From assembly GCA_963843375.1 (NCBI GenBank), contig CAWJKT010000015.1:64001-128000 (forward strand): a stretch of DNA of 64,000 bases. Reading direction: 5' to 3'. This document shows, piece after piece, positions 1 to 64,000 of this stretch (position 1 is the first letter of the stretch; every line of letters begins with the position of its first letter). Origin of the DNA: an uncultured Pseudomonadota bacterium. Lineage in GTDB: Bacteria > Oederibacteriota > Muellerivitia > Muellerivitales > Muellerivitaceae. Under the pieces are notes generated by a model. It was not told the DNA's origin. It made no database searches and saw only the letters and a program-made list of their open reading frames with translations. Made by a program: the position numbers and the translations under genes.

Positions 1-34
1 CAACAATCTAAAATTCTTAGAGAATTAGACCTGC

Positions 35-877
35 ATGAAACCAAACTTGGATTTTCGGAAAATTCGTCCCCAGCTTCGCATGGCATTGGATGAAGATGGT
101 GCTTGGTATGATCGGACCACCTATGCCGTGGTGCCCTCGAGTTTTAAAACCCGTGGTGAAATCCTGGCCAAAGCGGACGGGGTTTTGGCGGGCCTGCCAG
201 TCGTGGAACAGGTATTTAAAGCCTTGGATAAACGCTGCAGGGTAAAGGCTTTATTAAAAGAGGGATCCAAAGTCCACAAAGGCATGAAGGTCGCCACCTT
301 ACAAGGTTACGCCCGTCCTCTTCTTTCCGGCGAGCGGGTGGCGCTTAATCTCTTGAGCCGCCTTTCCGGGGTGGCCACCTTGACTCGCAAATTTACCGAT
401 GTCGTCAAGGGACCTCGCATTTACGATACCCGCAAAACGACCCCGCTTTGGCGAACTCTGGAGCGTTATGCCGTTCGGGTAGGTGGGGGCCAAAACCACC
501 GGTTCAACTTGGCCGGACATGTGCTGATTAAAGACAACCACTTGAGCCTCGGGGGAGGGGTTTATGCCTGCGTCCATGCCGCCCGAAAAAAATATGGATC
601 CCAGGAATTCATCGAGGTGGAAGTGGAGAACTTTGAACAGGCTTCCGAGGCTCTTAGAGCGGGGGCCAATATCATCCTGGTGGATAACGCCGATCCGCGG
701 GTTTTTCAGCGAATTCTGAAGCTGGTGAAAGACAAAATGCAGGTCGAAATCTCGGGGGGCCTCACTCTCCAAAACATCAAGAAATACTCCCGAATTCCGG
801 TGGACCGCTTTTCTTCGGGCGCCTTGACCCATTCCGCCACCTCCGTCGATTTTTCAATCGAGCTTTACCCAGCCTAG
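35..877 (+). CDS. nadC: Nicotinate-nucleotide pyrophosphorylase (quinolinate phosphoribosyltransferase)
   Basis: ERVALNLL..LSGVAT, DTRKTTP, GGGQNHRFNL, LIKDNH, IEVEVE, EISGG and ALTHSA motifs. Confidence 0.95.
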   Translation: MKPNLDFRKIRPQLRMALDEDGAWYDRTTYAVVPSSFKTRGEILAKADGVLAGLPVVEQVFKALDKRCRVKALLKEGSKVHKGMKVATLQGYARPLLSGERVALNLLSRLSGVATLTRKFTDVVKGPRIYDTRKTTPLWRTLERYAVRVGGGQNHRFNLAGHVLIKDNHLSLGGGVYACVHAARKKYGSQEFIEVEVENFEQASEALRAGANIILVDNADPRVFQRILKLVKDKMQVEISGGLTLQNIKKYSRIPVDRFSSGALTHSATSVDFSIELYPA

Positions 878-1092
878 GCTCAAATCGGCTTAACTTCCCG
901 GAATTACCAATGCGATATTGTCGATTAAAATCAGGCAGATAACAAACACTTCAAATATCTCCCTGTGGTTCTGAAAACAAATTATGGTAACCTTTTTGAG
1001 GTCAGAGCGCCTCACCGGGAAATCATTCTCGTTGTCCTAATTGCCAACTTTTTCCTGTTAAACAATTCTTCCATCGGTTATTTTCTTTCGGC

Positions 1093-1923
1093 ATGAAACA
1101 TCCACCCTTAAAAGCCAAGATGACCCCGCAAGCCGTTTTAAGGGGGCTTAAAACCCGCATTTTAGGCAGAAGCCTCCTGTGCCTCGAAAAGACCAGCTCT
1201 ACGAACGATGTTATCTTGGAATTAGCGCGACAGGGCGCCCTTGAGGGAACCACCGTAACCGCGGACATCCAAACCCAGGGAAGGGGACGGCAAGGAAGAC
1301 GATGGACTCAAACCCAGGGGAAGGGGCTGGCTTTTTCCCTGCTTCTGCGGCCCAAGCTTCATTCGGATGAGCTTTCCGAAATCACTTTGGCGGCGGCTGT
1401 GGCGGTGGCGAAAACACTCGAAAGCTTCCAGCTAAAACCCCAAATCAAATGGCCCAATGATTTGCTTTTAAATGGGCGAAAGGTTTGCGGCATTTTGACC
1501 GAAATGGGGCCGAAAAAAGATAAAATGGTTTCGGTGGTGTTGGGAATCGGGGTCAACTTAAACCAAACCACCAGGGATTTTCCCCGGGAATTAAGGCGCA
1601 CAGCGACGAGTCTTTACCGCTTTTCGGGGCGAAAAGTGGATCGCATCCGGTTTCTTCAAACGTTACTACATCATCTAGAAGAAACCTATCATTGGGTTGC
1701 GGAGAGGCAATTTTCCAAGGTATTGGCTGAATGGCGGAAAAGAGCAGTTACCCTTGAGCAGCAAGTCAAAATCAGCCAGGCCCAACATGTTTTTTACGGA
1801 CAGGTGATAAATATCGATGAGAAGGGCGCCTTGCTGGTGAGAAATGACAGTGGAATTGTTGAAAGAGTGACTTCCGGGGACGTGGAAGTAGTCCCCGTGG
1901 AACCACGGAAGAGGCAATCATGA
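1093..1923 (+). CDS. birA: Biotin-protein ligase without the N-terminal HTH (non-repressor type)
   Basis: SSTND, QTQGRGRQGRRW, IKWPNDLLLNGRKVCGIL, GIGVNL and a C-terminal SH3-like GALLV..SGDV. No HTH precedes the catalytic domain. Confidence 0.93.
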   Translation: MKHPPLKAKMTPQAVLRGLKTRILGRSLLCLEKTSSTNDVILELARQGALEGTTVTADIQTQGRGRQGRRWTQTQGKGLAFSLLLRPKLHSDELSEITLAAAVAVAKTLESFQLKPQIKWPNDLLLNGRKVCGILTEMGPKKDKMVSVVLGIGVNLNQTTRDFPRELRRTATSLYRFSGRKVDRIRFLQTLLHHLEETYHWVAERQFSKVLAEWRKRAVTLEQQVKISQAQHVFYGQVINIDEKGALLVRNDSGIVERVTSGDVEVVPVEPRKRQS

Positions 1924-2669
1924 TTTGGGCGGTTTTGATCGGCAATACAAGAGCTGTAGCGGCCTTGATGAAAGGAACAAAGGTGCTTCAACGCCATATT
2001 GTTTCGACCCAATCTTTTAGGAAATCCTCGTTTTATTTGACGTGGGCCAAGAGGCTCCGAAGAAAATCAAAGGTCGATGGCGTCATCGTGGCCAGTGTTG
2101 TTCCTTGGGTGGATTTGGACCTTCGTAGGGCTTTTAAAAAAACGTTCAATCAAAATCCTTTCTTCATAACCCACCAAAGCAAGCTCGGGATTAAAGTCAA
2201 AGTCAAAAAGCCGTCCCAAGTCGGCGCAGACCGATTGGCTAACGCAGTGGCGGCTCAGCATTTTTATGGGGTCCCTTCCATTGTCGTGGATTTCGGTACT
2301 GGAACCACTTTTGACGTTTTGGATAGGAGTGGGGCCTATTGTGGTGGAGCTATTTTACCGGGTGTTGGAACTTCCTTAAGGGCCCTTCACGAGTTCACTG
2401 CAAAAATTCCAGTTGTCCAATTTGAACCCATTCATTTTGCCGTGGGTAAAACCACGGAAGAAGCTGTTCGGTCAGGAGTTTATCATGGAGCCGTGGGCAC
2501 AACCCGGGAACTGTTATTGCGTATCCGGGAGGAGATCGGAAGAAAGGCCCCCGCCGTGGCGACAGGAGGCTGGTGCCGGGTGTTTGAAAAAACCGGCCTG
2601 TTTCACCATATCGAACCTGATTTAACCCTTAAGGGCTTGGCGCTGATTTGGCAAAACCAATATGCGTAA
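1920..2669 (+). CDS. coaX: Type III pantothenate kinase
   Basis: IGNT, ASVVP, VGADRLANA, VVDFGTGTTFD, GGAILPG and ATGG motifs. ATGA overlap with birA. Confidence 0.93.
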   Translation: MIWAVLIGNTRAVAALMKGTKVLQRHIVSTQSFRKSSFYLTWAKRLRRKSKVDGVIVASVVPWVDLDLRRAFKKTFNQNPFFITHQSKLGIKVKVKKPSQVGADRLANAVAAQHFYGVPSIVVDFGTGTTFDVLDRSGAYCGGAILPGVGTSLRALHEFTAKIPVVQFEPIHFAVGKTTEEAVRSGVYHGAVGTTRELLLRIREEIGRKAPAVATGGWCRVFEKTGLFHHIEPDLTLKGLALIWQNQYA

Positions 2670-5007
2670 TATTGAGGATCTAGCCGCGGAGGAAGACTCG
2701 CGGATTTGGGAAGAGCGAAGCAAGGTTTTAAGGGTCTTCTTACTTTGGTTGGGGTCAGGTTCTGAAATCTGGGGTTGGTATCTCTTTTCCCAACCGCAAA
2801 TCGGTAAAGGCGCCCTGTTTATTATCGCCTCCTTCGTGTTTTTTGGATTGGCCTGGGGAATATTAAGGGTTTTCAGCAATTCAACGATTCCTTTCGTTTT
2901 AGGACTGGCTTCTGGACTGGGTGGGTTTGCCTTTTATTCCTATTCCAGGTTGCCCTCTTTTTACTGGGGGCATGATCCATCTTTTTGGCTGTCGGTACAG
3001 GCTGGCGCCGTAACGGAACCATTCTGGTCACCCCTGAGCTATCTTTTGGCTGAAGCGGCTGGGTTCCTGCTGCCTCAGCTTCAGTTTTCGTTTCTTCCTG
3101 AACTATCCGGCGTTCTTTTGTCTATCACTTTATTTTTTATCCTGCAAGTTTATTTTTCGGAATTGCAAGATAAAACTTTTCGGAATGTTCTTTTTGCGCT
3201 TTTGATTTGCGTGGTGTTGGGGGCGAGCGCCCCATTTTGGAATTCGGGAACAATGGGGGCGGGAATCCCGTCTGTTTTAGGTCTTTTGATTTTTATTTTA
3301 CAATCTCTCCTTTTCAAGAAAGAGGGAAGACCATGGAGAGGGCTTGCCTTTCTTCTGGGGTTATTGTGGTCAGTGCATCCGCTTTGGGGATTAGTGGGAA
3401 CTTTAAACTACCTGGGTTTCCTCGATTTTGAGGGGAAAAAGTTGAGGCGATATTTTTTCCCGTTTTTACTTGGGTTGACTCCCTACCTTTGGATCTTGTT
3501 CCGAACGGGGAAGTATTTTCCTTCATGGGGCGGGCGGCAGCCTTTTTTGGAAATGCTGAAAGAGTGGAAATCGCTTTGGTTATTTCATGTGGCGCAAGAC
3601 TGGATTCCTTTGGAGGCATTCAAGGCTCTGGGGTTGATCGCTTTAGTTTTAGGGGCCATTACCATTTTGGGTTTTCTTTTATACGCTTTTAAATGGAAGT
3701 CTGGATGGAAAATACAACTTTCAGTGATGGAGTTTTGGATTTGGGTATTCGCGGGGGTGGGAGGTTGGTTCTTTTATTCGGTTTCAACGGAATTGTTGGG
3801 GCCCACAATTTTATGGTTCCTGGCGGGTTTAGGGAACCTACTTTTAAAACTTTTTGAAAAGTGCAATTCGTCTCCTTTCACGGGCAAACTTCTGACTTGG
3901 TTCGCTCCAAGCGCCTTGGTTTTAAGTCTCAGCCTTGTTTTTTTTCCTGGCCAAAATTTTTGGAGAAGTCAGTTCTATTTTCCCCCCCAACATGCGATGA
4001 ATCTGCTTCAAACCCTCGGTGAAAAATCCCTTTTGATTTGCCAAGATCCCTTTGAGGCCGCGGCCTGTATGGAAACCCGTCTGATGGAACCGGCCGCTCC
4101 TAATAGCATGATCCTGGAGCAAAAATACCTGAACCAAAAGTGGTATATCACCCAGGTGATGGCCCATGAACCAGGAATTTTATTTTCCATAATGCCGGAG
4201 ATTCCCCAGGACATCCCCAAGACCCTCATTCTCGACAATAGCTCAACCTGGGACATTCAGTGGGACCTTTCGGTTTTGCCCAAGGGGTGGACGGAACCCG
4301 TGGGAGTTCCAACCGTTTTAACGGAGGAATTTGCGGGGAACCCCGCCACCCTTCTCGACCCGGAGCGGTTTCAATACCGGTTTGACCTGGCGGCTATGCC
4401 TATAGAAGGGTTGACTGGGGATGCAATAACAAGGAATTATTATTCGCGTTATGTGATTGGTTTTGATGAACTAGGGAAGTTTTTAATGGGTTTGGGCCGA
4501 TATTCGGATTCGATACGCGCCTTTGATAGATCCCTCAAGCTCGACCCCTCTTTTCAGGAACCGCAAACCTTTTTGGCCCAAATGTATTCCCAAAAGAATA
4601 TCCTGGAAGCCGCCCAGTTGGAATTTGAAAAAATAATCCATGTTCAACCGGATAAGATTTCAGTATTGATGGGGAGGATCGAGGAAGCCCAGAAGGATAA
4701 GGACGAGTCGGAAATAGGTTTGTGGTTGGATCAAATGATTCAATTGAATTCGGAATTGGCCAACGCCGAATATCAATTGTCGAAAATCTATGAAAAAGAG
4801 GGGCGAACCCAGGAGGCCAAGACAATGTTGGAATCCTCCGTCAACATGAACCCGCAACAATTGGGAGCCCAGATAACGCTTGGCCACCTGATGAAAAAAT
4901 TAGGAAACCGAATCAAGGCACAAGAAGCTTTTCACTCGGCTTTAGTGATCGACCCCCAAAACAAGGAAGCGCAAGTGGAGTATTGGAAATTGCTGAACAA
5001 TCAGTGA
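2662..5007 (+). CDS. Multi-pass membrane protein, degenerate DUF2723/GT-C-like, with C-terminal TPRs
   Basis: Many TM segments arranged like the downstream DUF2723 protein (LGLTPYLWILFR..PSWG versus VGFSTYLYLPLR..PSWG). The DSGE/HPPGYPL motif is replaced by HDPSF/EPFWSPL. The C-terminal ~190 aa are TPRs. Confidence 0.6.
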   Translation: MRNIEDLAAEEDSRIWEERSKVLRVFLLWLGSGSEIWGWYLFSQPQIGKGALFIIASFVFFGLAWGILRVFSNSTIPFVLGLASGLGGFAFYSYSRLPSFYWGHDPSFWLSVQAGAVTEPFWSPLSYLLAEAAGFLLPQLQFSFLPELSGVLLSITLFFILQVYFSELQDKTFRNVLFALLICVVLGASAPFWNSGTMGAGIPSVLGLLIFILQSLLFKKEGRPWRGLAFLLGLLWSVHPLWGLVGTLNYLGFLDFEGKKLRRYFFPFLLGLTPYLWILFRTGKYFPSWGGRQPFLEMLKEWKSLWLFHVAQDWIPLEAFKALGLIALVLGAITILGFLLYAFKWKSGWKIQLSVMEFWIWVFAGVGGWFFYSVSTELLGPTILWFLAGLGNLLLKLFEKCNSSPFTGKLLTWFAPSALVLSLSLVFFPGQNFWRSQFYFPPQHAMNLLQTLGEKSLLICQDPFEAAACMETRLMEPAAPNSMILEQKYLNQKWYITQVMAHEPGILFSIMPEIPQDIPKTLILDNSSTWDIQWDLSVLPKGWTEPVGVPTVLTEEFAGNPATLLDPERFQYRFDLAAMPIEGLTGDAITRNYYSRYVIGFDELGKFLMGLGRYSDSIRAFDRSLKLDPSFQEPQTFLAQMYSQKNILEAAQLEFEKIIHVQPDKISVLMGRIEEAQKDKDESEIGLWLDQMIQLNSELANAEYQLSKIYEKEGRTQEAKTMLESSVNMNPQQLGAQITLGHLMKKLGNRIKAQEAFHSALVIDPQNKEAQVEYWKLLNNQ

Positions 5008-6752
5008 GGTTTTCAGTGAGAACAAAAGAACCTGAGTCTGTTTCCAAGGTGAAAATTAAAAGGTCGTTCTCTCTCTTTTTTCCCGGGGGTGGCCTCCTTT
5101 ATTTATCTGTTTTGTGGGTAATCCTCTTGAGGGCCCAAAACCCTGGATTGATGTCCGATGATAGCGGGGAAATGGCCTCCTCGGCTTACGGGTTGGGGAT
5201 TCCCCATCCTCCGGGTTACCCACTCTTCAACTTATTGGGGCATTTAGTTTGTTGGTTGCCGCTCGGAACGGTTGCTTTTCGCTTAAATCTCTTATCCGAG
5301 TTCTTTGTTTTAGTCTCCTTGGGGATTGTTTTAATTACCTGCCGAAGAATTGTTGATAAATTACCGGGCCCATTTCTGGGAAGAGGTATTGAAGATTTGC
5401 TTTTAATGATGGTTGGAATCTTTTTTATTTCTTGCCGGAGCATTTTTGCACAAAGCCTCACTGCAAAAGGCTGTATTTACTCTCTAACTCTGTTATTGGT
5501 TTCCTGCGTGGCCTTGCTGCAACTATTGGATGTTGGGAAAGTCTCTTTGAAGTTTTTGTTTTTAGCCGTTTTTTTATGGGCGGTAGGAATGGGGAACCAT
5601 TGGCAAACCATGGTTTTATTCATTCCATTTTATTTATTTTGGTTTTATAAAAAAAAATCCGTTTTGAATTTACGAAATTTTATTTTCATGTTTATGGTCG
5701 TTCTGGTGGGGTTCTCTACCTATTTGTACCTGCCCTTGAGGGCGGAATTAAACTGCTCACCATCCTGGGGGTATCCCATTCATTTTTCTCTTTTCTTTTG
5801 GGTTGTTTCCCGGCAGTTGATTGCTGGCCATGAACCCTGGATCCAAAATCCCCTCTTTTATTTTGAGACGGTTAAGGAAATTTCAAAGGTTTTTGTTTTT
5901 TATTGGCTCCCCGGTTTTATTTTTTTTGTTTTGATCGGAATGAGAATCTTATGGATCAATGAAAAGAGAGTGGCTTTGGCCATGTTGTTGCTTTTGTTAC
6001 CTGTTTTTGCAGGGATCGTGGCAATTCATGAACAAAAAAATATTTATTTACTGCATGCCTATTTGGTTCCGCTGGCGGGATTGATAGGAGTGTTTGGCTT
6101 TTGGGGTTTTCGTTCCCTTTTTACCTTTACGAATAACAAAATGACTCAGTGGATGATGATTTTTTTATTTATTTTTGTATCTGTTGCGTGGTTTATTCAT
6201 GTTTTTCAAATTGAAAGCAAAAATGAGTATTTGGCGGCTGAGGATTTTGGCGAAAATGTCATGAAACCCCTTCCGGAGGGATCCATTCTCCTTGCCGAAG
6301 GGGATCATTACGTGATGTCGATTTGGTATGAACGGTTCGTGAAGCAGAAAAGACAGGATTTGATCTTTGAACCATCCGTATTTCTTCTTCATGGCTGGGG
6401 ATGGAAACAACTGGCAAATCAATCAAAAGACTTGAATCAGGTCGAAAGCGGTTCAACCTTATTTGGGAATCGGTTGGAGTTTTTAACCCGCTTTCCTCTT
6501 GCCCACCCTCTCTATTATTCGCTATCAATGATGGAACTTGGGCCGGTCCTGGCCCAAATGCCCGGAATTTGGGTTCCAAAGGGGTTAACTTATGAATGGG
6601 AATCCCAAAAACCAAACCAACCGCGAATAGATCATCCAAATATACGAACCTTTCAGGATCTAAGAATTCGGGGAATGGATTATTGGGGAAGTCCCGCTAT
6701 GGACCCTTCCACCGCTGAAATTTACCGTTATTACCATTCCGAGCCTTTTTGA
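5004..6752 (+). CDS. DUF2723 / TMEM260-like GT-C glycosyltransferase
   Basis: Signature DDSGEMASSAYGLGIPHPPGYPLFNLLG, GMGNH, YLYLPLRA..SWG and multiple TMs. Start placed at GTG 5004 (GTGA overlap); the ORF track starts at 4983. Confidence 0.85.
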   Translation: MRFSVRTKEPESVSKVKIKRSFSLFFPGGGLLYLSVLWVILLRAQNPGLMSDDSGEMASSAYGLGIPHPPGYPLFNLLGHLVCWLPLGTVAFRLNLLSEFFVLVSLGIVLITCRRIVDKLPGPFLGRGIEDLLLMMVGIFFISCRSIFAQSLTAKGCIYSLTLLLVSCVALLQLLDVGKVSLKFLFLAVFLWAVGMGNHWQTMVLFIPFYLFWFYKKKSVLNLRNFIFMFMVVLVGFSTYLYLPLRAELNCSPSWGYPIHFSLFFWVVSRQLIAGHEPWIQNPLFYFETVKEISKVFVFYWLPGFIFFVLIGMRILWINEKRVALAMLLLLLPVFAGIVAIHEQKNIYLLHAYLVPLAGLIGVFGFWGFRSLFTFTNNKMTQWMMIFLFIFVSVAWFIHVFQIESKNEYLAAEDFGENVMKPLPEGSILLAEGDHYVMSIWYERFVKQKRQDLIFEPSVFLLHGWGWKQLANQSKDLNQVESGSTLFGNRLEFLTRFPLAHPLYYSLSMMELGPVLAQMPGIWVPKGLTYEWESQKPNQPRIDHPNIRTFQDLRIRGMDYWGSPAMDPSTAEIYRYYHSEPF

Positions 6753-6793
6753 TGGTAAAACCATAAAATAATGGGTTTTTCCCCCTTTGAAAT

Positions 6794-6802
6794 TGATATA
6801 AT
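6794..6802 (+). promoter_or_regulatory. Extended -10 promoter (TGnTATAAT) upstream of the pilT-che cluster
   Basis: TGATATAAT, 44 nt upstream of the ATG at 6847, in the intergenic gap. Confidence 0.55.
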
Positions 6803-6846
6803 GAAGTCGATGTTTCGACGCTTTTAAACGCTTTCTGGGAGATGGG

Positions 6847-9150
6847 ATGGACCTTCAGCAGCTCCTTTATTCCATGGTTGAAAAAAAGGCCTCCGATGTG
6901 CATATGAAGGCCGGTGCTCCTCCTCTTTTTCGTATTGATGGTGACTTGGCCCCCCAAAGCGAGAATCCCTTGACCCCCCAGGAACTAGCTGAAGTGGCTT
7001 CCTATCTCATGGATGAAAAACAACAAAGAACCTTTTTCGAAGAACATAAAGAAGTGGATTTGGCCTATGCCGTGGAAGGTTTGGCTCGATTCAGGACCAA
7101 TGCCATGTGGCAAAGGGGATTGCCTGAGATAATTATGCGCGTTATTCCACAGCGCATTCCGAAAATTGAAGATATTAATATGCCGACAGCGATTCTGAAA
7201 CAAATTGCCATGGAGCAACGGGGCCTAATTCTGGTGACCGGAATCACGGGATCGGGCAAATCCACTACTTTAGCATCCCTTATCAATGAAATGAACGTCA
7301 ACCGGGCGGCTCATATCGTCACGGTTGAAGATCCCATCGAGTTCGTCCATCCTGACAAAAAATCAAGCGTCACCCAGCGGGAAGTTGGTCTTGATACCGA
7401 GAGCTTCAAAACGGCCCTTAAATATGTTTTGCGGCAAGACCCAGATATCATTCTGATTGGGGAAATGCGCGATATTGAAACGGTTCAGGCCGCCATATCA
7501 GCCGCCGAAACGGGCCACTTGGTTTTATCGACCCTGCATACGATGGATACGATTCAAACGATCGAGCGTATTTTAGATTTTTTCCCTCCGGAACAACAAA
7601 ATCAAATTCGGGTCCAGCTTGCTGGAACCCTCCGGGCTGTTATTTCCCAACGATTAGTCAACAAGGCCGATGGTGTTGGGGTGGTGCCGGCTTGCGAAAT
7701 CATGATTGTGACCCAGACCATAAAATCCTTGATCGCCGAGGGCAAAATTTCATCCATCCGGCAATTTATCGCGGAAGGCCATAGTCAATATGGCATGCAA
7801 ACTTTCGATCAATCCTTGATTCAATTAGTTCGCGGGGGGTTCATCACGAAAGAAAACGCCATGGAGCAGGCGTCTTCTCCCAGTGAAATAGATTTGGGAT
7901 TAAAAGGCATCTCTTCTTCGAAAGCCTCGGCTCAGTCTCTCATTTCTCAAATGGAGAATGCCCAACAAAAAGACCGCGTCAATGGCTGGCTTAAAAAGGG
8001 GCAGGAATACTATGAAAAACGTCGTTACGATGAAGCAAGGGGTGAACTCAAACGAGTCCTTCAGGAAATTCCGGAGCATAAGGAAGCCAATGCCCTGATG
8101 GCTCGGTTGCGGGAGATGGATAATAAGAGCGAAAAGAAAAAGGACGCGTCCACCAACATCAAAACGGCTTTACAGCTTTACCGGGAGGGGAAGCATCAGG
8201 CGGCGATTTTGGAGTTTCAAAAAGCGCTGGAACTCGACCCGGAAAACAAACAAGCTCAGGGTTATATTAAGGCCATCCAGGAAGAACTGGATAACCGATC
8301 CAAGGCCCGTGAATTCTATCAGGCGGCTTTAAACGCCCAAAATCAAAATGATTTGGCGGGCGCTTTGTCCTATGTGGATCAAGCCCTGGTTCTTGATCCG
8401 GAAAACGAACAAGTCCAAGTTTTACAGCGGGACCTAAAAATATCCGTTCAAAAAGAACAGGCTCGATCCAAGGCTGATTCATTCAATCAAACAGCGATCG
8501 ATTTATACAAGTCGGGGGATTTGTTGAGCGCGTTGGTCGCTTGGAATAAAGCTTATGAGCTCAATTCCGAATTGGAAGATGTCGCCCGCTATCTTCAACA
8601 GGGAATCACCAAGCTTTTGTCATTTGGGGTGGATGGGTTGGATGCTAATCCAGAGAAACAGCTTATTTTAAACCTCTTCGAACAGGGAGTCCGCAGTTAT
8701 GTCCGTGGCGATTTTCAAACAGCTATGGACTTTTTCAAAAAAGCCATTTCCAAGGCCGATGGAAATAATTATTTAAACGCCTATCTTCAAAAGTCCGGCC
8801 AAATGTTGGAACAACAGATCGGCGAGTTCCTTCAAGACGGGATTCGTGCCCAACAATCCGGAGATTTGACTACCGCCCAAAAGGAATTCACGAAAGTCAT
8901 TCGGCTTTCCCCCGGACACCCTGAAGCCATTAAACAATTAGGGGCATTGAAGGTGACTATCCAGCAGAACATGGAAAAACTTTACGCCGATGGCAAACAA
9001 TATTTTGATGCCAATGACATGGACCGGGCCATTCGGATTTGGACCCAGATTTTAGACCTGGAGCCTTCAAATGAACGGGCTCAGAAGCGCATTGAAGAGG
9101 CGAAGATCAAAAAAAATACCTTAAGCGGAATATTTTCAAAAATCAGTTGA
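6847..9150 (+). CDS. PilT/PilU-family type IV pilus retraction ATPase fused to a long C-terminal TPR region
   Basis: ASDVHM, Walker A TGITGSGKSTT, Asp box EDPIE, LRQDPDIILIGEMRD, His box TGHLVLSTLH and GMQTFDQSL. About 400 extra C-terminal residues form TPRs (ALELDPEN, ALVLDPEN, ILDLEPSN). Confidence 0.9.
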   Translation: MDLQQLLYSMVEKKASDVHMKAGAPPLFRIDGDLAPQSENPLTPQELAEVASYLMDEKQQRTFFEEHKEVDLAYAVEGLARFRTNAMWQRGLPEIIMRVIPQRIPKIEDINMPTAILKQIAMEQRGLILVTGITGSGKSTTLASLINEMNVNRAAHIVTVEDPIEFVHPDKKSSVTQREVGLDTESFKTALKYVLRQDPDIILIGEMRDIETVQAAISAAETGHLVLSTLHTMDTIQTIERILDFFPPEQQNQIRVQLAGTLRAVISQRLVNKADGVGVVPACEIMIVTQTIKSLIAEGKISSIRQFIAEGHSQYGMQTFDQSLIQLVRGGFITKENAMEQASSPSEIDLGLKGISSSKASAQSLISQMENAQQKDRVNGWLKKGQEYYEKRRYDEARGELKRVLQEIPEHKEANALMARLREMDNKSEKKKDASTNIKTALQLYREGKHQAAILEFQKALELDPENKQAQGYIKAIQEELDNRSKAREFYQAALNAQNQNDLAGALSYVDQALVLDPENEQVQVLQRDLKISVQKEQARSKADSFNQTAIDLYKSGDLLSALVAWNKAYELNSELEDVARYLQQGITKLLSFGVDGLDANPEKQLILNLFEQGVRSYVRGDFQTAMDFFKKAISKADGNNYLNAYLQKSGQMLEQQIGEFLQDGIRAQQSGDLTTAQKEFTKVIRLSPGHPEAIKQLGALKVTIQQNMEKLYADGKQYFDANDMDRAIRIWTQILDLEPSNERAQKRIEEAKIKKNTLSGIFSKIS

Positions 9151-9190
9151 TCTTACCTTGGCTGTTTTTGACTTTTAAAATTAAAAAGGG

Positions 9191-9604
9191 GTGGAAATGA
9201 AATTAATGATAGTGGGTGCTGGAGTTTTAATTCTGATTTTTATCGTTGTGCTGAACACGTCAATGGTCGCGGACCAAGCGTTATCTTGGGTTGCGGCCAA
9301 TCCAAAGGATCCTGGAGCCCCTGATGTTCTTTATCGCACGGCGCGGTGGTGCGATATGCTTGGTAGCGACGACAAGGCAGCATCCATATATTTACAATTG
9401 TACCAACAATATCCCGAGCGGGGGGACTTGTGTGCGCCCGCCCTTTATCATTTGGCGTACAATCTGGCGAATGGAACATATATTGTTGGAATCAAAAAAC
9501 AAGCCCTCCCTTATTTAGAAACGATCATGAACCAGTATTCGAGTCAAGACGAATGGTCGACTAAGGCAAAACAACTTTATGATGAGGTGAATTATGCCCA
9601 TTAA
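9191..9604 (+). CDS. Small membrane-anchored TPR-like protein (YbgF/BamD-like repeat)
   Basis: N-terminal hydrophobic helix, then APDVLY..AASIYLQLYQQYP..APALY pattern. GTG start with SD-like AAGGG. Confidence 0.6.
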   Translation: MEMKLMIVGAGVLILIFIVVLNTSMVADQALSWVAANPKDPGAPDVLYRTARWCDMLGSDDKAASIYLQLYQQYPERGDLCAPALYHLAYNLANGTYIVGIKKQALPYLETIMNQYSSQDEWSTKAKQLYDEVNYAH

Positions 9605-10643
9605 GCTTGGCCGGACTGCGGAATGTTTGATTTTAATGTCGGCTATTTTTGCATTAGGAATTGGGTGCCGTTTGTGGGCGGCAACGGTAGAGGTGGAAAA
9701 TGAGGATGATGATATTTCCGTGATTCCCACGCCTGCGCCAAAGGCAATGAATCCCCAAGTGACTCCATCGAACGATAAAGGGGTTGATGCGGATATTGAA
9801 TTACAGGGCGAAGAAAAAGAAGTTTTGCCATCGCCAACACCCGTAAAAAAACCAGAGGTGGATACACCAACTCCGAGCGTTGTTGCAAATGAAAGCCAAG
9901 TGAAAAAAAATGAACAGTCGAATTCTATCGAATCGACCTTACCTCGGGTTCGGATCAATGATAATGTTGGTTTTTATTATTTTGTTTCCGCCGGTTTCAT
10001 GATTTCAGATAACGCCCAAATGCACTCCATAGGTAAAGTGATCGGGAACGCCGATACCAGCCTTAATTTCAGCATGCCCAAGAGAACTTATATTGAGTTG
10101 GCATCAGATCATTATGAAGTTAGGCCTGATGACTTATTAGTTGTTTTTCATTCGGTGCCGGCGTTTCATGATTCGCATTCCACATTTCCTGCATACCAAA
10201 TCGAAAATCTAGCCATTGTCAAAGTCATCGAAATTCAGAAAAGACGTGTGCTGGTTGAAGTAAAGGAATCTTTCCGGACTTTTCAGGACGGGGACTTAGT
10301 GGAGACTTATGAAAATGAGATTAAAAGATGGAAACAGGCTCAAATTAAAAAAGTCCTTCCTTCGCACCCCGTTAAATGTTTTGTAATGGGGGGGGAGTTA
10401 AGCCGCCAAAATTACGAACAAACAGATTTTATTTTTCTTTCCGCTGGCTCAAAAGCTGGTGTTGTGGAAGGCCAAAAATTTGAACTACGGGAAATTGACA
10501 ACACTGGTGCTATGGAAGAGCCTCTTCATGCGCTGCGAGGCGTCGCCCAAGTTATTTCTGCAGGACTAAGGTGCTCCACGGCACAAATCATTAGCAATAG
10601 TGAATCCATTAAAAAAGGTTTTGAAGCCGTTTACCAACCTTAG
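9594..10643 (+). CDS. Exported protein with a Pro/Thr-rich linker and a TsaP/FlgT-C-like beta domain (tentative)
   Basis: Signal peptide-like N-terminus, low-complexity linker and the motif DFIFLSAGSKAGVVEGQKF, which resembles C-terminal domains of TsaP/FlgT-like envelope proteins. No LysM domain seen. Confidence 0.45.
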   Translation: MPIKLGRTAECLILMSAIFALGIGCRLWAATVEVENEDDDISVIPTPAPKAMNPQVTPSNDKGVDADIELQGEEKEVLPSPTPVKKPEVDTPTPSVVANESQVKKNEQSNSIESTLPRVRINDNVGFYYFVSAGFMISDNAQMHSIGKVIGNADTSLNFSMPKRTYIELASDHYEVRPDDLLVVFHSVPAFHDSHSTFPAYQIENLAIVKVIEIQKRRVLVEVKESFRTFQDGDLVETYENEIKRWKQAQIKKVLPSHPVKCFVMGGELSRQNYEQTDFIFLSAGSKAGVVEGQKFELREIDNTGAMEEPLHALRGVAQVISAGLRCSTAQIISNSESIKKGFEAVYQP

Positions 10644-10673
10644 GAGGTTTTCGGACCCCGAGAGGAATCTCTC

Positions 10674-11531
10674 ATGACTGTGATGATAGAGGAAGATCAG
10701 AGTTTTAAAAAAATATTGGCTTTTCTTTTGCGCTCAAAAGGTTTCGACGGTAATCACTATAAAACTAATTACATCAAACGTCGAATCGCGGTTCGAATGA
10801 GGGTGGTCGGAGCTTCAACCTATACCGACTATTTAAAAATCCTCCAACATAACCTTGAAGAACCAGCCAGACTTCTGGACCGCCTGACAATCCACGTAAC
10901 AGAATTTTTTCGTGATCCGAGTGTTTATAAAGCGGTCCAAGAAAAAGTACTTCCCGGTTTTTTGGGAAAAGCAGGAAAAAAAATGAAAGTATGGTGCGCT
11001 GGCTGCAGTACCGGTGAGGAGCCCTATTCACTTGCGGGGCTGTTGAACGAATGGGTTTCTTCGAATCCGGAGTACTCTTTTCAAATATTTGCTACGGACA
11101 TTGACCTAAAAAGCATCAGCTTCGCTGAAAAAGGGGAGTATTCACGTGAGTCCTTGGTAAAGGTGCCCAAAGGGGGGCTGACCCGTTGGTTTCGTTCCGA
11201 TGGAACAAAGGTCTCAGTTTCATTTGAATTGAAGAATCATGTTCGATTCAGGGTACATGATTTGCTTGGGAAATGGATGGCAAGTTTGTCCGATTTCGAC
11301 CTCATCTTTTGCCGGAATCTTTTAATCTACCTTACTGGAAAACAACAACAAAAAATTTATGAACAGTTTTCAAACGCCCTAAATCCCCAAGGGTATCTTG
11401 TGCTAGGGCTTACGGAAACCCTTCTGGGGCCCGCTCGGAAATATTTCCATTGCGTGGATGTTAAACATCGTATTTATCAAACCCTGGATTCAAGCGGTGA
11501 ATTGGATTTGGAAAAGGATGCGAATGGATAA
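10674..11531 (+). CDS. cheR: Chemotaxis methyltransferase
   Basis: VTEFFRD, VWCAGCSTGEEPYSLA, ATDID, FDLIFCRNLLIY and GYLVLG motifs. Confidence 0.95.
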   Translation: MTVMIEEDQSFKKILAFLLRSKGFDGNHYKTNYIKRRIAVRMRVVGASTYTDYLKILQHNLEEPARLLDRLTIHVTEFFRDPSVYKAVQEKVLPGFLGKAGKKMKVWCAGCSTGEEPYSLAGLLNEWVSSNPEYSFQIFATDIDLKSISFAEKGEYSRESLVKVPKGGLTRWFRSDGTKVSVSFELKNHVRFRVHDLLGKWMASLSDFDLIFCRNLLIYLTGKQQQKIYEQFSNALNPQGYLVLGLTETLLGPARKYFHCVDVKHRIYQTLDSSGELDLEKDANG

Positions 11532-12696
11532 GGCACAAGAACACATCAATTTGGGGACGGCTTTTTCCCTTTCGCGTCGATTCGATGACGCCATCATTGA
11601 GTTCAAAAGAGCGTTGGAACTGAGTCCTTCTGACGCTGAGATACTTTTTCAATTGGGGGGACTCAGCACGAATGTTGGAAATTATGGGGAGGCGGAAAAT
11701 TATTACCGCCGCTCGCTTGAAATAAATCAAATGAATCTAAACGCACATTGCAAGCTGGGACTCCTTTTGGAAGTTCAGGGGAAATATCAGGAAGCTATTT
11801 TGGCGTTTCAGAAATCGGTTGAATTAAATCCTCTTGATGTCGGCCTTTACAATAACCTCGGAAATGTCTATTCCAAAATGGGGAAATACCAGGAGGCGAT
11901 TGGACAATACCAGAAATATATTGTTATCAATAAAAGTAACGCTGAGATTTACTTCAAATTGGGATATGCCTATGAACAAGCCGGTCAGTTGGAGGAGGCG
12001 ATTTCTTCTTACGAACGGGCTTTGATTACGAATCCGCGGCACGCCGCGGTTTACGCTATTTTGGGAAACGTTTATTTAAAAACCGGGAAATACAATGAGG
12101 CGATCGTTCAATACCATCAGGCCGTGAAATTTAACCCTAACGAACCGGAAGTTCATCTTAAACTCGGCCAAGCCTATATGTCACTTGGTCAATACGAAAA
12201 GGCGTTGGAGATTTTGAATCAGGCAAAAATAAAAAATCCCAACAACGCTGAAGTCTATTTGAAATTAGGAATGATTTACGCAAGTCGGGGTCAACATGAT
12301 GAGGCCATTCAAATGTATAGAAAAGTTATGGAAATCAACCCTAATGATGCAAGCGTTCACAATGTTTTGGGGTATATTTATGACAAGCAGGGCGACCTTC
12401 AGCGGGCTCGGGATGAGTATAAAGCCGCCAAGTTAATTAATCCAAACGATGTTCAGATTTTGGACAATTTAGGAAATTTGAGTTACAAACAGGGGAATTT
12501 TGACGAAGCGGTTGTCGAGTTTGAAAAACTGATAACTTTGAATCCTTCTCACCTGGACGCTCAGGCCAAACTGGGAAACATTTACATGAAAAAGGGCGAA
12601 AAAGAAAAAGCCATAGCTCATTGGGAGAAAGCATTGATACTCGATCCTTCGAATGATATTTTAAAAAATAATTTGAAAATTGTGCGAGGGAACTAA
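11524..12696 (+). CDS. All-TPR cytoplasmic protein
   Basis: Continuous 34-aa repeats (NNLGNVY..G.YQEAI, LNPND). No signal peptide or catalytic domain. Start overlaps the cheR stop (ATGGATAA). Confidence 0.9.
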   Translation: MDKAQEHINLGTAFSLSRRFDDAIIEFKRALELSPSDAEILFQLGGLSTNVGNYGEAENYYRRSLEINQMNLNAHCKLGLLLEVQGKYQEAILAFQKSVELNPLDVGLYNNLGNVYSKMGKYQEAIGQYQKYIVINKSNAEIYFKLGYAYEQAGQLEEAISSYERALITNPRHAAVYAILGNVYLKTGKYNEAIVQYHQAVKFNPNEPEVHLKLGQAYMSLGQYEKALEILNQAKIKNPNNAEVYLKLGMIYASRGQHDEAIQMYRKVMEINPNDASVHNVLGYIYDKQGDLQRARDEYKAAKLINPNDVQILDNLGNLSYKQGNFDEAVVEFEKLITLNPSHLDAQAKLGNIYMKKGEKEKAIAHWEKALILDPSNDILKNNLKIVRGN

Positions 12697-12699
12697 TTT

Positions 12700-13338
12700 A
12701 TGATGAAACCGCAAGAAAAATCATTGGGTGAGCTTCTTCGCCAAGCGGGAAAAATCACTTTTCGTCAAATTCAAGTGGCGTTAGGCGAACAAAAAAAAAC
12801 CCATGAACCGATTGGGAAAATTCTGATAAAGCTGGGTTTTGTCGAGGAACAAGACATATTGCAAGTCATGCAAGGGATGATGGTTTTGACCTTTCGTGTG
12901 GAAAAAGAATGGTATGGAATTGAAACATTTCGGGTTCGTGAAGTTTTAAAATACTCACCATTTCAATTGTTGGAAAATCCGAATGGGTCCTGGGTGGGAA
13001 CACTTTCTTTGCGAGGGAAAACTATTTCTGTTTTATCTTTTCGAACTTTTCTGGAAATGGGACAAGTTCAAAGTCCTGAGGGAACTTGGTTTATTGTTTT
13101 GGAAAAGAAAGGGAATCCATTTGTATTGTGGGTTGATCAGGTGAAAGAAGTCACGAGGTTTAAAATAGAACAAATTGAACCCTTGCCGCCTTATTTATTG
13201 GGTAAAAAAAACGACTTATATTATTGTTTGGGTAAAATAAAAGACGATCTTTATTCAATCTTAAATCCAGACAAATTAATCGACGATAACGGCGTTTTAC
13301 TGCCATCGTCAGGGGTTGGTTATGCCTACCCGACCTGA
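12700..13338 (+). CDS. MshEN-like domain fused to a CheW domain
   Basis: Two 24-aa MshEN-type repeats separated by 5 aa, followed by a CheW fold (LTFRV..YGI...VREV...GTLSLRGKTISVL...LWVDQVKEV). Confidence 0.8.
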   Translation: MMKPQEKSLGELLRQAGKITFRQIQVALGEQKKTHEPIGKILIKLGFVEEQDILQVMQGMMVLTFRVEKEWYGIETFRVREVLKYSPFQLLENPNGSWVGTLSLRGKTISVLSFRTFLEMGQVQSPEGTWFIVLEKKGNPFVLWVDQVKEVTRFKIEQIEPLPPYLLGKKNDLYYCLGKIKDDLYSILNPDKLIDDNGVLLPSSGVGYAYPT

Positions 13339-15535
13339 AACTAAAACTATCCGTGAACTTGCCCATGGAAGCGATCAAGGGGACGCTTCTACTCACAATA
13401 ATTTGGGCGTATTTTATTATTCCAAAGGGATGTATGCCGAGGCCATAAAAGAATTTAAAACGGCTTTGGAAGTGGATCCGGAAAACAATCAAGCGCAAGA
13501 AAACTTGAAGGCCGTGAACCGTCATACAGGGCTTTATGATAGGTCGATCGAGGCTTACAAAAAATCAGTCCAAATGTTTCCCCAGGATGCCGAGGCTTAT
13601 TACAATCTGGCCAATGCATATCGTTATACCGGTCAATATGAAAAGGCCATCGAGGAGTATCGAAAGTCGCTCCAATTAAATCCGGACCATCCTTTTGCCA
13701 GGAATTATTTGGGGATTGCTAACAAATGCTTAGGCAGGTTTGATGAAGCACTGGCCGAATTTCGAAAGGCCATTGAAAAAAATCCTTTTTTTGCCGACCT
13801 TCATAATAATTTGGGCGAGGTTTATTATAAAAAAACTATGATCAACGAGGCATTGATCGAGTTTAAAAAAGCTATTTCCCTAAATCCTGATTATGCCATT
13901 GCCCATTACAATTTAAGTTTTGTTTATGGCGACAAAAATATGCTTCAAGAAGCGGAACGAGAATTCAAAAAAGCCGTAGATTTGAATCCGAATTTTGGTC
14001 AAGGATCACAGGCACTTTTGGCTATTGAACGCCCTAAAACCTTGGAAGAAAGGGTAGCGGAGAAAGTCGCAGCAAATCCCGCCGAACACAATGGAGTCGA
14101 TACTTATTTGAGCTTAGCTTCCGCATATAAAGGAAAGGGGTTATTGGACGAGGCTATTCGGGAATATAAACGGGCCATCGAGGCCGTTCCTGGACAAGAA
14201 AAACTTTATCGCGCCTTAGGAGAAATATATCTTGTTAAAGGGATGTTGGAGGACTCCTTAGCGGCTTCCCAAAAAGCCATCGAATTGGCTCCCAAGAATG
14301 TTGAAAACTATATTCAAACAGGGATTGCTTTAAGAGAACTTAATCGAACGGACCAAGCCGCAAAACAGTTTCTAACGGCCATACAAATATCACCTGGATC
14401 TAGTATGGGCCATTTTGAACTGGGAGTGACCTACTTTAAAATGGGTGAAAGTGAAAAGGCGACCCAACAGGTGCGGGAAGCATTGGAAATCGATCCTCAA
14501 AATGCCGAAGCCCATTATTATCTTGGAGTTTATTACTACAAAGTGAATTTATATGACGAAGCCATTCGTGAAATTTCACAAGCCATTGATTTAAATGTTT
14601 CTATCGCATCCAGCGCTGAAGCGTTGACCTATCTGGGATTGGCTTTATCCGATAAGGGACGGTTTGAGGAAGCGATCGCGGAATATAAAAAAGCGATGGA
14701 GTTTGACCCCAAAAATCCGATAATTCACAATAGCTTAGGAGTTGCTTACAAGAATGCAGGTATGATTCAAGAATCCATTGCACATTACCAAAAGGCCATT
14801 GAACTTAACCCCCAATACGCAAAAGCCTACAATAATTTAGGCGTTGTTTACTTTAAAATGAGCCAATACGAGAGGGCCATTGAAGCATTCAAAAAAGCGG
14901 TTGAAATTGAACCGCTTTATAAAACAGCGCAAAATAATTTGGCCGTTGCCCTGAAAAAGAAGAATGTCCTGTCGGAAGCATCGGAAGTTCTTATTAAACA
15001 AATTATGGCGGATCCCGAAAACGCTTCTCTCCATTTCAATTTAGGAATTCTTTATAAGAATACTGGGCAGTTTTTGGAGGCCGTTAGGGAATTTCAAGAA
15101 ACGGTTCGATTAGTTCCGAAGAATCGTGAGGCTCTTACAAATTTAGGTGAAGTTTATTTGAACTTGGAAATGTTGGATGATGCCATAAAGGTTTTGGCAC
15201 GCGCAGTGTCCTGTGATGTTCAATTTCCGGAAGCTCATTTACAACTGGGCAAGGTCTACATTCGGCGCAAATGGTGGGACGAGGCGCTAGTTGAACTTAG
15301 AAAAGCAGAGGAGCTTAAACCGGAATTGAATGAGGTTCATTTTTATTTGGGGCAGGTGTATAGGTTTAAAAGTTGGTGGGATGAAGCGGTTGTCGAGTTT
15401 CAGAAATATATGGACTCCCATAGCCCTGAAGAAGATAAGGTGATTCAATCGATTGACATGCTTCAACAGATACAAGTTTGGAAAAGAGAACTACAGATTT
15501 CTCCCAGCGCCGATAAATCGAAATTGATTAAATAG
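13322..15535 (+). CDS. Large all-TPR cytoplasmic protein
   Basis: Long run of 34-aa TPRs with repeated HNNLG/YNNLG. Overlaps the upstream gene and has no other recognisable domain. Confidence 0.9.
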   Translation: MPTRPETKTIRELAHGSDQGDASTHNNLGVFYYSKGMYAEAIKEFKTALEVDPENNQAQENLKAVNRHTGLYDRSIEAYKKSVQMFPQDAEAYYNLANAYRYTGQYEKAIEEYRKSLQLNPDHPFARNYLGIANKCLGRFDEALAEFRKAIEKNPFFADLHNNLGEVYYKKTMINEALIEFKKAISLNPDYAIAHYNLSFVYGDKNMLQEAEREFKKAVDLNPNFGQGSQALLAIERPKTLEERVAEKVAANPAEHNGVDTYLSLASAYKGKGLLDEAIREYKRAIEAVPGQEKLYRALGEIYLVKGMLEDSLAASQKAIELAPKNVENYIQTGIALRELNRTDQAAKQFLTAIQISPGSSMGHFELGVTYFKMGESEKATQQVREALEIDPQNAEAHYYLGVYYYKVNLYDEAIREISQAIDLNVSIASSAEALTYLGLALSDKGRFEEAIAEYKKAMEFDPKNPIIHNSLGVAYKNAGMIQESIAHYQKAIELNPQYAKAYNNLGVVYFKMSQYERAIEAFKKAVEIEPLYKTAQNNLAVALKKKNVLSEASEVLIKQIMADPENASLHFNLGILYKNTGQFLEAVREFQETVRLVPKNREALTNLGEVYLNLEMLDDAIKVLARAVSCDVQFPEAHLQLGKVYIRRKWWDEALVELRKAEELKPELNEVHFYLGQVYRFKSWWDEAVVEFQKYMDSHSPEEDKVIQSIDMLQQIQVWKRELQISPSADKSKLIK

Positions 15536-15546
15536 TAAGGATATTC

Positions 15547-15885
15547 ATGAAATTGCTTGTTTGTATTATTTCGCCCAAAAAAATTGAACAAGTTAAAAAG
15601 ACTTTATGGGAAGCTGGAGTTCGAGGAGTAACCTTGTCGGAGGGGTATGGTTTTGGATATCAAAGGGTTCAGGTAGAAGCGATAAAAGGGGCGGATTATA
15701 AAGTCCAATACCAGCCGAGAATACGTGTTGAAATTGCATTGCCTAATAATGAAGTTGAAAAAGTGCTTGAACTGCTTTTGGAAACAGTCCGGACGGGTCG
15801 AATTGGAGATGGAAAATTCTTTATCTTACCTCTTGAGGATGCGATTCGTGTTCGCACGGGTGAACGGGGCGAAGGTACTCTTTAA
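15547..15885 (+). CDS. PII-family (GlnB/GlnK-like) signal transduction protein with non-canonical residues
   Basis: 112 aa, colinear with E. coli GlnB. GFG.Q T-loop, GADY (Y51), B-loop TGRIGDGK and C-loop IRVRTGERG are present. Confidence 0.92.
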   Translation: MKLLVCIISPKKIEQVKKTLWEAGVRGVTLSEGYGFGYQRVQVEAIKGADYKVQYQPRIRVEIALPNNEVEKVLELLLETVRTGRIGDGKFFILPLEDAIRVRTGERGEGTL

Positions 15886-16003
15886 TAGGTTTTTATTGAT
15901 TGGCATAAAGCTTAAAATTTAAAAAGGTTTTCATTTTTCAACAAAACAATTAACATCAGTTTGGATCGGAACTACAAATTTATTCGTTTTTAGGGAGGGT
16001 GAA

Positions 16004-16366
16004 GTGGCACATCGAGTTATGCTCGTTGATGATGCGTCTTTCATGAGAATGATGCTGAAAAACATTCTTGTGGGATCCGGATATGAAATTATTGGTGAGG
16101 CTGAAAACGGGGCCAAAGCGGTTGAACAATATAAGAGCCTGAAACCGGATTTAACAATCATGGATATTATCATGCCTGAAATGGGTGGTATTGATGCGGT
16201 ACGGGAAATTGTAAAAATAAATCCTTCCGCAAAAATTCTAATGTGTAGCTCCATGGGTCAACAATCATTAGTGGTGGAAGCAATTCAAGCTGGGGCCAAA
16301 GATTTTATTGTCAAACCTTTTCAACCATCCAACGTATTGGAGGCTGTTAAAAAGGCATTGGGTTAA
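16004..16366 (+). CDS. cheY: Chemotaxis response regulator CheY
   Basis: VDDASFMR, MDIIMPEM, SSMGQQ and KDFIVKPF. GTG start after SD GGGAGG. Confidence 0.93.
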   Translation: MAHRVMLVDDASFMRMMLKNILVGSGYEIIGEAENGAKAVEQYKSLKPDLTIMDIIMPEMGGIDAVREIVKINPSAKILMCSSMGQQSLVVEAIQAGAKDFIVKPFQPSNVLEAVKKALG

Positions 16367-16414
16367 ACCTAAAGCACTTTAAAGTCTATTCGGTTAAACA
16401 AAGTGGGTGGCGCG

Positions 16415-17054
16415 ATGGGAATAGAATCTGAAATTTTCAGTGATTTTCAATTGGATGCTTTGCGGGAAATCGGAAATGTTGGAGCCGGAAACGCCGCCAC
16501 TGCTCTTTCTCAAATGGTCGGGCGCCGAGTCGATATGTCGGTAACAAAGGTTTTGGTTTTGCCAACCGATGGCATTGCGGGTTTTTTAGGCGGGTTGGAT
16601 CAAAATGTGGCTGCGGTTCATATGCCCATCTATGGAGAAGTTTGCGGTATTTCCCTTGTGTTCTTTCCACTGGATAGAATCAATGAGCTTTGTGGGATGT
16701 TGATCGGAAAAGTAGAAAAAGATCCATTCCATTTGTCCGAATTGGGCCAATCCGCCATTAAGGAACTTGGAAGCATACTAACGGGTTCCTATTTAAGCGC
16801 TTTGTTCAGGTTTGTCCATATTCAAATGATCCATGGTGTTCCTGGGCTTGGCGTTAGATATGGCGCAAGCCGTGCTTGATACGGTTTTGGTGGAATTAGA
16901 GCAAAAAGAAGAAATCGCCATCGTGATTGAAACAGAATTTCTTGAAAATGAAAAACAATTAACAGGTAGTTTTTTCCTTTTGCCGGAAGCCGGGTCTTTG
17001 AAAAAATTGTTTATTGCTTTTTCAAAATCACTTGGAATTCCTGGGAATGCCTGA
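16415..17054 (+). CDS. cheC: CheC phosphatase (apparent frameshift at ~16845, probable sequencing error)
   Basis: DALREIGNVGAGNAATALS. Removing one G from GGG at 16844-16846 joins it to ALDMAQAVL..IETEF..GSFFLLP. Confidence 0.88.
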
Positions 17055-17533
17055 AGAAAACTGGATTGTTGGCATCGCGGAATATAAGGTAACCCACAGC
17101 CCAAACAGGCTAGTGGCTTATGGTCTGGGTTCTTGCGTGGGGGCTATACTTTGCGATCTCCAGGCTAAAGTTGGCGGGTTGGCTCATATCATGCTTCCCT
17201 CAAGCCGTCTTTATGTTCAGACGGAATTTCCTGGTAAGTTTGCCGATACTGCGATTGACATGTTAGTAAATGAGATGGAAAAATTGGGGAGCTGTCCAAA
17301 AAATATTTTCTCCAAAATTGTTGGTGGCGCAAATATGTTTTCTTCGATCTCGCAAAATTCAGTTCCGATTGGGTTGCGTAACGTTTCTGCTGTTCGTGAA
17401 AAGTTGCAGCAGCGAAACATCCCTATTTTGGCCGAACAAGTGGGGGGGACCCAGGGAAGAACAGTCTTATTTGATATTGAGACCGGAAAGAGTTGAAATA
17501 CGGAAATTAAATCAATTTTCGGAATGGATTTGA
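17047..17533 (+). CDS. cheD: Chemoreceptor glutamine deamidase CheD (apparent frameshift at ~17488)
   Basis: VGIAEY, GLGSCVG (catalytic Cys), GGLAHIMLP (His), KFADTA, GGANMF, IGLRN and GGTQGRT. Confidence 0.92.
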
Positions 17534-17546
17534 TCGGAAGTGTGAA

Positions 17547-18079
17547 TTGAGTGTTTCGTTATCGGAAGTATCTAATAGTTTCCAGGTTAGCGATGAATTC
17601 CAATGGGTTGTTTTCTGCATAGCTGGATCCGAGATGAGTGTTGGGATCAGTCATGTTCGGGAAATAATCCGTGTGGGCGAAATAACTCGAATGCCAAGGG
17701 CTCCCAAATTTTTGGAAGGAATCATCAATCTGCGAGGACGTATTATCCCCGTTTTAGACTTGAAAAGACGTTTTAATATGCCACTTGTGGATTCGACAAG
17801 TGAATCACGGATATTAGTAGTTGAAATTGAAGACCAAATGTTAGGTCTTTTAGTGGATAAGATTTTAGAAGTCATAAAAGTTTCTGTCGCAAATGTCGCT
17901 CCGCCAAAAGAGACGACATTGAATATCGGCCCCGAGTATCATAAATGGAGTGCTGACTTTGGATCGTCGAAAAATTCTTATTTTTGAACTTGCTGAAGCT
18001 TTTTGTATTTGAGGATATGAAATTATTTTCGGATTCTGAGGCGGGTTCTTTTGGGGAGGGAAAAACCATTGGCCATTAA
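17547..18079 (+). CDS. cheW: CheW coupling protein (apparent frameshifts at ~17940 and ~17983)
   Basis: VREIIR..ITRMPRAPKFLEGIINLRGRIIPVLDL and GLLVDKI. The C-terminus continues in shifted frames (YINGV..ILILNLLKLF). Confidence 0.88.
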
Positions 18080-18434
18080 AGTATTATTCGTGGATGATTC
18101 TTCTTTCATGAGAACTGTTCTGAAAGGGATTATTCTAAAAGACCCTTTTGAACTTGCAGGAGAGGCTGGAACCGGTAAAGATGCCGTGGATCTTTATAAG
18201 AAGTTAAAACCTGATCTCGTCACCATGGATATCGTGATGCCGGAAATGAACGGTATAGACGCCGTAAAAGAGATTCGACTCTTTGACTCGCAAGCGAAAA
18301 TCATTATGGTAAGTGCGATGGGGCAACAGAATATGGTGATTGATTCTATACAGGCAGGTGCCAGGGATTTCATAATTAAACCCTTTCAGCCACCGCGCGT
18401 CCACGAAGCTTTGAAGCGGGTAATTGGTATTTAA
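18069..18434 (+). CDS. cheY: Second CheY response regulator
   Basis: VDDSSFMR, MDIVMPEMNG, SAMGQQ and DFIIKPF. TTG start after SD GGGGAGG. Confidence 0.92.
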   Translation: MAIKVLFVDDSSFMRTVLKGIILKDPFELAGEAGTGKDAVDLYKKLKPDLVTMDIVMPEMNGIDAVKEIRLFDSQAKIIMVSAMGQQNMVIDSIQAGARDFIIKPFQPPRVHEALKRVIGI

Positions 18435-18464
18435 GATGTATATATCAGGCCTTAGGAATTCTTT

Positions 18465-19577
18465 ATGATGCCTGAAAAATCCTCCACCATTAAAGTTTTG
18501 GTCGTCGATGACTCCTACTTCATGCGAAAAATGCTTCAGGATATCTTGGCGGATTCAAGCGATGTTATCCGTGTAGTGGACACCGCTAAAAACGGTTTGG
18601 AGGCAATTGAAAAGACTAAAAAATTAAAACCTGATGTTATTACCATGGATGTCGAAATGCCTCGGATGGATGGTTTGGTGGCTCTTGAAAAGATTATGCG
18701 GGAACGACCGACCCCAGTGATCATGCTCTCGAGCCACACAGGAAAAGGTAGCGAAGCCACTATTCGGGCGCTGGAATTAGGAGCCGTTGATTTTATCGAA
18801 AAGCCGGTCGGCAGGATCTTGGAAAATGTTCGGGACATTCAAGGTGAATTGATTGAGAAAATTAAGATGGCGTCCCTAAGCAGGCCAAGATACTTTCCTC
18901 CATCGAGTCCAGAAGTTGAAACTAAAAGTTCAATAAAAAACCGTCCGCAGGTGAGCGGGGCTTCATCAAACGGTATCAAAAGTGAAAATCGGGCGACTTT
19001 TATTGTTGCAATCGCCTCGTCGACGGGCGGTCCCCGCGCACTGAACGAGCTTTTTTCTCGAATAACTGGAAATTCAACTTCGGCTTTCGTAATTGTGCAA
19101 CATATATCCGTTGGATTTACCAAGGCTTTAGCCCGAAGGTTAGGGGAAGTGAGCCCATTAGTATTTTCAGAAGCAATAGAAAATGGTTACTTGAAAGCAG
19201 GATGTGTTTATCTCGCGCCTGGGGGATGTCATCTCGTTTTAGAGGGGTTGCCCGGCAATTTTCGATTTGCCTTTGACGACTCTCCTCCCCGTTTAGGCGT
19301 CAAGCCCTCGGCGGATATTACAATGGCCTCCGTGGCAAAGGTTGCTCCAAAAAAATGTTTGGGAGTTGTTTTAACAGGAATGGGCCGGGATGGAACTATT
19401 GGTTTAAAAAGTATACGAGCTGTTGGTGGAAAAACGTTTGCTCAAGATGCAGAGAGTTGTGTTGTCTATGGCATGCCTAAATCTGCGATGGATGCCAAAG
19501 TGATAGATCGACAATTGCCAATAGCCGCAATTGCGGCTGAAATCAATGCCTTTTTAAGCCACCAAATTGAACTCTAG
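18465..19577 (+). CDS. cheB: Chemotaxis methylesterase CheB (REC + methylesterase)
   Basis: REC domain (VDDS, MDVEMPRMDG). Catalytic triad motifs ASSTGGP, VQH and LTGMGRDG are intact; YGMPK present. Confidence 0.95.
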   Translation: MMPEKSSTIKVLVVDDSYFMRKMLQDILADSSDVIRVVDTAKNGLEAIEKTKKLKPDVITMDVEMPRMDGLVALEKIMRERPTPVIMLSSHTGKGSEATIRALELGAVDFIEKPVGRILENVRDIQGELIEKIKMASLSRPRYFPPSSPEVETKSSIKNRPQVSGASSNGIKSENRATFIVAIASSTGGPRALNELFSRITGNSTSAFVIVQHISVGFTKALARRLGEVSPLVFSEAIENGYLKAGCVYLAPGGCHLVLEGLPGNFRFAFDDSPPRLGVKPSADITMASVAKVAPKKCLGVVLTGMGRDGTIGLKSIRAVGGKTFAQDAESCVVYGMPKSAMDAKVIDRQLPIAAIAAEINAFLSHQIEL

Positions 19578-19649
19578 TGACGGAATGTCATAACCAATGG
19601 TTTAAAATACATAAGGTGATTTGGACTTTGTTATTGACGGGAGCTTTTA

Positions 19650-21745
19650 GTGAACATCGGAGATTATAAAGATGCTTTTTTGACGGAAGCCCGCGAGTAC
19701 TTATCGACACTTAATAATTCCTTGGTTTTGTTGGAAAAAAATCAAACTCAAACCGACGCCATTAATGATATTTTCCGAGCGGCTCATACACTTAAGGGGA
19801 TGGCCGCGACGATGGGTTACGATCCAATGGTGCGGTTGACACACCAAATGGAAACACTTTTGGAACCGATTCGTTCCGGGACTCAAAATCCTTTCTACCC
19901 GAATGGTAGATGTCCTGTTTGTTTGTTTGGATCAGTTGGAAAAATGGTTGGAAATTTTAATGACGCAAGATTTTATTGAGGAAGAAAGCCTTCAAACGGT
20001 TCTTCAATTGCTCTATTCGGTTTGGGATGACCAATCTAATTCAGATGTTTCCGGGATCGATTCTTTTACCCCCGAAATCGAAATTCCACTACTTTTCTCG
20101 GAATCGGAAAATGAAATATTGTCCCAAGCTAAGATAAATGGCTTTTCTATCTTTAAAATTATCAATCCAATTAGTCCCGGATTGTAATTTCAAAGAAGTT
20201 CGAGCTTTCATGATCCTAAAAAACATAAATGTGTTTGGCGAAATTGTTCAAAAGCCGTCCTATTCCCGAAGAAATTGAAAAGGGACATTTTATGGACCGG
20301 TTTATATTAGTTGTTGTGACTGATTGGAAACCTGAAAAAATCAAAGAATCGCTTTTGAATGTTGGAGAGGTTATCGATGTTAGAGTCGAGGACTTTGTGC
20401 CCAGAATCTTCTTCGGCTCCATTTACTGGGAATGAGGAAGTTTTGGGGCTGAATTCGAAAACGATTTCTCTTTCTCCGCCGAGTCAGTCGGTGGCCCCGG
20501 AAGAGCGGAAGATTATTTTACCTACCATCCGTGTCCATACCTCGAAATTAGATAAATTAATGGCATTGGTTCAGGAATTGGTAATTTCGAAAATTCGCTT
20601 TGAACAAGTTGCTACCTCCAAAGCATTGAAAGAGTTGTCGGACCCGCTTTCACAACTAAATCACATTACCGACGAACTTCAGGACGAAATTATGAAGGTT
20701 CGTCTGATGCCCGTGAAACAAATTTTCGAAAGATTTCCGAGGATGATTCGGGACTTGGCCAAAAATTTGAATAAACAAGTTGATTTGGAAATGGATGGAG
20801 CGGAAGTTGAATTAGATAGGACAGTACTAGAGGAAATGAGCGAACCACTTGTTCATCTTTTAAGAAACGCGGTTGACCATGGGATAGAAGAACCCGAAAT
20901 AAGGACCAAAGAAGGGAAGGAACCCTATGGGACCATCCGGCTTCAGGCTAAACGCGAGAGATCTTATGTTGTTATTTCCATTTCGGATGACGGTCGGGGG
21001 GTTGATCCGGATATTATTCGACAAAAATCTATTGAAAAAGGACTTGTGACCCCTGACGATGCGGCAAAACTAACAGATGAAGAGGTGATTCGTTTGATTG
21101 CCTTACCTGGCTTTTCAACCGTTGAAAATGCTACTGAAATATCTGGCCGAGGTGTTGGGGTTGATGTGGCCAAAACAAAAGTTGAAATACTTAGGCGGAA
21201 CTTTTCGGATTCTAAGCAAAAAAGGACATGGAACCACATTTATTTTGAAATTTCCGCTTACTTTGGCAATTATTAAGGCACTTTTAGTCAAGTGTAACCA
21301 GGAAATATTTGCCATGCCTGTTGTCAATATCATTGAAACGCTCGATGTTTTTCCAGCGGAGAAAAAATTGATTCAACAACAAGAAACTATTATTTTGAGG
21401 GGAGATGTTATACCCCTTTATCCACTTCAGGAACTACTGGATTTGCCCATTCCCGATGTTAGTTACATAACTGGACTGGAGACTGTTCTGGTGGTTGAGG
21501 TGGGGGAATCAAGAGTGGGATTGCGGGTGGATGAGGTAATTGCCCAACAAGAGATAGCCATTAAATCCCTAGATCGAATTTTAAAAGGCATACGTGGTTT
21601 TTCGGGCGCAACTATTCTGGGGAATGGTAAGATAGCGCTCATATTGGATGTGAATAGTTTGATCGAAGATTTAAAGGACAAGCGTTTTCAGGTTGAACAT
21701 CCTCTTTTTAGTAAGGAAGACGTTAATGCTTCTCAATCTCGATGA
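19650..21745 (+). CDS. cheA: Chemotaxis histidine kinase CheA with P2 domain (about five apparent frameshifts)
   Basis: Hpt FRAAHTLKGMA; P2-like DCNFKEVRAFMILK read across shifts; IRV...KLDKLM; HLLRNAVDHGIE; DDGRG; PGFST..SGRGVGVD; C-terminal CheW-like GATILGNG. Shifts near 19886, 20165, 20248, 20400 and 21190. Confidence 0.92.
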
Positions 21746-22340
21746 ATTAAATCCAGCTCAACTGGATGCGATAAAAGAAGTTGGAAATATTGGAGCGGGG
21801 CACGGTGCGACAGCCCTTTCTCAGCTTTTAGGGAAAAGAATCTTAATCACTGTTCCTAAAGCAAACATCATTCCCTTATCAGAGATTCCGAGCTTAGTGG
21901 GGGATCCAAATACCCTGGTAGCGGGGCTTACTTTGTCTATTTTGGGGGATGCAACAGGAAAAATTATTCTTTTGTTTCCAAGGGATTCAGCGCTTCATCT
22001 TGCGGACATGCTTTTAAAACAACCGATCGGTTCCAGCAAAATTCTAACCGAAATGGGACATTCGGCCATTAAGGAAGCTGGAAATATTCTAACCGGAGCT
22101 TACTTAAGTGCTTTAAATGAATTTTTGGGAATGTTACTCCTTATTTCAGTTCCAACTTTAGTTTTTGACATGGCGGGTGCCCTTTTGGCTACTGTCACTC
22201 AAGGGTTGGAAGATGCGACAAAAGTTATTTCGATTGAAACACGATTCATTGATGACAACAAAGAAATAGGCGGTTATTTTATTTTGGTTCCAGATGCGGT
22301 TTCGTTACGTGCTATTTTTCAAGCAATCAAGGTTAAGTGA
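21726..22340 (+). CDS. cheC: Second CheC phosphatase
   Basis: DAIKEVGNIGAGHGATALS and SAIKEAGNILTGAYL, so both ExxN motifs are intact. Confidence 0.92.
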   Translation: MLLNLDELNPAQLDAIKEVGNIGAGHGATALSQLLGKRILITVPKANIIPLSEIPSLVGDPNTLVAGLTLSILGDATGKIILLFPRDSALHLADMLLKQPIGSSKILTEMGHSAIKEAGNILTGAYLSALNEFLGMLLLISVPTLVFDMAGALLATVTQGLEDATKVISIETRFIDDNKEIGGYFILVPDAVSLRAIFQAIKVK

Positions 22341-22488
22341 GATTTATTGTTAGTTTTTTGCGGTTTTGAATAAGCCTTTATTTGCGCCTTTCTGATATTT
22401 AATAAGACCGTGTTAATATAATGCCATTAAATTCTATGTTTGCTATCAGCTTGAATAAGAGGTTTTGTGAGTTCCGACACCACCCTAA

Positions 22489-23565
22489 TTGAAAAACTCA
22501 TTTCACGTTGTGTCAAACCCGCCAATTCATCAATCAAATCTAGTTGCATGCTGTAAAGATATTCTGGAAAACTTCAAATTTGACTGTGTTTTTTTGGCTC
22601 GCGCTTCCAATGCCGAAGAACCCCTTTCGATAGTGGCATTAGATGGTAAGGAAGAAGTAATGGATACCTGCCTTTATCGGTTGGGGGTGGAGGAGCGAAA
22701 TGCACTTTCCAAACTTCCGCTAAAAACCTATTTGGATATAACTGGAAAACCTGTTTTCAATAAATCCGGGTCTCTTCGCATTCAAAAACCCAACAGCGGC
22801 GTGTTTATGGTATTGAACCGGGCAAAAAAAAATTATTTGTTATTTGGATGTGCTCATCAGAATTCGCAAGCTTATGATCATAAAACGCTGGAGGAGCTTT
22901 CCGCACTTTGGAAGCTGTGGCAGGAACCGTTGGAAAGAGCCGTTCTGCAAGTGTCCGAAACGGGGAAAAAGGACGGGGGAATTGATAATTCAAAGAATGA
23001 AACTGTTGTTGAAGAAAAACCGGGTTTCACTTTAATTAATTCAGTTACAACGCCCCAATCCCCTGAACTTAATCGAGATGGACGTCGCCCGATAGTCCTG
23101 GTGGATGAAGTGACTCGTCTTTTTAATAAAGAATATTTTGCCGAATGTCTTTCAATTGAGGTTGAAAGGGCGAAAAGATATTCCCGCTTGATGAGCCTTA
23201 TGTTTCTAAGCGTTTCACCTGTTGATGGCGTTTCAAGCAAACTGGATAAAAATCTAGTGGCGACACAAGTCGCTGAAATTCTTTCCAAGAGTCTTCGCCG
23301 GGTAGATGTAATCTGTCGGTTAGATCAAAATAAATACGGAATAATTCTTCCGGACACGGCGAATAACACGTATGGAATTATTGCGAAAAGAATTTTTAAA
23401 TTCTTCAAGCTAATTATGGGAGACGCGTCTCCTGTGTTTCTTAATATCAGTGCTTCTACTTATCCAAAGCATGCCGCGGACCATCATAGTCTTCTTGAGA
23501 ATGCTGAAAAACTTTTGGCTCAAGCGCAAGAGGTTGGGCCGAACAAAGCTGTTCTACCGGAATGA
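22489..23565 (+). CDS. Degenerate GGDEF-domain protein with an intact RxxD I-site
   Basis: DEVTRLFN..ERAKRY..LSKSLRRVDVICRLDQNKYGIILPDT. GGDEF is replaced by DQNKY and the DID motif by SVS. Confidence 0.82.
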   Translation: MKNSFHVVSNPPIHQSNLVACCKDILENFKFDCVFLARASNAEEPLSIVALDGKEEVMDTCLYRLGVEERNALSKLPLKTYLDITGKPVFNKSGSLRIQKPNSGVFMVLNRAKKNYLLFGCAHQNSQAYDHKTLEELSALWKLWQEPLERAVLQVSETGKKDGGIDNSKNETVVEEKPGFTLINSVTTPQSPELNRDGRRPIVLVDEVTRLFNKEYFAECLSIEVERAKRYSRLMSLMFLSVSPVDGVSSKLDKNLVATQVAEILSKSLRRVDVICRLDQNKYGIILPDTANNTYGIIAKRIFKFFKLIMGDASPVFLNISASTYPKHAADHHSLLENAEKLLAQAQEVGPNKAVLPE

Positions 23566-23949
23566 AACGGAAAATAATTTAGTTCAAGGTCATCAATCCA
23601 AGTGAATAACCGTATAAACCTTCCTGACCTCCATCTCGAGGGTGTTATTGGATTGCGTTGATGGTAGTCGGAAAAAAATCGTTTTCCCAGTTTCGATTGA
23701 AGTTTTGGTGAGATACACAAAAGGCCTTTGACGGATCAACGATTGGCCTCGGAGTTTAGAGAGAAAAGACTTGGTTCAATAGGTCGCGGAACCTTGTCGT
23801 TTCAAAAATTTCGATTCGCGAATTTTTGTGATTTAAAAATTTTAAAATCTGATATTCGAAAAGAATATAAAAAAACGTCAAATGAAAGTGTTTAAAAGGG
23901 TTTAATTAATTTTTTTCTTCTCGTTTTGCGACCTGAAAAAGCCGAAAAC

Positions 23950-23978
23950 TTGACAAACCCAACGGTACTACCTATTCT
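23950..23978 (+). promoter_or_regulatory. Sigma70-type promoter of topA
   Basis: TTGACA-N17-TATTCT, 68 nt upstream of the topA start. Confidence 0.7.
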
Positions 23979-24046
23979 TGCCCAATTATAAGAGGCACCT
24001 ATAAAATGGTTCTCGAATTGTAATCAACGCTTAATCGGAGATTTCA

Positions 24047-26386
24047 GTGGCAAAAACAAAAGCGAAAAAGGTACCGAACAAGAAATTAGTCATTGTTGAG
24101 TCACCTTCGAAAGCAAAAACAATCAATAAATACTTAGGTTCGGACTACGTCGTTTTGGCTTCGAAAGGGCATTTAATTGATCTTCCCAAGAGCAAGTTGG
24201 GAGTTGACATCGAGAACAACTTTGAGCCGAAGTATATCCCCATTCGGGGAAAAGCCTCCATTATTAAGGAACTCAAGAAGGCCGCCCAAAAGTCCACGGC
24301 TGTTTACCTCGCGGCCGACCCGGACAGGGAAGGTGAGGCTATTGGATGGCATATCCGAAATTTTCTTAGTTCCATGGAAACGGTACCCGTTATTTATCGG
24401 CTGCGTTTAAATGAGATCACTAAAGCTGCTATTGAGGAAGCGATTAATGCTCCCAGTGAAGTTGATATAAATATGGTTAACGCTCAGCAAGCTCGCCGTG
24501 TTTTGGATCGGTTGGTGGGGTATGGTATAAGCCCTCTTCTTTGGAAAAACATCCGAAGGGGTCTTTCGGCGGGACGTGTTCAATCCGTCGCTTTGCGCCT
24601 TATTTATGAAAGGGAGAAGGAGATCGAAGGCTTCAAACCTGTTGAGTATTGGACATTAGAAGCCGATTTCATCATGGAGGATGGTCGGGTAGTTCGCACC
24701 AAATTGGCTAAAATAGACGGTGAAAAAACCGAACTAAAAACGCAAGTGGACACCCAAGCGTTGATTGATCGTATAAAAAGCGCGGATTTCAAAGTTACGG
24801 CTGTTTTACACAGGGACAAATCAAAAAAACCCCCAATGCCTTTTACCACTTCTAAGCTTCAACAAGAGGCCTATAAACAATTAAGGTTTGGAGCCCGCAA
24901 AACCATGTCGGTGGCCCAAGGACTCTATGAGGGAATTGAGGTTGGTGAATCCGCTCCGGTTGGTTTGATTACCTATATGCGCACAGATTCCAAACGTGTT
25001 TCCCCCGATGCGAAGTTAGAAGCGGCTAAATTTATTGGTCAAACCTATGGCGAAAAATACTTGGGGCCTGGTGATCGTGATACTTCCAGCAAAGGCAAAA
25101 TTCAGGACGCTCATGAGGCTATTCGGCCGACTTCAGTTTTCCGAACACCGGATCAAATGAAAAATTTTCTTACGCCCGAGCAATTTAAACTTTACCAATT
25201 GATTTGGGAAGACTTCCTGGCGAGTCAAATGAGTAACGCCCTGTATCGAGAAACGAGCGTGGAAATCGGCGCCAATAATGTGGTTTTTCGAGCCACTGGA
25301 ACTGAAACTGTTTTTGAGGGTTATACCAAAGTTTATGAAGAAGCCGCCGATGAGGATAAAAAAGAAAGCCAGGGTGAGGGGGATGAAACGGGCCAAGTGA
25401 ATCCCAATAAACTTGCGGGTATCAGCGAAGGACAAAAAGCTATTTGGAAGGAGCCGTTTCCAGAACAACACTTTACCCAACCTCCCCCACGCTTCACCGA
25501 CGCCTCCATGGTTAAGACATTGGAAGAGATGGGAATTGGGAGGCCTTCCACTTATGCCCCGACCCTTGAAACCATTCAAACGAGACATTATGTAAAAAAG
25601 GAAAACGGGCGATTTTTTCTTGCCGAATTAGGAAACTTGGTTCTGGAAATATTGATGAAAAATTTTCCTGTAATTTTGGATTATGCTTTTACGGCCAAAA
25701 TGGAAGGGGAGTTGGACCAAGTTGAATCCGGCGAACGGGAATGGCGGACCGTCATCCAAGAATTCTATACGCCATTCAAAGACACCCTTGCTGAAGCGGA
25801 AAAACTTATTGGCGAGGAAAAAAGTAAAATCGAGCAAGTAACCGATATTCCTTGTGAAAAATGTGGCCAGATGATGATAGTAAAATGGGGACGTCATGGG
25901 AAATTCCTGGCTTGTTCCAAATATCCGGAGTGCCAGAATACAAAAAGCCTTAAAGAAACGACGGATGGTTCGATTCAAGTCGATGTGGATACAAAAACCG
26001 ATGAGAAGTGTCCAAAATGTGGAGCCGATATGGTCGTCAAAATGGGGCGTTTCGGAAAGTTCCTGGCTTGTTGCAAATATCCGGAGTGCAAGACAGCCAA
26101 GCCTATTTCGCTCGGCATTAAATGCCCGTTGGGGTGTGGTGGCGAAGTTGTTTCCCGCGGTTCTCGCCGGGGAGTTTTCTATGGTTGTAATAAATATCCC
26201 GATTGTAAATTCATATCTTGGTACAAACCAGTCAACCGCGCCTGTCCGCAATGTTCCAATCCTTACTTGGTGGATAAGTATCTTAAAACCTTGGGGCCCC
26301 ATATCGCCTGTCCGAATAAGGAATGCGACTATAAAGAATTTCCAAAATCGGAAGCCCAACCAGCGGAAGTAGCGCCAACGGCCTAA
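24047..26386 (+). CDS. topA: DNA topoisomerase I with C-terminal zinc ribbons
   Basis: LVIVESPSKAKTI, AADPDREGE, SAGRVQS, GLITYMRTDS, QDAHEAIRPT, GIGRPSTY and repeated CxxC zinc ribbons. Confidence 0.97.
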   Translation: MAKTKAKKVPNKKLVIVESPSKAKTINKYLGSDYVVLASKGHLIDLPKSKLGVDIENNFEPKYIPIRGKASIIKELKKAAQKSTAVYLAADPDREGEAIGWHIRNFLSSMETVPVIYRLRLNEITKAAIEEAINAPSEVDINMVNAQQARRVLDRLVGYGISPLLWKNIRRGLSAGRVQSVALRLIYEREKEIEGFKPVEYWTLEADFIMEDGRVVRTKLAKIDGEKTELKTQVDTQALIDRIKSADFKVTAVLHRDKSKKPPMPFTTSKLQQEAYKQLRFGARKTMSVAQGLYEGIEVGESAPVGLITYMRTDSKRVSPDAKLEAAKFIGQTYGEKYLGPGDRDTSSKGKIQDAHEAIRPTSVFRTPDQMKNFLTPEQFKLYQLIWEDFLASQMSNALYRETSVEIGANNVVFRATGTETVFEGYTKVYEEAADEDKKESQGEGDETGQVNPNKLAGISEGQKAIWKEPFPEQHFTQPPPRFTDASMVKTLEEMGIGRPSTYAPTLETIQTRHYVKKENGRFFLAELGNLVLEILMKNFPVILDYAFTAKMEGELDQVESGEREWRTVIQEFYTPFKDTLAEAEKLIGEEKSKIEQVTDIPCEKCGQMMIVKWGRHGKFLACSKYPECQNTKSLKETTDGSIQVDVDTKTDEKCPKCGADMVVKMGRFGKFLACCKYPECKTAKPISLGIKCPLGCGGEVVSRGSRRGVFYGCNKYPDCKFISWYKPVNRACPQCSNPYLVDKYLKTLGPHIACPNKECDYKEFPKSEAQPAEVAPTA

Positions 26387-26396
26387 GGAAACTTTC

Positions 26397-27260
26397 GTGC
26401 AAGACTCCATTCAAAAAGCTCAAATCCTTGTAGAAGCATTTCCCTATATCCGTCAGTGGTATGGTTCCACCGTTGTTGTTAAATATGGCGGAAGTACAAG
26501 ATCGGGCGCAGAGGAACTCAAAACAACCTTACAAGACATTGTCTTAATGAAGTTTGTGGGAATGAGGCCTGTAGTTGTCCATGGTGGCGGAAAAGATATT
26601 ACCCGGTTAACCGAAAAAATGGGGATACATTCCAAATTTGTTGATGGCCTTAGAGTGACAGATTTACCGACCATGGAAATTGTTGAAATGGTGTTGGGGG
26701 GAAAGATTAATAAAGAATTAGTGAGTGTTATCCACCAATTGGGCGGTTCGGCGGTGGGGCTTTCAGGTAAAGACGGGGCAATGTTAGAGGCTTCGCGAAT
26801 TAAATCCAAATCTGGAAAAGATATAGGTTTCGTTGGGAAAGTCGCAAAGGTGAATACTGCAGTTTTGGAAACCCTCGATCGTGAACAATTCATTCCCGTG
26901 ATTGCCCCCTTGGGCCTAGGTAAGGACGGGCAAACTTATAATGTGAACGCCGATGAGGCAGCTGGCGCTATTGCGGGGGCATTGAAAGCCGAAAAATTGG
27001 TATTTCTAACGGATGTTCCGGGCATTTGCCGAAAAAAGGATGACCCAAAGACGCTCTTTTCAACTGTTAGGGTTAAGGAAGTTCCTAAGCTCCTCAAGAG
27101 TGGTGTCATCTCGGGTGGAATGATTCCCAAAATCGAAGCTTGTCTTCATGCGCTGAAAACGGGTGTACATAAGACCCACATCATTGACGGCACCCTACCC
27201 CATGCACTGCTTTTAGAAATTTTCACACCTAAAGGGGTTGGAACGGAAATTGTTCCTTAA
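26397..27260 (+). CDS. argB: Acetylglutamate kinase
   Basis: VVKYGG, VVHGGG, GLRVTD, GLSGKDG, YNVNAD, GGMIPK and LLLEIFT..GVGT. Confidence 0.95.
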   Translation: MQDSIQKAQILVEAFPYIRQWYGSTVVVKYGGSTRSGAEELKTTLQDIVLMKFVGMRPVVVHGGGKDITRLTEKMGIHSKFVDGLRVTDLPTMEIVEMVLGGKINKELVSVIHQLGGSAVGLSGKDGAMLEASRIKSKSGKDIGFVGKVAKVNTAVLETLDREQFIPVIAPLGLGKDGQTYNVNADEAAGAIAGALKAEKLVFLTDVPGICRKKDDPKTLFSTVRVKEVPKLLKSGVISGGMIPKIEACLHALKTGVHKTHIIDGTLPHALLLEIFTPKGVGTEIVP

Positions 27261-27339
27261 ATTCTATAAATAAAGCCAAAATATACAAAGCCATGGCTAT
27301 CAAGTTCTTGATAGTTCGTTTATTGATGTAACCTACCTG

Positions 27340-27348
27340 TGGTATAAT
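27340..27348 (+). promoter_or_regulatory. Extended -10 promoter upstream of nrdR
   Basis: TGGTATAAT, 40 nt before the ATG at 27389. Confidence 0.5.
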
Positions 27349-27388
27349 CCGGCCGATATTTTTACCACAACCTGTTGAGGAGTTGTTC

Positions 27389-27847
27389 ATGAAGTGCCCC
27401 TTTTGTGGACATCAAGAAGATAAAGTCATGGATTCAAGGCCCAGCAAAGGCGGTTCGGCGATTCGCCGTCGTCGGGAATGCTTGAAATGCGAGAAACGTT
27501 TCACGACCTATGAACAAATAGAAGAAATACTTCCTATGGTTGTTAAACGCGATGGACGCCGAGAACCTTTTGATCGTTTGAAGATTGTGGCCGGCATTCG
27601 CAAAGCAGTTGAAAAAAGACCGGTTTCCTCTGAGAAAATTGAAGCTCTGGTGGATGACATTGAAAATACATTGATGGAACGAGCCGCCAAGGAAATCAAT
27701 TCCACTGAGGTGGGAGAAATGGTTATACGTCGGCTGCAGGACTTGGATGATGTGGCTTATGTGCGGTTCGCAAGTGTTTATCTCCAGTTTAAGGACATCA
27801 ATGCTTTCATGGATGTTGTTAAAAAGGTTCTAGCCCGAAAAAGCTAA
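27389..27847 (+). CDS. nrdR: Ribonucleotide reductase transcriptional repressor
   Basis: [30 protein letters not shown]-cone VVKRDGRRE and [10 protein letters not shown]. Confidence 0.97.
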
Positions 27848-27880
27848 CTCAGAAATCAAAACAAATTAAATTAGGGGAAA

Positions 27881-29194
27881 ATGATGGCGAACATTATTCC
27901 ATTTCGCGGACTTCGTTACCGAATGACTGATTCCAAAAAAATGATGAAGGTAATGGCGCCTCCTTATGACGTTATTTCTCCCCAACAAAAGCGGGAACTT
28001 AAAACGGCCGATCCGCATAACGTCATCCGCCTGATTATCGGAAATCCCAGCCACGAAAAACATAAGGCTTCTGATTACCAATCGGCGAAAAAAACATTTG
28101 CAGATTGGCAAAAGAAGGGAATCCTAATACGTGATAGTGAAAAATCAATCTATGTTTATCAACAAACTTTCAGCAATTATGGAAAAACCTACCACCGAAC
28201 CGGATTTGTGGCTTTATCCCAATTAACACCTTTCGGAAATAAGAAGGGTGGAATCCTTGCGCACGAACACACTTTGAGCGGACCCAAAGCCGACCGCCTC
28301 AAATTAACCAAGGCTTGCAGAGCCAATTTCAGTTGTATCTTTTCCCTTTATCCGGATAAGGGAGGGGTTGGCAAGGTTTTGAAAAAGATCACCGCGACGA
28401 AAGCCGATATTACGGTCGAATTTCCTACAAGTATTCAGAATCGGGTTTGGAAGATTTCCGACGTCAATGTGATTAAAGAAATTCAGAAAAAAATCAAGAA
28501 TGCCACGCTCTTTATCGCGGATGGACATCATCGATATGAAACTGCATTGACCTATCAAGCCTTTCGGGCCAAGGGTTTGCGGGGTAAACCAGGTTCCCGA
28601 CCTTTTGACTTCGTCCAAATGATGTTTGTCGCGATGGAAGACCCGGGACTGGTCATTCTACCAACCCATAGGATGCTTCCGAAAAGACTGATTTCCTCAT
28701 CGTCGCTTTTACTGAGTCGCTTATCGTCACTGGGAGAAATTCACGAATTCAAAAAACCTTTGAAGGGGTTGACGCCATGGCAGTGGATGGAAAAACTGGG
28801 AAAAAAACAACCTACAATCGGGATTTCTTTTGATGGGAAAAAACTTTATGCCCTTAGGTTTTCGAAATTGGTTGTCCATTCTCCTTTGTTAAAAGATGTT
28901 TCTGACGCCCAGAAGAAATTAGACGTGACTCTTTTGCACAGGTTAATTCTTGAACCATTCTTTGGGATCACCAAGGAAAAAGTGGAGCATGAAATTTCTT
29001 TTACCAGTAAAGCGGAAGAAGCCGTGGAGAGAATGCGTAAAAACGAATTCGCTGCCACCTTCTTTTTAAACCCCACGCGTATCGAGCAGTTAAGGGAAGT
29101 GGCTTTGAAGCAAGAACGCATGCCGCAAAAATCCACTTACTTTTACCCCAAGCTTGTCACGGGCCTCGTGATAAACAGTTTGGATTCTTTTTGA
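27881..29194 (+). CDS. DUF1015-family protein
   Basis: PFRGLRY, APPYDVIS, HEHT, FIADGHHRYETA, ILPTHR and MPQKSTYFYPKL. Confidence 0.9.
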   Translation: MMANIIPFRGLRYRMTDSKKMMKVMAPPYDVISPQQKRELKTADPHNVIRLIIGNPSHEKHKASDYQSAKKTFADWQKKGILIRDSEKSIYVYQQTFSNYGKTYHRTGFVALSQLTPFGNKKGGILAHEHTLSGPKADRLKLTKACRANFSCIFSLYPDKGGVGKVLKKITATKADITVEFPTSIQNRVWKISDVNVIKEIQKKIKNATLFIADGHHRYETALTYQAFRAKGLRGKPGSRPFDFVQMMFVAMEDPGLVILPTHRMLPKRLISSSSLLLSRLSSLGEIHEFKKPLKGLTPWQWMEKLGKKQPTIGISFDGKKLYALRFSKLVVHSPLLKDVSDAQKKLDVTLLHRLILEPFFGITKEKVEHEISFTSKAEEAVERMRKNEFAATFFLNPTRIEQLREVALKQERMPQKSTYFYPKLVTGLVINSLDSF

Positions 29195-29290
29195 TCCGTA
29201 AGGCTATAGTTTTACATGAGGGCTTGCCTGAAATTGCCAAGCGAAGGTAGAATCAGCCTTCGTTTTGATCTCCGTTTACCTGAAATCTGA

Positions 29291-30592
<1,302 letters not shown>

Positions 30593-30630
30593 TTGTCGGG
30601 GTTGTAAATGTGAATTGAGATTTTTTATTT

Positions 30631-30664
30631 ATAGGAAGGTGGGTTTTCCCACTCTCTTGTTTTA
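30631..30664 (+). terminator. Possible intrinsic terminator after eno
   Basis: GTGGG-TTTT-CCCAC core hairpin with an extendable imperfect stem, followed by a T-rich run. Confidence 0.4.
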
Positions 30665-30675
30665 TTAAGCGAGGT

Positions 30676-31602
30676 TTGATATTGCTGCCAGCATTCTCGA
30701 ATCCCCCTCGAATTTACGATAACGTCAGCGAATTGGTTGGAAGAACTCCTCTTCTACAAATCCACAGCCATGGTGTGCCGGGGGTCGAATTGTGGGCGAA
30801 ATTGGAAGCCTATAACCCAGGCCGCTCGGTAAAGGATAGGCCCGCCCTTCGAATGATCCTGGAGGGTATCCGTATTGGGAAGCTCACTAAAGATAAGACC
30901 ATTCTGGACGCTACATCGGGGAATACGGGAATTGCCTATGGTTGGATTGGTGCGGCTATGGGTTATAAAGTGGCTTTGGCCATACCTGCGAACGTTAGTG
31001 ACGAGCGAAAACGAATTCTCAAATCATTCAATGTGGAAGTCCACTATTCGAGCGCCATGGAGGGTTCGGATGGCGCTATCCGCTTGGCCCGCGAAATCTA
31101 TAAGGAAAATCCTGAGAAATACTTTGTGCCCGACCAATATAACAATCCCGAGAATCCCAAAGCCCATATGCTTTCCACGGCGGAAGAAATATTTGAACAT
31201 TTAGGGGAAAAGATGACCCACTTTGCCGCCACGATTGGAACCAGCGGGACCCTGATGGGAACGGGCAAAAGAATCAAAGAGTTGAAGCCTTCGGTAAAGA
31301 TAATCGCATTGGAGCCGTCCCAACCTTTTCACGGATTGGAAGGCTTGAAACACATGGCTTCTTCGATAGTTCCGGGAATCTATGATCCCGGGGCTTATGA
31401 CGAGAATCTTCCTATCGATACGGATGAAGCCTATGAATGGGTCAAAAAATTGGCCCAGCACGAAGGCGTTCTGGTGGGGCTATCCAGCGGGGGCGCCATG
31501 GCGGGATGCGTTCAATTAGCCAAGCGAATTCAAAAAGGCTGCATTGTGACTATTTTCGCTGATTCGGGCGATAAGTATCTTTCGACAAGGGTATGGGAGT
31601 AA
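30676..31602 (+). CDS. cysM: PLP-dependent cysteine synthase family protein (CysM-like)
   Basis: GRTPL, AKLEAYNPGRSVKDR, ATSGNTGI, DQYNNPEN, GTSGT and DSGDKYLST. Confidence 0.85.
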   Translation: MILLPAFSNPPRIYDNVSELVGRTPLLQIHSHGVPGVELWAKLEAYNPGRSVKDRPALRMILEGIRIGKLTKDKTILDATSGNTGIAYGWIGAAMGYKVALAIPANVSDERKRILKSFNVEVHYSSAMEGSDGAIRLAREIYKENPEKYFVPDQYNNPENPKAHMLSTAEEIFEHLGEKMTHFAATIGTSGTLMGTGKRIKELKPSVKIIALEPSQPFHGLEGLKHMASSIVPGIYDPGAYDENLPIDTDEAYEWVKKLAQHEGVLVGLSSGGAMAGCVQLAKRIQKGCIVTIFADSGDKYLSTRVWE

Positions 31603-31605
31603 ATC

Positions 31606-32013
31606 ATGATTTCGTTTGACGAAGGAGCTAAAACCCAGATGATCGCCATTGGGGAGCGGGGCTATCCTCATGAAATCTGTGGTTTGATGTTTGGGAAAGC
31701 GGGCGATACCCGGGTAGTGATAGAAGTGTTTGAATGTGGAAATCTTAACAAACTCAAACCCGAAACCCGTTATGACATGGATCCAAAAGATTATATGAAG
31801 GGGGAAGCTCTGGCCCGTCAGAAGGGATTAGACGTGGTAGGAATCTTTCATTCTCATCCCGATCATCCCGACAAAGCTTCGGAAACGGACCGTCAGGCTG
31901 CCTGGCTTGGCTTTTCATATGTCATCATGTCTATCCAAAATGGAAAGTACGCTTCCATGAAATCCTGGGTTCTGAACGAGGACTCAAAATTCGACGAAGA
32001 ATCAATCCGTTAA
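31606..32013 (+). CDS. JAMM/MPN+ (M67, Mec-like) metallopeptidase
   Basis: YPHEICG and JAMM motif FHSHPDHPDKASETD. Confidence 0.9.
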   Translation: MISFDEGAKTQMIAIGERGYPHEICGLMFGKAGDTRVVIEVFECGNLNKLKPETRYDMDPKDYMKGEALARQKGLDVVGIFHSHPDHPDKASETDRQAAWLGFSYVIMSIQNGKYASMKSWVLNEDSKFDEESIR

Positions 32014-32019
32014 GCCGTT

Positions 32020-32847
32020 ATGATTTGGCTCGGAATGGCAGTCGTGGCGGGATTTTTCAATGCCTTTTGGACCGCCTTATCCAAAAAGATATTAAATCAC
32101 CTTTCCTCCCGCGAATTCACCATGCTTTTTCGAACTCAGGTTTGTTTGATGTTGCTGCCATTCGCACTTTTCCAATGGTCTTGGATAACTTCTTGGCACT
32201 GGTGGGCATTAACGACTGCTTCAGGTGTTTTTGAGGGTTGTCGGATCTGGCTGCTTACGACCGGGGTCAAAAAGGATTACTACTCAACGTATGCTTTTTA
32301 TAATTTAACCCCTTTTTTTACAGTATTGAGCGCGCCCTGGTTGTTATCCGAAGCACAACCTCCGGCCCTCGTTGCAGGTGGAATCCTTATTGCAATTGGC
32401 GCCTTTGTGTTTCATAAAATGGGCCGGTGGTCCTGGCCGGGATTGATTGGAGCTGTTTTTTCAACCATAGCGGCAGTCTTAAGCAAAAAGGCGCTAATGG
32501 ATTCACCACCATTGTTTTTTACCTTTTGGTCCTTTTTGGTTGCGGCTTTGATTCTCATTCCATTGGAATATTTGGAACCGAAACATATGAAAGGTTCCCG
32601 AGGATTGATCAGGAAGGACTGGATGGAAGTCCTGCCGGTGGCTTTTTTATCCTTCTTAGCCTCCCTTCTGTTTTATGTCGCCTTAAAATACGCGCCGGTC
32701 TCAAAGATTAATCCGTTAGTTCGAGCTAATCTGTTATTCGGTTTTTTCTTTAGTTACTACTTATTAAAAGAAAAATCGGGTTGGAGATCCAAAGCCTTGG
32801 GTGGGGGTCTTATCATCGGTGGACTTATTCTTGTGGCGTTTTCCTGA
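32020..32847 (+). CDS. EamA/DMT-family transporter
   Basis: About 10 TMs, APVSKINPL and LLKEK..ALGG.LI C-terminal DMT pattern. Confidence 0.8.
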   Translation: MIWLGMAVVAGFFNAFWTALSKKILNHLSSREFTMLFRTQVCLMLLPFALFQWSWITSWHWWALTTASGVFEGCRIWLLTTGVKKDYYSTYAFYNLTPFFTVLSAPWLLSEAQPPALVAGGILIAIGAFVFHKMGRWSWPGLIGAVFSTIAAVLSKKALMDSPPLFFTFWSFLVAALILIPLEYLEPKHMKGSRGLIRKDWMEVLPVAFLSFLASLLFYVALKYAPVSKINPLVRANLLFGFFFSYYLLKEKSGWRSKALGGGLIIGGLILVAFS

Positions 32848-33665
32848 TGTGGGTCATTTATGCCTTAGGCTCAGGAATTTTTAACGCCTTATGGACTTCC
32901 CAAATCAAGAGCAAGGTCCAACAAGAAGGCGCCCTGCCTTTCACGGCATCCATTCGATGGGGTGTGGTAGTGATCCTTGCGCCCATTGCCATTTTGAACT
33001 GGATCCCGGTTTCAATAAAATGGTGGGCTTGCACAGTATTCAGCGGAATCTTCGAATCTCTCGGCATTTGGACTCTGGCCCGCGGAGCCAAAATAAATTA
33101 TTACTCCAGTTATGCCTTGAGCAATTTAACTCCGATTTTTGTTTTTTTCCTAGGATACCGTTTCCTGAATGAAAAAGTGGATGTAGCATTGGGCGTGGGA
33201 GCGGCCCTCGTTGGGTTTGGGGCCCTTTGGCTTTATTACCGAGGGCATTGGTCCTGGTGGGGCTTTTTAGCCTCCGTGATTGGAGCTTTTAGCAGTCTTT
33301 CCAGTAAGTTGGTCATTGACCAGGCGGATCCAATCCAACACGCCTGCTTGTCTTTTTTAGTTGGTGCGATTTTCTGCACCGGGTTTTCTGTTGGTAGCCA
33401 TCCGATAAATTCGATTAGGCGGATAACGGCCAATATTTGGGCCTACCGATATCTAAACATTGGATCCGCTTTAGCAACTTACTGTTTTTACTTGGCCCTT
33501 TTCTTGGCCCCTTTAAGTCGGATGAGTCCCTTGGTTCGGATCAATATGGTGGCGGCTTTTTTATTGAGCGTATTTCACTTAAAAGAACGACACGACTGGA
33601 AAGGCAGGGGGTTGGGTGCCCTTCTCATTCTTTTTGGCATTCTTTTGGTAATATGGAAACGGTAG
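32847..33665 (+). CDS. EamA/DMT-family transporter (paralog of the upstream gene)
   Basis: TGATG overlap. Shares YYS.YA..NLTP, WSW.G and AP.S...PLVR.N with the upstream gene. Confidence 0.8.
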
Positions 33666-33675
33666 GGAGGTTCAA

Positions 33676-34089
33676 ATGAAGTTTTTGACTGAATACATGT
33701 GGTTCAACACAAAGAAGCATCGGGAATATGTCAATATTACCGAGGACGTAGAAAAGGTGGTTAAAAAAAGCGGAATCAAAGAAGGCATGGTTTTGGTTTC
33801 GGCTATGCATATTACCGCCGGAGTTTATGTTAACGATGCCGAGGACGGTCTGATTTCCGATATCGATGAGTGGTTGGAGAAGTTGGCCCCCTATAAAGAA
33901 AATTACCGCCATCATTTGACAGGTGAAACTAATGGGGATTCTCATTTAAAAAGCCTTCTAGTTCATCATGAGGTACTTGTACCTGTTACGGAAGGAAAGA
34001 TGGATTTCGGTCCTTGGCAACAGATTTATTACGCTGAGTTCGACGGCCAGCGCAAAAAGCGACTGATCATTAAGGTTATGGGGGAATAA
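33676..34089 (+). CDS. yjbQ: YjbQ/UPF0047-family protein
   Basis: [33 protein letters not shown]. Confidence 0.9.
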
Positions 34090-34385
34090 TGGAAAGCTCG
34101 AAACCAAAATTTGAAAAATATGTTTTTGTTTGTGTCAATGAACGGCCCGAAGGCGAAAGGGTTTCCTGTGGCGGAACCTTTTGTGGCAAAGAAATTTGTG
34201 AAAAACTAAAAGAAGCGGTCAAGCACGCGGGACAATCCGAAAGAATCCGCGTGTCCAAAAGCAAATGCCTTGATGTCTGTGAAGAAGGCGCCAATGTGCT
34301 GGTCTACCCAGATAACTTGTGGTTTAAGAAGGTGGAAATATCGGATATTCCGGCAATCCTTGAAAAGTTTGGGATTAAGCCGTAG
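34089..34385 (+). CDS. Thioredoxin-like [2Fe-2S] ferredoxin
   Basis: VFVCVNER..SC..SKCLDVCEEG..LVYPD..W pattern with four Cys ligands. Confidence 0.88.
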   Translation: MESSKPKFEKYVFVCVNERPEGERVSCGGTFCGKEICEKLKEAVKHAGQSERIRVSKSKCLDVCEEGANVLVYPDNLWFKKVEISDIPAILEKFGIKP

Positions 34386-34413
34386 CATGCGGTCAGCTGG
34401 TGAATTTAAACGT

Positions 34414-34755
34414 GGGGGTGACCGGTTTCGACTGGGAAGCTGAACTTTTGGGAGCGTGTCGAGGCGCCATCGCTCGTCAAACATGGCAACGGTTTAACTG
34501 CCGACAATCAGTTAGCTCTGGCCGCTTAAGCGGTTAGCGTTTCGCCTTTGATGCCTATTAGGGGGAGGAAACGTAAGCAGTAGGCTGGTCCGCAACAGGG
34601 TTGTTCCACCGATGGGCGGATGAGAAACAAAGGGACTGGCTTTCCGCCGGCTGCTCGGGAGCGAGCGGGAGGCGAGACTCATTCTTGAGCTACGCACGTA
34701 GGGCCCATTACGGATGTTTTTCAGGACGTGGGTTCGATTCCCACCACCTCCACCA
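34414..34755 (+). ncRNA. ssrA: tmRNA; tag reading frame 34500-34529 encodes ADNQLALAA*
   Basis: 5' GGGGGTG pairs with 3' CACCTCC-ACCA, giving the G3.U alanine identity pair. 5' GGTTTCGAC, T-arm GTGGGTTCGATTCCCAC and a tag ending LAA are present. Confidence 0.96.
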
Positions 34756-35067
34756 TTTTTTTAAACACCCTGTTCTAAAACTCAAATCTGGAATAAATTT
34801 TAGTCGATTTTGGGATTTCTAAAAATAATAAACCACCTTTTTAAGACTTTTTCATTAATAAATCATCGGGCAGTTACACGGGTAAAGTGAGTTCGCTTTA
34901 ATGGGCTTTAACGTTTTAAACTTCTAAAGTTTTGAAACCATTTGTCGTTAGAAACCAGGACTCTTCCAACGAACTATCGGCATTCGGGAAATTAACTTTG
35001 CAAAGGTTTAGCCTTTTGTTAAACTGAAAAGTGATTTTCACTTTTTTTAAAAAAGAGGCCCTCTGTT

Positions 35068-36105
35068 ATGAATTATCTTTTATCCTTGGCGACCGGTTTA
35101 TTTCTAATGGTGAGTTTTCAAACTGCTCAGGCAGCTGGTCCTACCTATGTAAAGGATGCAACGATTGCGGCTTCCGCGGAATGGACGAAAGATAACAGCC
35201 CATATGTACTTCAGAGCGACCTAGTTGTTTCTCGAGGAGCCATTCTTACTATTGATCCAGGAGTTGAAGTTCAGTTCGCGGTTTCCGATACAACAAAACA
35301 AGGTGCGGGACCGAACTTAGTGATCCAGGGTGGATTAAAAGCCGTGGGTAATTCGACTACACCGATATTATTCAACCCTTCGGTTCAAGGTTCCTTATGG
35401 GGTGCTATCTACTTTTATAATTCTGATTCCGCCAATTCAATTTTACAATGTTGCATGATCAAAGGTGGGAGAGTTGTTTGTAATGGATCATCGCCTACTA
35501 TTACACAGAGCGCTATTTATGGAGCGCGGAGTGGCGTTGAAGTGGGTGCCAATTCGCAACCGCAAATCATTGGAAACAGAATCACTGCGGATGGTTATGG
35601 TATAAATCTTTTAGCGGATACTGCGAGTCCAATCATTACGGGCAATGAAATTTACAACAATAATTACGGGTTTTATTTAAAAGATTTTGGAACGCCCAAT
35701 ATTTCTGGAAATAAGATTTACAATAACATCAAGTTTAACATTGTGAATTCTTCCCCAAAATCTTTGGATGCGCCTAATAATGATTTTCGAAGCCTGGACG
35801 CACAGGAAATCGTTCGCACCGTATATGATGGTGCATATAACCCTAGTTTGGGACGTATTAACTTTATGCCATTTGTGGGAATGCCTGTAGGGCAGAATCA
35901 ACAAGTCGTTGCTAGCGCTCAACCGGCCGCTTCCAATCAGGAAAAACCAAAAATTCAAGAAGAGGATTTTTGGAGTTATGGCCGACCTTTTGACGCAATG
36001 AAAATCAGCAATGTGGATGCTCAAAAGAAAAAACCTTCAAACACGGTTAAGGTTTTGGCGGTTGGCGCTACGGCAGTTGTGACCGTAGTTCTTTTATTCC
36101 TTTAG
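35068..36105 (+). CDS. Secreted right-handed beta-helix (pectin-lyase-like/NosD-like) protein with a C-terminal hydrophobic tail
   Basis: Signal peptide (AQA), WTKDNSPYVL, repeated P.I.GN.IYNN..G turns and terminal VLAVGATAVVTVVLLFL. Confidence 0.75.
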   Translation: MNYLLSLATGLFLMVSFQTAQAAGPTYVKDATIAASAEWTKDNSPYVLQSDLVVSRGAILTIDPGVEVQFAVSDTTKQGAGPNLVIQGGLKAVGNSTTPILFNPSVQGSLWGAIYFYNSDSANSILQCCMIKGGRVVCNGSSPTITQSAIYGARSGVEVGANSQPQIIGNRITADGYGINLLADTASPIITGNEIYNNNYGFYLKDFGTPNISGNKIYNNIKFNIVNSSPKSLDAPNNDFRSLDAQEIVRTVYDGAYNPSLGRINFMPFVGMPVGQNQQVVASAQPAASNQEKPKIQEEDFWSYGRPFDAMKISNVDAQKKKPSNTVKVLAVGATAVVTVVLLFL

Positions 36106-36319
36106 TTTCAAAAATTAAATCCTAGGTTTATTTAAATAAATACAATGGTACTGGTTTCTTTTGTGCAACATTTTTAGCAGTTTTTTTGAAGTCTTTTTCA
36201 GATTTGAGAGACAAAGAATAAATCTGATTGTCCAATAAGTCACAATCCAAAAAATAAGTGTTTCAGATGGTTCATCTAAGAGATACTTCCAAGACCAAGC
36301 TTTCTGAGGCCGGGATTTT

Positions 36320-36700
36320 ATGACATCATTTCTCCCTTCGGATAAGCGTTTTTCTAAACGGATCTCGGTAAGGATTTTCTTGCGCTTTCGCCTTTTGGAA
36401 TCACCTTCTGGGGAAAAGCCTGAGTTGGAACTCCACAATGGAAACAATATTATGTCGAATATCAGCAGGACGGGCTTCTTTCTTTCAACAAAAAATTATT
36501 TAGAAGTTAATTCCCTGATTGAAGTTGAGTTTCCCTTGGAAAACTTTCATGCGGTTATTCGATCTGAAGCGAAAGTTGTAAGAGCCAATCACGCTAATTT
36601 TCCAAACCAGGGCAGGTATGAATATGGCCTTCATTTCGAGGCTATGCATCCTCACTTCAGGGAACTTTTGGAAAAACTATCAAAATTAACCGAAGGTTGA
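36320..36700 (+). CDS. Stand-alone PilZ-domain protein
   Basis: RxxxR (KRFSKR) and NxSxxG (NISRTG) motifs, plus AKVVR and YGLHF. Confidence 0.88.
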   Translation: MTSFLPSDKRFSKRISVRIFLRFRLLESPSGEKPELELHNGNNIMSNISRTGFFLSTKNYLEVNSLIEVEFPLENFHAVIRSEAKVVRANHANFPNQGRYEYGLHFEAMHPHFRELLEKLSKLTEG

Positions 36701-36830
36701 TTTGCAAAAAGCCTGATTTATCGCAATTTCCAAAACCTTCCATTGTTCTCTACCGCTGGTTCGTGTAAGATTTCGCTTCAATTTCATCCGGCCTGTACGT
36801 CCCAGTGCTGGAAAATAACAAGGAGCTAAC

Positions 36831-37382
36831 ATGCGTTTTATAACTCTGTTGTGCTGTTTTTTAATTGCCACTGTAGTTTCGGCGAAAGATTTTAAAATTG
36901 CGATCGTTGACATGCAGAAACTTTTCAATAGTTATCCGGGAACTGAAAAAGCGAAGAAAAAATTGGGTGACCTTGAAGAAAAGAAAAAAGAAGACTTGGC
37001 CGATTCAAAACAGGAATTGATTGATCTGCAAAAAGAGCTAAGCGAAGGGGGCTCGATTCTTTCCGAGAAACAACGGTTAAAAAAGGAAAAGGAATATAAC
37101 GATAAATTGGGCGCTTACAATCAAGCCACCGAACAAGTCCAGAAAGAACTGATGGCTGATGAAACCGAAATGACCCAAGACATCGTGGACCAGATCAAGA
37201 GAATTGTTGCTTCTGTGGCAAAAGATAAGGGAATGGATATGGTCTTGGATTCGGACAAGACTGTTTATGTCGACAATCCGACCGACTTGACGAGTGATAT
37301 TCTTGACCAATACAAAAAGATAACTGACACGGATTCCAAGAGTGACACGGATTCCAAAAGTGATTCGGATTCCAAAAAGTAA
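36831..37382 (+). CDS. skp: Periplasmic chaperone OmpH/Skp
   Basis: Signal peptide, KIAIVDMQKLF, coiled coil, VAKDKGMDMVLD and DLTSDIL. Lies upstream of lpxD. Confidence 0.9.
   Translation: MRFITLLCCFLIATVVSAKDFKIAIVDMQKLFNSYPGTEKAKKKLGDLEEKKKEDLADSKQELIDLQKELSEGGSILSEKQRLKKEKEYNDKLGAYNQATEQVQKELMADETEMTQDIVDQIKRIVASVAKDKGMDMVLDSDKTVYVDNPTDLTSDILDQYKKITDTDSKSDTDSKSDSDSKK
37325..37378 (+). repeat. Three imperfect 18-bp tandem repeats at the end of skp (DTDSKS-like)
   Basis: TGACACGGATTCCAAGAG / TGACACGGATTCCAAAAG / TGATTCGGATTCCAAAAA. Confidence 0.85.
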
Positions 37383-37400
37383 CGAAATGACCGATAAACG

Positions 37401-38453
37401 GTGAGAATGGGCGTTTCTTATTCGCTGGAAAAGTTGGCGCAGGAGATTGGGGCCACCCTGCAAGGGGATGGATCTGTGCGAATTTTTGGTATTGCACCTT
37501 TGGATAAGGCGAAGGAAGGGGACATTACCTTCGTCACGAATGCCCGATATAAAAAAACGGCGATGGAAACCAAAGCTTCAGCTATTTTATGTGAAGCCCC
37601 CATTCCTGGAAACTCCAGGGCATTTCTGTTAATTGCAAATCCCTATGTCGCCCTCGCTAAAGTTATCTCATTGTTTCATCCGAGAGTTTCGTTCTTGCCT
37701 GGGATTAGGACTGGAGCTTACGTGCATCCCGAGGCTTCCGTGGATTCTCAGGCTAGTGTTGCGGCCGGGGCTACCATTTCCGCCGGAGCGAAGGTTGGCT
37801 CCCGATCGGTTCTTTATCCCGGTGTCTTTATTGGCGAAAATACTGTTGTGGGAGAGGATTGTCTTCTTTATCCCAATGTCACGGTGAGGGAAAATTGTGT
37901 ATTAGGAAACCGAGTTGTTCTTCAACCGGGAGTGGTTGTCGGCTCTGATGGGTTTGGTTTTGCCAAAAATAATGATGAAAGCTACCAAAAAATTCCCCAG
38001 GTTGGAAATGTGGTTATTGAAGACGATGTCGAATTGGGAGCAAATACCTGCGTCGATCGAGCTGTTCTGGGGACTACCCTGATTGGAAAAGGAAGCAAAC
38101 TGGACAACTTAATTCAAGTTGGCCACAACGTTGTAATCGGGAACCATACGGTCATGGCGGCCTTGAGCGGTATTTCGGGTTCCACTCAGATCGGGAATAA
38201 CGTCACGATGGGGGGGCAAGTAGGCATCGCCGGGCACCTTAAGATTGCAGACCACGTGACTTTAGCCACCCGTACGGGGGTTATGGAAGACATTGTTGAA
38301 AAAGGCGTCTATTGGGGTTCACCGTCCACGGAGATGAACTCAGAGATGAAGAATGTTGCTGCTTATCGACAATTGCCCGGGATAGTGAAGCGGATCCGTC
38401 GTTTGGAAAGGGTTCTTGAAAAGCTCAGTGGTGTGAAAATTGATGAAGAGTGA
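37401..38453 (+). CDS. lpxD: UDP-3-O-acylglucosamine N-acyltransferase
   Basis: Hexapeptide repeats, GSDGFGFA, KIPQVG, CVDRA, KLDNLIQVGHNV and GGQVGIAGH. Confidence 0.95.
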   Translation: MRMGVSYSLEKLAQEIGATLQGDGSVRIFGIAPLDKAKEGDITFVTNARYKKTAMETKASAILCEAPIPGNSRAFLLIANPYVALAKVISLFHPRVSFLPGIRTGAYVHPEASVDSQASVAAGATISAGAKVGSRSVLYPGVFIGENTVVGEDCLLYPNVTVRENCVLGNRVVLQPGVVVGSDGFGFAKNNDESYQKIPQVGNVVIEDDVELGANTCVDRAVLGTTLIGKGSKLDNLIQVGHNVVIGNHTVMAALSGISGSTQIGNNVTMGGQVGIAGHLKIADHVTLATRTGVMEDIVEKGVYWGSPSTEMNSEMKNVAAYRQLPGIVKRIRRLERVLEKLSGVKIDEE

Positions 38454-39334
38454 TTTCGGGACAAGATTCCAAAAAACGATTGATCACCCCTTCTCTTTCG
38501 AAGGAGTGGGGTTGCACACAGGCGATACCTGTCGTGTTAAGGTATCCCCATTGCCAGAAGGATCAGGTATTTGTTTTTATAGATCCGACTTAAATGCCAA
38601 TATTCCTGTAACGCCCGAGGCTGTTTCCAGCACAGCCCGGGGAACAACCCTCGTGGGGGAAAAAAAAGCAACTGTTCAAACGATCGAGCATTTTTTGGCG
38701 ACCATTCACGGGTTTGGAATCAACAACCTCAAGATTGATATGGATTCAGAAGAAATGCCCATTCTGGATGGGAGCGCCGCCTCTTTTTGCGATTTTTTTA
38801 AAAAAGCAGGTGTAGTCGAACAAAAAAAACAAATATCACCCTTGAAGGTTACCGAAACCATTGAACTGAGCTATGGTGATGTTTATTTAAAAGCGGAGCC
38901 GGCAGACGGACTTGAACTGGATGTGACGATTTCTTTTCCATATCCGGGTCTTGAAAAACAAAAAAAAGTTTTTCATCTTCCGGAGCAAAATTTTGAAAGT
39001 GAATTATCATCTGCTCGTACCTTTTGTTTTGAGGAAGAGATCGAAGAACTTCGTCGGCAAGGTTTGATAAAAGGCGGGGATTTAAGTTGTGCCTTAGTGA
39101 TTGGGAATAAAGGCGTTTTAAATGGTCCCTATCGTTTTGAAGATGAAATTGTGCGGCATAAAACTCTTGATTTGCTGGGCGACTTAATGCTTTTGAATCG
39201 CCCTTTGTTGGCTAAGGTTACGGTTCGGAAAGGCCGGCCACCGTTACCATGTTGAATTAGCCAAAGCCCTCCTGGAAAAATTCGGGAATGGGACCAAAAG
39301 CATAAAAACCATATCAAAATCAAAAGAGGAGACA
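38443..39334 (+). CDS. lpxC: UDP-3-O-acyl-GlcNAc deacetylase (apparent frameshift at ~39230; corrected frame runs into fabZ)
   Basis: [25 protein letters not shown] and [11 protein letters not shown]. After a one-base correction it reads [12 protein letters not shown]. Confidence 0.92.
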
Positions 39335-39787
39335 ATGTTAGATATTCTTGAAATACAAAAAATCTTGCCACACCGATATCCTTTTTTATTGGTCGACCGG
39401 ATTTTGGAACTGGAACCGAATAAAAGGGTGGTGGGAATTAAAAACGTTACGGCCAATGAACCTTTTTTTCAGGGACATTTTCCAGGTCACCCCATCATGC
39501 CAGGGGTTTTAATTATTGAGGCTATGGCCCAAGTCGGCGGAATTGCACTTTTGAATAGTGGGGGCGAAAATCTTGGAAAAATTCTGTATCTGGCGGGAAT
39601 TGATAATGCCCGATTTCGAAAACCCATTACGCCTGGGGATCAGATCCGCTTTGAGATCGATGTTTTGTTTAATCGAGGAAAAATCGCGAAGGTTTCAGGT
39701 AAAGCATTAGTGGATAGCCAATTAGCGGTGGAAGCCGAAATTACCTGCGCGATTGTTGAGAAGAACGCCCCCAAAAAGGAAAACTAA
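39335..39787 (+). CDS. fabZ: 3-hydroxyacyl-ACP dehydratase (possibly the C-terminal domain of an LpxC-FabZ fusion)
   Basis: [27 protein letters not shown] and [12 protein letters not shown]. Confidence 0.95.
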
Positions 39788-40573
39788 GTGCCTGTGTCAT
39801 CGGTAAAAATTCATCCGACGGCCATTGTTGATGCGAAAGCTCATCTTGAGGATGGCGTCATAGTGGGGCCCTATTCGATTATTGATGAATATGTTTCGAT
39901 AGGTGAAGGAACATCCATTGGACCCCATTGTGTCATTACGGGTCACACGGCCATTGGCAAAAGAAACAGGATTTTCTCGGGAGCGATCATCGGTAGCGAA
40001 CCACAGGATGTGAAATACCACGGAGAAGAAACTTACCTTGAAATAGGTGATGATAATGTTATTCGAGAACATGCCACAATTAATCCAGGGACTGGAGAGG
40101 GGTCGAAAACTGTAATCGGGAACGATAATTGGATAATGATCCAAGCTCACGTTGGCCATAATTGTTTTATTCAAAATCATGTAAAGCTGGCGAATGGGGT
40201 AATGCTGGGAGGGCACGCGGTTATTGAGGACTATGCCACCGTGGGTGGAGGAACACCGGTGCATCAATTTGTTCGAATTGGGCGTTTTGCAATGATTGGT
40301 GGCGGGTTTCGGGTGGTTCAAGATGTTGTTCCATTTATGATGGCCGGGGATGAGCCTTTACGTATTTATGGACTAAATCAGGTAGGGTTGGAACGAAACA
40401 ATGTTTCAAAAGAATCGATTGAATGGTTAAAGAAGGCCCACAAAATTATTTTTCGCCAAAAATTAACGACAAAAGAAGCGGTTCAAGTTCTTTCAACGGA
40501 ATTTCCTCCCAGTGAAGAAGTGAAGCATCTTATTGAATTTCTCTCTACCTCTGACCGCGGGATCGTTAGGTAA
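39788..40573 (+). CDS. lpxA: UDP-GlcNAc O-acyltransferase
   Basis: IHPTAIV, PQDVKY, IRE..TI..GT, HVGHNC, LGGH, VHQFVRIG and GLN.VGLER. Confidence 0.95.
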   Translation: MPVSSVKIHPTAIVDAKAHLEDGVIVGPYSIIDEYVSIGEGTSIGPHCVITGHTAIGKRNRIFSGAIIGSEPQDVKYHGEETYLEIGDDNVIREHATINPGTGEGSKTVIGNDNWIMIQAHVGHNCFIQNHVKLANGVMLGGHAVIEDYATVGGGTPVHQFVRIGRFAMIGGGFRVVQDVVPFMMAGDEPLRIYGLNQVGLERNNVSKESIEWLKKAHKIIFRQKLTTKEAVQVLSTEFPPSEEVKHLIEFLSTSDRGIVR

Positions 40574-40575
40574 AT

Positions 40576-41385
40576 ATGCTGGCACCTTCCTCCATTGGTT
40601 TAATCGCGGGGGAAGGAGAGTTGCCTTTTTACTTTGCGCGTCGCGCAAAAGAAAAAAGGTTTGTCCTCAAGACAGTTGCGATACGAGGTGCGGCTTCCCC
40701 TGATATTGAAAAACTAAGCGACGAAATTGTATGGTTGTCCCTTGGACAGCTGGGATCACTTCTTTCATTTTTTAAAAAACAAGGCGTCAATCGTGTTGTT
40801 ATGCACGGTAAAGTTCAACACTCAAAGCTGTTCAAGAATCTGCGGTTGGATTGGAAGGCTCTTTCCGTCTGGACGCGGTTGAAGGATAGGTCCGGGGAAT
40901 CTCTTTTGAAGGCAGTGGCCGGTGAATTGGAAAAAAATAAAATACAACTTTTAGATAGTCGTTATTTGATGGAAGAAACCATTGCCCAGTCTGGTTGGCT
41001 GGGAACTGGGAAAATTGATTTGGATACACGAAAGACCATTTCCTATGGACTTCAAAAAGCCAGGACTTTAGCCAAATCAGGCATCGGTCAGACGCTCGTG
41101 GTCAAACGTAGTGCGGTAGTGGCGGTAGAAGGTATGGAAGGGACAGATGAAACCATTCGCAGAAGTGGAAAGTGGGCCGGGGCAGGCTGCATTATGGTGA
41201 AGGTCGCCAGTCCTAGGCAGGATTGGCGTTTTGATGTCCCAACCATTGGCTTGAAAACAATTCAAGTGCTAAGCGGGATCAAGGCAAAAGGGTTAGTGCT
41301 GGAAGCCGGGAAAGCTTTTCTTTTAAAAAAGGAAGAGGTTTTGGCCGTCGCAAAGAAAGCCGGATTATTTATTTTTTCGGTTTGA
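40576..41385 (+). CDS. lpxI: UDP-2,3-diacylglucosamine pyrophosphatase LpxI (DUF1009)
   Basis: GLIAGEGELP, GIGQTLVV, AVEGMEGTD and QDWRFDVPTIG. Located after lpxA. Confidence 0.9.
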   Translation: MLAPSSIGLIAGEGELPFYFARRAKEKRFVLKTVAIRGAASPDIEKLSDEIVWLSLGQLGSLLSFFKKQGVNRVVMHGKVQHSKLFKNLRLDWKALSVWTRLKDRSGESLLKAVAGELEKNKIQLLDSRYLMEETIAQSGWLGTGKIDLDTRKTISYGLQKARTLAKSGIGQTLVVKRSAVVAVEGMEGTDETIRRSGKWAGAGCIMVKVASPRQDWRFDVPTIGLKTIQVLSGIKAKGLVLEAGKAFLLKKEEVLAVAKKAGLFIFSV

Positions 41386-41428
41386 TTTCAAAAAATTCAT
41401 TGAAAGATCGAATTTCAATCCCAGTTAT

Positions 41429-42517
41429 TTATCGATTCTTCCAAGCGAGCATTATCGGGACAAGCAAAGCAAAGATAACGTTCACGACCCATACGGATAG
41501 AAAAGGTGAAATGACCCCCGCTTCGCCTAAGTGCTGCCCGATTTGCATTCCCCCCAAATAGACAAAACCTACGGCCATGCTAATTAAGAAACTGGTCACA
41601 ACCCCGCTGTATTTTCGCATGGTCCAACCCCATGGAACCCCCAAAATGGCCAAAATGACACATCCGAAGGGAGAAGCGAATTTATAATAGAGTTCCACTA
41701 ATTCCTTGTGGCAATCAGAACCATTTCGTTTTAATTGGTTGATGTATGCCACCAACTCCGTGATGTTGAGTTCGTTGGGTTCCTTTTGTTCTTTCAAAAA
41801 GTCACTGGGCTTTTCTGGAAGGGCAAGCGGCATTTTATCAAAAGGTTGGGCGGATATTTCGGCGTCGGAGTCGTCAAAGGTTCGTAAATATCCGTCGTAA
41901 AAAACCCACTGACTGTTCTCGTATTTGGCGGCTTTTGCATCTAGGCGGGATTCCAGGTGGCTATTGGGGCCGAATTCCAAAATAAGGATGTCTGATAAGG
42001 TGTTAGTGGTTCCGTCGAAAGCACCAATGTGATAGAGCTGGCCTCCGACGCCGATCATTGAAATGTCTTGCCGAAACTTATTGGTTTCGGTTTCGGGTTG
42101 ATGCAATATTTCCACGGATTTGATCCGTCGTTTCAAAGCCTCGGCCTTAGGGACCACCAGTTCATTGAATAAAATGCTTGAGACACAAATGATTATTCCT
42201 GATAAAAATAACGGAATGGCCACGTAATAAATATTGATTCCGCCTGCCCTCATGGCAATAAGCTCGTTTCCTTTGGAAAGCCCGCTTAAAGAAAAAAGTA
42301 CCCCAAACAAGCAAGCGATAGGGATGATCTGGATAATAAAACTCGGAATATGAAAAGAAAAATATTTAAGTGTCACCAAAAAATTAGGTTTGAATTCCAT
42401 GATGAGATGCATATCGTTAAAAATTTGAACTAGGAGAAAAAGCACGCTGAATCCCGCGGTGGCCAGAAAGAAAGGTTTTAGGAACTCGTTTAAAATATAT
42501 CGAGTAAGAATTTTCAT
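41429..42517 (-). CDS. lptG: LPS export ABC permease (LptF/LptG family)
   Basis: MKIL.RYI, NELIAMRAGG, 3+3 TM layout with a periplasmic beta domain. Second gene of the pair. Confidence 0.85.
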   Translation of the reverse strand: MKILTRYILNEFLKPFFLATAGFSVLFLLVQIFNDMHLIMEFKPNFLVTLKYFSFHIPSFIIQIIPIACLFGVLFSLSGLSKGNELIAMRAGGINIYYVAIPLFLSGIIICVSSILFNELVVPKAEALKRRIKSVEILHQPETETNKFRQDISMIGVGGQLYHIGAFDGTTNTLSDILILEFGPNSHLESRLDAKAAKYENSQWVFYDGYLRTFDDSDAEISAQPFDKMPLALPEKPSDFLKEQKEPNELNITELVAYINQLKRNGSDCHKELVELYYKFASPFGCVILAILGVPWGWTMRKYSGVVTSFLISMAVGFVYLGGMQIGQHLGEAGVISPFLSVWVVNVIFALLVPIMLAWKNR

Positions 42518-43678
42518 CTAGGCGACGGCCTTTCGATTAAATCTTTTTTTGCGGATTGAGGAAACCCGGCGTCTAAAGGCCGAGTGTTCGGAAATCACAA
42601 TGTAATAAATCACAATACCCGCGACAGCCAAAATAATATTGGCGCCCCAAAGACCTAGAAAAGGATCGATTTTTCCATCGTTACTCAAAGTCTGGCCAAA
42701 CATGAACATTAAGTAATAGGCGAAAATCATGGCCAAACCCAGGACAAATCCCATAAATCCCTTGGATCGAGTCCAAAGACCCAAAGGAGCACAAAACCAG
42801 GTTAGCACCAAACAGGCAAATGGGAGAGCAAGGCGTTTTTGGTATTCGGTTTTAAGGTAGTTCAGTCGTCCCGGATCGGTTTCGTGTGGAATCGCGCGTT
42901 CTATTTCATGCAAGTCCATTTCCTCGTAATCTTTCTTGACGTCGGTTAGTCCAGCCAATTGATTTTCCAATTTTAATCGGATGATATAATGTTCGAAGTA
43001 AAGTTGGTTGTAAGTATGATAGTGATTGTTGTCCCAACTCATGACGCCGTTATTCAAATGGAAAAAAACTTGGTAGGATTTTTGATCGGTATCGAGTGTT
43101 CCAGTCTTGGCAAGAGTGGTTTGTACTGAAGAGTTTGAAGACCAATGGTCAAAGACTTTCACGTCTGAAAAGAGGCCGTCCGGATCCCTTCGGTCGATAT
43201 AAAACTTGTGTCCCTCGAACTGGTCAATAAAAACTCTTTCTCGGATTGCGACATCCGCCTTTTTCTTGACAATGTTAAATTCAATTTTTTTGACCATAAA
43301 CTGTGCGGCCGGAAGGACTTTATCATTGAAGTAAAGCATCAGACAGGTCATAAGAAGGCCAAACAGAAGGATTGGGGAAATGAGATGAAATAGGTGGCCT
43401 CCACCACTTTTGAAAGCCGTGACTTCCATGTCAGAACTTAATCTTCCGAAAGCAAGAAGGGTTCCTACCATCATGGCCATAGGAATGGTCAGCGAGAGTA
43501 TCAAGGGCAGAAGGCTGACGTAGAGGAGTAAGGTCTCGGAAATAGAGACCTTTTTATTGAGGACCAAATCCAGGGACAAGAAAATTTTGTTGATCATAAA
43601 AAGAAAAGTCAAAATAGCGACGCATAAAAGAAAAGACGGCAACATTTCCATGAGAACGTAGCGATAAATAGTTTTCAT
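42518..43678 (-). CDS. lptF: LPS export ABC permease (LptF/LptG family)
   Basis: RYVLME, LTIPMA..GRLSSDMEVTAFKSGG and EYQKRLALPFAC. Confidence 0.85.
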   Translation of the reverse strand: MKTIYRYVLMEMLPSFLLCVAILTFLFMINKIFLSLDLVLNKKVSISETLLLYVSLLPLILSLTIPMAMMVGTLLAFGRLSSDMEVTAFKSGGGHLFHLISPILLFGLLMTCLMLYFNDKVLPAAQFMVKKIEFNIVKKKADVAIRERVFIDQFEGHKFYIDRRDPDGLFSDVKVFDHWSSNSSVQTTLAKTGTLDTDQKSYQVFFHLNNGVMSWDNNHYHTYNQLYFEHYIIRLKLENQLAGLTDVKKDYEEMDLHEIERAIPHETDPGRLNYLKTEYQKRLALPFACLVLTWFCAPLGLWTRSKGFMGFVLGLAMIFAYYLMFMFGQTLSNDGKIDPFLGLWGANIILAVAGIVIYYIVISEHSAFRRRVSSIRKKRFNRKAVA

Positions 43679-43848
43679 TCAAATCCTGAGCAATTCATGC
43701 CCTCTGGCGCCCGGAATAGGCCGAAGGTTTAATGTGCCTAGCCTTCAATTAAATTGATTTTCGGCATGTGATCGAAGACAAGGGGCAGACAAGGTGAATC
43801 GCCGTCAGTATAACATAGGGTTTTCGCCCTTTTAGGTCCCTTTTCCGT

Positions 43849-43874
43849 CCATTCGAGAGTTCTCCGAACCATTC
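43849..43874 (+). promoter_or_regulatory. Candidate LytTR-binding direct repeat (CCATTC x2, 20-bp period)
   Basis: CCATTC at 43849-43854 and 43869-43874, upstream of a LytS/LytTR pair. Resembles the AlgR-type CCGTTCG core. Confidence 0.4.
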
Positions 43875-43906
43875 ACAACCAAGATGAGATATTTTTACTT
43901 TAGGGC

Positions 43907-43999
43907 ATCAGCCCTCATCTTCCGGATTCACCCGGTGATGGAAGGGCTGATATTGGGCAACGTCCGGGCCGATTGAAAGATTGGCCCGGCGTTATTTTT
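43907..43999 (+). ncRNA. Candidate two-hairpin small RNA or leader ending in a terminator-like hairpin
   Basis: Hairpin 1: ATCAGCCCT/AGGGCTGAT with inner CATC/GATG and CCGG/CCGG. Hairpin 2: CCGGGCCGAT-TGAAAG-ATTGGCCCGG flanked by AACG/CGTT, followed by ATTTTT. Confidence 0.4.
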
Positions 44000-44037
44000 A
44001 AAAGCGTCTCATCCTCCAAAAACAATAAGGAAATGGA

Positions 44038-45324
44038 ATGGAAAAGGTCAAAAATAGCCCATGGAACTTTCCGAGAATTGATATCATTTCAAAAGATGTT
44101 TCTTTTCCGGGTAAGATATCCCGTTTTTCGACCCAAGATGCCGGAAACCTCATCAATCGGAAAGAATGGACCATGAACAAAGCATGGAAAAAAATATTTT
44201 TACTAGATTTTGAGAAATCTTTTTTTTCTTCTTGCGGAAAATTGCTTCTTATTTGGAATCCTCTTTGGACTTTGATTGTGACCATTGCTTTAGGAAACCA
44301 TTCCCTTACTTCAATCCTTTTTAGGTGGGGCTGGAATTTTTTGGAAGCCTCACTCGTTTGCTTCATGGGGCTCGCGGTGATACGGGTTTATCTTTTGGTT
44401 GAAAATATTTGGGCTATTAAATCCTCAAAAAATCAACCCCGCCACGGGACAGGCTGGTACATGTTTTTCCTGGCCTTCCTGGCGCCACCTGGATTGTTTA
44501 TAGCGGTTCGATTAATGGTTGCCGGAATAAATTATTTTTATGCCGGTGCGCCGATCGCTCCAAGCTTTCAATGGGAATATTACGGAACGGAAATATTTTG
44601 GGTTTGGGCGCTTTTGCTGGTTTGCTTTTTGTTTATGTCTTGGCAGGATTTGCGCGATTCGGTCCAAAGAAATCAACTTCGAGCGGAGGAACTGGAAAAA
44701 GAGAGGCTTCATGCCTTATTAACCAAGTTAAAAGACCAAATGAACCCGCATTTTCTTTTTAATACTTTGAACACGGTGGCATCCTTAATCCCGGCGGATC
44801 CTGCCAAAGCGGAGCAAGTGGTGATTAAGCTTTCCACTCTTTTTCAAGGCGTTTTAACTGCCACAAGAAGAACCCACCACCCACTGGAAAAGGAATTGGA
44901 GTTTTGTCGTGACTATCTTGATATAGAAAAAGTCCGTTTTGGATCGCGCTTGGAGTCCCATATTCATGTTGAAAAGGATTTGGATCCGGCGAGAGTTCTT
45001 ATCCCGGTTTTGTTGCTTCAACCATTAGTTGAGAATTCTGTCAAACACGGTCTTTCATCCCGGGCGACGGGAGGTCACCTTTGGATCAACGCGTGCTTGG
45101 CCAACGGTAATATGAAATTGAGTGTGGAGGATGATGGAGTCGGTTTTGGAAATTCCCCCTATTCGGGTTCAGGAACAGCTTTGGAAAATTGTAGAAAAAG
45201 GTTGGAGTTGGGTTTTGGAAAAGACGGGAAAATGGAGATTGTCCCTAGGGATAACGGGGGAACAAGAGTGACATTGATTTTACCGGTAATGAACGTTGAT
45301 CTTTCGGATGAGGTGGAAAAATGA
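44038..45324 (+). CDS. LytS/YehU-type membrane sensor histidine kinase (true start may be ATG 44173)
   Basis: Several TMs, LKDQMNPHFLFNTLN, YLDIEKVRFG.RL, LLQPLVENSVKHG, VEDDGVG and GSGTALEN. Confidence 0.92.
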   Translation: MEKVKNSPWNFPRIDIISKDVSFPGKISRFSTQDAGNLINRKEWTMNKAWKKIFLLDFEKSFFSSCGKLLLIWNPLWTLIVTIALGNHSLTSILFRWGWNFLEASLVCFMGLAVIRVYLLVENIWAIKSSKNQPRHGTGWYMFFLAFLAPPGLFIAVRLMVAGINYFYAGAPIAPSFQWEYYGTEIFWVWALLLVCFLFMSWQDLRDSVQRNQLRAEELEKERLHALLTKLKDQMNPHFLFNTLNTVASLIPADPAKAEQVVIKLSTLFQGVLTATRRTHHPLEKELEFCRDYLDIEKVRFGSRLESHIHVEKDLDPARVLIPVLLLQPLVENSVKHGLSSRATGGHLWINACLANGNMKLSVEDDGVGFGNSPYSGSGTALENCRKRLELGFGKDGKMEIVPRDNGGTRVTLILPVMNVDLSDEVEK

Positions 45325-46070
45325 TCAAGGTTATGATCGTGGACGATGAAACCCCGGCGCGTACGCGCCTCGCTAGAATGCTCTCCACTTTCAAAGATAT
45401 TGAAGTTGTTTCTGAGGCCTCCAACGGATTGGAGGCTTTGCAGATTGCCGAAAATCTAAAACCGGACTTGGCTTTTCTTGATATTGAAATGCCCGAACTT
45501 AATGGTTTGGAAGTGGCAGAAGCTTGGGGGGGAGGAGGCCCGATGGTGGTTTTTGTAACGGCTTATAGTGAGCATGCTTTGAAGGCCTTTGAACTTTCGG
45601 CGTTGGATTATTTGGTAAAACCCGTTTCCACGGAAAGGCTGACCGAAACAATTGAACGGATAAGAAAAAGAAAAAATCCAACCCCATTGGGGAACATTCA
45701 GAAGTTTCTTGAGAAATTGGAAGAGGGAAGAGTGAAACGGCGAATGGCGGTCAAATGTGGGGCTAAGTACCGTGTTTTCGACCCAGCCCAAGTTTCAGCC
45801 GTGATCGCACGGGATCATTACGCTGTTATTTTGCTGGAAGGGCAAGAACTTTTGGCGGATGACAGTCTAGATACTTTGGCTCAAAGGCTGGACTCCGGAC
45901 GTTTCTTGCGGATTCACCGCAGCGCCATTATCAATCTGGATTTTCTTAAAGAATTGGAACACGAAGGCGACCGAAAATATCTGGCGATTTTATCTGACGC
46001 AGTCAAAACACGTTTGCCTGTCAGCCGAGAACGATTGGACGAATTGAAAAAAGTATTGAACTTGGATTGA
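45321..46070 (+). CDS. LytTR-family response regulator
   Basis: VDDE..AR, FLDIEMPELNG, FVTAY, DYLVKP, FLRIHRSAIIN and LPVSR. Confidence 0.94.
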   Translation: MIKVMIVDDETPARTRLARMLSTFKDIEVVSEASNGLEALQIAENLKPDLAFLDIEMPELNGLEVAEAWGGGGPMVVFVTAYSEHALKAFELSALDYLVKPVSTERLTETIERIRKRKNPTPLGNIQKFLEKLEEGRVKRRMAVKCGAKYRVFDPAQVSAVIARDHYAVILLEGQELLADDSLDTLAQRLDSGRFLRIHRSAIINLDFLKELEHEGDRKYLAILSDAVKTRLPVSRERLDELKKVLNLD

Positions 46071-46179
46071 AGACGATGAAACACACTTTTTGTTACATGT
46101 GGGGAAATTGTTCTGGAGTGAGCCCGGTTTTTTATTATGGTTATAACGTTTTCTGGCCATTTTTTAAAAGGATTAATGA

Positions 46180-49100
46180 ATGTGGTTTTCCAACATATAC
46201 TTCTATGCAATAACCACAATTAAAAGCCTCCGGCTATTATTCGCTTTTTTTCTGCTGGTTTTGACGGCTAAGGGACTTGAGGCTCAAACAGCGGGTGTAA
46301 CAAATTCTTCGGGTTCCGTAACGGCAATTCAAAGCGCTTCGGCCCCTGCTACCGATTTGTCCGTTAGTCCACAGGAAGAAATCCAAATTTTGGACGCTAT
46401 CGAGGCCCAATCGAATACCATTTCGGCTGGTTCTACTGCCCAAGGAACCACGGTTTCCACAAATAACCAAGGCCAATCCATTGCGGGCCTTAACTCCAAT
46501 TCTTCTTCAGTTTCGGTTTCTTCTCCGACTCCTATTGCGATGAGTTATGCTCCGCCATCCGAACCCACGGGATTGAGTTTCTTGATTCTGAAAGAAGGCA
46601 TTTATCTCTCTTGGGCGGCAGCTTCGGCTAATTCAGCTGTCACGGCATATAATGTTTTCCGTTCCACAACCCCTGGGTTTGGATATAAAAAGGTTAATCT
46701 AACGCCATTGACTGCGCCTTATTTTCTGGATGGCGCCCAAAACAGCCTTTCACCCCCCCATAATGGGGAAGACTATTTTTACGTCATTACTTCCAACGAT
46801 TCCCAAGGCAATATCAGTCCTTATTCCGACGAAATAGCGGTAACGCCCGAAGGCATGGAGATACCTGAAACGGAGGAGGAAAAAGAGGCTCGGAAACCCA
46901 AATCGAAGCCAACGCCCGAGGCTGAAAAGGTTCTTAATATACCGGATAAAATTAATATACAACTTCCTGCCGACACCTCACTTGCCATTCAGGGATACAA
47001 AAAAGTAGACATCCTTATGGCTTTCCAGGATTTCGACCGCCCAGCAATCAATGGAGTTTTACCGGAAGTGAACACGACCACCGTCAATCAAGAATTAGTC
47101 GTGACTTTGCAGGGAAAAGTGGGGAAAAACGTCGACGTGAACGTTGATTACAGCGATGTCAACCGGGCAGGGGGCGTGGACCAGACTAAGCAGGATATTT
47201 CTATCAAGTACCACGGGGACACAGATAGCGCTATCCAGGAGGTGGACTTCGGAGATCTACAACTTGTATTGCCTAACACGGAATTTGCGGGTTTCAGCAA
47301 AGAGTTGTTCGGCCTCGAGGCCAAAGTCAAAGTCGACCAACTCAACCTGACCACCTTTTTCGCTCAAACAAAGGGTATCTCTGAAACGAAAGTCTTCCAG
47401 GGGAACGCTACCCAAAACGACATGTATATCCAGGATATAAGTTATGTTCCTTATAAATACTTCCTAATGACTCGAGATTACAAGGCCTATACCGATCCGA
47501 CGTCAGGACAAACGGTAAATGGGGCCGGGCCGCAAAATAGCACGGAACAGATTTGGGTGGACCCGGGAACCGGAGTGATTAATCCTCTTGGACCCAATTT
47601 CAATGGGCTTTTCGAGCATTGGCTACCGGGCCGGGATTACACGGTTGATTATTCAACCGGTATTATTACCTTCATTCGAGGGTTATCCCAATCCTCCCGG
47701 ATCGCGGTATGTTTCCAAAGAAAATATGACGGGGCTTACATCGGGTTTGCCCCTGGTTCTACCACAACCATTGATCTCTCAAGCGCCAGTTTGTATGTGC
47801 CGGATGATGGAATTGTGGGAAGGATTCCCCCGCCACCAATTGATCCTGGAAAAACGGTTGAGGGACATTTAATTAAAGATAACAACAACAGTACAGGAGG
47901 AACCTCCGCTACAGCTGTCGCCCTGAGCCCCAACTATCTGGTGAATTACTTTAATTTGGGAACCAACAAAATCACTCCCCCTCAAGAGGATCCCAATTTC
48001 ATGTTCCAAGTCATTTCTCAGGGCACCAATAACGTCTTACAAACGGGACAAGGGGTCACGGCAGTGGGGGCCACTAATCCCTGGGTATACACCGTGAATT
48101 TGGATTTTAACTATCTGACGGTCACTAATTCGAACTTTTACATAGCCCCTGGAACCATTCCCCCGGTGCCGAATGCTGCCACCTCCTTCCTTTGGCCTGA
48201 ACGGCCTTTCGCCAATTTGGATACGACCGGCGGTTCCAGTTCAAGCAACACCCCCACGGACGTTTATGACCAGACCACAAGTCCAACCAGCCTCTATTCG
48301 ATTCACATCCGATATAAAACCCAATTAAATTTCTACCAGATGGGTCGCTTCAATATCATTCGTGGAAGCGAGTCGGTTTATCTCGACGGTCGCAAACTGC
48401 AAAGAGACGTGGATTACACTTTCGATTACACCTCGGGATTTCTGGATTTTGTCAACAAGAGCATCCTGACGCCCGCCAGTCAGGTTGTCGTTACCTATGA
48501 ATACGCTCCCTTTGGTACTTTCAGCGCCGATAACATCCTAGGAGCCCGGGCCGAATATGACGTTAACGACCATTTTTTTATTGGGTCCACTTTTCTGGAA
48601 AGTGACGCTCAACAACCTATTGATGTCCCGCAAATCGGTTCCACACCTGATTCCCTAACTCTCTTCGATGCGGATGCGAAATTAGATCTTTTGTCGGAGG
48701 ATGTTCAATCTATTACCGGCATTATTCCGGGTTTGGAAAGCTGGAAGCCGCCTCTGACCATCAAACTATCCGGAGAAATCGCCCAAAGTTTTTACAATCC
48801 CGATACTTTCAGCGCGGAAGGAGAAAACGGCGTGGCGATGGTGGATAACATGGAAGGCATCGACAGCGTTTCGGGACCATCCATGAATCAAACAAGCTGG
48901 TTGGTCTCATCTGCGCCACAGCCTGTTTTCACGTTCCTCCCGGGTTTGGTACCGGTTGCAGCTTCGGGTCCAAGCAATAACCGAACCCGGTTTTATAACG
49001 CGGGCGACGTCTAATCCCACCATGACCATTTTCCAGACGATTGGGACCACAAATGCGGTTGGCGGCACATATCAAAATTTCCCGAGTGTTCCTGCCTACG

Positions 49101-52100
49101 GGGGAGAAACCTACGCCAATACCCAGCAGGCGAACGACGCGGTCGCTGTTCTCCAATTTCCCTATACGAATTTAACCAACCAGAAGTGGGCCGGTCTGAG
49201 GTCGGTCATTTCCGCCAATGGAACCGATTATTCGAACGTCACCTTTTTGCAATCTTGGATTTATAACGACGGCAATCCGAAATGGGTCATGGTGGATTTT
49301 GGGGTGATTAATGAGGATTCAAATGGTAATGGGGTGTTGGATTTTGATCCGGGAATGACGGCGGTTCCGCAAGTTGCGGCTAATCCGAATTATGGAATTC
49401 CCACATTTTATTTTCAGGGTAACCCTTGGACCGGAAGCGATACAACGCCATTCGCTTCTCTTTTTGGGGGTGAGACCACTTCACAAGAGGGAGTCAGCGT
49501 TGGAAACGGCACCAGTTATGTGACGGAAAACATGGATGGCACTGGAATATTAAACACCAGCGATGCTTACTATGAATATGGTTTCCAAGTCAATTGGACA
49601 GGTTGGAAACAAGTAAAGGTACCTGTGAGTTACACCTCGGCAGACAATATGACCACCACTCCGGACGGGACCACTTATTTTTTCCATACGCAGGGCTCTG
49701 CCAATCCGACCATTATCCGATCGGTGAGGGTTTGGACCACGGGGGAAAGTTCAACCCCGATCAGCGGCGATTTTTACATGCAAAATATCAGTTTCAGCCA
49801 CAACCTTTGGGTGTTGTCCGTGGACCCGACGGTAAATGCAAATGAGGGCATCACCGTTAATACCTCGAAGTTCGACGTGAATTCCATCAGCCAGAACCAG
49901 AATTCGAATTACGTACCCACTTTGCGTTTCATTACCGTTCAGGCGGGTCAGGACCAATCGGCCCTTCTATACCAGGAAAAATCTTTGGAGCTCACTTATA
50001 ACCTATCCAATGCGGATATTTATAACGGCCTTCCCGCTTATTACGCCACCCGGAGTTTCAATCCGGGGCTGGATTTCACCAATTACGATGATATCCGGAT
50101 GGATCTTTACATGCTTTCTTACCAGCCCGGGGAAGTCCTCTTCGTCAGGATCGGGAACGACCAAGCGGACTATTACCAATACAACATACAATTGGATGCT
50201 GCGGCCGTCAGTTGTTTGGACAATTGGGGGACCGTTGACCTGCCTATAAATGGTTCGGGAGGAAACCGGCTACAGGTGGGAACACCTTACATTAACCGCG
50301 CCACCCAAGTCAGCTTTGGTATTCTTTCACCAAACGCCCCCGCGGCGGGGCACACGGGGGATCTTTGGATCAACAACCTCAGGGTCGCTAATGCCAACGT
50401 GCGAAGCGGTGTTGCCAGGCGTGTTGATGCGGCTTTTGTTTTTGGAAAAAACTTTGCCACCATCAATACCCGTTATCGGGAAGTGGACTCGGGTTTCACC
50501 GAAATCGACCAAACCTCCACCCACTTCCAGCATTCCACCCAATGGGGCGCGGATTTTACATCAAGCGGCGTAACCCTATTTTCCCAACCTTTGGTCACCC
50601 AAGCCTCGCTCACCAGGCAGGACCTCTATACCGAGGCCGCCTTACTGGACAACCCTTACTATATTAATCTTCCGGATAGCCTTATTGACAATTTCACCGG
50701 AAGCATCAGTTACACCAAAGATCTCGGCCCCAGTTTAGGGAGATTGACCGCCGTGCGTCTTTCCGGAAGCACCAACTATGAGACGGATGTCTATGAGGAA
50801 GCCTATCTCAGCCAGCCAGGTGTGCAGGGCAATACACAAAAGGGAGAGGCAATCGAAACCTTGGCCTCCACCTATGACGCTCCGAAAAAATTATTTTTTA
50901 TCTCCTTGGGTGCGAACCAATTCACGGAAAGCTACAGTTTAACCCACGATACCCAGGAATTTGATAACACCTCCTTTGCTCCTTATGACCGGCTTACCCG
51001 GTCTCAAAATTATTCATGGACGAACACCACGGAATTGTTGAAAAATCTCGTCTTTACCCCCGGTTATACTTTGACCTTGGTGGACGCGACGGGAAATACC
51101 AATTCACCCGGCGTTCCCGGCAGTGTTCTCGGGCTATACCCCTTTCAATCAGCGGTACCAGCCCAAGTTGGGTTTGGTTTATCGGGGCATACCGGGAATG
51201 ATTCCCGCGGTGGATTTTACCGGTAGCAACCAGTACGATTATGTTTCCTATCCGGACGGAACCCGGTTCAACAACGCCAATAACCTGAATTATTCCCTCA
51301 ACCTGACGCCGGGCAGCTGGTTTTCCTTGTTCCAGAAAATGAACCTGACGATATTTGGCGGGATCACCGAAAGCGGTACAGCCGCTATTCCGGATATTGC
51401 CAGGATCAGCACCCCTGAATTTTCGGCATCGATGGTCTGACCAGCCCTGTATTGCCCCTCAATGGTTTTAACCCTTTTGACTTGCCTTAACCGGCAACCA
51501 GTCCATAGCCCATCAATTGAACGCCAGTTTCCGGCTTTTCGACGTCTGGGATTTCCGGCCTACGGGTTCCTGGACCGACCAGTTAAGTCTTTTGTCCCAG
51601 GGCACCTACCCCGTCAAACAGGATGGAGAAACACTTGGGGTTGACGACCATTTACAACAAAAAGATATTTACCCTTCCTTTCGTGAATTTCTCACTTAAC
51701 TCCGCCCAATTTCAATATACCCATACGGGCACCATCCAATACGACAGCTCGGTTGCACCCGTTTCGCTGACATCGCTAATATTTCCAACGATACCACGAG
51801 CGATACCTATGGGATCACCTTGCCTTATGACATCAATAAAAAAGCCCAGGGCACCATCAAATTCCAACGCACCGTCGGTTACTCAGGATGGATTGTCCAC
51901 CACCGATATTCCCACTTATCAATTGGATGACCAGGCTTCCATCGAATATGACCAGAAATTCGCGCCCAATGGAATCATCCATATTCCTTTCACTCATTTG
52001 AAGATCAAACTTCAGGACGCCATCGAATTACAAGCGATCTTCCTCATGGAGTTAATCAATAACCAATCGACCTACATTTACAACAAGTCCAATCCCAAAG

Positions 52101-52250
52101 GTACCGTGCTACAATTAATCTCAATTATAACGCCCTCAAGAATTTACGAGTCGGAATCGGCTTGGTGAATGAGTATTTCACAAATGACCTAAATTCCCAG
52201 TTGAGTTATACCTTGTGGCAGGTGACGTTTCCGCGGAAGCGCGGTTTTGA
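46180..52250 (+). CDS. sprA: SprA/Sov-like type IX secretion translocon homologue with an N-terminal FN3 domain (several apparent frameshifts)
   Basis: SprA-like blocks in order: LQGKVG..VNVDY..IKYHGD..IQEVDFGD..LFG; FNIIRGSESV..DVDYTFDY; WAGLRS..DFGVINED; FVRIGND..DYYQY; GDLWINNLR. The reconstructed end GDVSAEARF* has a beta-barrel terminal Phe. Split across ORFs 46180, 48956, 51123, 51517 and 51623. Confidence 0.8.
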
Positions 52251-52367
52251 GGATTGTGGCCGTTAAAATGATCGGAGCTATTTTGAGATCACCTTGAGAC
52301 TTCTCCATCTTGTGGCGTTAAAATTCATTATGAAGATGCGTTATTAAAGAGGCGAGGAGACACTGAT

Positions 52368-55300
52368 TTGAAAGTTAGTTTTTTTAGGCGACAAGCATGG
52401 ATGTTTTCGATGTTCTTGCTCATCTTCATCCAATCGGTTCCGTGCCCGTATCGGCTCAGGCCCCAGCGCCTAGCGGTTTAAGTGTTTTGCCGCCTTATGA
52501 CGGTCAGGTGAACCTGGCAATGGACACCGGATATTTCCGAAACCCCAGCTGAAACGGCTTACGCGGTTTCCCGGGAATTGGTGAATTTGACCTGCTACCC
52601 CGACCCCCACATCCACCGGACCCATCACACCAATCCTTACTTGTACACCCTATTGCGACAGTACTTTTATCTGCTATGCCTTCATCGCGGGAACTCCTGT
52701 TTACCAGGATTTCCAGGTTACCAACGGCCGTTTTTACCTTTACCAAGTGCAGGGAATGGACGTAAATGGCCCAGGGACCGCGGCGCTGTGACTATGGCAC
52801 CCTTATCTTGCCCCCGCAGCCGTCCAACCTGTGAGCGTCTTGAACATCCACTCAAACGCCTTGGATCTTTTTTGGGGAGTACCAGTTTCCAGTTTTCCTG
52901 TTTCTTTTTACCAGGTATACCGGTACGAATATATTGCCACAACAGCCATGCCGACGCCCACATTCACCAACAGTCCCACGATAACACCAACTATAACTTC
53001 GACCCCTACTGGAACATGGAACACCTCAACGGCAACTTCCACTCCGACGCCCTTTACACCTACTCCCACAGCAACCACCGCATTTTCCACAACACCTCCC
53101 GTTTCCGTGGCCACGATTTTAACTAACGCGACTCCAGTAGCGACCGTCTTCGGAACGACCTACAGTGACCTATTTTCCTACCCCCACCGGAGCAGAGGCC
53201 TACTATTACGTTGTAATGGCGGTTGATAGCGACACACCAGGAAATTTAAGCGCCCAGCCGACGCTTCCTTCCAATCCTGCATTGCCTCAAAACATGGCGC
53301 CGCCGGGCCCCGATAGCCTTACGGGAGCTACTCTCCACCACTTCCTATGGGGTAAGTCTTTCCTGGACGGGATCGTTGTCATCGGAGCAGGTAACGGCTT
53401 ATCAGGTTTTGCAGAACGGTGTAACTTTGGCGACGATTCCATATTCAAATTTGGCACCGTAACCTATTTTGACAATACGGTTCCGGGGACAGGTTTACCG
53501 GTTACTTATATAGTACAAGCGACAAACAACTTTGGGACGACGCCTTCCAATTCTATCTTTGTAACCGTCGTGGAGTGCAATGAAGGGAGGGATTCAAGTA
53601 ACCCCTAACGCGACCACGAACTGCCGTGACCATAACCTGGCAACCGGCCACGGCCGGAATTTATGGATTGGGGGTTATCAGGTTTATAAGAGCCTATATG
53701 GGGTACCGACCGCCAATTCAACCCCACGTTTCGGGGGAGACTGCGACTCCGACGCCTTTTTATGCCGTCACCTTTAACCCCACAGTTGGTTTTACGATCA
53801 CTCCCGTAATTGATTCACCGATAATAAACCATATGAATTATTGGGTCCAACCGATGGATTCGAGCGGGCACGGAGGAGTGGTGGGAGTGGCTTTTCCGCC
53901 CGCTTTGAACTTGGCGCCAACGCCACCCTCCAATGTGGGTGCCGCAGCTCCCGTGGGAAATGATCAGATTGCTGTTTCCTGGACGGCGGGTGCTCCTGGA
54001 TTTTATGGGTCCACGCAGAATAACGTGATATTTCGGTTGAACTTTACCACGCCAACTCCAACTCCCCGATTTATCGCCAAGGTGCCAGCCAGCCAGCTTA
54101 GCTATAATGACATTGCCCCAGAATTGACGCCAGGCACTCTCATCGGCTATCAAGTCGAGCTGTCCGACGCGTTAGGAAACACCTCCGATGCGTCCCTTTC
54201 GTCCAATGGAGTTAATACTTCCGCATTAACGAATCCTCCGGCCACACCCCGGGTATTACCCTTTACAGGAACTGTCAACTCAATTGTCTTTTCTTGGGCC
54301 AATAATCCCCGAGCCGATTGCGTGACCAATTACCAGGTTTATGGTTTCGATTGGCTTACTCCGGTACCCCTTACTCCGACACCCGTTTTGGTTGTGCCGG
54401 TTACAGGTTCTCCCACCTTCGTTTTTACTTTTGCTCCTACACCAACCCCCTGGGCCCCCAATGATTATTATCTTGTTGCTCAAAATAGCATTGGCAATAG
54501 CCAGCCAGCGACCATGAATGGTATCCCGGTGCCAACCTACAATGTCACGGCCGTAATTCCAACTGGAACCCAGCAAGTTTCGGTCAGTTGGAACCTGGTT
54601 CCGGCGCTAACGGTCACTCCTGTAATTGATTCTTATGGAGTCTACCGATCCCTGACACCGGACGCGAAATTTACATCCATTGCGACTGTTCCAATTTCAA
54701 GCACTAGTTATTTGGATGTACCTCCCATCGCCACTGCTGGGGTAACTTATTATTATCGGATCACAGCAAGGTCGGGCCAGTCGGCGGAAAGTCCAATTCT
54801 TTTCCCAACGATGACGCCCGATCCACAAGCAAGCCTGTTGATTTGGCCCAATGCGCCTTCGGGAGTAACGGCCTTGTCATCCTCGTATAATCAAACGACT
54901 CTTTATTGGGCGGGGAACGCCAGCCAGGAAGGGGTGACGGGTTATTCAATTTATCTGGACGGATCACCAACACCGGTTGCCACAGTTGCGGCGTATTTAA
55001 GTCCTTCCCCAACTGTTTCTTATATTGCCCAGGAAACCCCAGGAAATCTTTCTTATTACAGTGTCCAGGCCAATAATCCCTCAGGGGGCAGTAATTTATC
55101 CCAATCGGTAAGTGTCTTGGTGCCTCCTGCCATAACGCCCGGCATAAACTTAACACCGCCGCTTTACGTGTCCCCAACTCCCAACCAAACTCCTGCATTT
55201 TCACCAGGGGTTTGGATTACGGGTATGAACTATTTCCCTTCGATGACCCCCACATGGGTTACGGGTTATTCCATTTACAGATTAAGCGTTCCTACCCCCA

Positions 55301-57039
55301 GCACCACACCCACGTTTGTTTCGGTGGGTTCAGTCGCGGCTCCCGTTTCCTATTTTGAGGACACCGGTTTTGTTCCCGGATATGTAAATTATTATCAAGT
55401 CGTGGCAAGTAACACGGGATTAGGGATCAGCGCAAATCCGGCTGTTTCGGCCCAATTAGGGGTCACCCTTTGGCCCGAACCACCCAATTTTACATTTACA
55501 GGGAACGCCACATCGGTAACCCTGTCCTTTGCCACCCCAACGGGCAATAACGTTGCGATATCGGGGTATGACATCTACCGCAGCCTTTATCCAACCACTA
55601 CTCCCAACCCAACCCCTTATGCTCAAATCACTCCGCCCATTTCGACTTATTCGGATTCGGGAGTCAGCACGGGGACGGCTTATATTTATTGGATGGATGC
55701 TCAAAACTCCCAGGGGAATAGCGGTTATTCCGCGCCACAAAGTTTTATTCCTGTTCCGGTGCCGACCCTGTACCTGACTCCGCTTCCTGAACGAAATCAG
55801 CTTTTTTGGGCTCCCATAACGGTGGCAACGGCAAGTCCCGTGACCGGATATGCCGTTTACCGTGCGGCCGTTCCGACACCAAGCTTGACACCGAATTTCG
55901 CTCAAATAGGCTCGATCGTGGAGCCTATTTCTAATACTAATTATGTTGATACGACTGTCACCGATGGGGTTTCTTATATTTACGAGATCGCCCCCAGTTC
56001 ACAAAATAATATGCTTGGTCCCTTTTCAAATACCGTTACCCAATATGTTTATCCCCAACCGGTGACCAACTTCATCGCCGTTTCGGGGGATGATTTGGTC
56101 CAACTGCGGTGGGCTTACCAGGGAATCGCCAGCAATACGGTTTACATCCAGCGGAAGTTGGGGCCGGCCCCTGGATCTACTTTCCAAACCATCACAACTG
56201 GATATCAGGGCGTGAATTTCACGGATACAGGTGTTGTCGACAAAAACTTTTATATTTACCATATTTATTCCGTGGATGCCCTGGGACTGACCTCAACTTC
56301 TTATGCGTCGGCTATTGCTTTGCCGGCAAAGCCACCAATACTCCAAATTCCCTCGGGTGCGACCGGGCCGCCAGTGACATTGACCCAGAACGCAAGCAAC
56401 GCGCAAACTTTGATTGGAAATACACTCTCCTGGGGAGGGGCCGATCTAACGGGCTTCGACCCGACCACCATGTATCCATTGGGGGGATACTCTATTTCAA
56501 GGTCATCGGATGGTGGAGGGGTTTATCAAAACATTGCCATCGTTCCGGTTACTTTTGTGAACGGACTCCCCACGGCTGCCGCAAATTACTTCGATCAGGT
56601 TCCTTTGATCAATGGTTCGGCTTATACTTATTTAGTCCAAGCCTTTGACAATCCTCCTAACCTTCCGGTAGGGTTTTCCGAAGCCGTGACGGAGGGGTTG
56701 GTCCACCTCAGTACTTACAATCCAGTGACGGGTTTCCCCATTAGTCCCAATACAGCGTTGGACCGAAACGCAATCCATCCCACAATCGCTAATGAAAATT
56801 CCGTAAATATCCGTTTTATAGTCACCACTCCTGGCAACGTGACGATCAAGGTCTACACCTTGGACGGGACTTTCGTTATGCAACTAGTGAATCAGTATTA
56901 TTCCCAGCCAGGTATTTTTTGGACAAATTGGAACGCCCACAATATGTTCGGAAACCTTGTGGCGTCAGGGGTTTATCTCATTACCACGGAATCTCCAGGT
57001 GGGCATCAGGAATTTGAAAAAGTAGCGGTTATCAAATAA
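52368..57039 (+). CDS. Giant secreted FN3-repeat, Pro/Thr-rich protein with a C-terminal FlgD-Ig/T9SS type A-like sorting domain (5' part frameshifted)
   Basis: SD GAGGAG then TTG 52368 and a signal-peptide-like start. Repeated FN3 motifs (VSW..Y.VYR..Y.D..Y.Y.V.A). C-terminus VTIKVYTLDG..WNAHNMFGNLVASGVYL..EKVAVIK*. Confidence 0.8.
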
Positions 57040-57250
57040 TCGTAAAATAAGCGATGATTGTTCAACGGGTTATTCCTTCATTTGGAACTGGCATGGAGGC
57101 TTTGATTCCCACTGCCTTAAGCACCAACCGGAAACTTTACAAAGCCGGGTTCATCGGGTTTGGTGCCATTGTTTCTAGCCGAACGCCACGGCATTTCAGT
57201 AATTCGTTATGTTGAATTCTCAATCTCGAATTATATTTGCCCTTATGTGA

Positions 57251-58328
<1,078 letters not shown>

Positions 58329-58346
58329 AGCCTTTCTGGGGGGAAT

Positions 58347-58772
58347 ATGCATCCAGTAGTTTGGTGGATAGCGACGGCGGTTGTTTTTTTTATTCTGGAA
58401 TTAACAACCGCTTCTTTTTTCTTCCTTTGGATTGGCGCTGGTGCCGTTGTAACAGCCCTCTTGAGTCTCTTTGTCTCCACGGCCTGGATTGAATATGCGA
58501 CCTTTGCTGTATCTTCCATTCTCTTGGTTATCTCAAGCCGCCGCTGGGCCCCCCGTTTTTCTGGAAAAATTCAGCGTCTCTCCAATATCGACGCCTTAAT
58601 CGGCCAAAAAGCCATCGTAACCAAAGTCGATGACCATAATTTGCTCATGGGTTACGCGAAAGTAGACGGGGAAATTTGGAAAGCAGAATCCGAAGATCAG
58701 GGGCCCTTGAAAGTTGATGCGAAAGTAAGTGTTGTTGCTGTGAAAGGAAATGTTTTAGTCGTTAAAATTTAG
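58347..58772 (+). CDS. NfeD-like (YbbJ-type) membrane protein
   Basis: N-terminal TMs (ILEL..FFLW.GAGA) and an OB-fold LIGQKA..KVDGEIWKA..V.VV..KGNVL. Confidence 0.88.
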   Translation: MHPVVWWIATAVVFFILELTTASFFFLWIGAGAVVTALLSLFVSTAWIEYATFAVSSILLVISSRRWAPRFSGKIQRLSNIDALIGQKAIVTKVDDHNLLMGYAKVDGEIWKAESEDQGPLKVDAKVSVVAVKGNVLVVKI

Positions 58773-58796
58773 CGATCATTTGAAAGGAGTTCTTCC

Positions 58797-59723
58797 ATGG
58801 ATTTCATCGCGGGCCCGGCCCTATTTGTTCTCGCTGTTTTGGCCTTGATCTACGCTTTTCGCGCCATCCGAATTGTCAGGCAATATGAAAAGGGGTTGAT
58901 CGAAAGGTTTGGAAAATATACCCGTACCGCCGATTCGGGTCTTACGATCCTAATACCACCTTTTGAGAAAATGAAGAAAGTGGACATGCGGGAGCAATTC
59001 ATTAGTGTTCCGCCCCAGGAAGTCATCACAAAGGATAATGTGGTGGTGACTGTTGACGCGATCATTTATTTCCACGTAACGGACCCTTTTAAGGTCGCTT
59101 ACAACGTGCTTTATTTCGAACAATCGGCCATGAAATTGGCTCAAACCAATCTTCGCAATACTATTGGGGAATTGGCATTAGATGAAACCTTGAACAGCCG
59201 TGAGCGGATCAACACCCAGCTCAGGGAGGTGTTGGATGAGGTGACGGATAAGTGGGGTGTAAAGGTGACCCGGGTGGAAATCCAGAAAATCGATCCTCCG
59301 GCGGATATTGTCAATGCCATGAGTGCCCAAATGAAAGCAGAACGGACTAAACGAGCCGCCATTATTGAGGCGGAGGGTGTCAAACAGGCCGCTATTACGC
59401 GCGCTGAAGGTGATAAGCAATCGGCCATCTTGAAAGCTGAAGGTGAAGCCGGAGCCATTCAAAACGTGGCTACGGCTAATAAATTTCAGAAGATTGCCTT
59501 GGCCGAAGGAGACAGTCAAGCCATATTGACCGTGTTCAAGGCCATTCACGACGGCAACCCAACCCAGGATCTTTTGGCCTTGAAATATATGGAGATGCTG
59601 GGCAACGTTGCGAATGGACAGGCCACCAAAATTTTCCTGCCTTTGGAGGCTTCCGGAACCTTGGGCGCCCTCAGCACGATCGCCGAAGCCTTTAAGACAG
59701 ACCTAAAACCAAAATCCAAATAA
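58797..59723 (+). CDS. SPFH/band 7 (stomatin/paraslipin, QmcA-like) protein
   Basis: [37 protein letters not shown] and QMKAER.KRA. Confidence 0.93.
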
Positions 59724-59755
59724 GCGTAATTTTAAACCAGCCAGTTCAGAAAGGA

Positions 59756-60967
59756 ATGGGAATGGCTTCTTACAATAAATTGACAGTTGAGGACTTAAAT
59801 CCGTCTGGAAAAAGGGTTTTAGTTCGTGTTGACTTCAACGTGCCTTTGGATGAGAACTTGAAAATTACAGACGATACCCGTATCAGGGAATCATTGAAAA
59901 CAATTCAATATTTGTCTGACAAAGGGGCAAAGGTCATTCTTTGCTCCCATTTAGGAAGGCCGAAAGGAATCGATGAAAAACTTCGCTTGAAACCTGTGGC
60001 CGATCGCCTCTCGGAATTATTAAAGAAGCCAGTGAAGGGCTTGCGGGAATCAGTCGGGCTGGAAGTTGAAAAGGAAGTTTCTTCCATGAAGAATGGCGAT
60101 ATTCTTCTCCTCGAAAATGTCCGCTTTCACGCCGAGGAAGAGAAAAACAATCCCGAGTTCGCAAAGAAACTTGCGGTCTTAGCCGATATTTATGTCAATG
60201 ACGCTTTCGGAACAGCCCATCGGGCTCACGCCTCGACGGAGGGTGTTACTAGGTTTGTTTCCCAATCGGCTGCGGGGTTTTTGATGATGAAGGAAATAAA
60301 ATACATGGGTGGGGCCTTGTCGAATCCTGCCCGACCTTTTGTTTCCATTATTGGTGGGTCCAAGATTTCGTCCAAGATCGACGTCATTAAAAATCTCATG
60401 AAAATAGTGGACGTGCTCATTATCGGTGGCGGCATGTCCTATACCTTTTTGAAAGCCCGAAAATTTGAGATAGGTAAGTCCTTGGTGGAAAACGATAAAT
60501 TGGATTTGGCCAAGGAGTTACTTAGTCAATCAATAGACACGGATGTTCCTCTGCTCTTACCTATTGACCATGTCATTGCAGATAAGTTTGATGCCAAAGC
60601 TAACGTGAAACTCGTCCCGCGAGGTGGAATCCTTCCAGACTGGGAAGGGGTCGATATCGGTCCCGCCACTGTTGAAAAATATGCTAATTTTATTCAGACC
60701 GCTAAAACCCTTTTTTGGAACGGACCTGTGGGTGTTTTTGAAATGGAACCTTTTGCCAAAGGAACATTTGCCATTGCTAAATTGTTGGCCGAGGCTTCAG
60801 AAAGGGGAGCCATAACGATTGTGGGTGGAGGTGATTCTGTTGCCGCCGTAACCCAAATGGGGTTGGCTTCAAAGATGTCCCATATTTCAACCGGGGGCGG
60901 AGCATCTTTGGAATTCATGGAAGGAAAAGAACTTCCAGGGATTGTGGCCCTGACGGACAAAAAATAA
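59756..60967 (+). CDS. pgk: Phosphoglycerate kinase
   Basis: [48 protein letters not shown] and [11 protein letters not shown]. Confidence 0.98.
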
Positions 60968-60986
60968 ATAAAAAGGATTTTATAAA

Positions 60987-61740
<754 letters not shown>

Positions 61741-61832
61741 GTGGAAACCAATTGAGGTTTCAAAGATTTATTGGCATATTGGGGTTGGTTTCATTTAAAA
61801 TAAACGAAATTTGAAAAGGTTAAAGGAGTTAC

Positions 61833-62237
61833 ATGAGCTTCTTCGTCACGCTTCTTTTCGTTTTGACAGCCATATTTTTGGTGGGAGTGGTTTTGATTCA
61901 ACAGCCCAAAACAGCGGGAGGATTGTTTTCCGGAACGGGGCAAAGCCTTTTAGGAACCAGCGGTAAATCTTTTTGGACTAAATTCACCACTATTTTGGCT
62001 GGTTTTTTTATGGCGCTTTGCTTGTTGATGGCGAATTTGCCAAGATTTCAACAGCCGAAAAGTTCGGTTACGGACATCATTGAAAAGCAACAACAACAAG
62101 CTGCGCCAGCACCCGCGCCGGTAGGATCTTCTGCAGTTCCATCAGGCTCGAATTCTAAAGTTCCATCTAATCCCGCACCACAAAGTGTCCCAGGTGTTTC
62201 AAAAAATGTTGAGCCAATTTCTGGGAGTACAAAATAA
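61833..62237 (+). CDS. secG: Preprotein translocase subunit SecG with a low-complexity tail
   Basis: Two TMs around VLIQQPK..GG.FSG..LGT..TKFT. Located after tpiA. Confidence 0.88.
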   Translation: MSFFVTLLFVLTAIFLVGVVLIQQPKTAGGLFSGTGQSLLGTSGKSFWTKFTTILAGFFMALCLLMANLPRFQQPKSSVTDIIEKQQQQAAPAPAPVGSSAVPSGSNSKVPSNPAPQSVPGVSKNVEPISGSTK

Positions 62238-62284
62238 TTTCTTTTCAGACAAATAAATTAAATTGAGAAGGGCATGAAAACGAT

Positions 62285-63355
62285 ATGATAAGTGGAAGTA
62301 AATCTCGGGCGACTCTTAAACAAATAGCAAAGTTTTGCGGTGTTTCTCACACCACGGTTTCAATGGTCATTAACCAAAATCCCAGAATCTCAGCGGAGAC
62401 TCGGGAGAAGGTTATGGCGGCAATCAAGAAATTTAATTATTACCCCAATGTGGCCGCTCGCAGCCTCGTGATGTCCCGAACCAATACCATCGGAATTTTT
62501 GGGACCATGTTTGATTCTCCGTATTACAACGAGATCATCCGCGGTATTGAGATGGAATGCCGGCATGCCAACGTAGATTTGAAAATTTACAACTGCAATG
62601 GAAGCTTGGAAGATTTTAACGATTTCTATGATCGAATTTTGGGGGAAAGGCGTATTGATGGGGTTATCGCCTTATCCGTTCCGATGGAAGATGCGGTACT
62701 TGAACGGTTTCAAACGGAGGAACTTCCTCTAATCATTCTCCAACCGGTTTCTATTGAAGGACCGAACCATCTTTTAGAAAAAATCCCAACATTACATGCG
62801 GAAGACCGAAAGGGAATTTACAAAGCGGTCAATTACCTTATTTCACTTGGACACAAAAAAATCGGTTTTGTTAATGGCCCGGAGCATCTCAAAATTTGTC
62901 AAGACCGATTGGCGGGTTATCGTGACGCTCTTCGGGACAACAACATCCCGTATCAGGAAAATCAGGTGGGATATTCCCATGTGAAACCCGACGCCTTTAC
63001 AATGGATGCCGGTTACCAAGTTGCGAAGGAATTAATGGAAGGGTTTCCAGACTTAACCGCGATTTGCTGCGTTTCGGACACCATGGCCATTGGAGTGATC
63101 AAGGCAGTTCGTCACCGGGGTAAGTCAGTTCCAGAGGACATGTCGATCGTGGGATTTGATGATACCTATGTCGCCCGGTTGGCTGATCCCTCTTTGACCA
63201 CACTTCATCAACCACTGCTCGAGATGGGAAAGGCTTCCGTGTCCTTAGCGCATGCCTTTTTGAACAAGAAACCTATTGAATATCTCCATCGAGGGTTTGA
63301 TGTGGAATTAATTATTCGCGAATCCACTGGAAAGCCACGAAAATCCCCGAAATAA
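62285..63355 (+). CDS. LacI/GalR-family transcriptional regulator
   Basis: TLKQIAKFCGVSHTTVS.VIN, YYPNVAARSL, GHKKIG, VPEDMSIVGFDD, PSLTT and LIIRES. Confidence 0.95.
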   Translation: MISGSKSRATLKQIAKFCGVSHTTVSMVINQNPRISAETREKVMAAIKKFNYYPNVAARSLVMSRTNTIGIFGTMFDSPYYNEIIRGIEMECRHANVDLKIYNCNGSLEDFNDFYDRILGERRIDGVIALSVPMEDAVLERFQTEELPLIILQPVSIEGPNHLLEKIPTLHAEDRKGIYKAVNYLISLGHKKIGFVNGPEHLKICQDRLAGYRDALRDNNIPYQENQVGYSHVKPDAFTMDAGYQVAKELMEGFPDLTAICCVSDTMAIGVIKAVRHRGKSVPEDMSIVGFDDTYVARLADPSLTTLHQPLLEMGKASVSLAHAFLNKKPIEYLHRGFDVELIIRESTGKPRKSPK

Positions 63356-63430
63356 AATTGAATTGAAACTCGTTTTTTTGAAACTTGGATTCCGTTATTC
63401 AATGCCTTTTGGAAATCCTTTTTACCAACC

Positions 63431-63439
63431 TGTTATAAT
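63431..63439 (+). promoter_or_regulatory. Extended -10 element 6 nt before the lnt start codon
   Basis: TGTTATAAT, then ATTTCG, then ATG. Confidence 0.5.
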
Positions 63440-63445
63440 ATTTCG

Positions 63446-64000
63446 ATGAAACCAGGTCTTTCCCTCTTCTACCGAATCCTTTTATGTTTATTGAGCGGAT
63501 CCCTCGTCTGTTTTTCCTTTCCGAATTTTATAGCAAGAACCCTAAACCCTCCCACGGCATTTTTGGGATGGTTTGCCTTGATACCCCTTTTCGTGGCCTT
63601 TAATAAAACTTCCCCAAAGCAAGGGGCTTTCCTCGGGTGGTTTTTTGGATTTGTCCAATTCGGAGGAATCCTCTATTGGATTGCTTTTCTGGAAGCGGCC
63701 CAGTCGTTAAGTGGCTTAGCATGGTTTGCGTTAGTTTTATATTTGAGTTTTTATTTTTTCCTTTTCGGTTTGATATACCGGATCTTGGACAAGAAATCGG
63801 GATGGGGTGTTTGGAGCGCCCCTTTTCTTTGGGTGGCTTTGGAATACATTCGCGGAAGCCGTCCCTGGGGTGGCTTTTCGTGGGGAGAAATTGGTTATAG
63901 CCAAGCTCCGTATCCCTGTTTGTTGACCTTGACTTCCTTGGCCGGTGTTTATGGTCTCACTTTTATGATGGTTTGGTTTAATGCCTGGCTTGCACATTGG
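63446..64000 (+). CDS. lnt: Apolipoprotein N-acyltransferase, 5' part (runs off the window; absent from the ORF track)
   Basis: Manual translation from ATG 63446 is open to the window end: LSG.L..FSFP..LGWFALIPL..LYWI..WVALEYIRG..GGFSWGEIGYSQ..GVYGLTF. Confidence 0.9.
   Translation, partial: MKPGLSLFYRILLCLLSGSLVCFSFPNFIARTLNPPTAFLGWFALIPLFVAFNKTSPKQGAFLGWFFGFVQFGGILYWIAFLEAAQSLSGLAWFALVLYLSFYFFLFGLIYRILDKKSGWGVWSAPFLWVALEYIRGSRPWGGFSWGEIGYSQAPYPCLLTLTSLAGVYGLTFMMVWFNAWLAHW

Follow-up and report, generated by a model that had tools for sequence, protein, structure and literature searches.

An F1-type, Dif-like chemosensory operon with an MshEN-CheW adaptor and pilus-associated genes in the phylum FCPU426/Goldbacteria

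Chemosensory systems of the F class are usually read as markers of flagellar motility, and a cluster that joins such a core to genes for type IV pili raises the question of which machine it serves. We address this question for a gene run at positions 6847-23565 of a 64,000-nucleotide stretch of DNA (the window, to which all plain coordinates refer) from genome G000, a member of family f1 of the phylum FCPU426/Goldbacteria. The operon is a variant of the F1/Dif-like pathway with an MshEN adaptor, two repeat-protein scaffolds, an energy sensor and pilus parts. As it is intact in relatives without a flagellar motor, the process under its control is probably a surface or pilus behaviour and not swimming; direct control of retraction by the operon is unproven.

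Organisation of the gene run

The run consists of 17 genes, all on the plus strand and in the order first described, with intergenic gaps of -23 to 127 bp, the 127 bp ahead of the GGDEF gene resting on an approximate start. It lies behind an extended -10 promoter element, TGATATAAT (TGnTATAAT, plus strand, 6794..6802), and the arrangement proposed in the earlier note, a co-directional run with overlaps or short gaps behind one such element, is thus confirmed. TGnTATAAT has 28 copies in the 4.05 Mb genome, and an identical element is conserved upstream of pilT-TPR in 11/15 related loci inspected. A generic promoter and terminator scan, which ignores extended -10 elements without a -35 element, revealed no excess over shuffled sequences (30 versus 33.9 and 23 versus 20.2). 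Nine single-base insertions disrupt the reading frames of cheC1, cheD, cheW and cheA (16847, 17487, 17938, 17980, 19885, 20164, 20250, 20404 and 21191), and a further one at 22512 makes the start of the GGDEF gene approximate. At all nine sites and at 22512 the base is missing in short-read contigs (four runs, two studies), and in G001, a genome of the same genus, the four genes broken here are intact. The nine frameshifts are assembly errors; contigs and orthologues together rule out that cheA, cheC, cheD and cheW are pseudogenes.

The chemosensory part begins with CheR (10674..11531), followed immediately in 27/27 loci by the gene of a cytoplasmic all-TPR protein (11524..12696). This TPR gene had been recognised before, but its start has to be placed at 11524, which gives 390 aa. 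A complex prediction for CheR with this protein yielded a score of 0.00, which is evidence neither way. The next gene encodes an MshEN_N-CheW fusion of 212 aa (12700..13338) that passes the NCBIfam cut-off for the c-di-GMP motif (NF053729, 54.8 bits, cut-off 38). Its MshEN module has the tandem motif, a conserved Gly and Leu cluster and a four-helix fold, and superposes on MshE (5htl_B) with an rmsd of 0.8 over 51 columns, in line with the fusion originally suggested. The hydrophobic cluster, both glycines and the equivalent of Gln32 are kept; the equivalents of Arg9, Arg38 and Gln61 are replaced. Changes of Arg9, Asp12 or Gln32 had at most an approximately fivefold effect in MshEN variants, whereas a change of Gly11 abolishes binding (PMC5013675). 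The module is a probable c-di-GMP sensor. It shares the four-helix subdomain, the glycines and the hydrophobic cluster with Vibrio MshE (PDB 5HTL), but its fusion partner is a stand-alone CheW, and this domain arrangement is not among the 'CheW' matches in PMC5013675 and its two supplements; MshEN is already known on chemotaxis proteins from MshEN_N-CheA and MshEN_N-CheX fusions (PMC5013675 supplement). Through an MshEN module on CheW itself, c-di-GMP would enter a receptor array directly.

Downstream follow a large cytoplasmic all-TPR protein (13316..15535, 739 aa), which at 93% identity in the same-genus genome is as conserved as topA (94%), and a PII-like protein (15547..15885). The nucleotide-binding loops of the latter are intact, as expected for the PII protein proposed earlier: B-loop TGR(I/L/V)GDGK and C-loop RxRT are kept in 26/26 aligned sequences, and the T-loop has diverged. 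Next come CheY1 (16004..16366), with Thermotoga CheY as best solved match, CheC1 (16415..17054, one assembly frameshift), whose second phosphatase site is changed from Asn to Ser in family f1, the deamidase CheD (17047..17537, one frameshift, approximate end), a canonical CheW (17547..18040, two frameshifts, approximate end) and CheY2 (18069..18434), single-domain like CheY1. CheB (18465..19577) combines REC and methylesterase domains. CheA (19650..21745, five frameshifts) has Hpt, P2, dimerisation, HATPase and CheW domains; its intact orthologue in G001 (698 aa) has a P2 (E 3e-21), a single Hpt and no REC. CheC2 (21726..22340) retains two intact phosphatase sites. The last gene (22470..23565, start approximate) encodes a degenerate GGDEF protein with DQNKY in place of GG(D/E)EF at the active site. 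It retains the RxxD I-site as RRVD, and RRVD or RRID is present in 12/12 aligned rows that reach the site, one more row being truncated. This gene was seen only in families f1 and f2. Three separate links to c-di-GMP are found: the MshEN-CheW, present in 65/99 genomes of the phylum, the I-site GGDEF protein of f1/f2, and an HD-GYP membrane protein whose gene precedes cheR in 4/4 such loci checked.

Receptor, class and closest described systems

No MCP gene is located within the run 6847-23565. A receptor gene without a sensor domain lies about 25 kb upstream (G000:C15:44833-46101), and in 7/27 loci, in other families, the receptor gene is found inside the operon between cheD and cheW. The protein (420-433 aa) has two TM helices separated by some 10 residues. 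It aligns without net gaps to Thermotoga TM1143, which we take to be a 44H receptor, and needs 14-residue gaps against Tsr. On this alignment the receptor is of the 44H class, and with its two TM helices and short loop it is DifA-like.

With a P2-bearing CheA without REC, CheC and CheD in the cluster and a 44H receptor, the system has the features of class F1, and the proposed F1-type core, including two CheC and a Thermotoga-like CheY, is borne out. The best NCBIfam model for CheA is the archaeal CheA_Halo (518 bits versus 354 for enteric CheA), both scores being below the cut-off. Chemosensory systems of the Tfp class (Pil-Chp) have a multi-Hpt CheA-REC hybrid and are not known to include CheC or CheD. 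This class is ruled out by the single Hpt, the P2, the absence of REC and the presence of CheC and CheD. The ACF class with a CheR-TPR fusion is likewise ruled out, as cheR and the TPR gene are separate ORFs in 27/27 loci and the CheYs are single-domain. CheR-TPR fusions of ACF pathways are known from WspC and FrzF (PMC3447774). The constant pairing of CheR with a TPR unit is shared with these proteins, but here CheR and the TPR unit have a gene each, the repeats number 11 as against about 2, and there is no multidomain response regulator.

Since the receptor is DifA-like, the closest described systems are Dif (Che2) of Myxococcus and the Dif-like clusters of Geobacter. DifA has 413 aa, two TM helices and a 44H domain (PMC3945109); the Geobacter clusters have 44H receptors with 3-10 periplasmic residues and CheA/W/Y/C/D/R (PMC2577667). 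The likeness, which lies in shared features, comprises the two-TM 44H receptor with a short loop and almost no periplasmic domain (PMC4671073, PMC5544727, PMC3945109, PMC2577667) and CheA, CheW, CheY and CheC, with CheD and CheR in Geobacter. The earlier note overlooked these systems, and its implication that no pilus-linked system with CheC/CheD is described cannot be upheld, as Dif and Dif-like clusters have them (PMC4671073, PMC2577667). Dif acts in a non-flagellated, pilus-bearing organism, where c-di-GMP input through MshEN has been proposed via PilB (PMC4671073, PMC5544727, PMC3945109, PMC2577667). In comparison, the MshEN-CheW, two large TPR proteins, PII, a second CheY and CheC, CheB, TsaP and PilT-TPR are additional here. 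One motif query did not find MglA in G000.

P2-bearing CheA, CheC/CheD, 44H receptors and a near-identical type of CheY are also shared with the F1 systems of Thermotoga and Bacillus. In contrast to flagellar F1 systems, no flagellin was found in 32/32 genomes of f1/f2, the core occurs without a motor in f7/f10, and the accessory genes are unique. Archaeal F1 systems are coupled to the archaellum via CheF, a precedent for an F1 core driving a non-FliM motor through an adaptor (PMC13747009).

Distribution and the flagellar motor

The operon is ancient and vertically inherited across the phylum. Gene order is conserved in relatives, as anticipated, and the CheA tree has the same four clades as an RpoB tree, a quick version of 29/99 genomes with neither bootstrap nor outgroup. 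Accordingly, which way loss ran in f7/f10 is read from nesting (SH-aLRT 84-93). In genus g40 the operon is present but has no MshEN-CheW, and in family f3 it has no large TPR protein; thus, each of the two is non-essential. Outside the phylum, a representative search with MshEN-CheW was swamped by multi-CheW proteins, and the MshEN part was covered in 4 of the 150 rows listed. A cluster look-up returned the label Goldiibacteriota and one 'Firmicutes bacterium' MAG label, the Atlas contains two MshEN-CheW clusters (Goldiibacteriota and FCPU426), and the 6 loci from a metagenome scan with one f10 query each matched the MshEN part only, which suggests that MshEN-CheW is confined to FCPU426/Goldbacteria.

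One conceivable output is that CheY-P acts on FliM/FliY of a flagellar-type motor in this family, as in ordinary F1 systems. In fact, the implied absence of a flagellar switch does not hold, as G000 has a fli/mot operon and its FliM begins with MDDLLSDGEVSALL, an intact N-terminal CheY-type motif. A FliM-type switch is thus encoded elsewhere, which goes half way towards one of the refutations named in the earlier note, but its machine is one without flagellin found. G001 encodes rod, P/L rings, FliK, FlgD, FlgE and a 785-aa FlgK-like protein, and the MotB motif WLLTYAD is intact. Flagellin, FlgL and FliD of this motor were not found, and its hook-basal body, with an oversized FlgK at the end, may be a rotating or mechanosensing stub. 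The Thermotoga-like CheY fits this output, as do the co-occurrence of a strong FliM (61/99 genomes) with MshEN-CheW (45 of those 61) and the fact that motor genes, receptor and operon share a chromosomal region in several f1 genomes. However, the motor and its FliM motif are retained in G013, G029 and G035 although no CheA was found in these genomes, nor an MCP in G013. The motif therefore says nothing on whether FliM is coupled to this CheY. Conversely, six near-complete genomes of f7/f10 (G030, G060, G062, G064, G065 and G066; 91-100% complete) retain the core without a motor, and in these neither FliM nor flagellin was found; FlhA and FliG were each detected in 0/5 of the members tested. 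Consequently, FliM is not a required output, the core is not tied to a flagellar switch, as already supposed, and we regard an output through FliM in this family as rather unlikely.

The f7/f10 genomes form one clade and are not independent of each other. Of the six without a motor, the four counted have 4-7 MCPs, PilB and PilT occur in 5/5, and G030, G062 and G066 have an intact core with a single CheA. A true flagellum is present in 7/15 genomes of this lineage, two of which (G057, G061) have this CheA as the sole one found, and the flagellin-linked FliMs of the phylum lack the N-terminal motif in 7/7 read. As flagellin is not detectable in 57/61 genomes having a conserved FliM, flagellar genes in FCPU426/Goldbacteria should not be read as swimming. 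An F1-type core is kept phylum-wide, even in near-complete genomes that have several receptors but in which no motor gene was found. Besides Dif, this is a second bacterial setting where the output of such a core must be something other than FliM.

Pilus-associated genes and the proposed output

Regarding flagellar versus pil genes, G000 has both pil genes, including a canonical PilT (G000:C1:230736-231800), and the fli/mot operon lacking a detectable flagellin gene. The first gene of the run (6847..9150) encodes a second, PilT/PilU-type paralogue of 767 aa with a C-terminal TPR region (TIGR01420 469 bits, cut-off 319). Walker A/B, Asp box and His box are intact in 20/20 aligned rows, and TIKSLIAE takes the place of the AIRNLIRE that is kept in the PilT of the pil operon. 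It is followed by a small TPR protein with an N-terminal membrane anchor (9197..9604, 135 aa) and a protein of 349 aa (9594..10643) described before simply as exported, which it is, and now identified by its predicted structure as TsaP-fold, a candidate PilQ-secretin-associated protein. The model (pLDDT 78) had 6ve2_O as its sole structural match at E<=0.001 (E 6e-5; Z 13.7, 210 aligned, rmsd 3.8). TsaP typically carries an N-terminal LysM domain; here Pfam gave no LysM match, and residues 30-112 are low-confidence coil. The whole two-domain beta fold and the C-terminal secretin-binding fold are shared with Pseudomonas aeruginosa TsaP (PDB 6VE2), but identity is 12%, LysM was not detected and the gene lies away from pilQ. 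Where the che block is deleted, tsaP adjoins dprA. The TsaP fold, with a homologue upstream of cheR in 21/27 loci, supports the pilus link, and pilus genes (PilT paralogue and TsaP fold) do share the predicted transcription unit, as the earlier note had it.

It is nevertheless unlikely, in our view, that the F1 core has been rewired to control pilus retraction directly via PilT-TPR and the TPR scaffolds. In favour of this, pilT-TPR stands first in the run in 16/27 loci (f1, f2, f3, f14), the promoter ahead of it is conserved, its ATPase motifs are intact and tsaP is adjacent. However, 11/11 f7/f10 genomes having MshEN-CheW possess the cluster but not PilT-TPR, the reverse holds for 10 genomes of f1, f5, f6 and f9, and pilT-TPR does not adjoin the cluster in f8, f16, f21 and f23. 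In G013 and G023 a clean deletion has removed cheR to GGDEF, leaving pilT-TPR, small TPR, tsaP and dprA. Either of PilT-TPR and the che core can be lost while the other stays, and for this reason retraction driven by PilT-TPR is not supported as the output. Among genomes at least 90% complete, PilT-TPR tracks the flagellin-less motor (56/60) better than the cluster (45/60), counts in which kin are not independent and the motor agreement rests on about two joint absences. A broader hub, in which an F1-type array with c-di-GMP at CheW and energy via PII serves both type IV pili and the flagellin-less rotary hook, and PilT-TPR, gained and lost with the hook motor and not with the che genes, physically links both machines, seems quite improbable to us.

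We tentatively favour, at a little short of even confidence, an ancient F1-type pathway that works like Dif, coupled to the surface or to pili with no need of a flagellar switch. From gene content, order, conservation, folds, receptor class and co-occurrence we infer the following steps. The sensor-less 44H receptor would signal membrane or pilus state to CheA via two adaptors, the MshEN-bearing one letting c-di-GMP tune the array directly, and the PII protein would feed in the ATP/ADP state. CheR/CheB and CheC/CheD would provide adaptation and reset, and the partners recognising CheY-P would be other than FliM, with the invariant TPR proteins as the likeliest; type IV pilus activity or adhesion to surfaces would change as a result. 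An accessory pilus module, under the same promoter in this family but not an obligatory output, may consist of PilT-TPR, the small TPR protein and TsaP. Direct pilus evidence is weakest in f7/f10, where PilT-TPR and a close DifA-like orthologue were not found and the five loci read have no TsaP homologue before cheR; in 3/4 genomes of this lineage the pilT-pilA-pilMNOPQ operon is followed, at a distance of 4-6 kb, by cheA-cheC. Pilus ATPases are also found in cluster-less families, so pili do not predict the cluster.

Finally, an FtsA-like actin-fold protein is encoded downstream of the operon in most families, and a pilus-independent pathway for an 'alternative cellular function' could act through it on the envelope or cell cycle, with an I-site GGDEF protein replacing it in derived f1. 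The protein (about 705 aa) occurs in 46/99 genomes, all with cluster genes, is absent from all cluster-less families, and its gene lies downstream of cheC2 in the loci read. We give this explanation very little probability: the protein was not found in G000 and 27/30 other f1 genomes, and owing to its weak resemblance to PilM it could itself be pilus-related.

Composition and conservation of the gene run

ORF calling and family scans recovered every gene that the earlier note had named in the run, from pilT-TPR (a PilT/PilU-family ATPase with C-terminal TPR) to the GGDEF gene, all on the + strand at 6847-23565 and with intergenic gaps of -23 to 127 bp. The TGnTATAAT element of the run (TGATATAAT, 6794-6802), a pattern with 28 copies in the 4.05-Mb assembly of the source genome, also precedes pilT-TPR in 11 of the 15 related loci compared. 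The frames of cheC1, cheD, cheW and cheA are disrupted by nine single-base insertions. As the four genes are unbroken in G001, a genome of the same genus, and short-read contigs (four runs, two studies) have one base fewer at all nine sites, these frameshifts are assembly errors; the fli operon of the assembly is similarly broken. Between the GGDEF gene and topA, G001 carries an intact dprA of 373 aa, of which the window holds a remnant of less than 500 bp (23563-24046). The region upstream of pilT-TPR (2662-6752) encodes two proteins, as it does in most loci of f1, the family of the source genome: a polytopic TPR membrane protein and an O-mannosyltransferase of TMEM260-like type, the latter possibly glycosylating surface proteins.

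Several related records are titled candidate division FCPU426, and some homologues are labelled Goldbacteria. The conserved synteny that the earlier note had proposed to look for was found: the full order from pilT-TPR to GGDEF is present in 10 of 14 loci of f1 and a second family, f2 (in one of them an unrelated inserted gene precedes cheA), and the others have an extra FtsA-like gene before GGDEF (two), are cut by a contig end (one) or are split (one). In all 27 loci from nine families a 390-aa TPR gene directly follows cheR and PII is present, followed by cheY-cheC-cheD in all 26 loci uncut by a contig end. MshEN-CheW, a 212-aa fusion of MshEN_N and CheW, is absent from two of the 27, both of genus g40, and the large TPR gene from two, both of f3. 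Full-length MshEN-CheW occurs in 65 of the 99 phylum genomes, one split copy included. In a quick tree of CheA, built from 16 sequences of the cluster, the clades are the same four as with RpoB, which fits vertical descent.

The operon is real and conserved and a variant of the F1/Dif-like kind. It is apparently undescribed so far: literature outside subscription journals on FCPU426/Goldbacteria chemotaxis, pili and flagella, on MshEN with CheW, on PilT-TPR fusions and on flagellin-less candidate phyla yielded no description. Chemoreceptors of an FCPU426 class are treated in a passage of bioRxiv 2025.06.24.661292 that holds no operon analysis, and Goldbacteria flagellar genes are implied by a passage of PMC7031533 that mentions neither chemotaxis nor pili.

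Signalling core, receptor and input modules

CheA, read on the G001 orthologue, combines Hpt, P2, dimerisation, HATPase and CheW domains and lacks a REC domain, and the best match of CheY1 among solved structures is Thermotoga CheY. The two phosphatase sites are intact in CheC2; in the CheC1 of f1 the second Asn is gone. ACF pathways are marked by CheR-TPR fusions (PMC3447774).

No receptor (MCP) gene is present within the 64-kb window, and in 7 of 27 loci one lies between cheD and cheW. This receptor carries a HAMP-like segment and two TM helices with about 10 residues between them, and its sequence places it in the 44H class because the signalling domain aligns collinearly with that of TM1143 and exceeds that of Tsr in length. 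In TM number and class it is like DifA (413 aa, two TM, 44H; PMC3945109), and Geobacter Dif-like clusters combine small-periplasm 44H MCPs with CheA/W/Y/C/D/R (PMC2577667). The counterpart in the source genome (C15:44833-46101, about 25 kb upstream of the run) is the best match among its four MCPs. Of the 99 genomes, 51 have a close orthologue: 49 of these also carry MshEN-CheW, and the other two are incomplete genomes of f1. A second, unrelated chemosensory cluster of patchy distribution (C16:36296-41679; L080 in G001) has a CheA without clear P2 similarity and an MCP of a shorter class.

MshEN_N is recorded on CheA and CheX and on no stand-alone CheW in PMC5013675, both supplements of which were searched by term, whereas in the run it is joined to a stand-alone CheW. 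The fusion passes NF053729, is predicted to fold into four helices plus CheW, and can be overlaid on MshE in its c-di-GMP-bound form, at 0.8 A across 51 columns. Binding of c-di-GMP is plausible from sequence and model, since both glycines, the hydrophobic cluster and Gln32 are retained, although the equivalents of Arg9, Arg38 and Gln61 are not. The nucleotide-binding loops of the PII protein are intact and its T-loop has diverged; in the GGDEF protein only the I-site is retained. As 12 ORFs of the source genome match RxGG(D/E)EF, c-di-GMP is probably made there. In four Goldbacteria-type loci an HD-GYP membrane protein immediately precedes cheR. The c-di-GMP and PII modules named in the earlier note are present, and the inputs that it ascribed to them hold as hypotheses. 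Three tandem PII-like genes lie at C29:35843-37163, with further paralogues elsewhere in the genome. In PilB (C1:228925) the second MshEN motif reads RLEK, with Glu in place of Gly, a change that may make c-di-GMP bind less well there; f7/f10 PilBs retain the Gly.

A flagellin-less motor as candidate output

As to flagellar versus pil genes, a question raised in the earlier note, the source genome has both a fli/mot and a pil operon. Its FliM, encoded in the former, starts with the motif LSDGEVSALL, which resembles the CheY-binding LSQxEIDxLL. Twelve of the 99 phylum genomes gave a flagellin match, none of them among the 32 of f1/f2, and 57 of 61 genomes with conserved FliM have no flagellin match. 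Neither Flagellin_C nor FliD exceeded the cut-off in four near-contiguous genomes, with G036 as positive control. The G001 operon encodes rod, rings, FliK, FlgD, FlgE and a FlgK-like protein of 785 aa, and FlgL was not found in it. Given the lack of a flagellin match, the hook-basal body genes and the intact MotB motif, a flagellin-less hook-basal body is a candidate target of the pathway in f1. We consider such an action on the motor, which the FliM motif and the intact MotB motif favour and which is compatible with control of PilT-TPR, somewhat unlikely. The motor cannot be the general target, because six cluster-bearing genomes (G030, G060, G062, G064, G065 and G066; 91-100% complete) yielded neither FliM nor flagellin. 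FlhA and FliG were likewise each found in 0/5 of those tested. One CheA (3/3 tested), 4-7 MCPs (4/4 tested) and PilB plus PilT (5/5) are kept in these genomes. Conversely, G013 (99% complete) has the motor, and neither CheA nor MCP was found.

We prefer, with slightly less than even confidence, a Dif-like pathway coupled to surface and pili whose output would be other than FliM. Dif, which has a CheC among its proteins, acts downstream of pili and PilB in regulating exopolysaccharide (PMC4671073, PMC5544727); archaeal F1 systems act on the archaellum via CheF (PMC13747009). As far as sequence shows, pili may either feed into the pathway, as they do in Dif, or be acted on by it. Against a non-FliM output, however, the six motor-less genomes form one clade of 15 genomes, 7 of which are truly flagellated. 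Two of these, G057 and G061, yielded no CheA besides that of the cluster, although the N-terminal motif is absent from 7/7 flagellin-linked FliMs read, a set that does not include the G061 FliM.

The flagellin-less hook-basal body, stators and P/L rings are located at C13:22200-35400, C25:1-16400 and C15:25687-27943 (L062, L063 and L102 in G001), and the oversized FlgK-like protein measures 728-865 aa. A second long gene of rod/hook type lies at another locus in G001 and G003. The fliR gene is truncated at C13 next to high-GC sequence (C13:1-22200) and its remainder opens C25; C13 looks chimeric.

Pilus and envelope proteins as candidate outputs

The exported protein of the earlier note has a TsaP fold across 210 residues. 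PilT-TPR has every ATPase box and lacks AIRNLIRE; the canonical PilT is encoded on C1 within a pilB-pilT-pilC-pilA-pilMNOPQ operon. Direct control of PilT-TPR by the pathway, also compatible with action on the motor, would agree with the position of its gene at the head of 16 of 27 loci. However, PilT-TPR was not found in 15/15 f7/f10 genomes, is present in 10 genomes that lack the cluster, and was left behind in G013 and G023, where cheR to GGDEF is missing and pilT-TPR, small TPR, tsaP, dprA and topA are adjacent. These findings weaken the retraction control proposed in the earlier note, and we regard direct control as unlikely. In f8, f16, f21 and f23 PilT-TPR is located away from the cluster. 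Among 60 genomes at least 90% complete it agrees with MshEN-CheW in 45 (36 both, 9 neither) and with flagellin-less FliM in 56 (38 both, 18 neither), the latter being a lead only, since related genomes are not independent and about two events underlie the agreement.

A third candidate is an FtsA-like protein of about 705 aa, whose gene comes after cheC2 wherever the locus was read. It is present in 46 of the 99 genomes, all of them with cluster genes, and is lost in most of f1, the source genome included. We hold an envelope output through it to be improbable. The G037 copy (L037:17535-19646), an FtsA/PilM-like actin-fold protein with homologues in 45 other genomes, gives weak ThiS/TGS-like hits.

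Following pilQ-aroC-aroK-aroB, a frameshifted TPR gene and a small protein, Roadblock/MglC-like by eye (C1:242111-243838), presumably recall the myxobacterial pil locus; a motif search found no MglA in the source genome. A Tad-like pilus locus in f7/f10 (L088:8321-10414 in G030; L089:4068-6173 in G066) encodes an ATPase of about 700 aa with an N-terminal ParA/MinD-like domain. In the window (46180-52168 and 53626-57039), frameshifted pieces of a SprA/Sov-like type IX translocon homologue (TIGR04189, 198 bits on the first piece) precede the gene of a large protein rich in Pro and Thr whose C-terminal domain is T9SS-like, which suggests a T9SS-like export route in the phylum.
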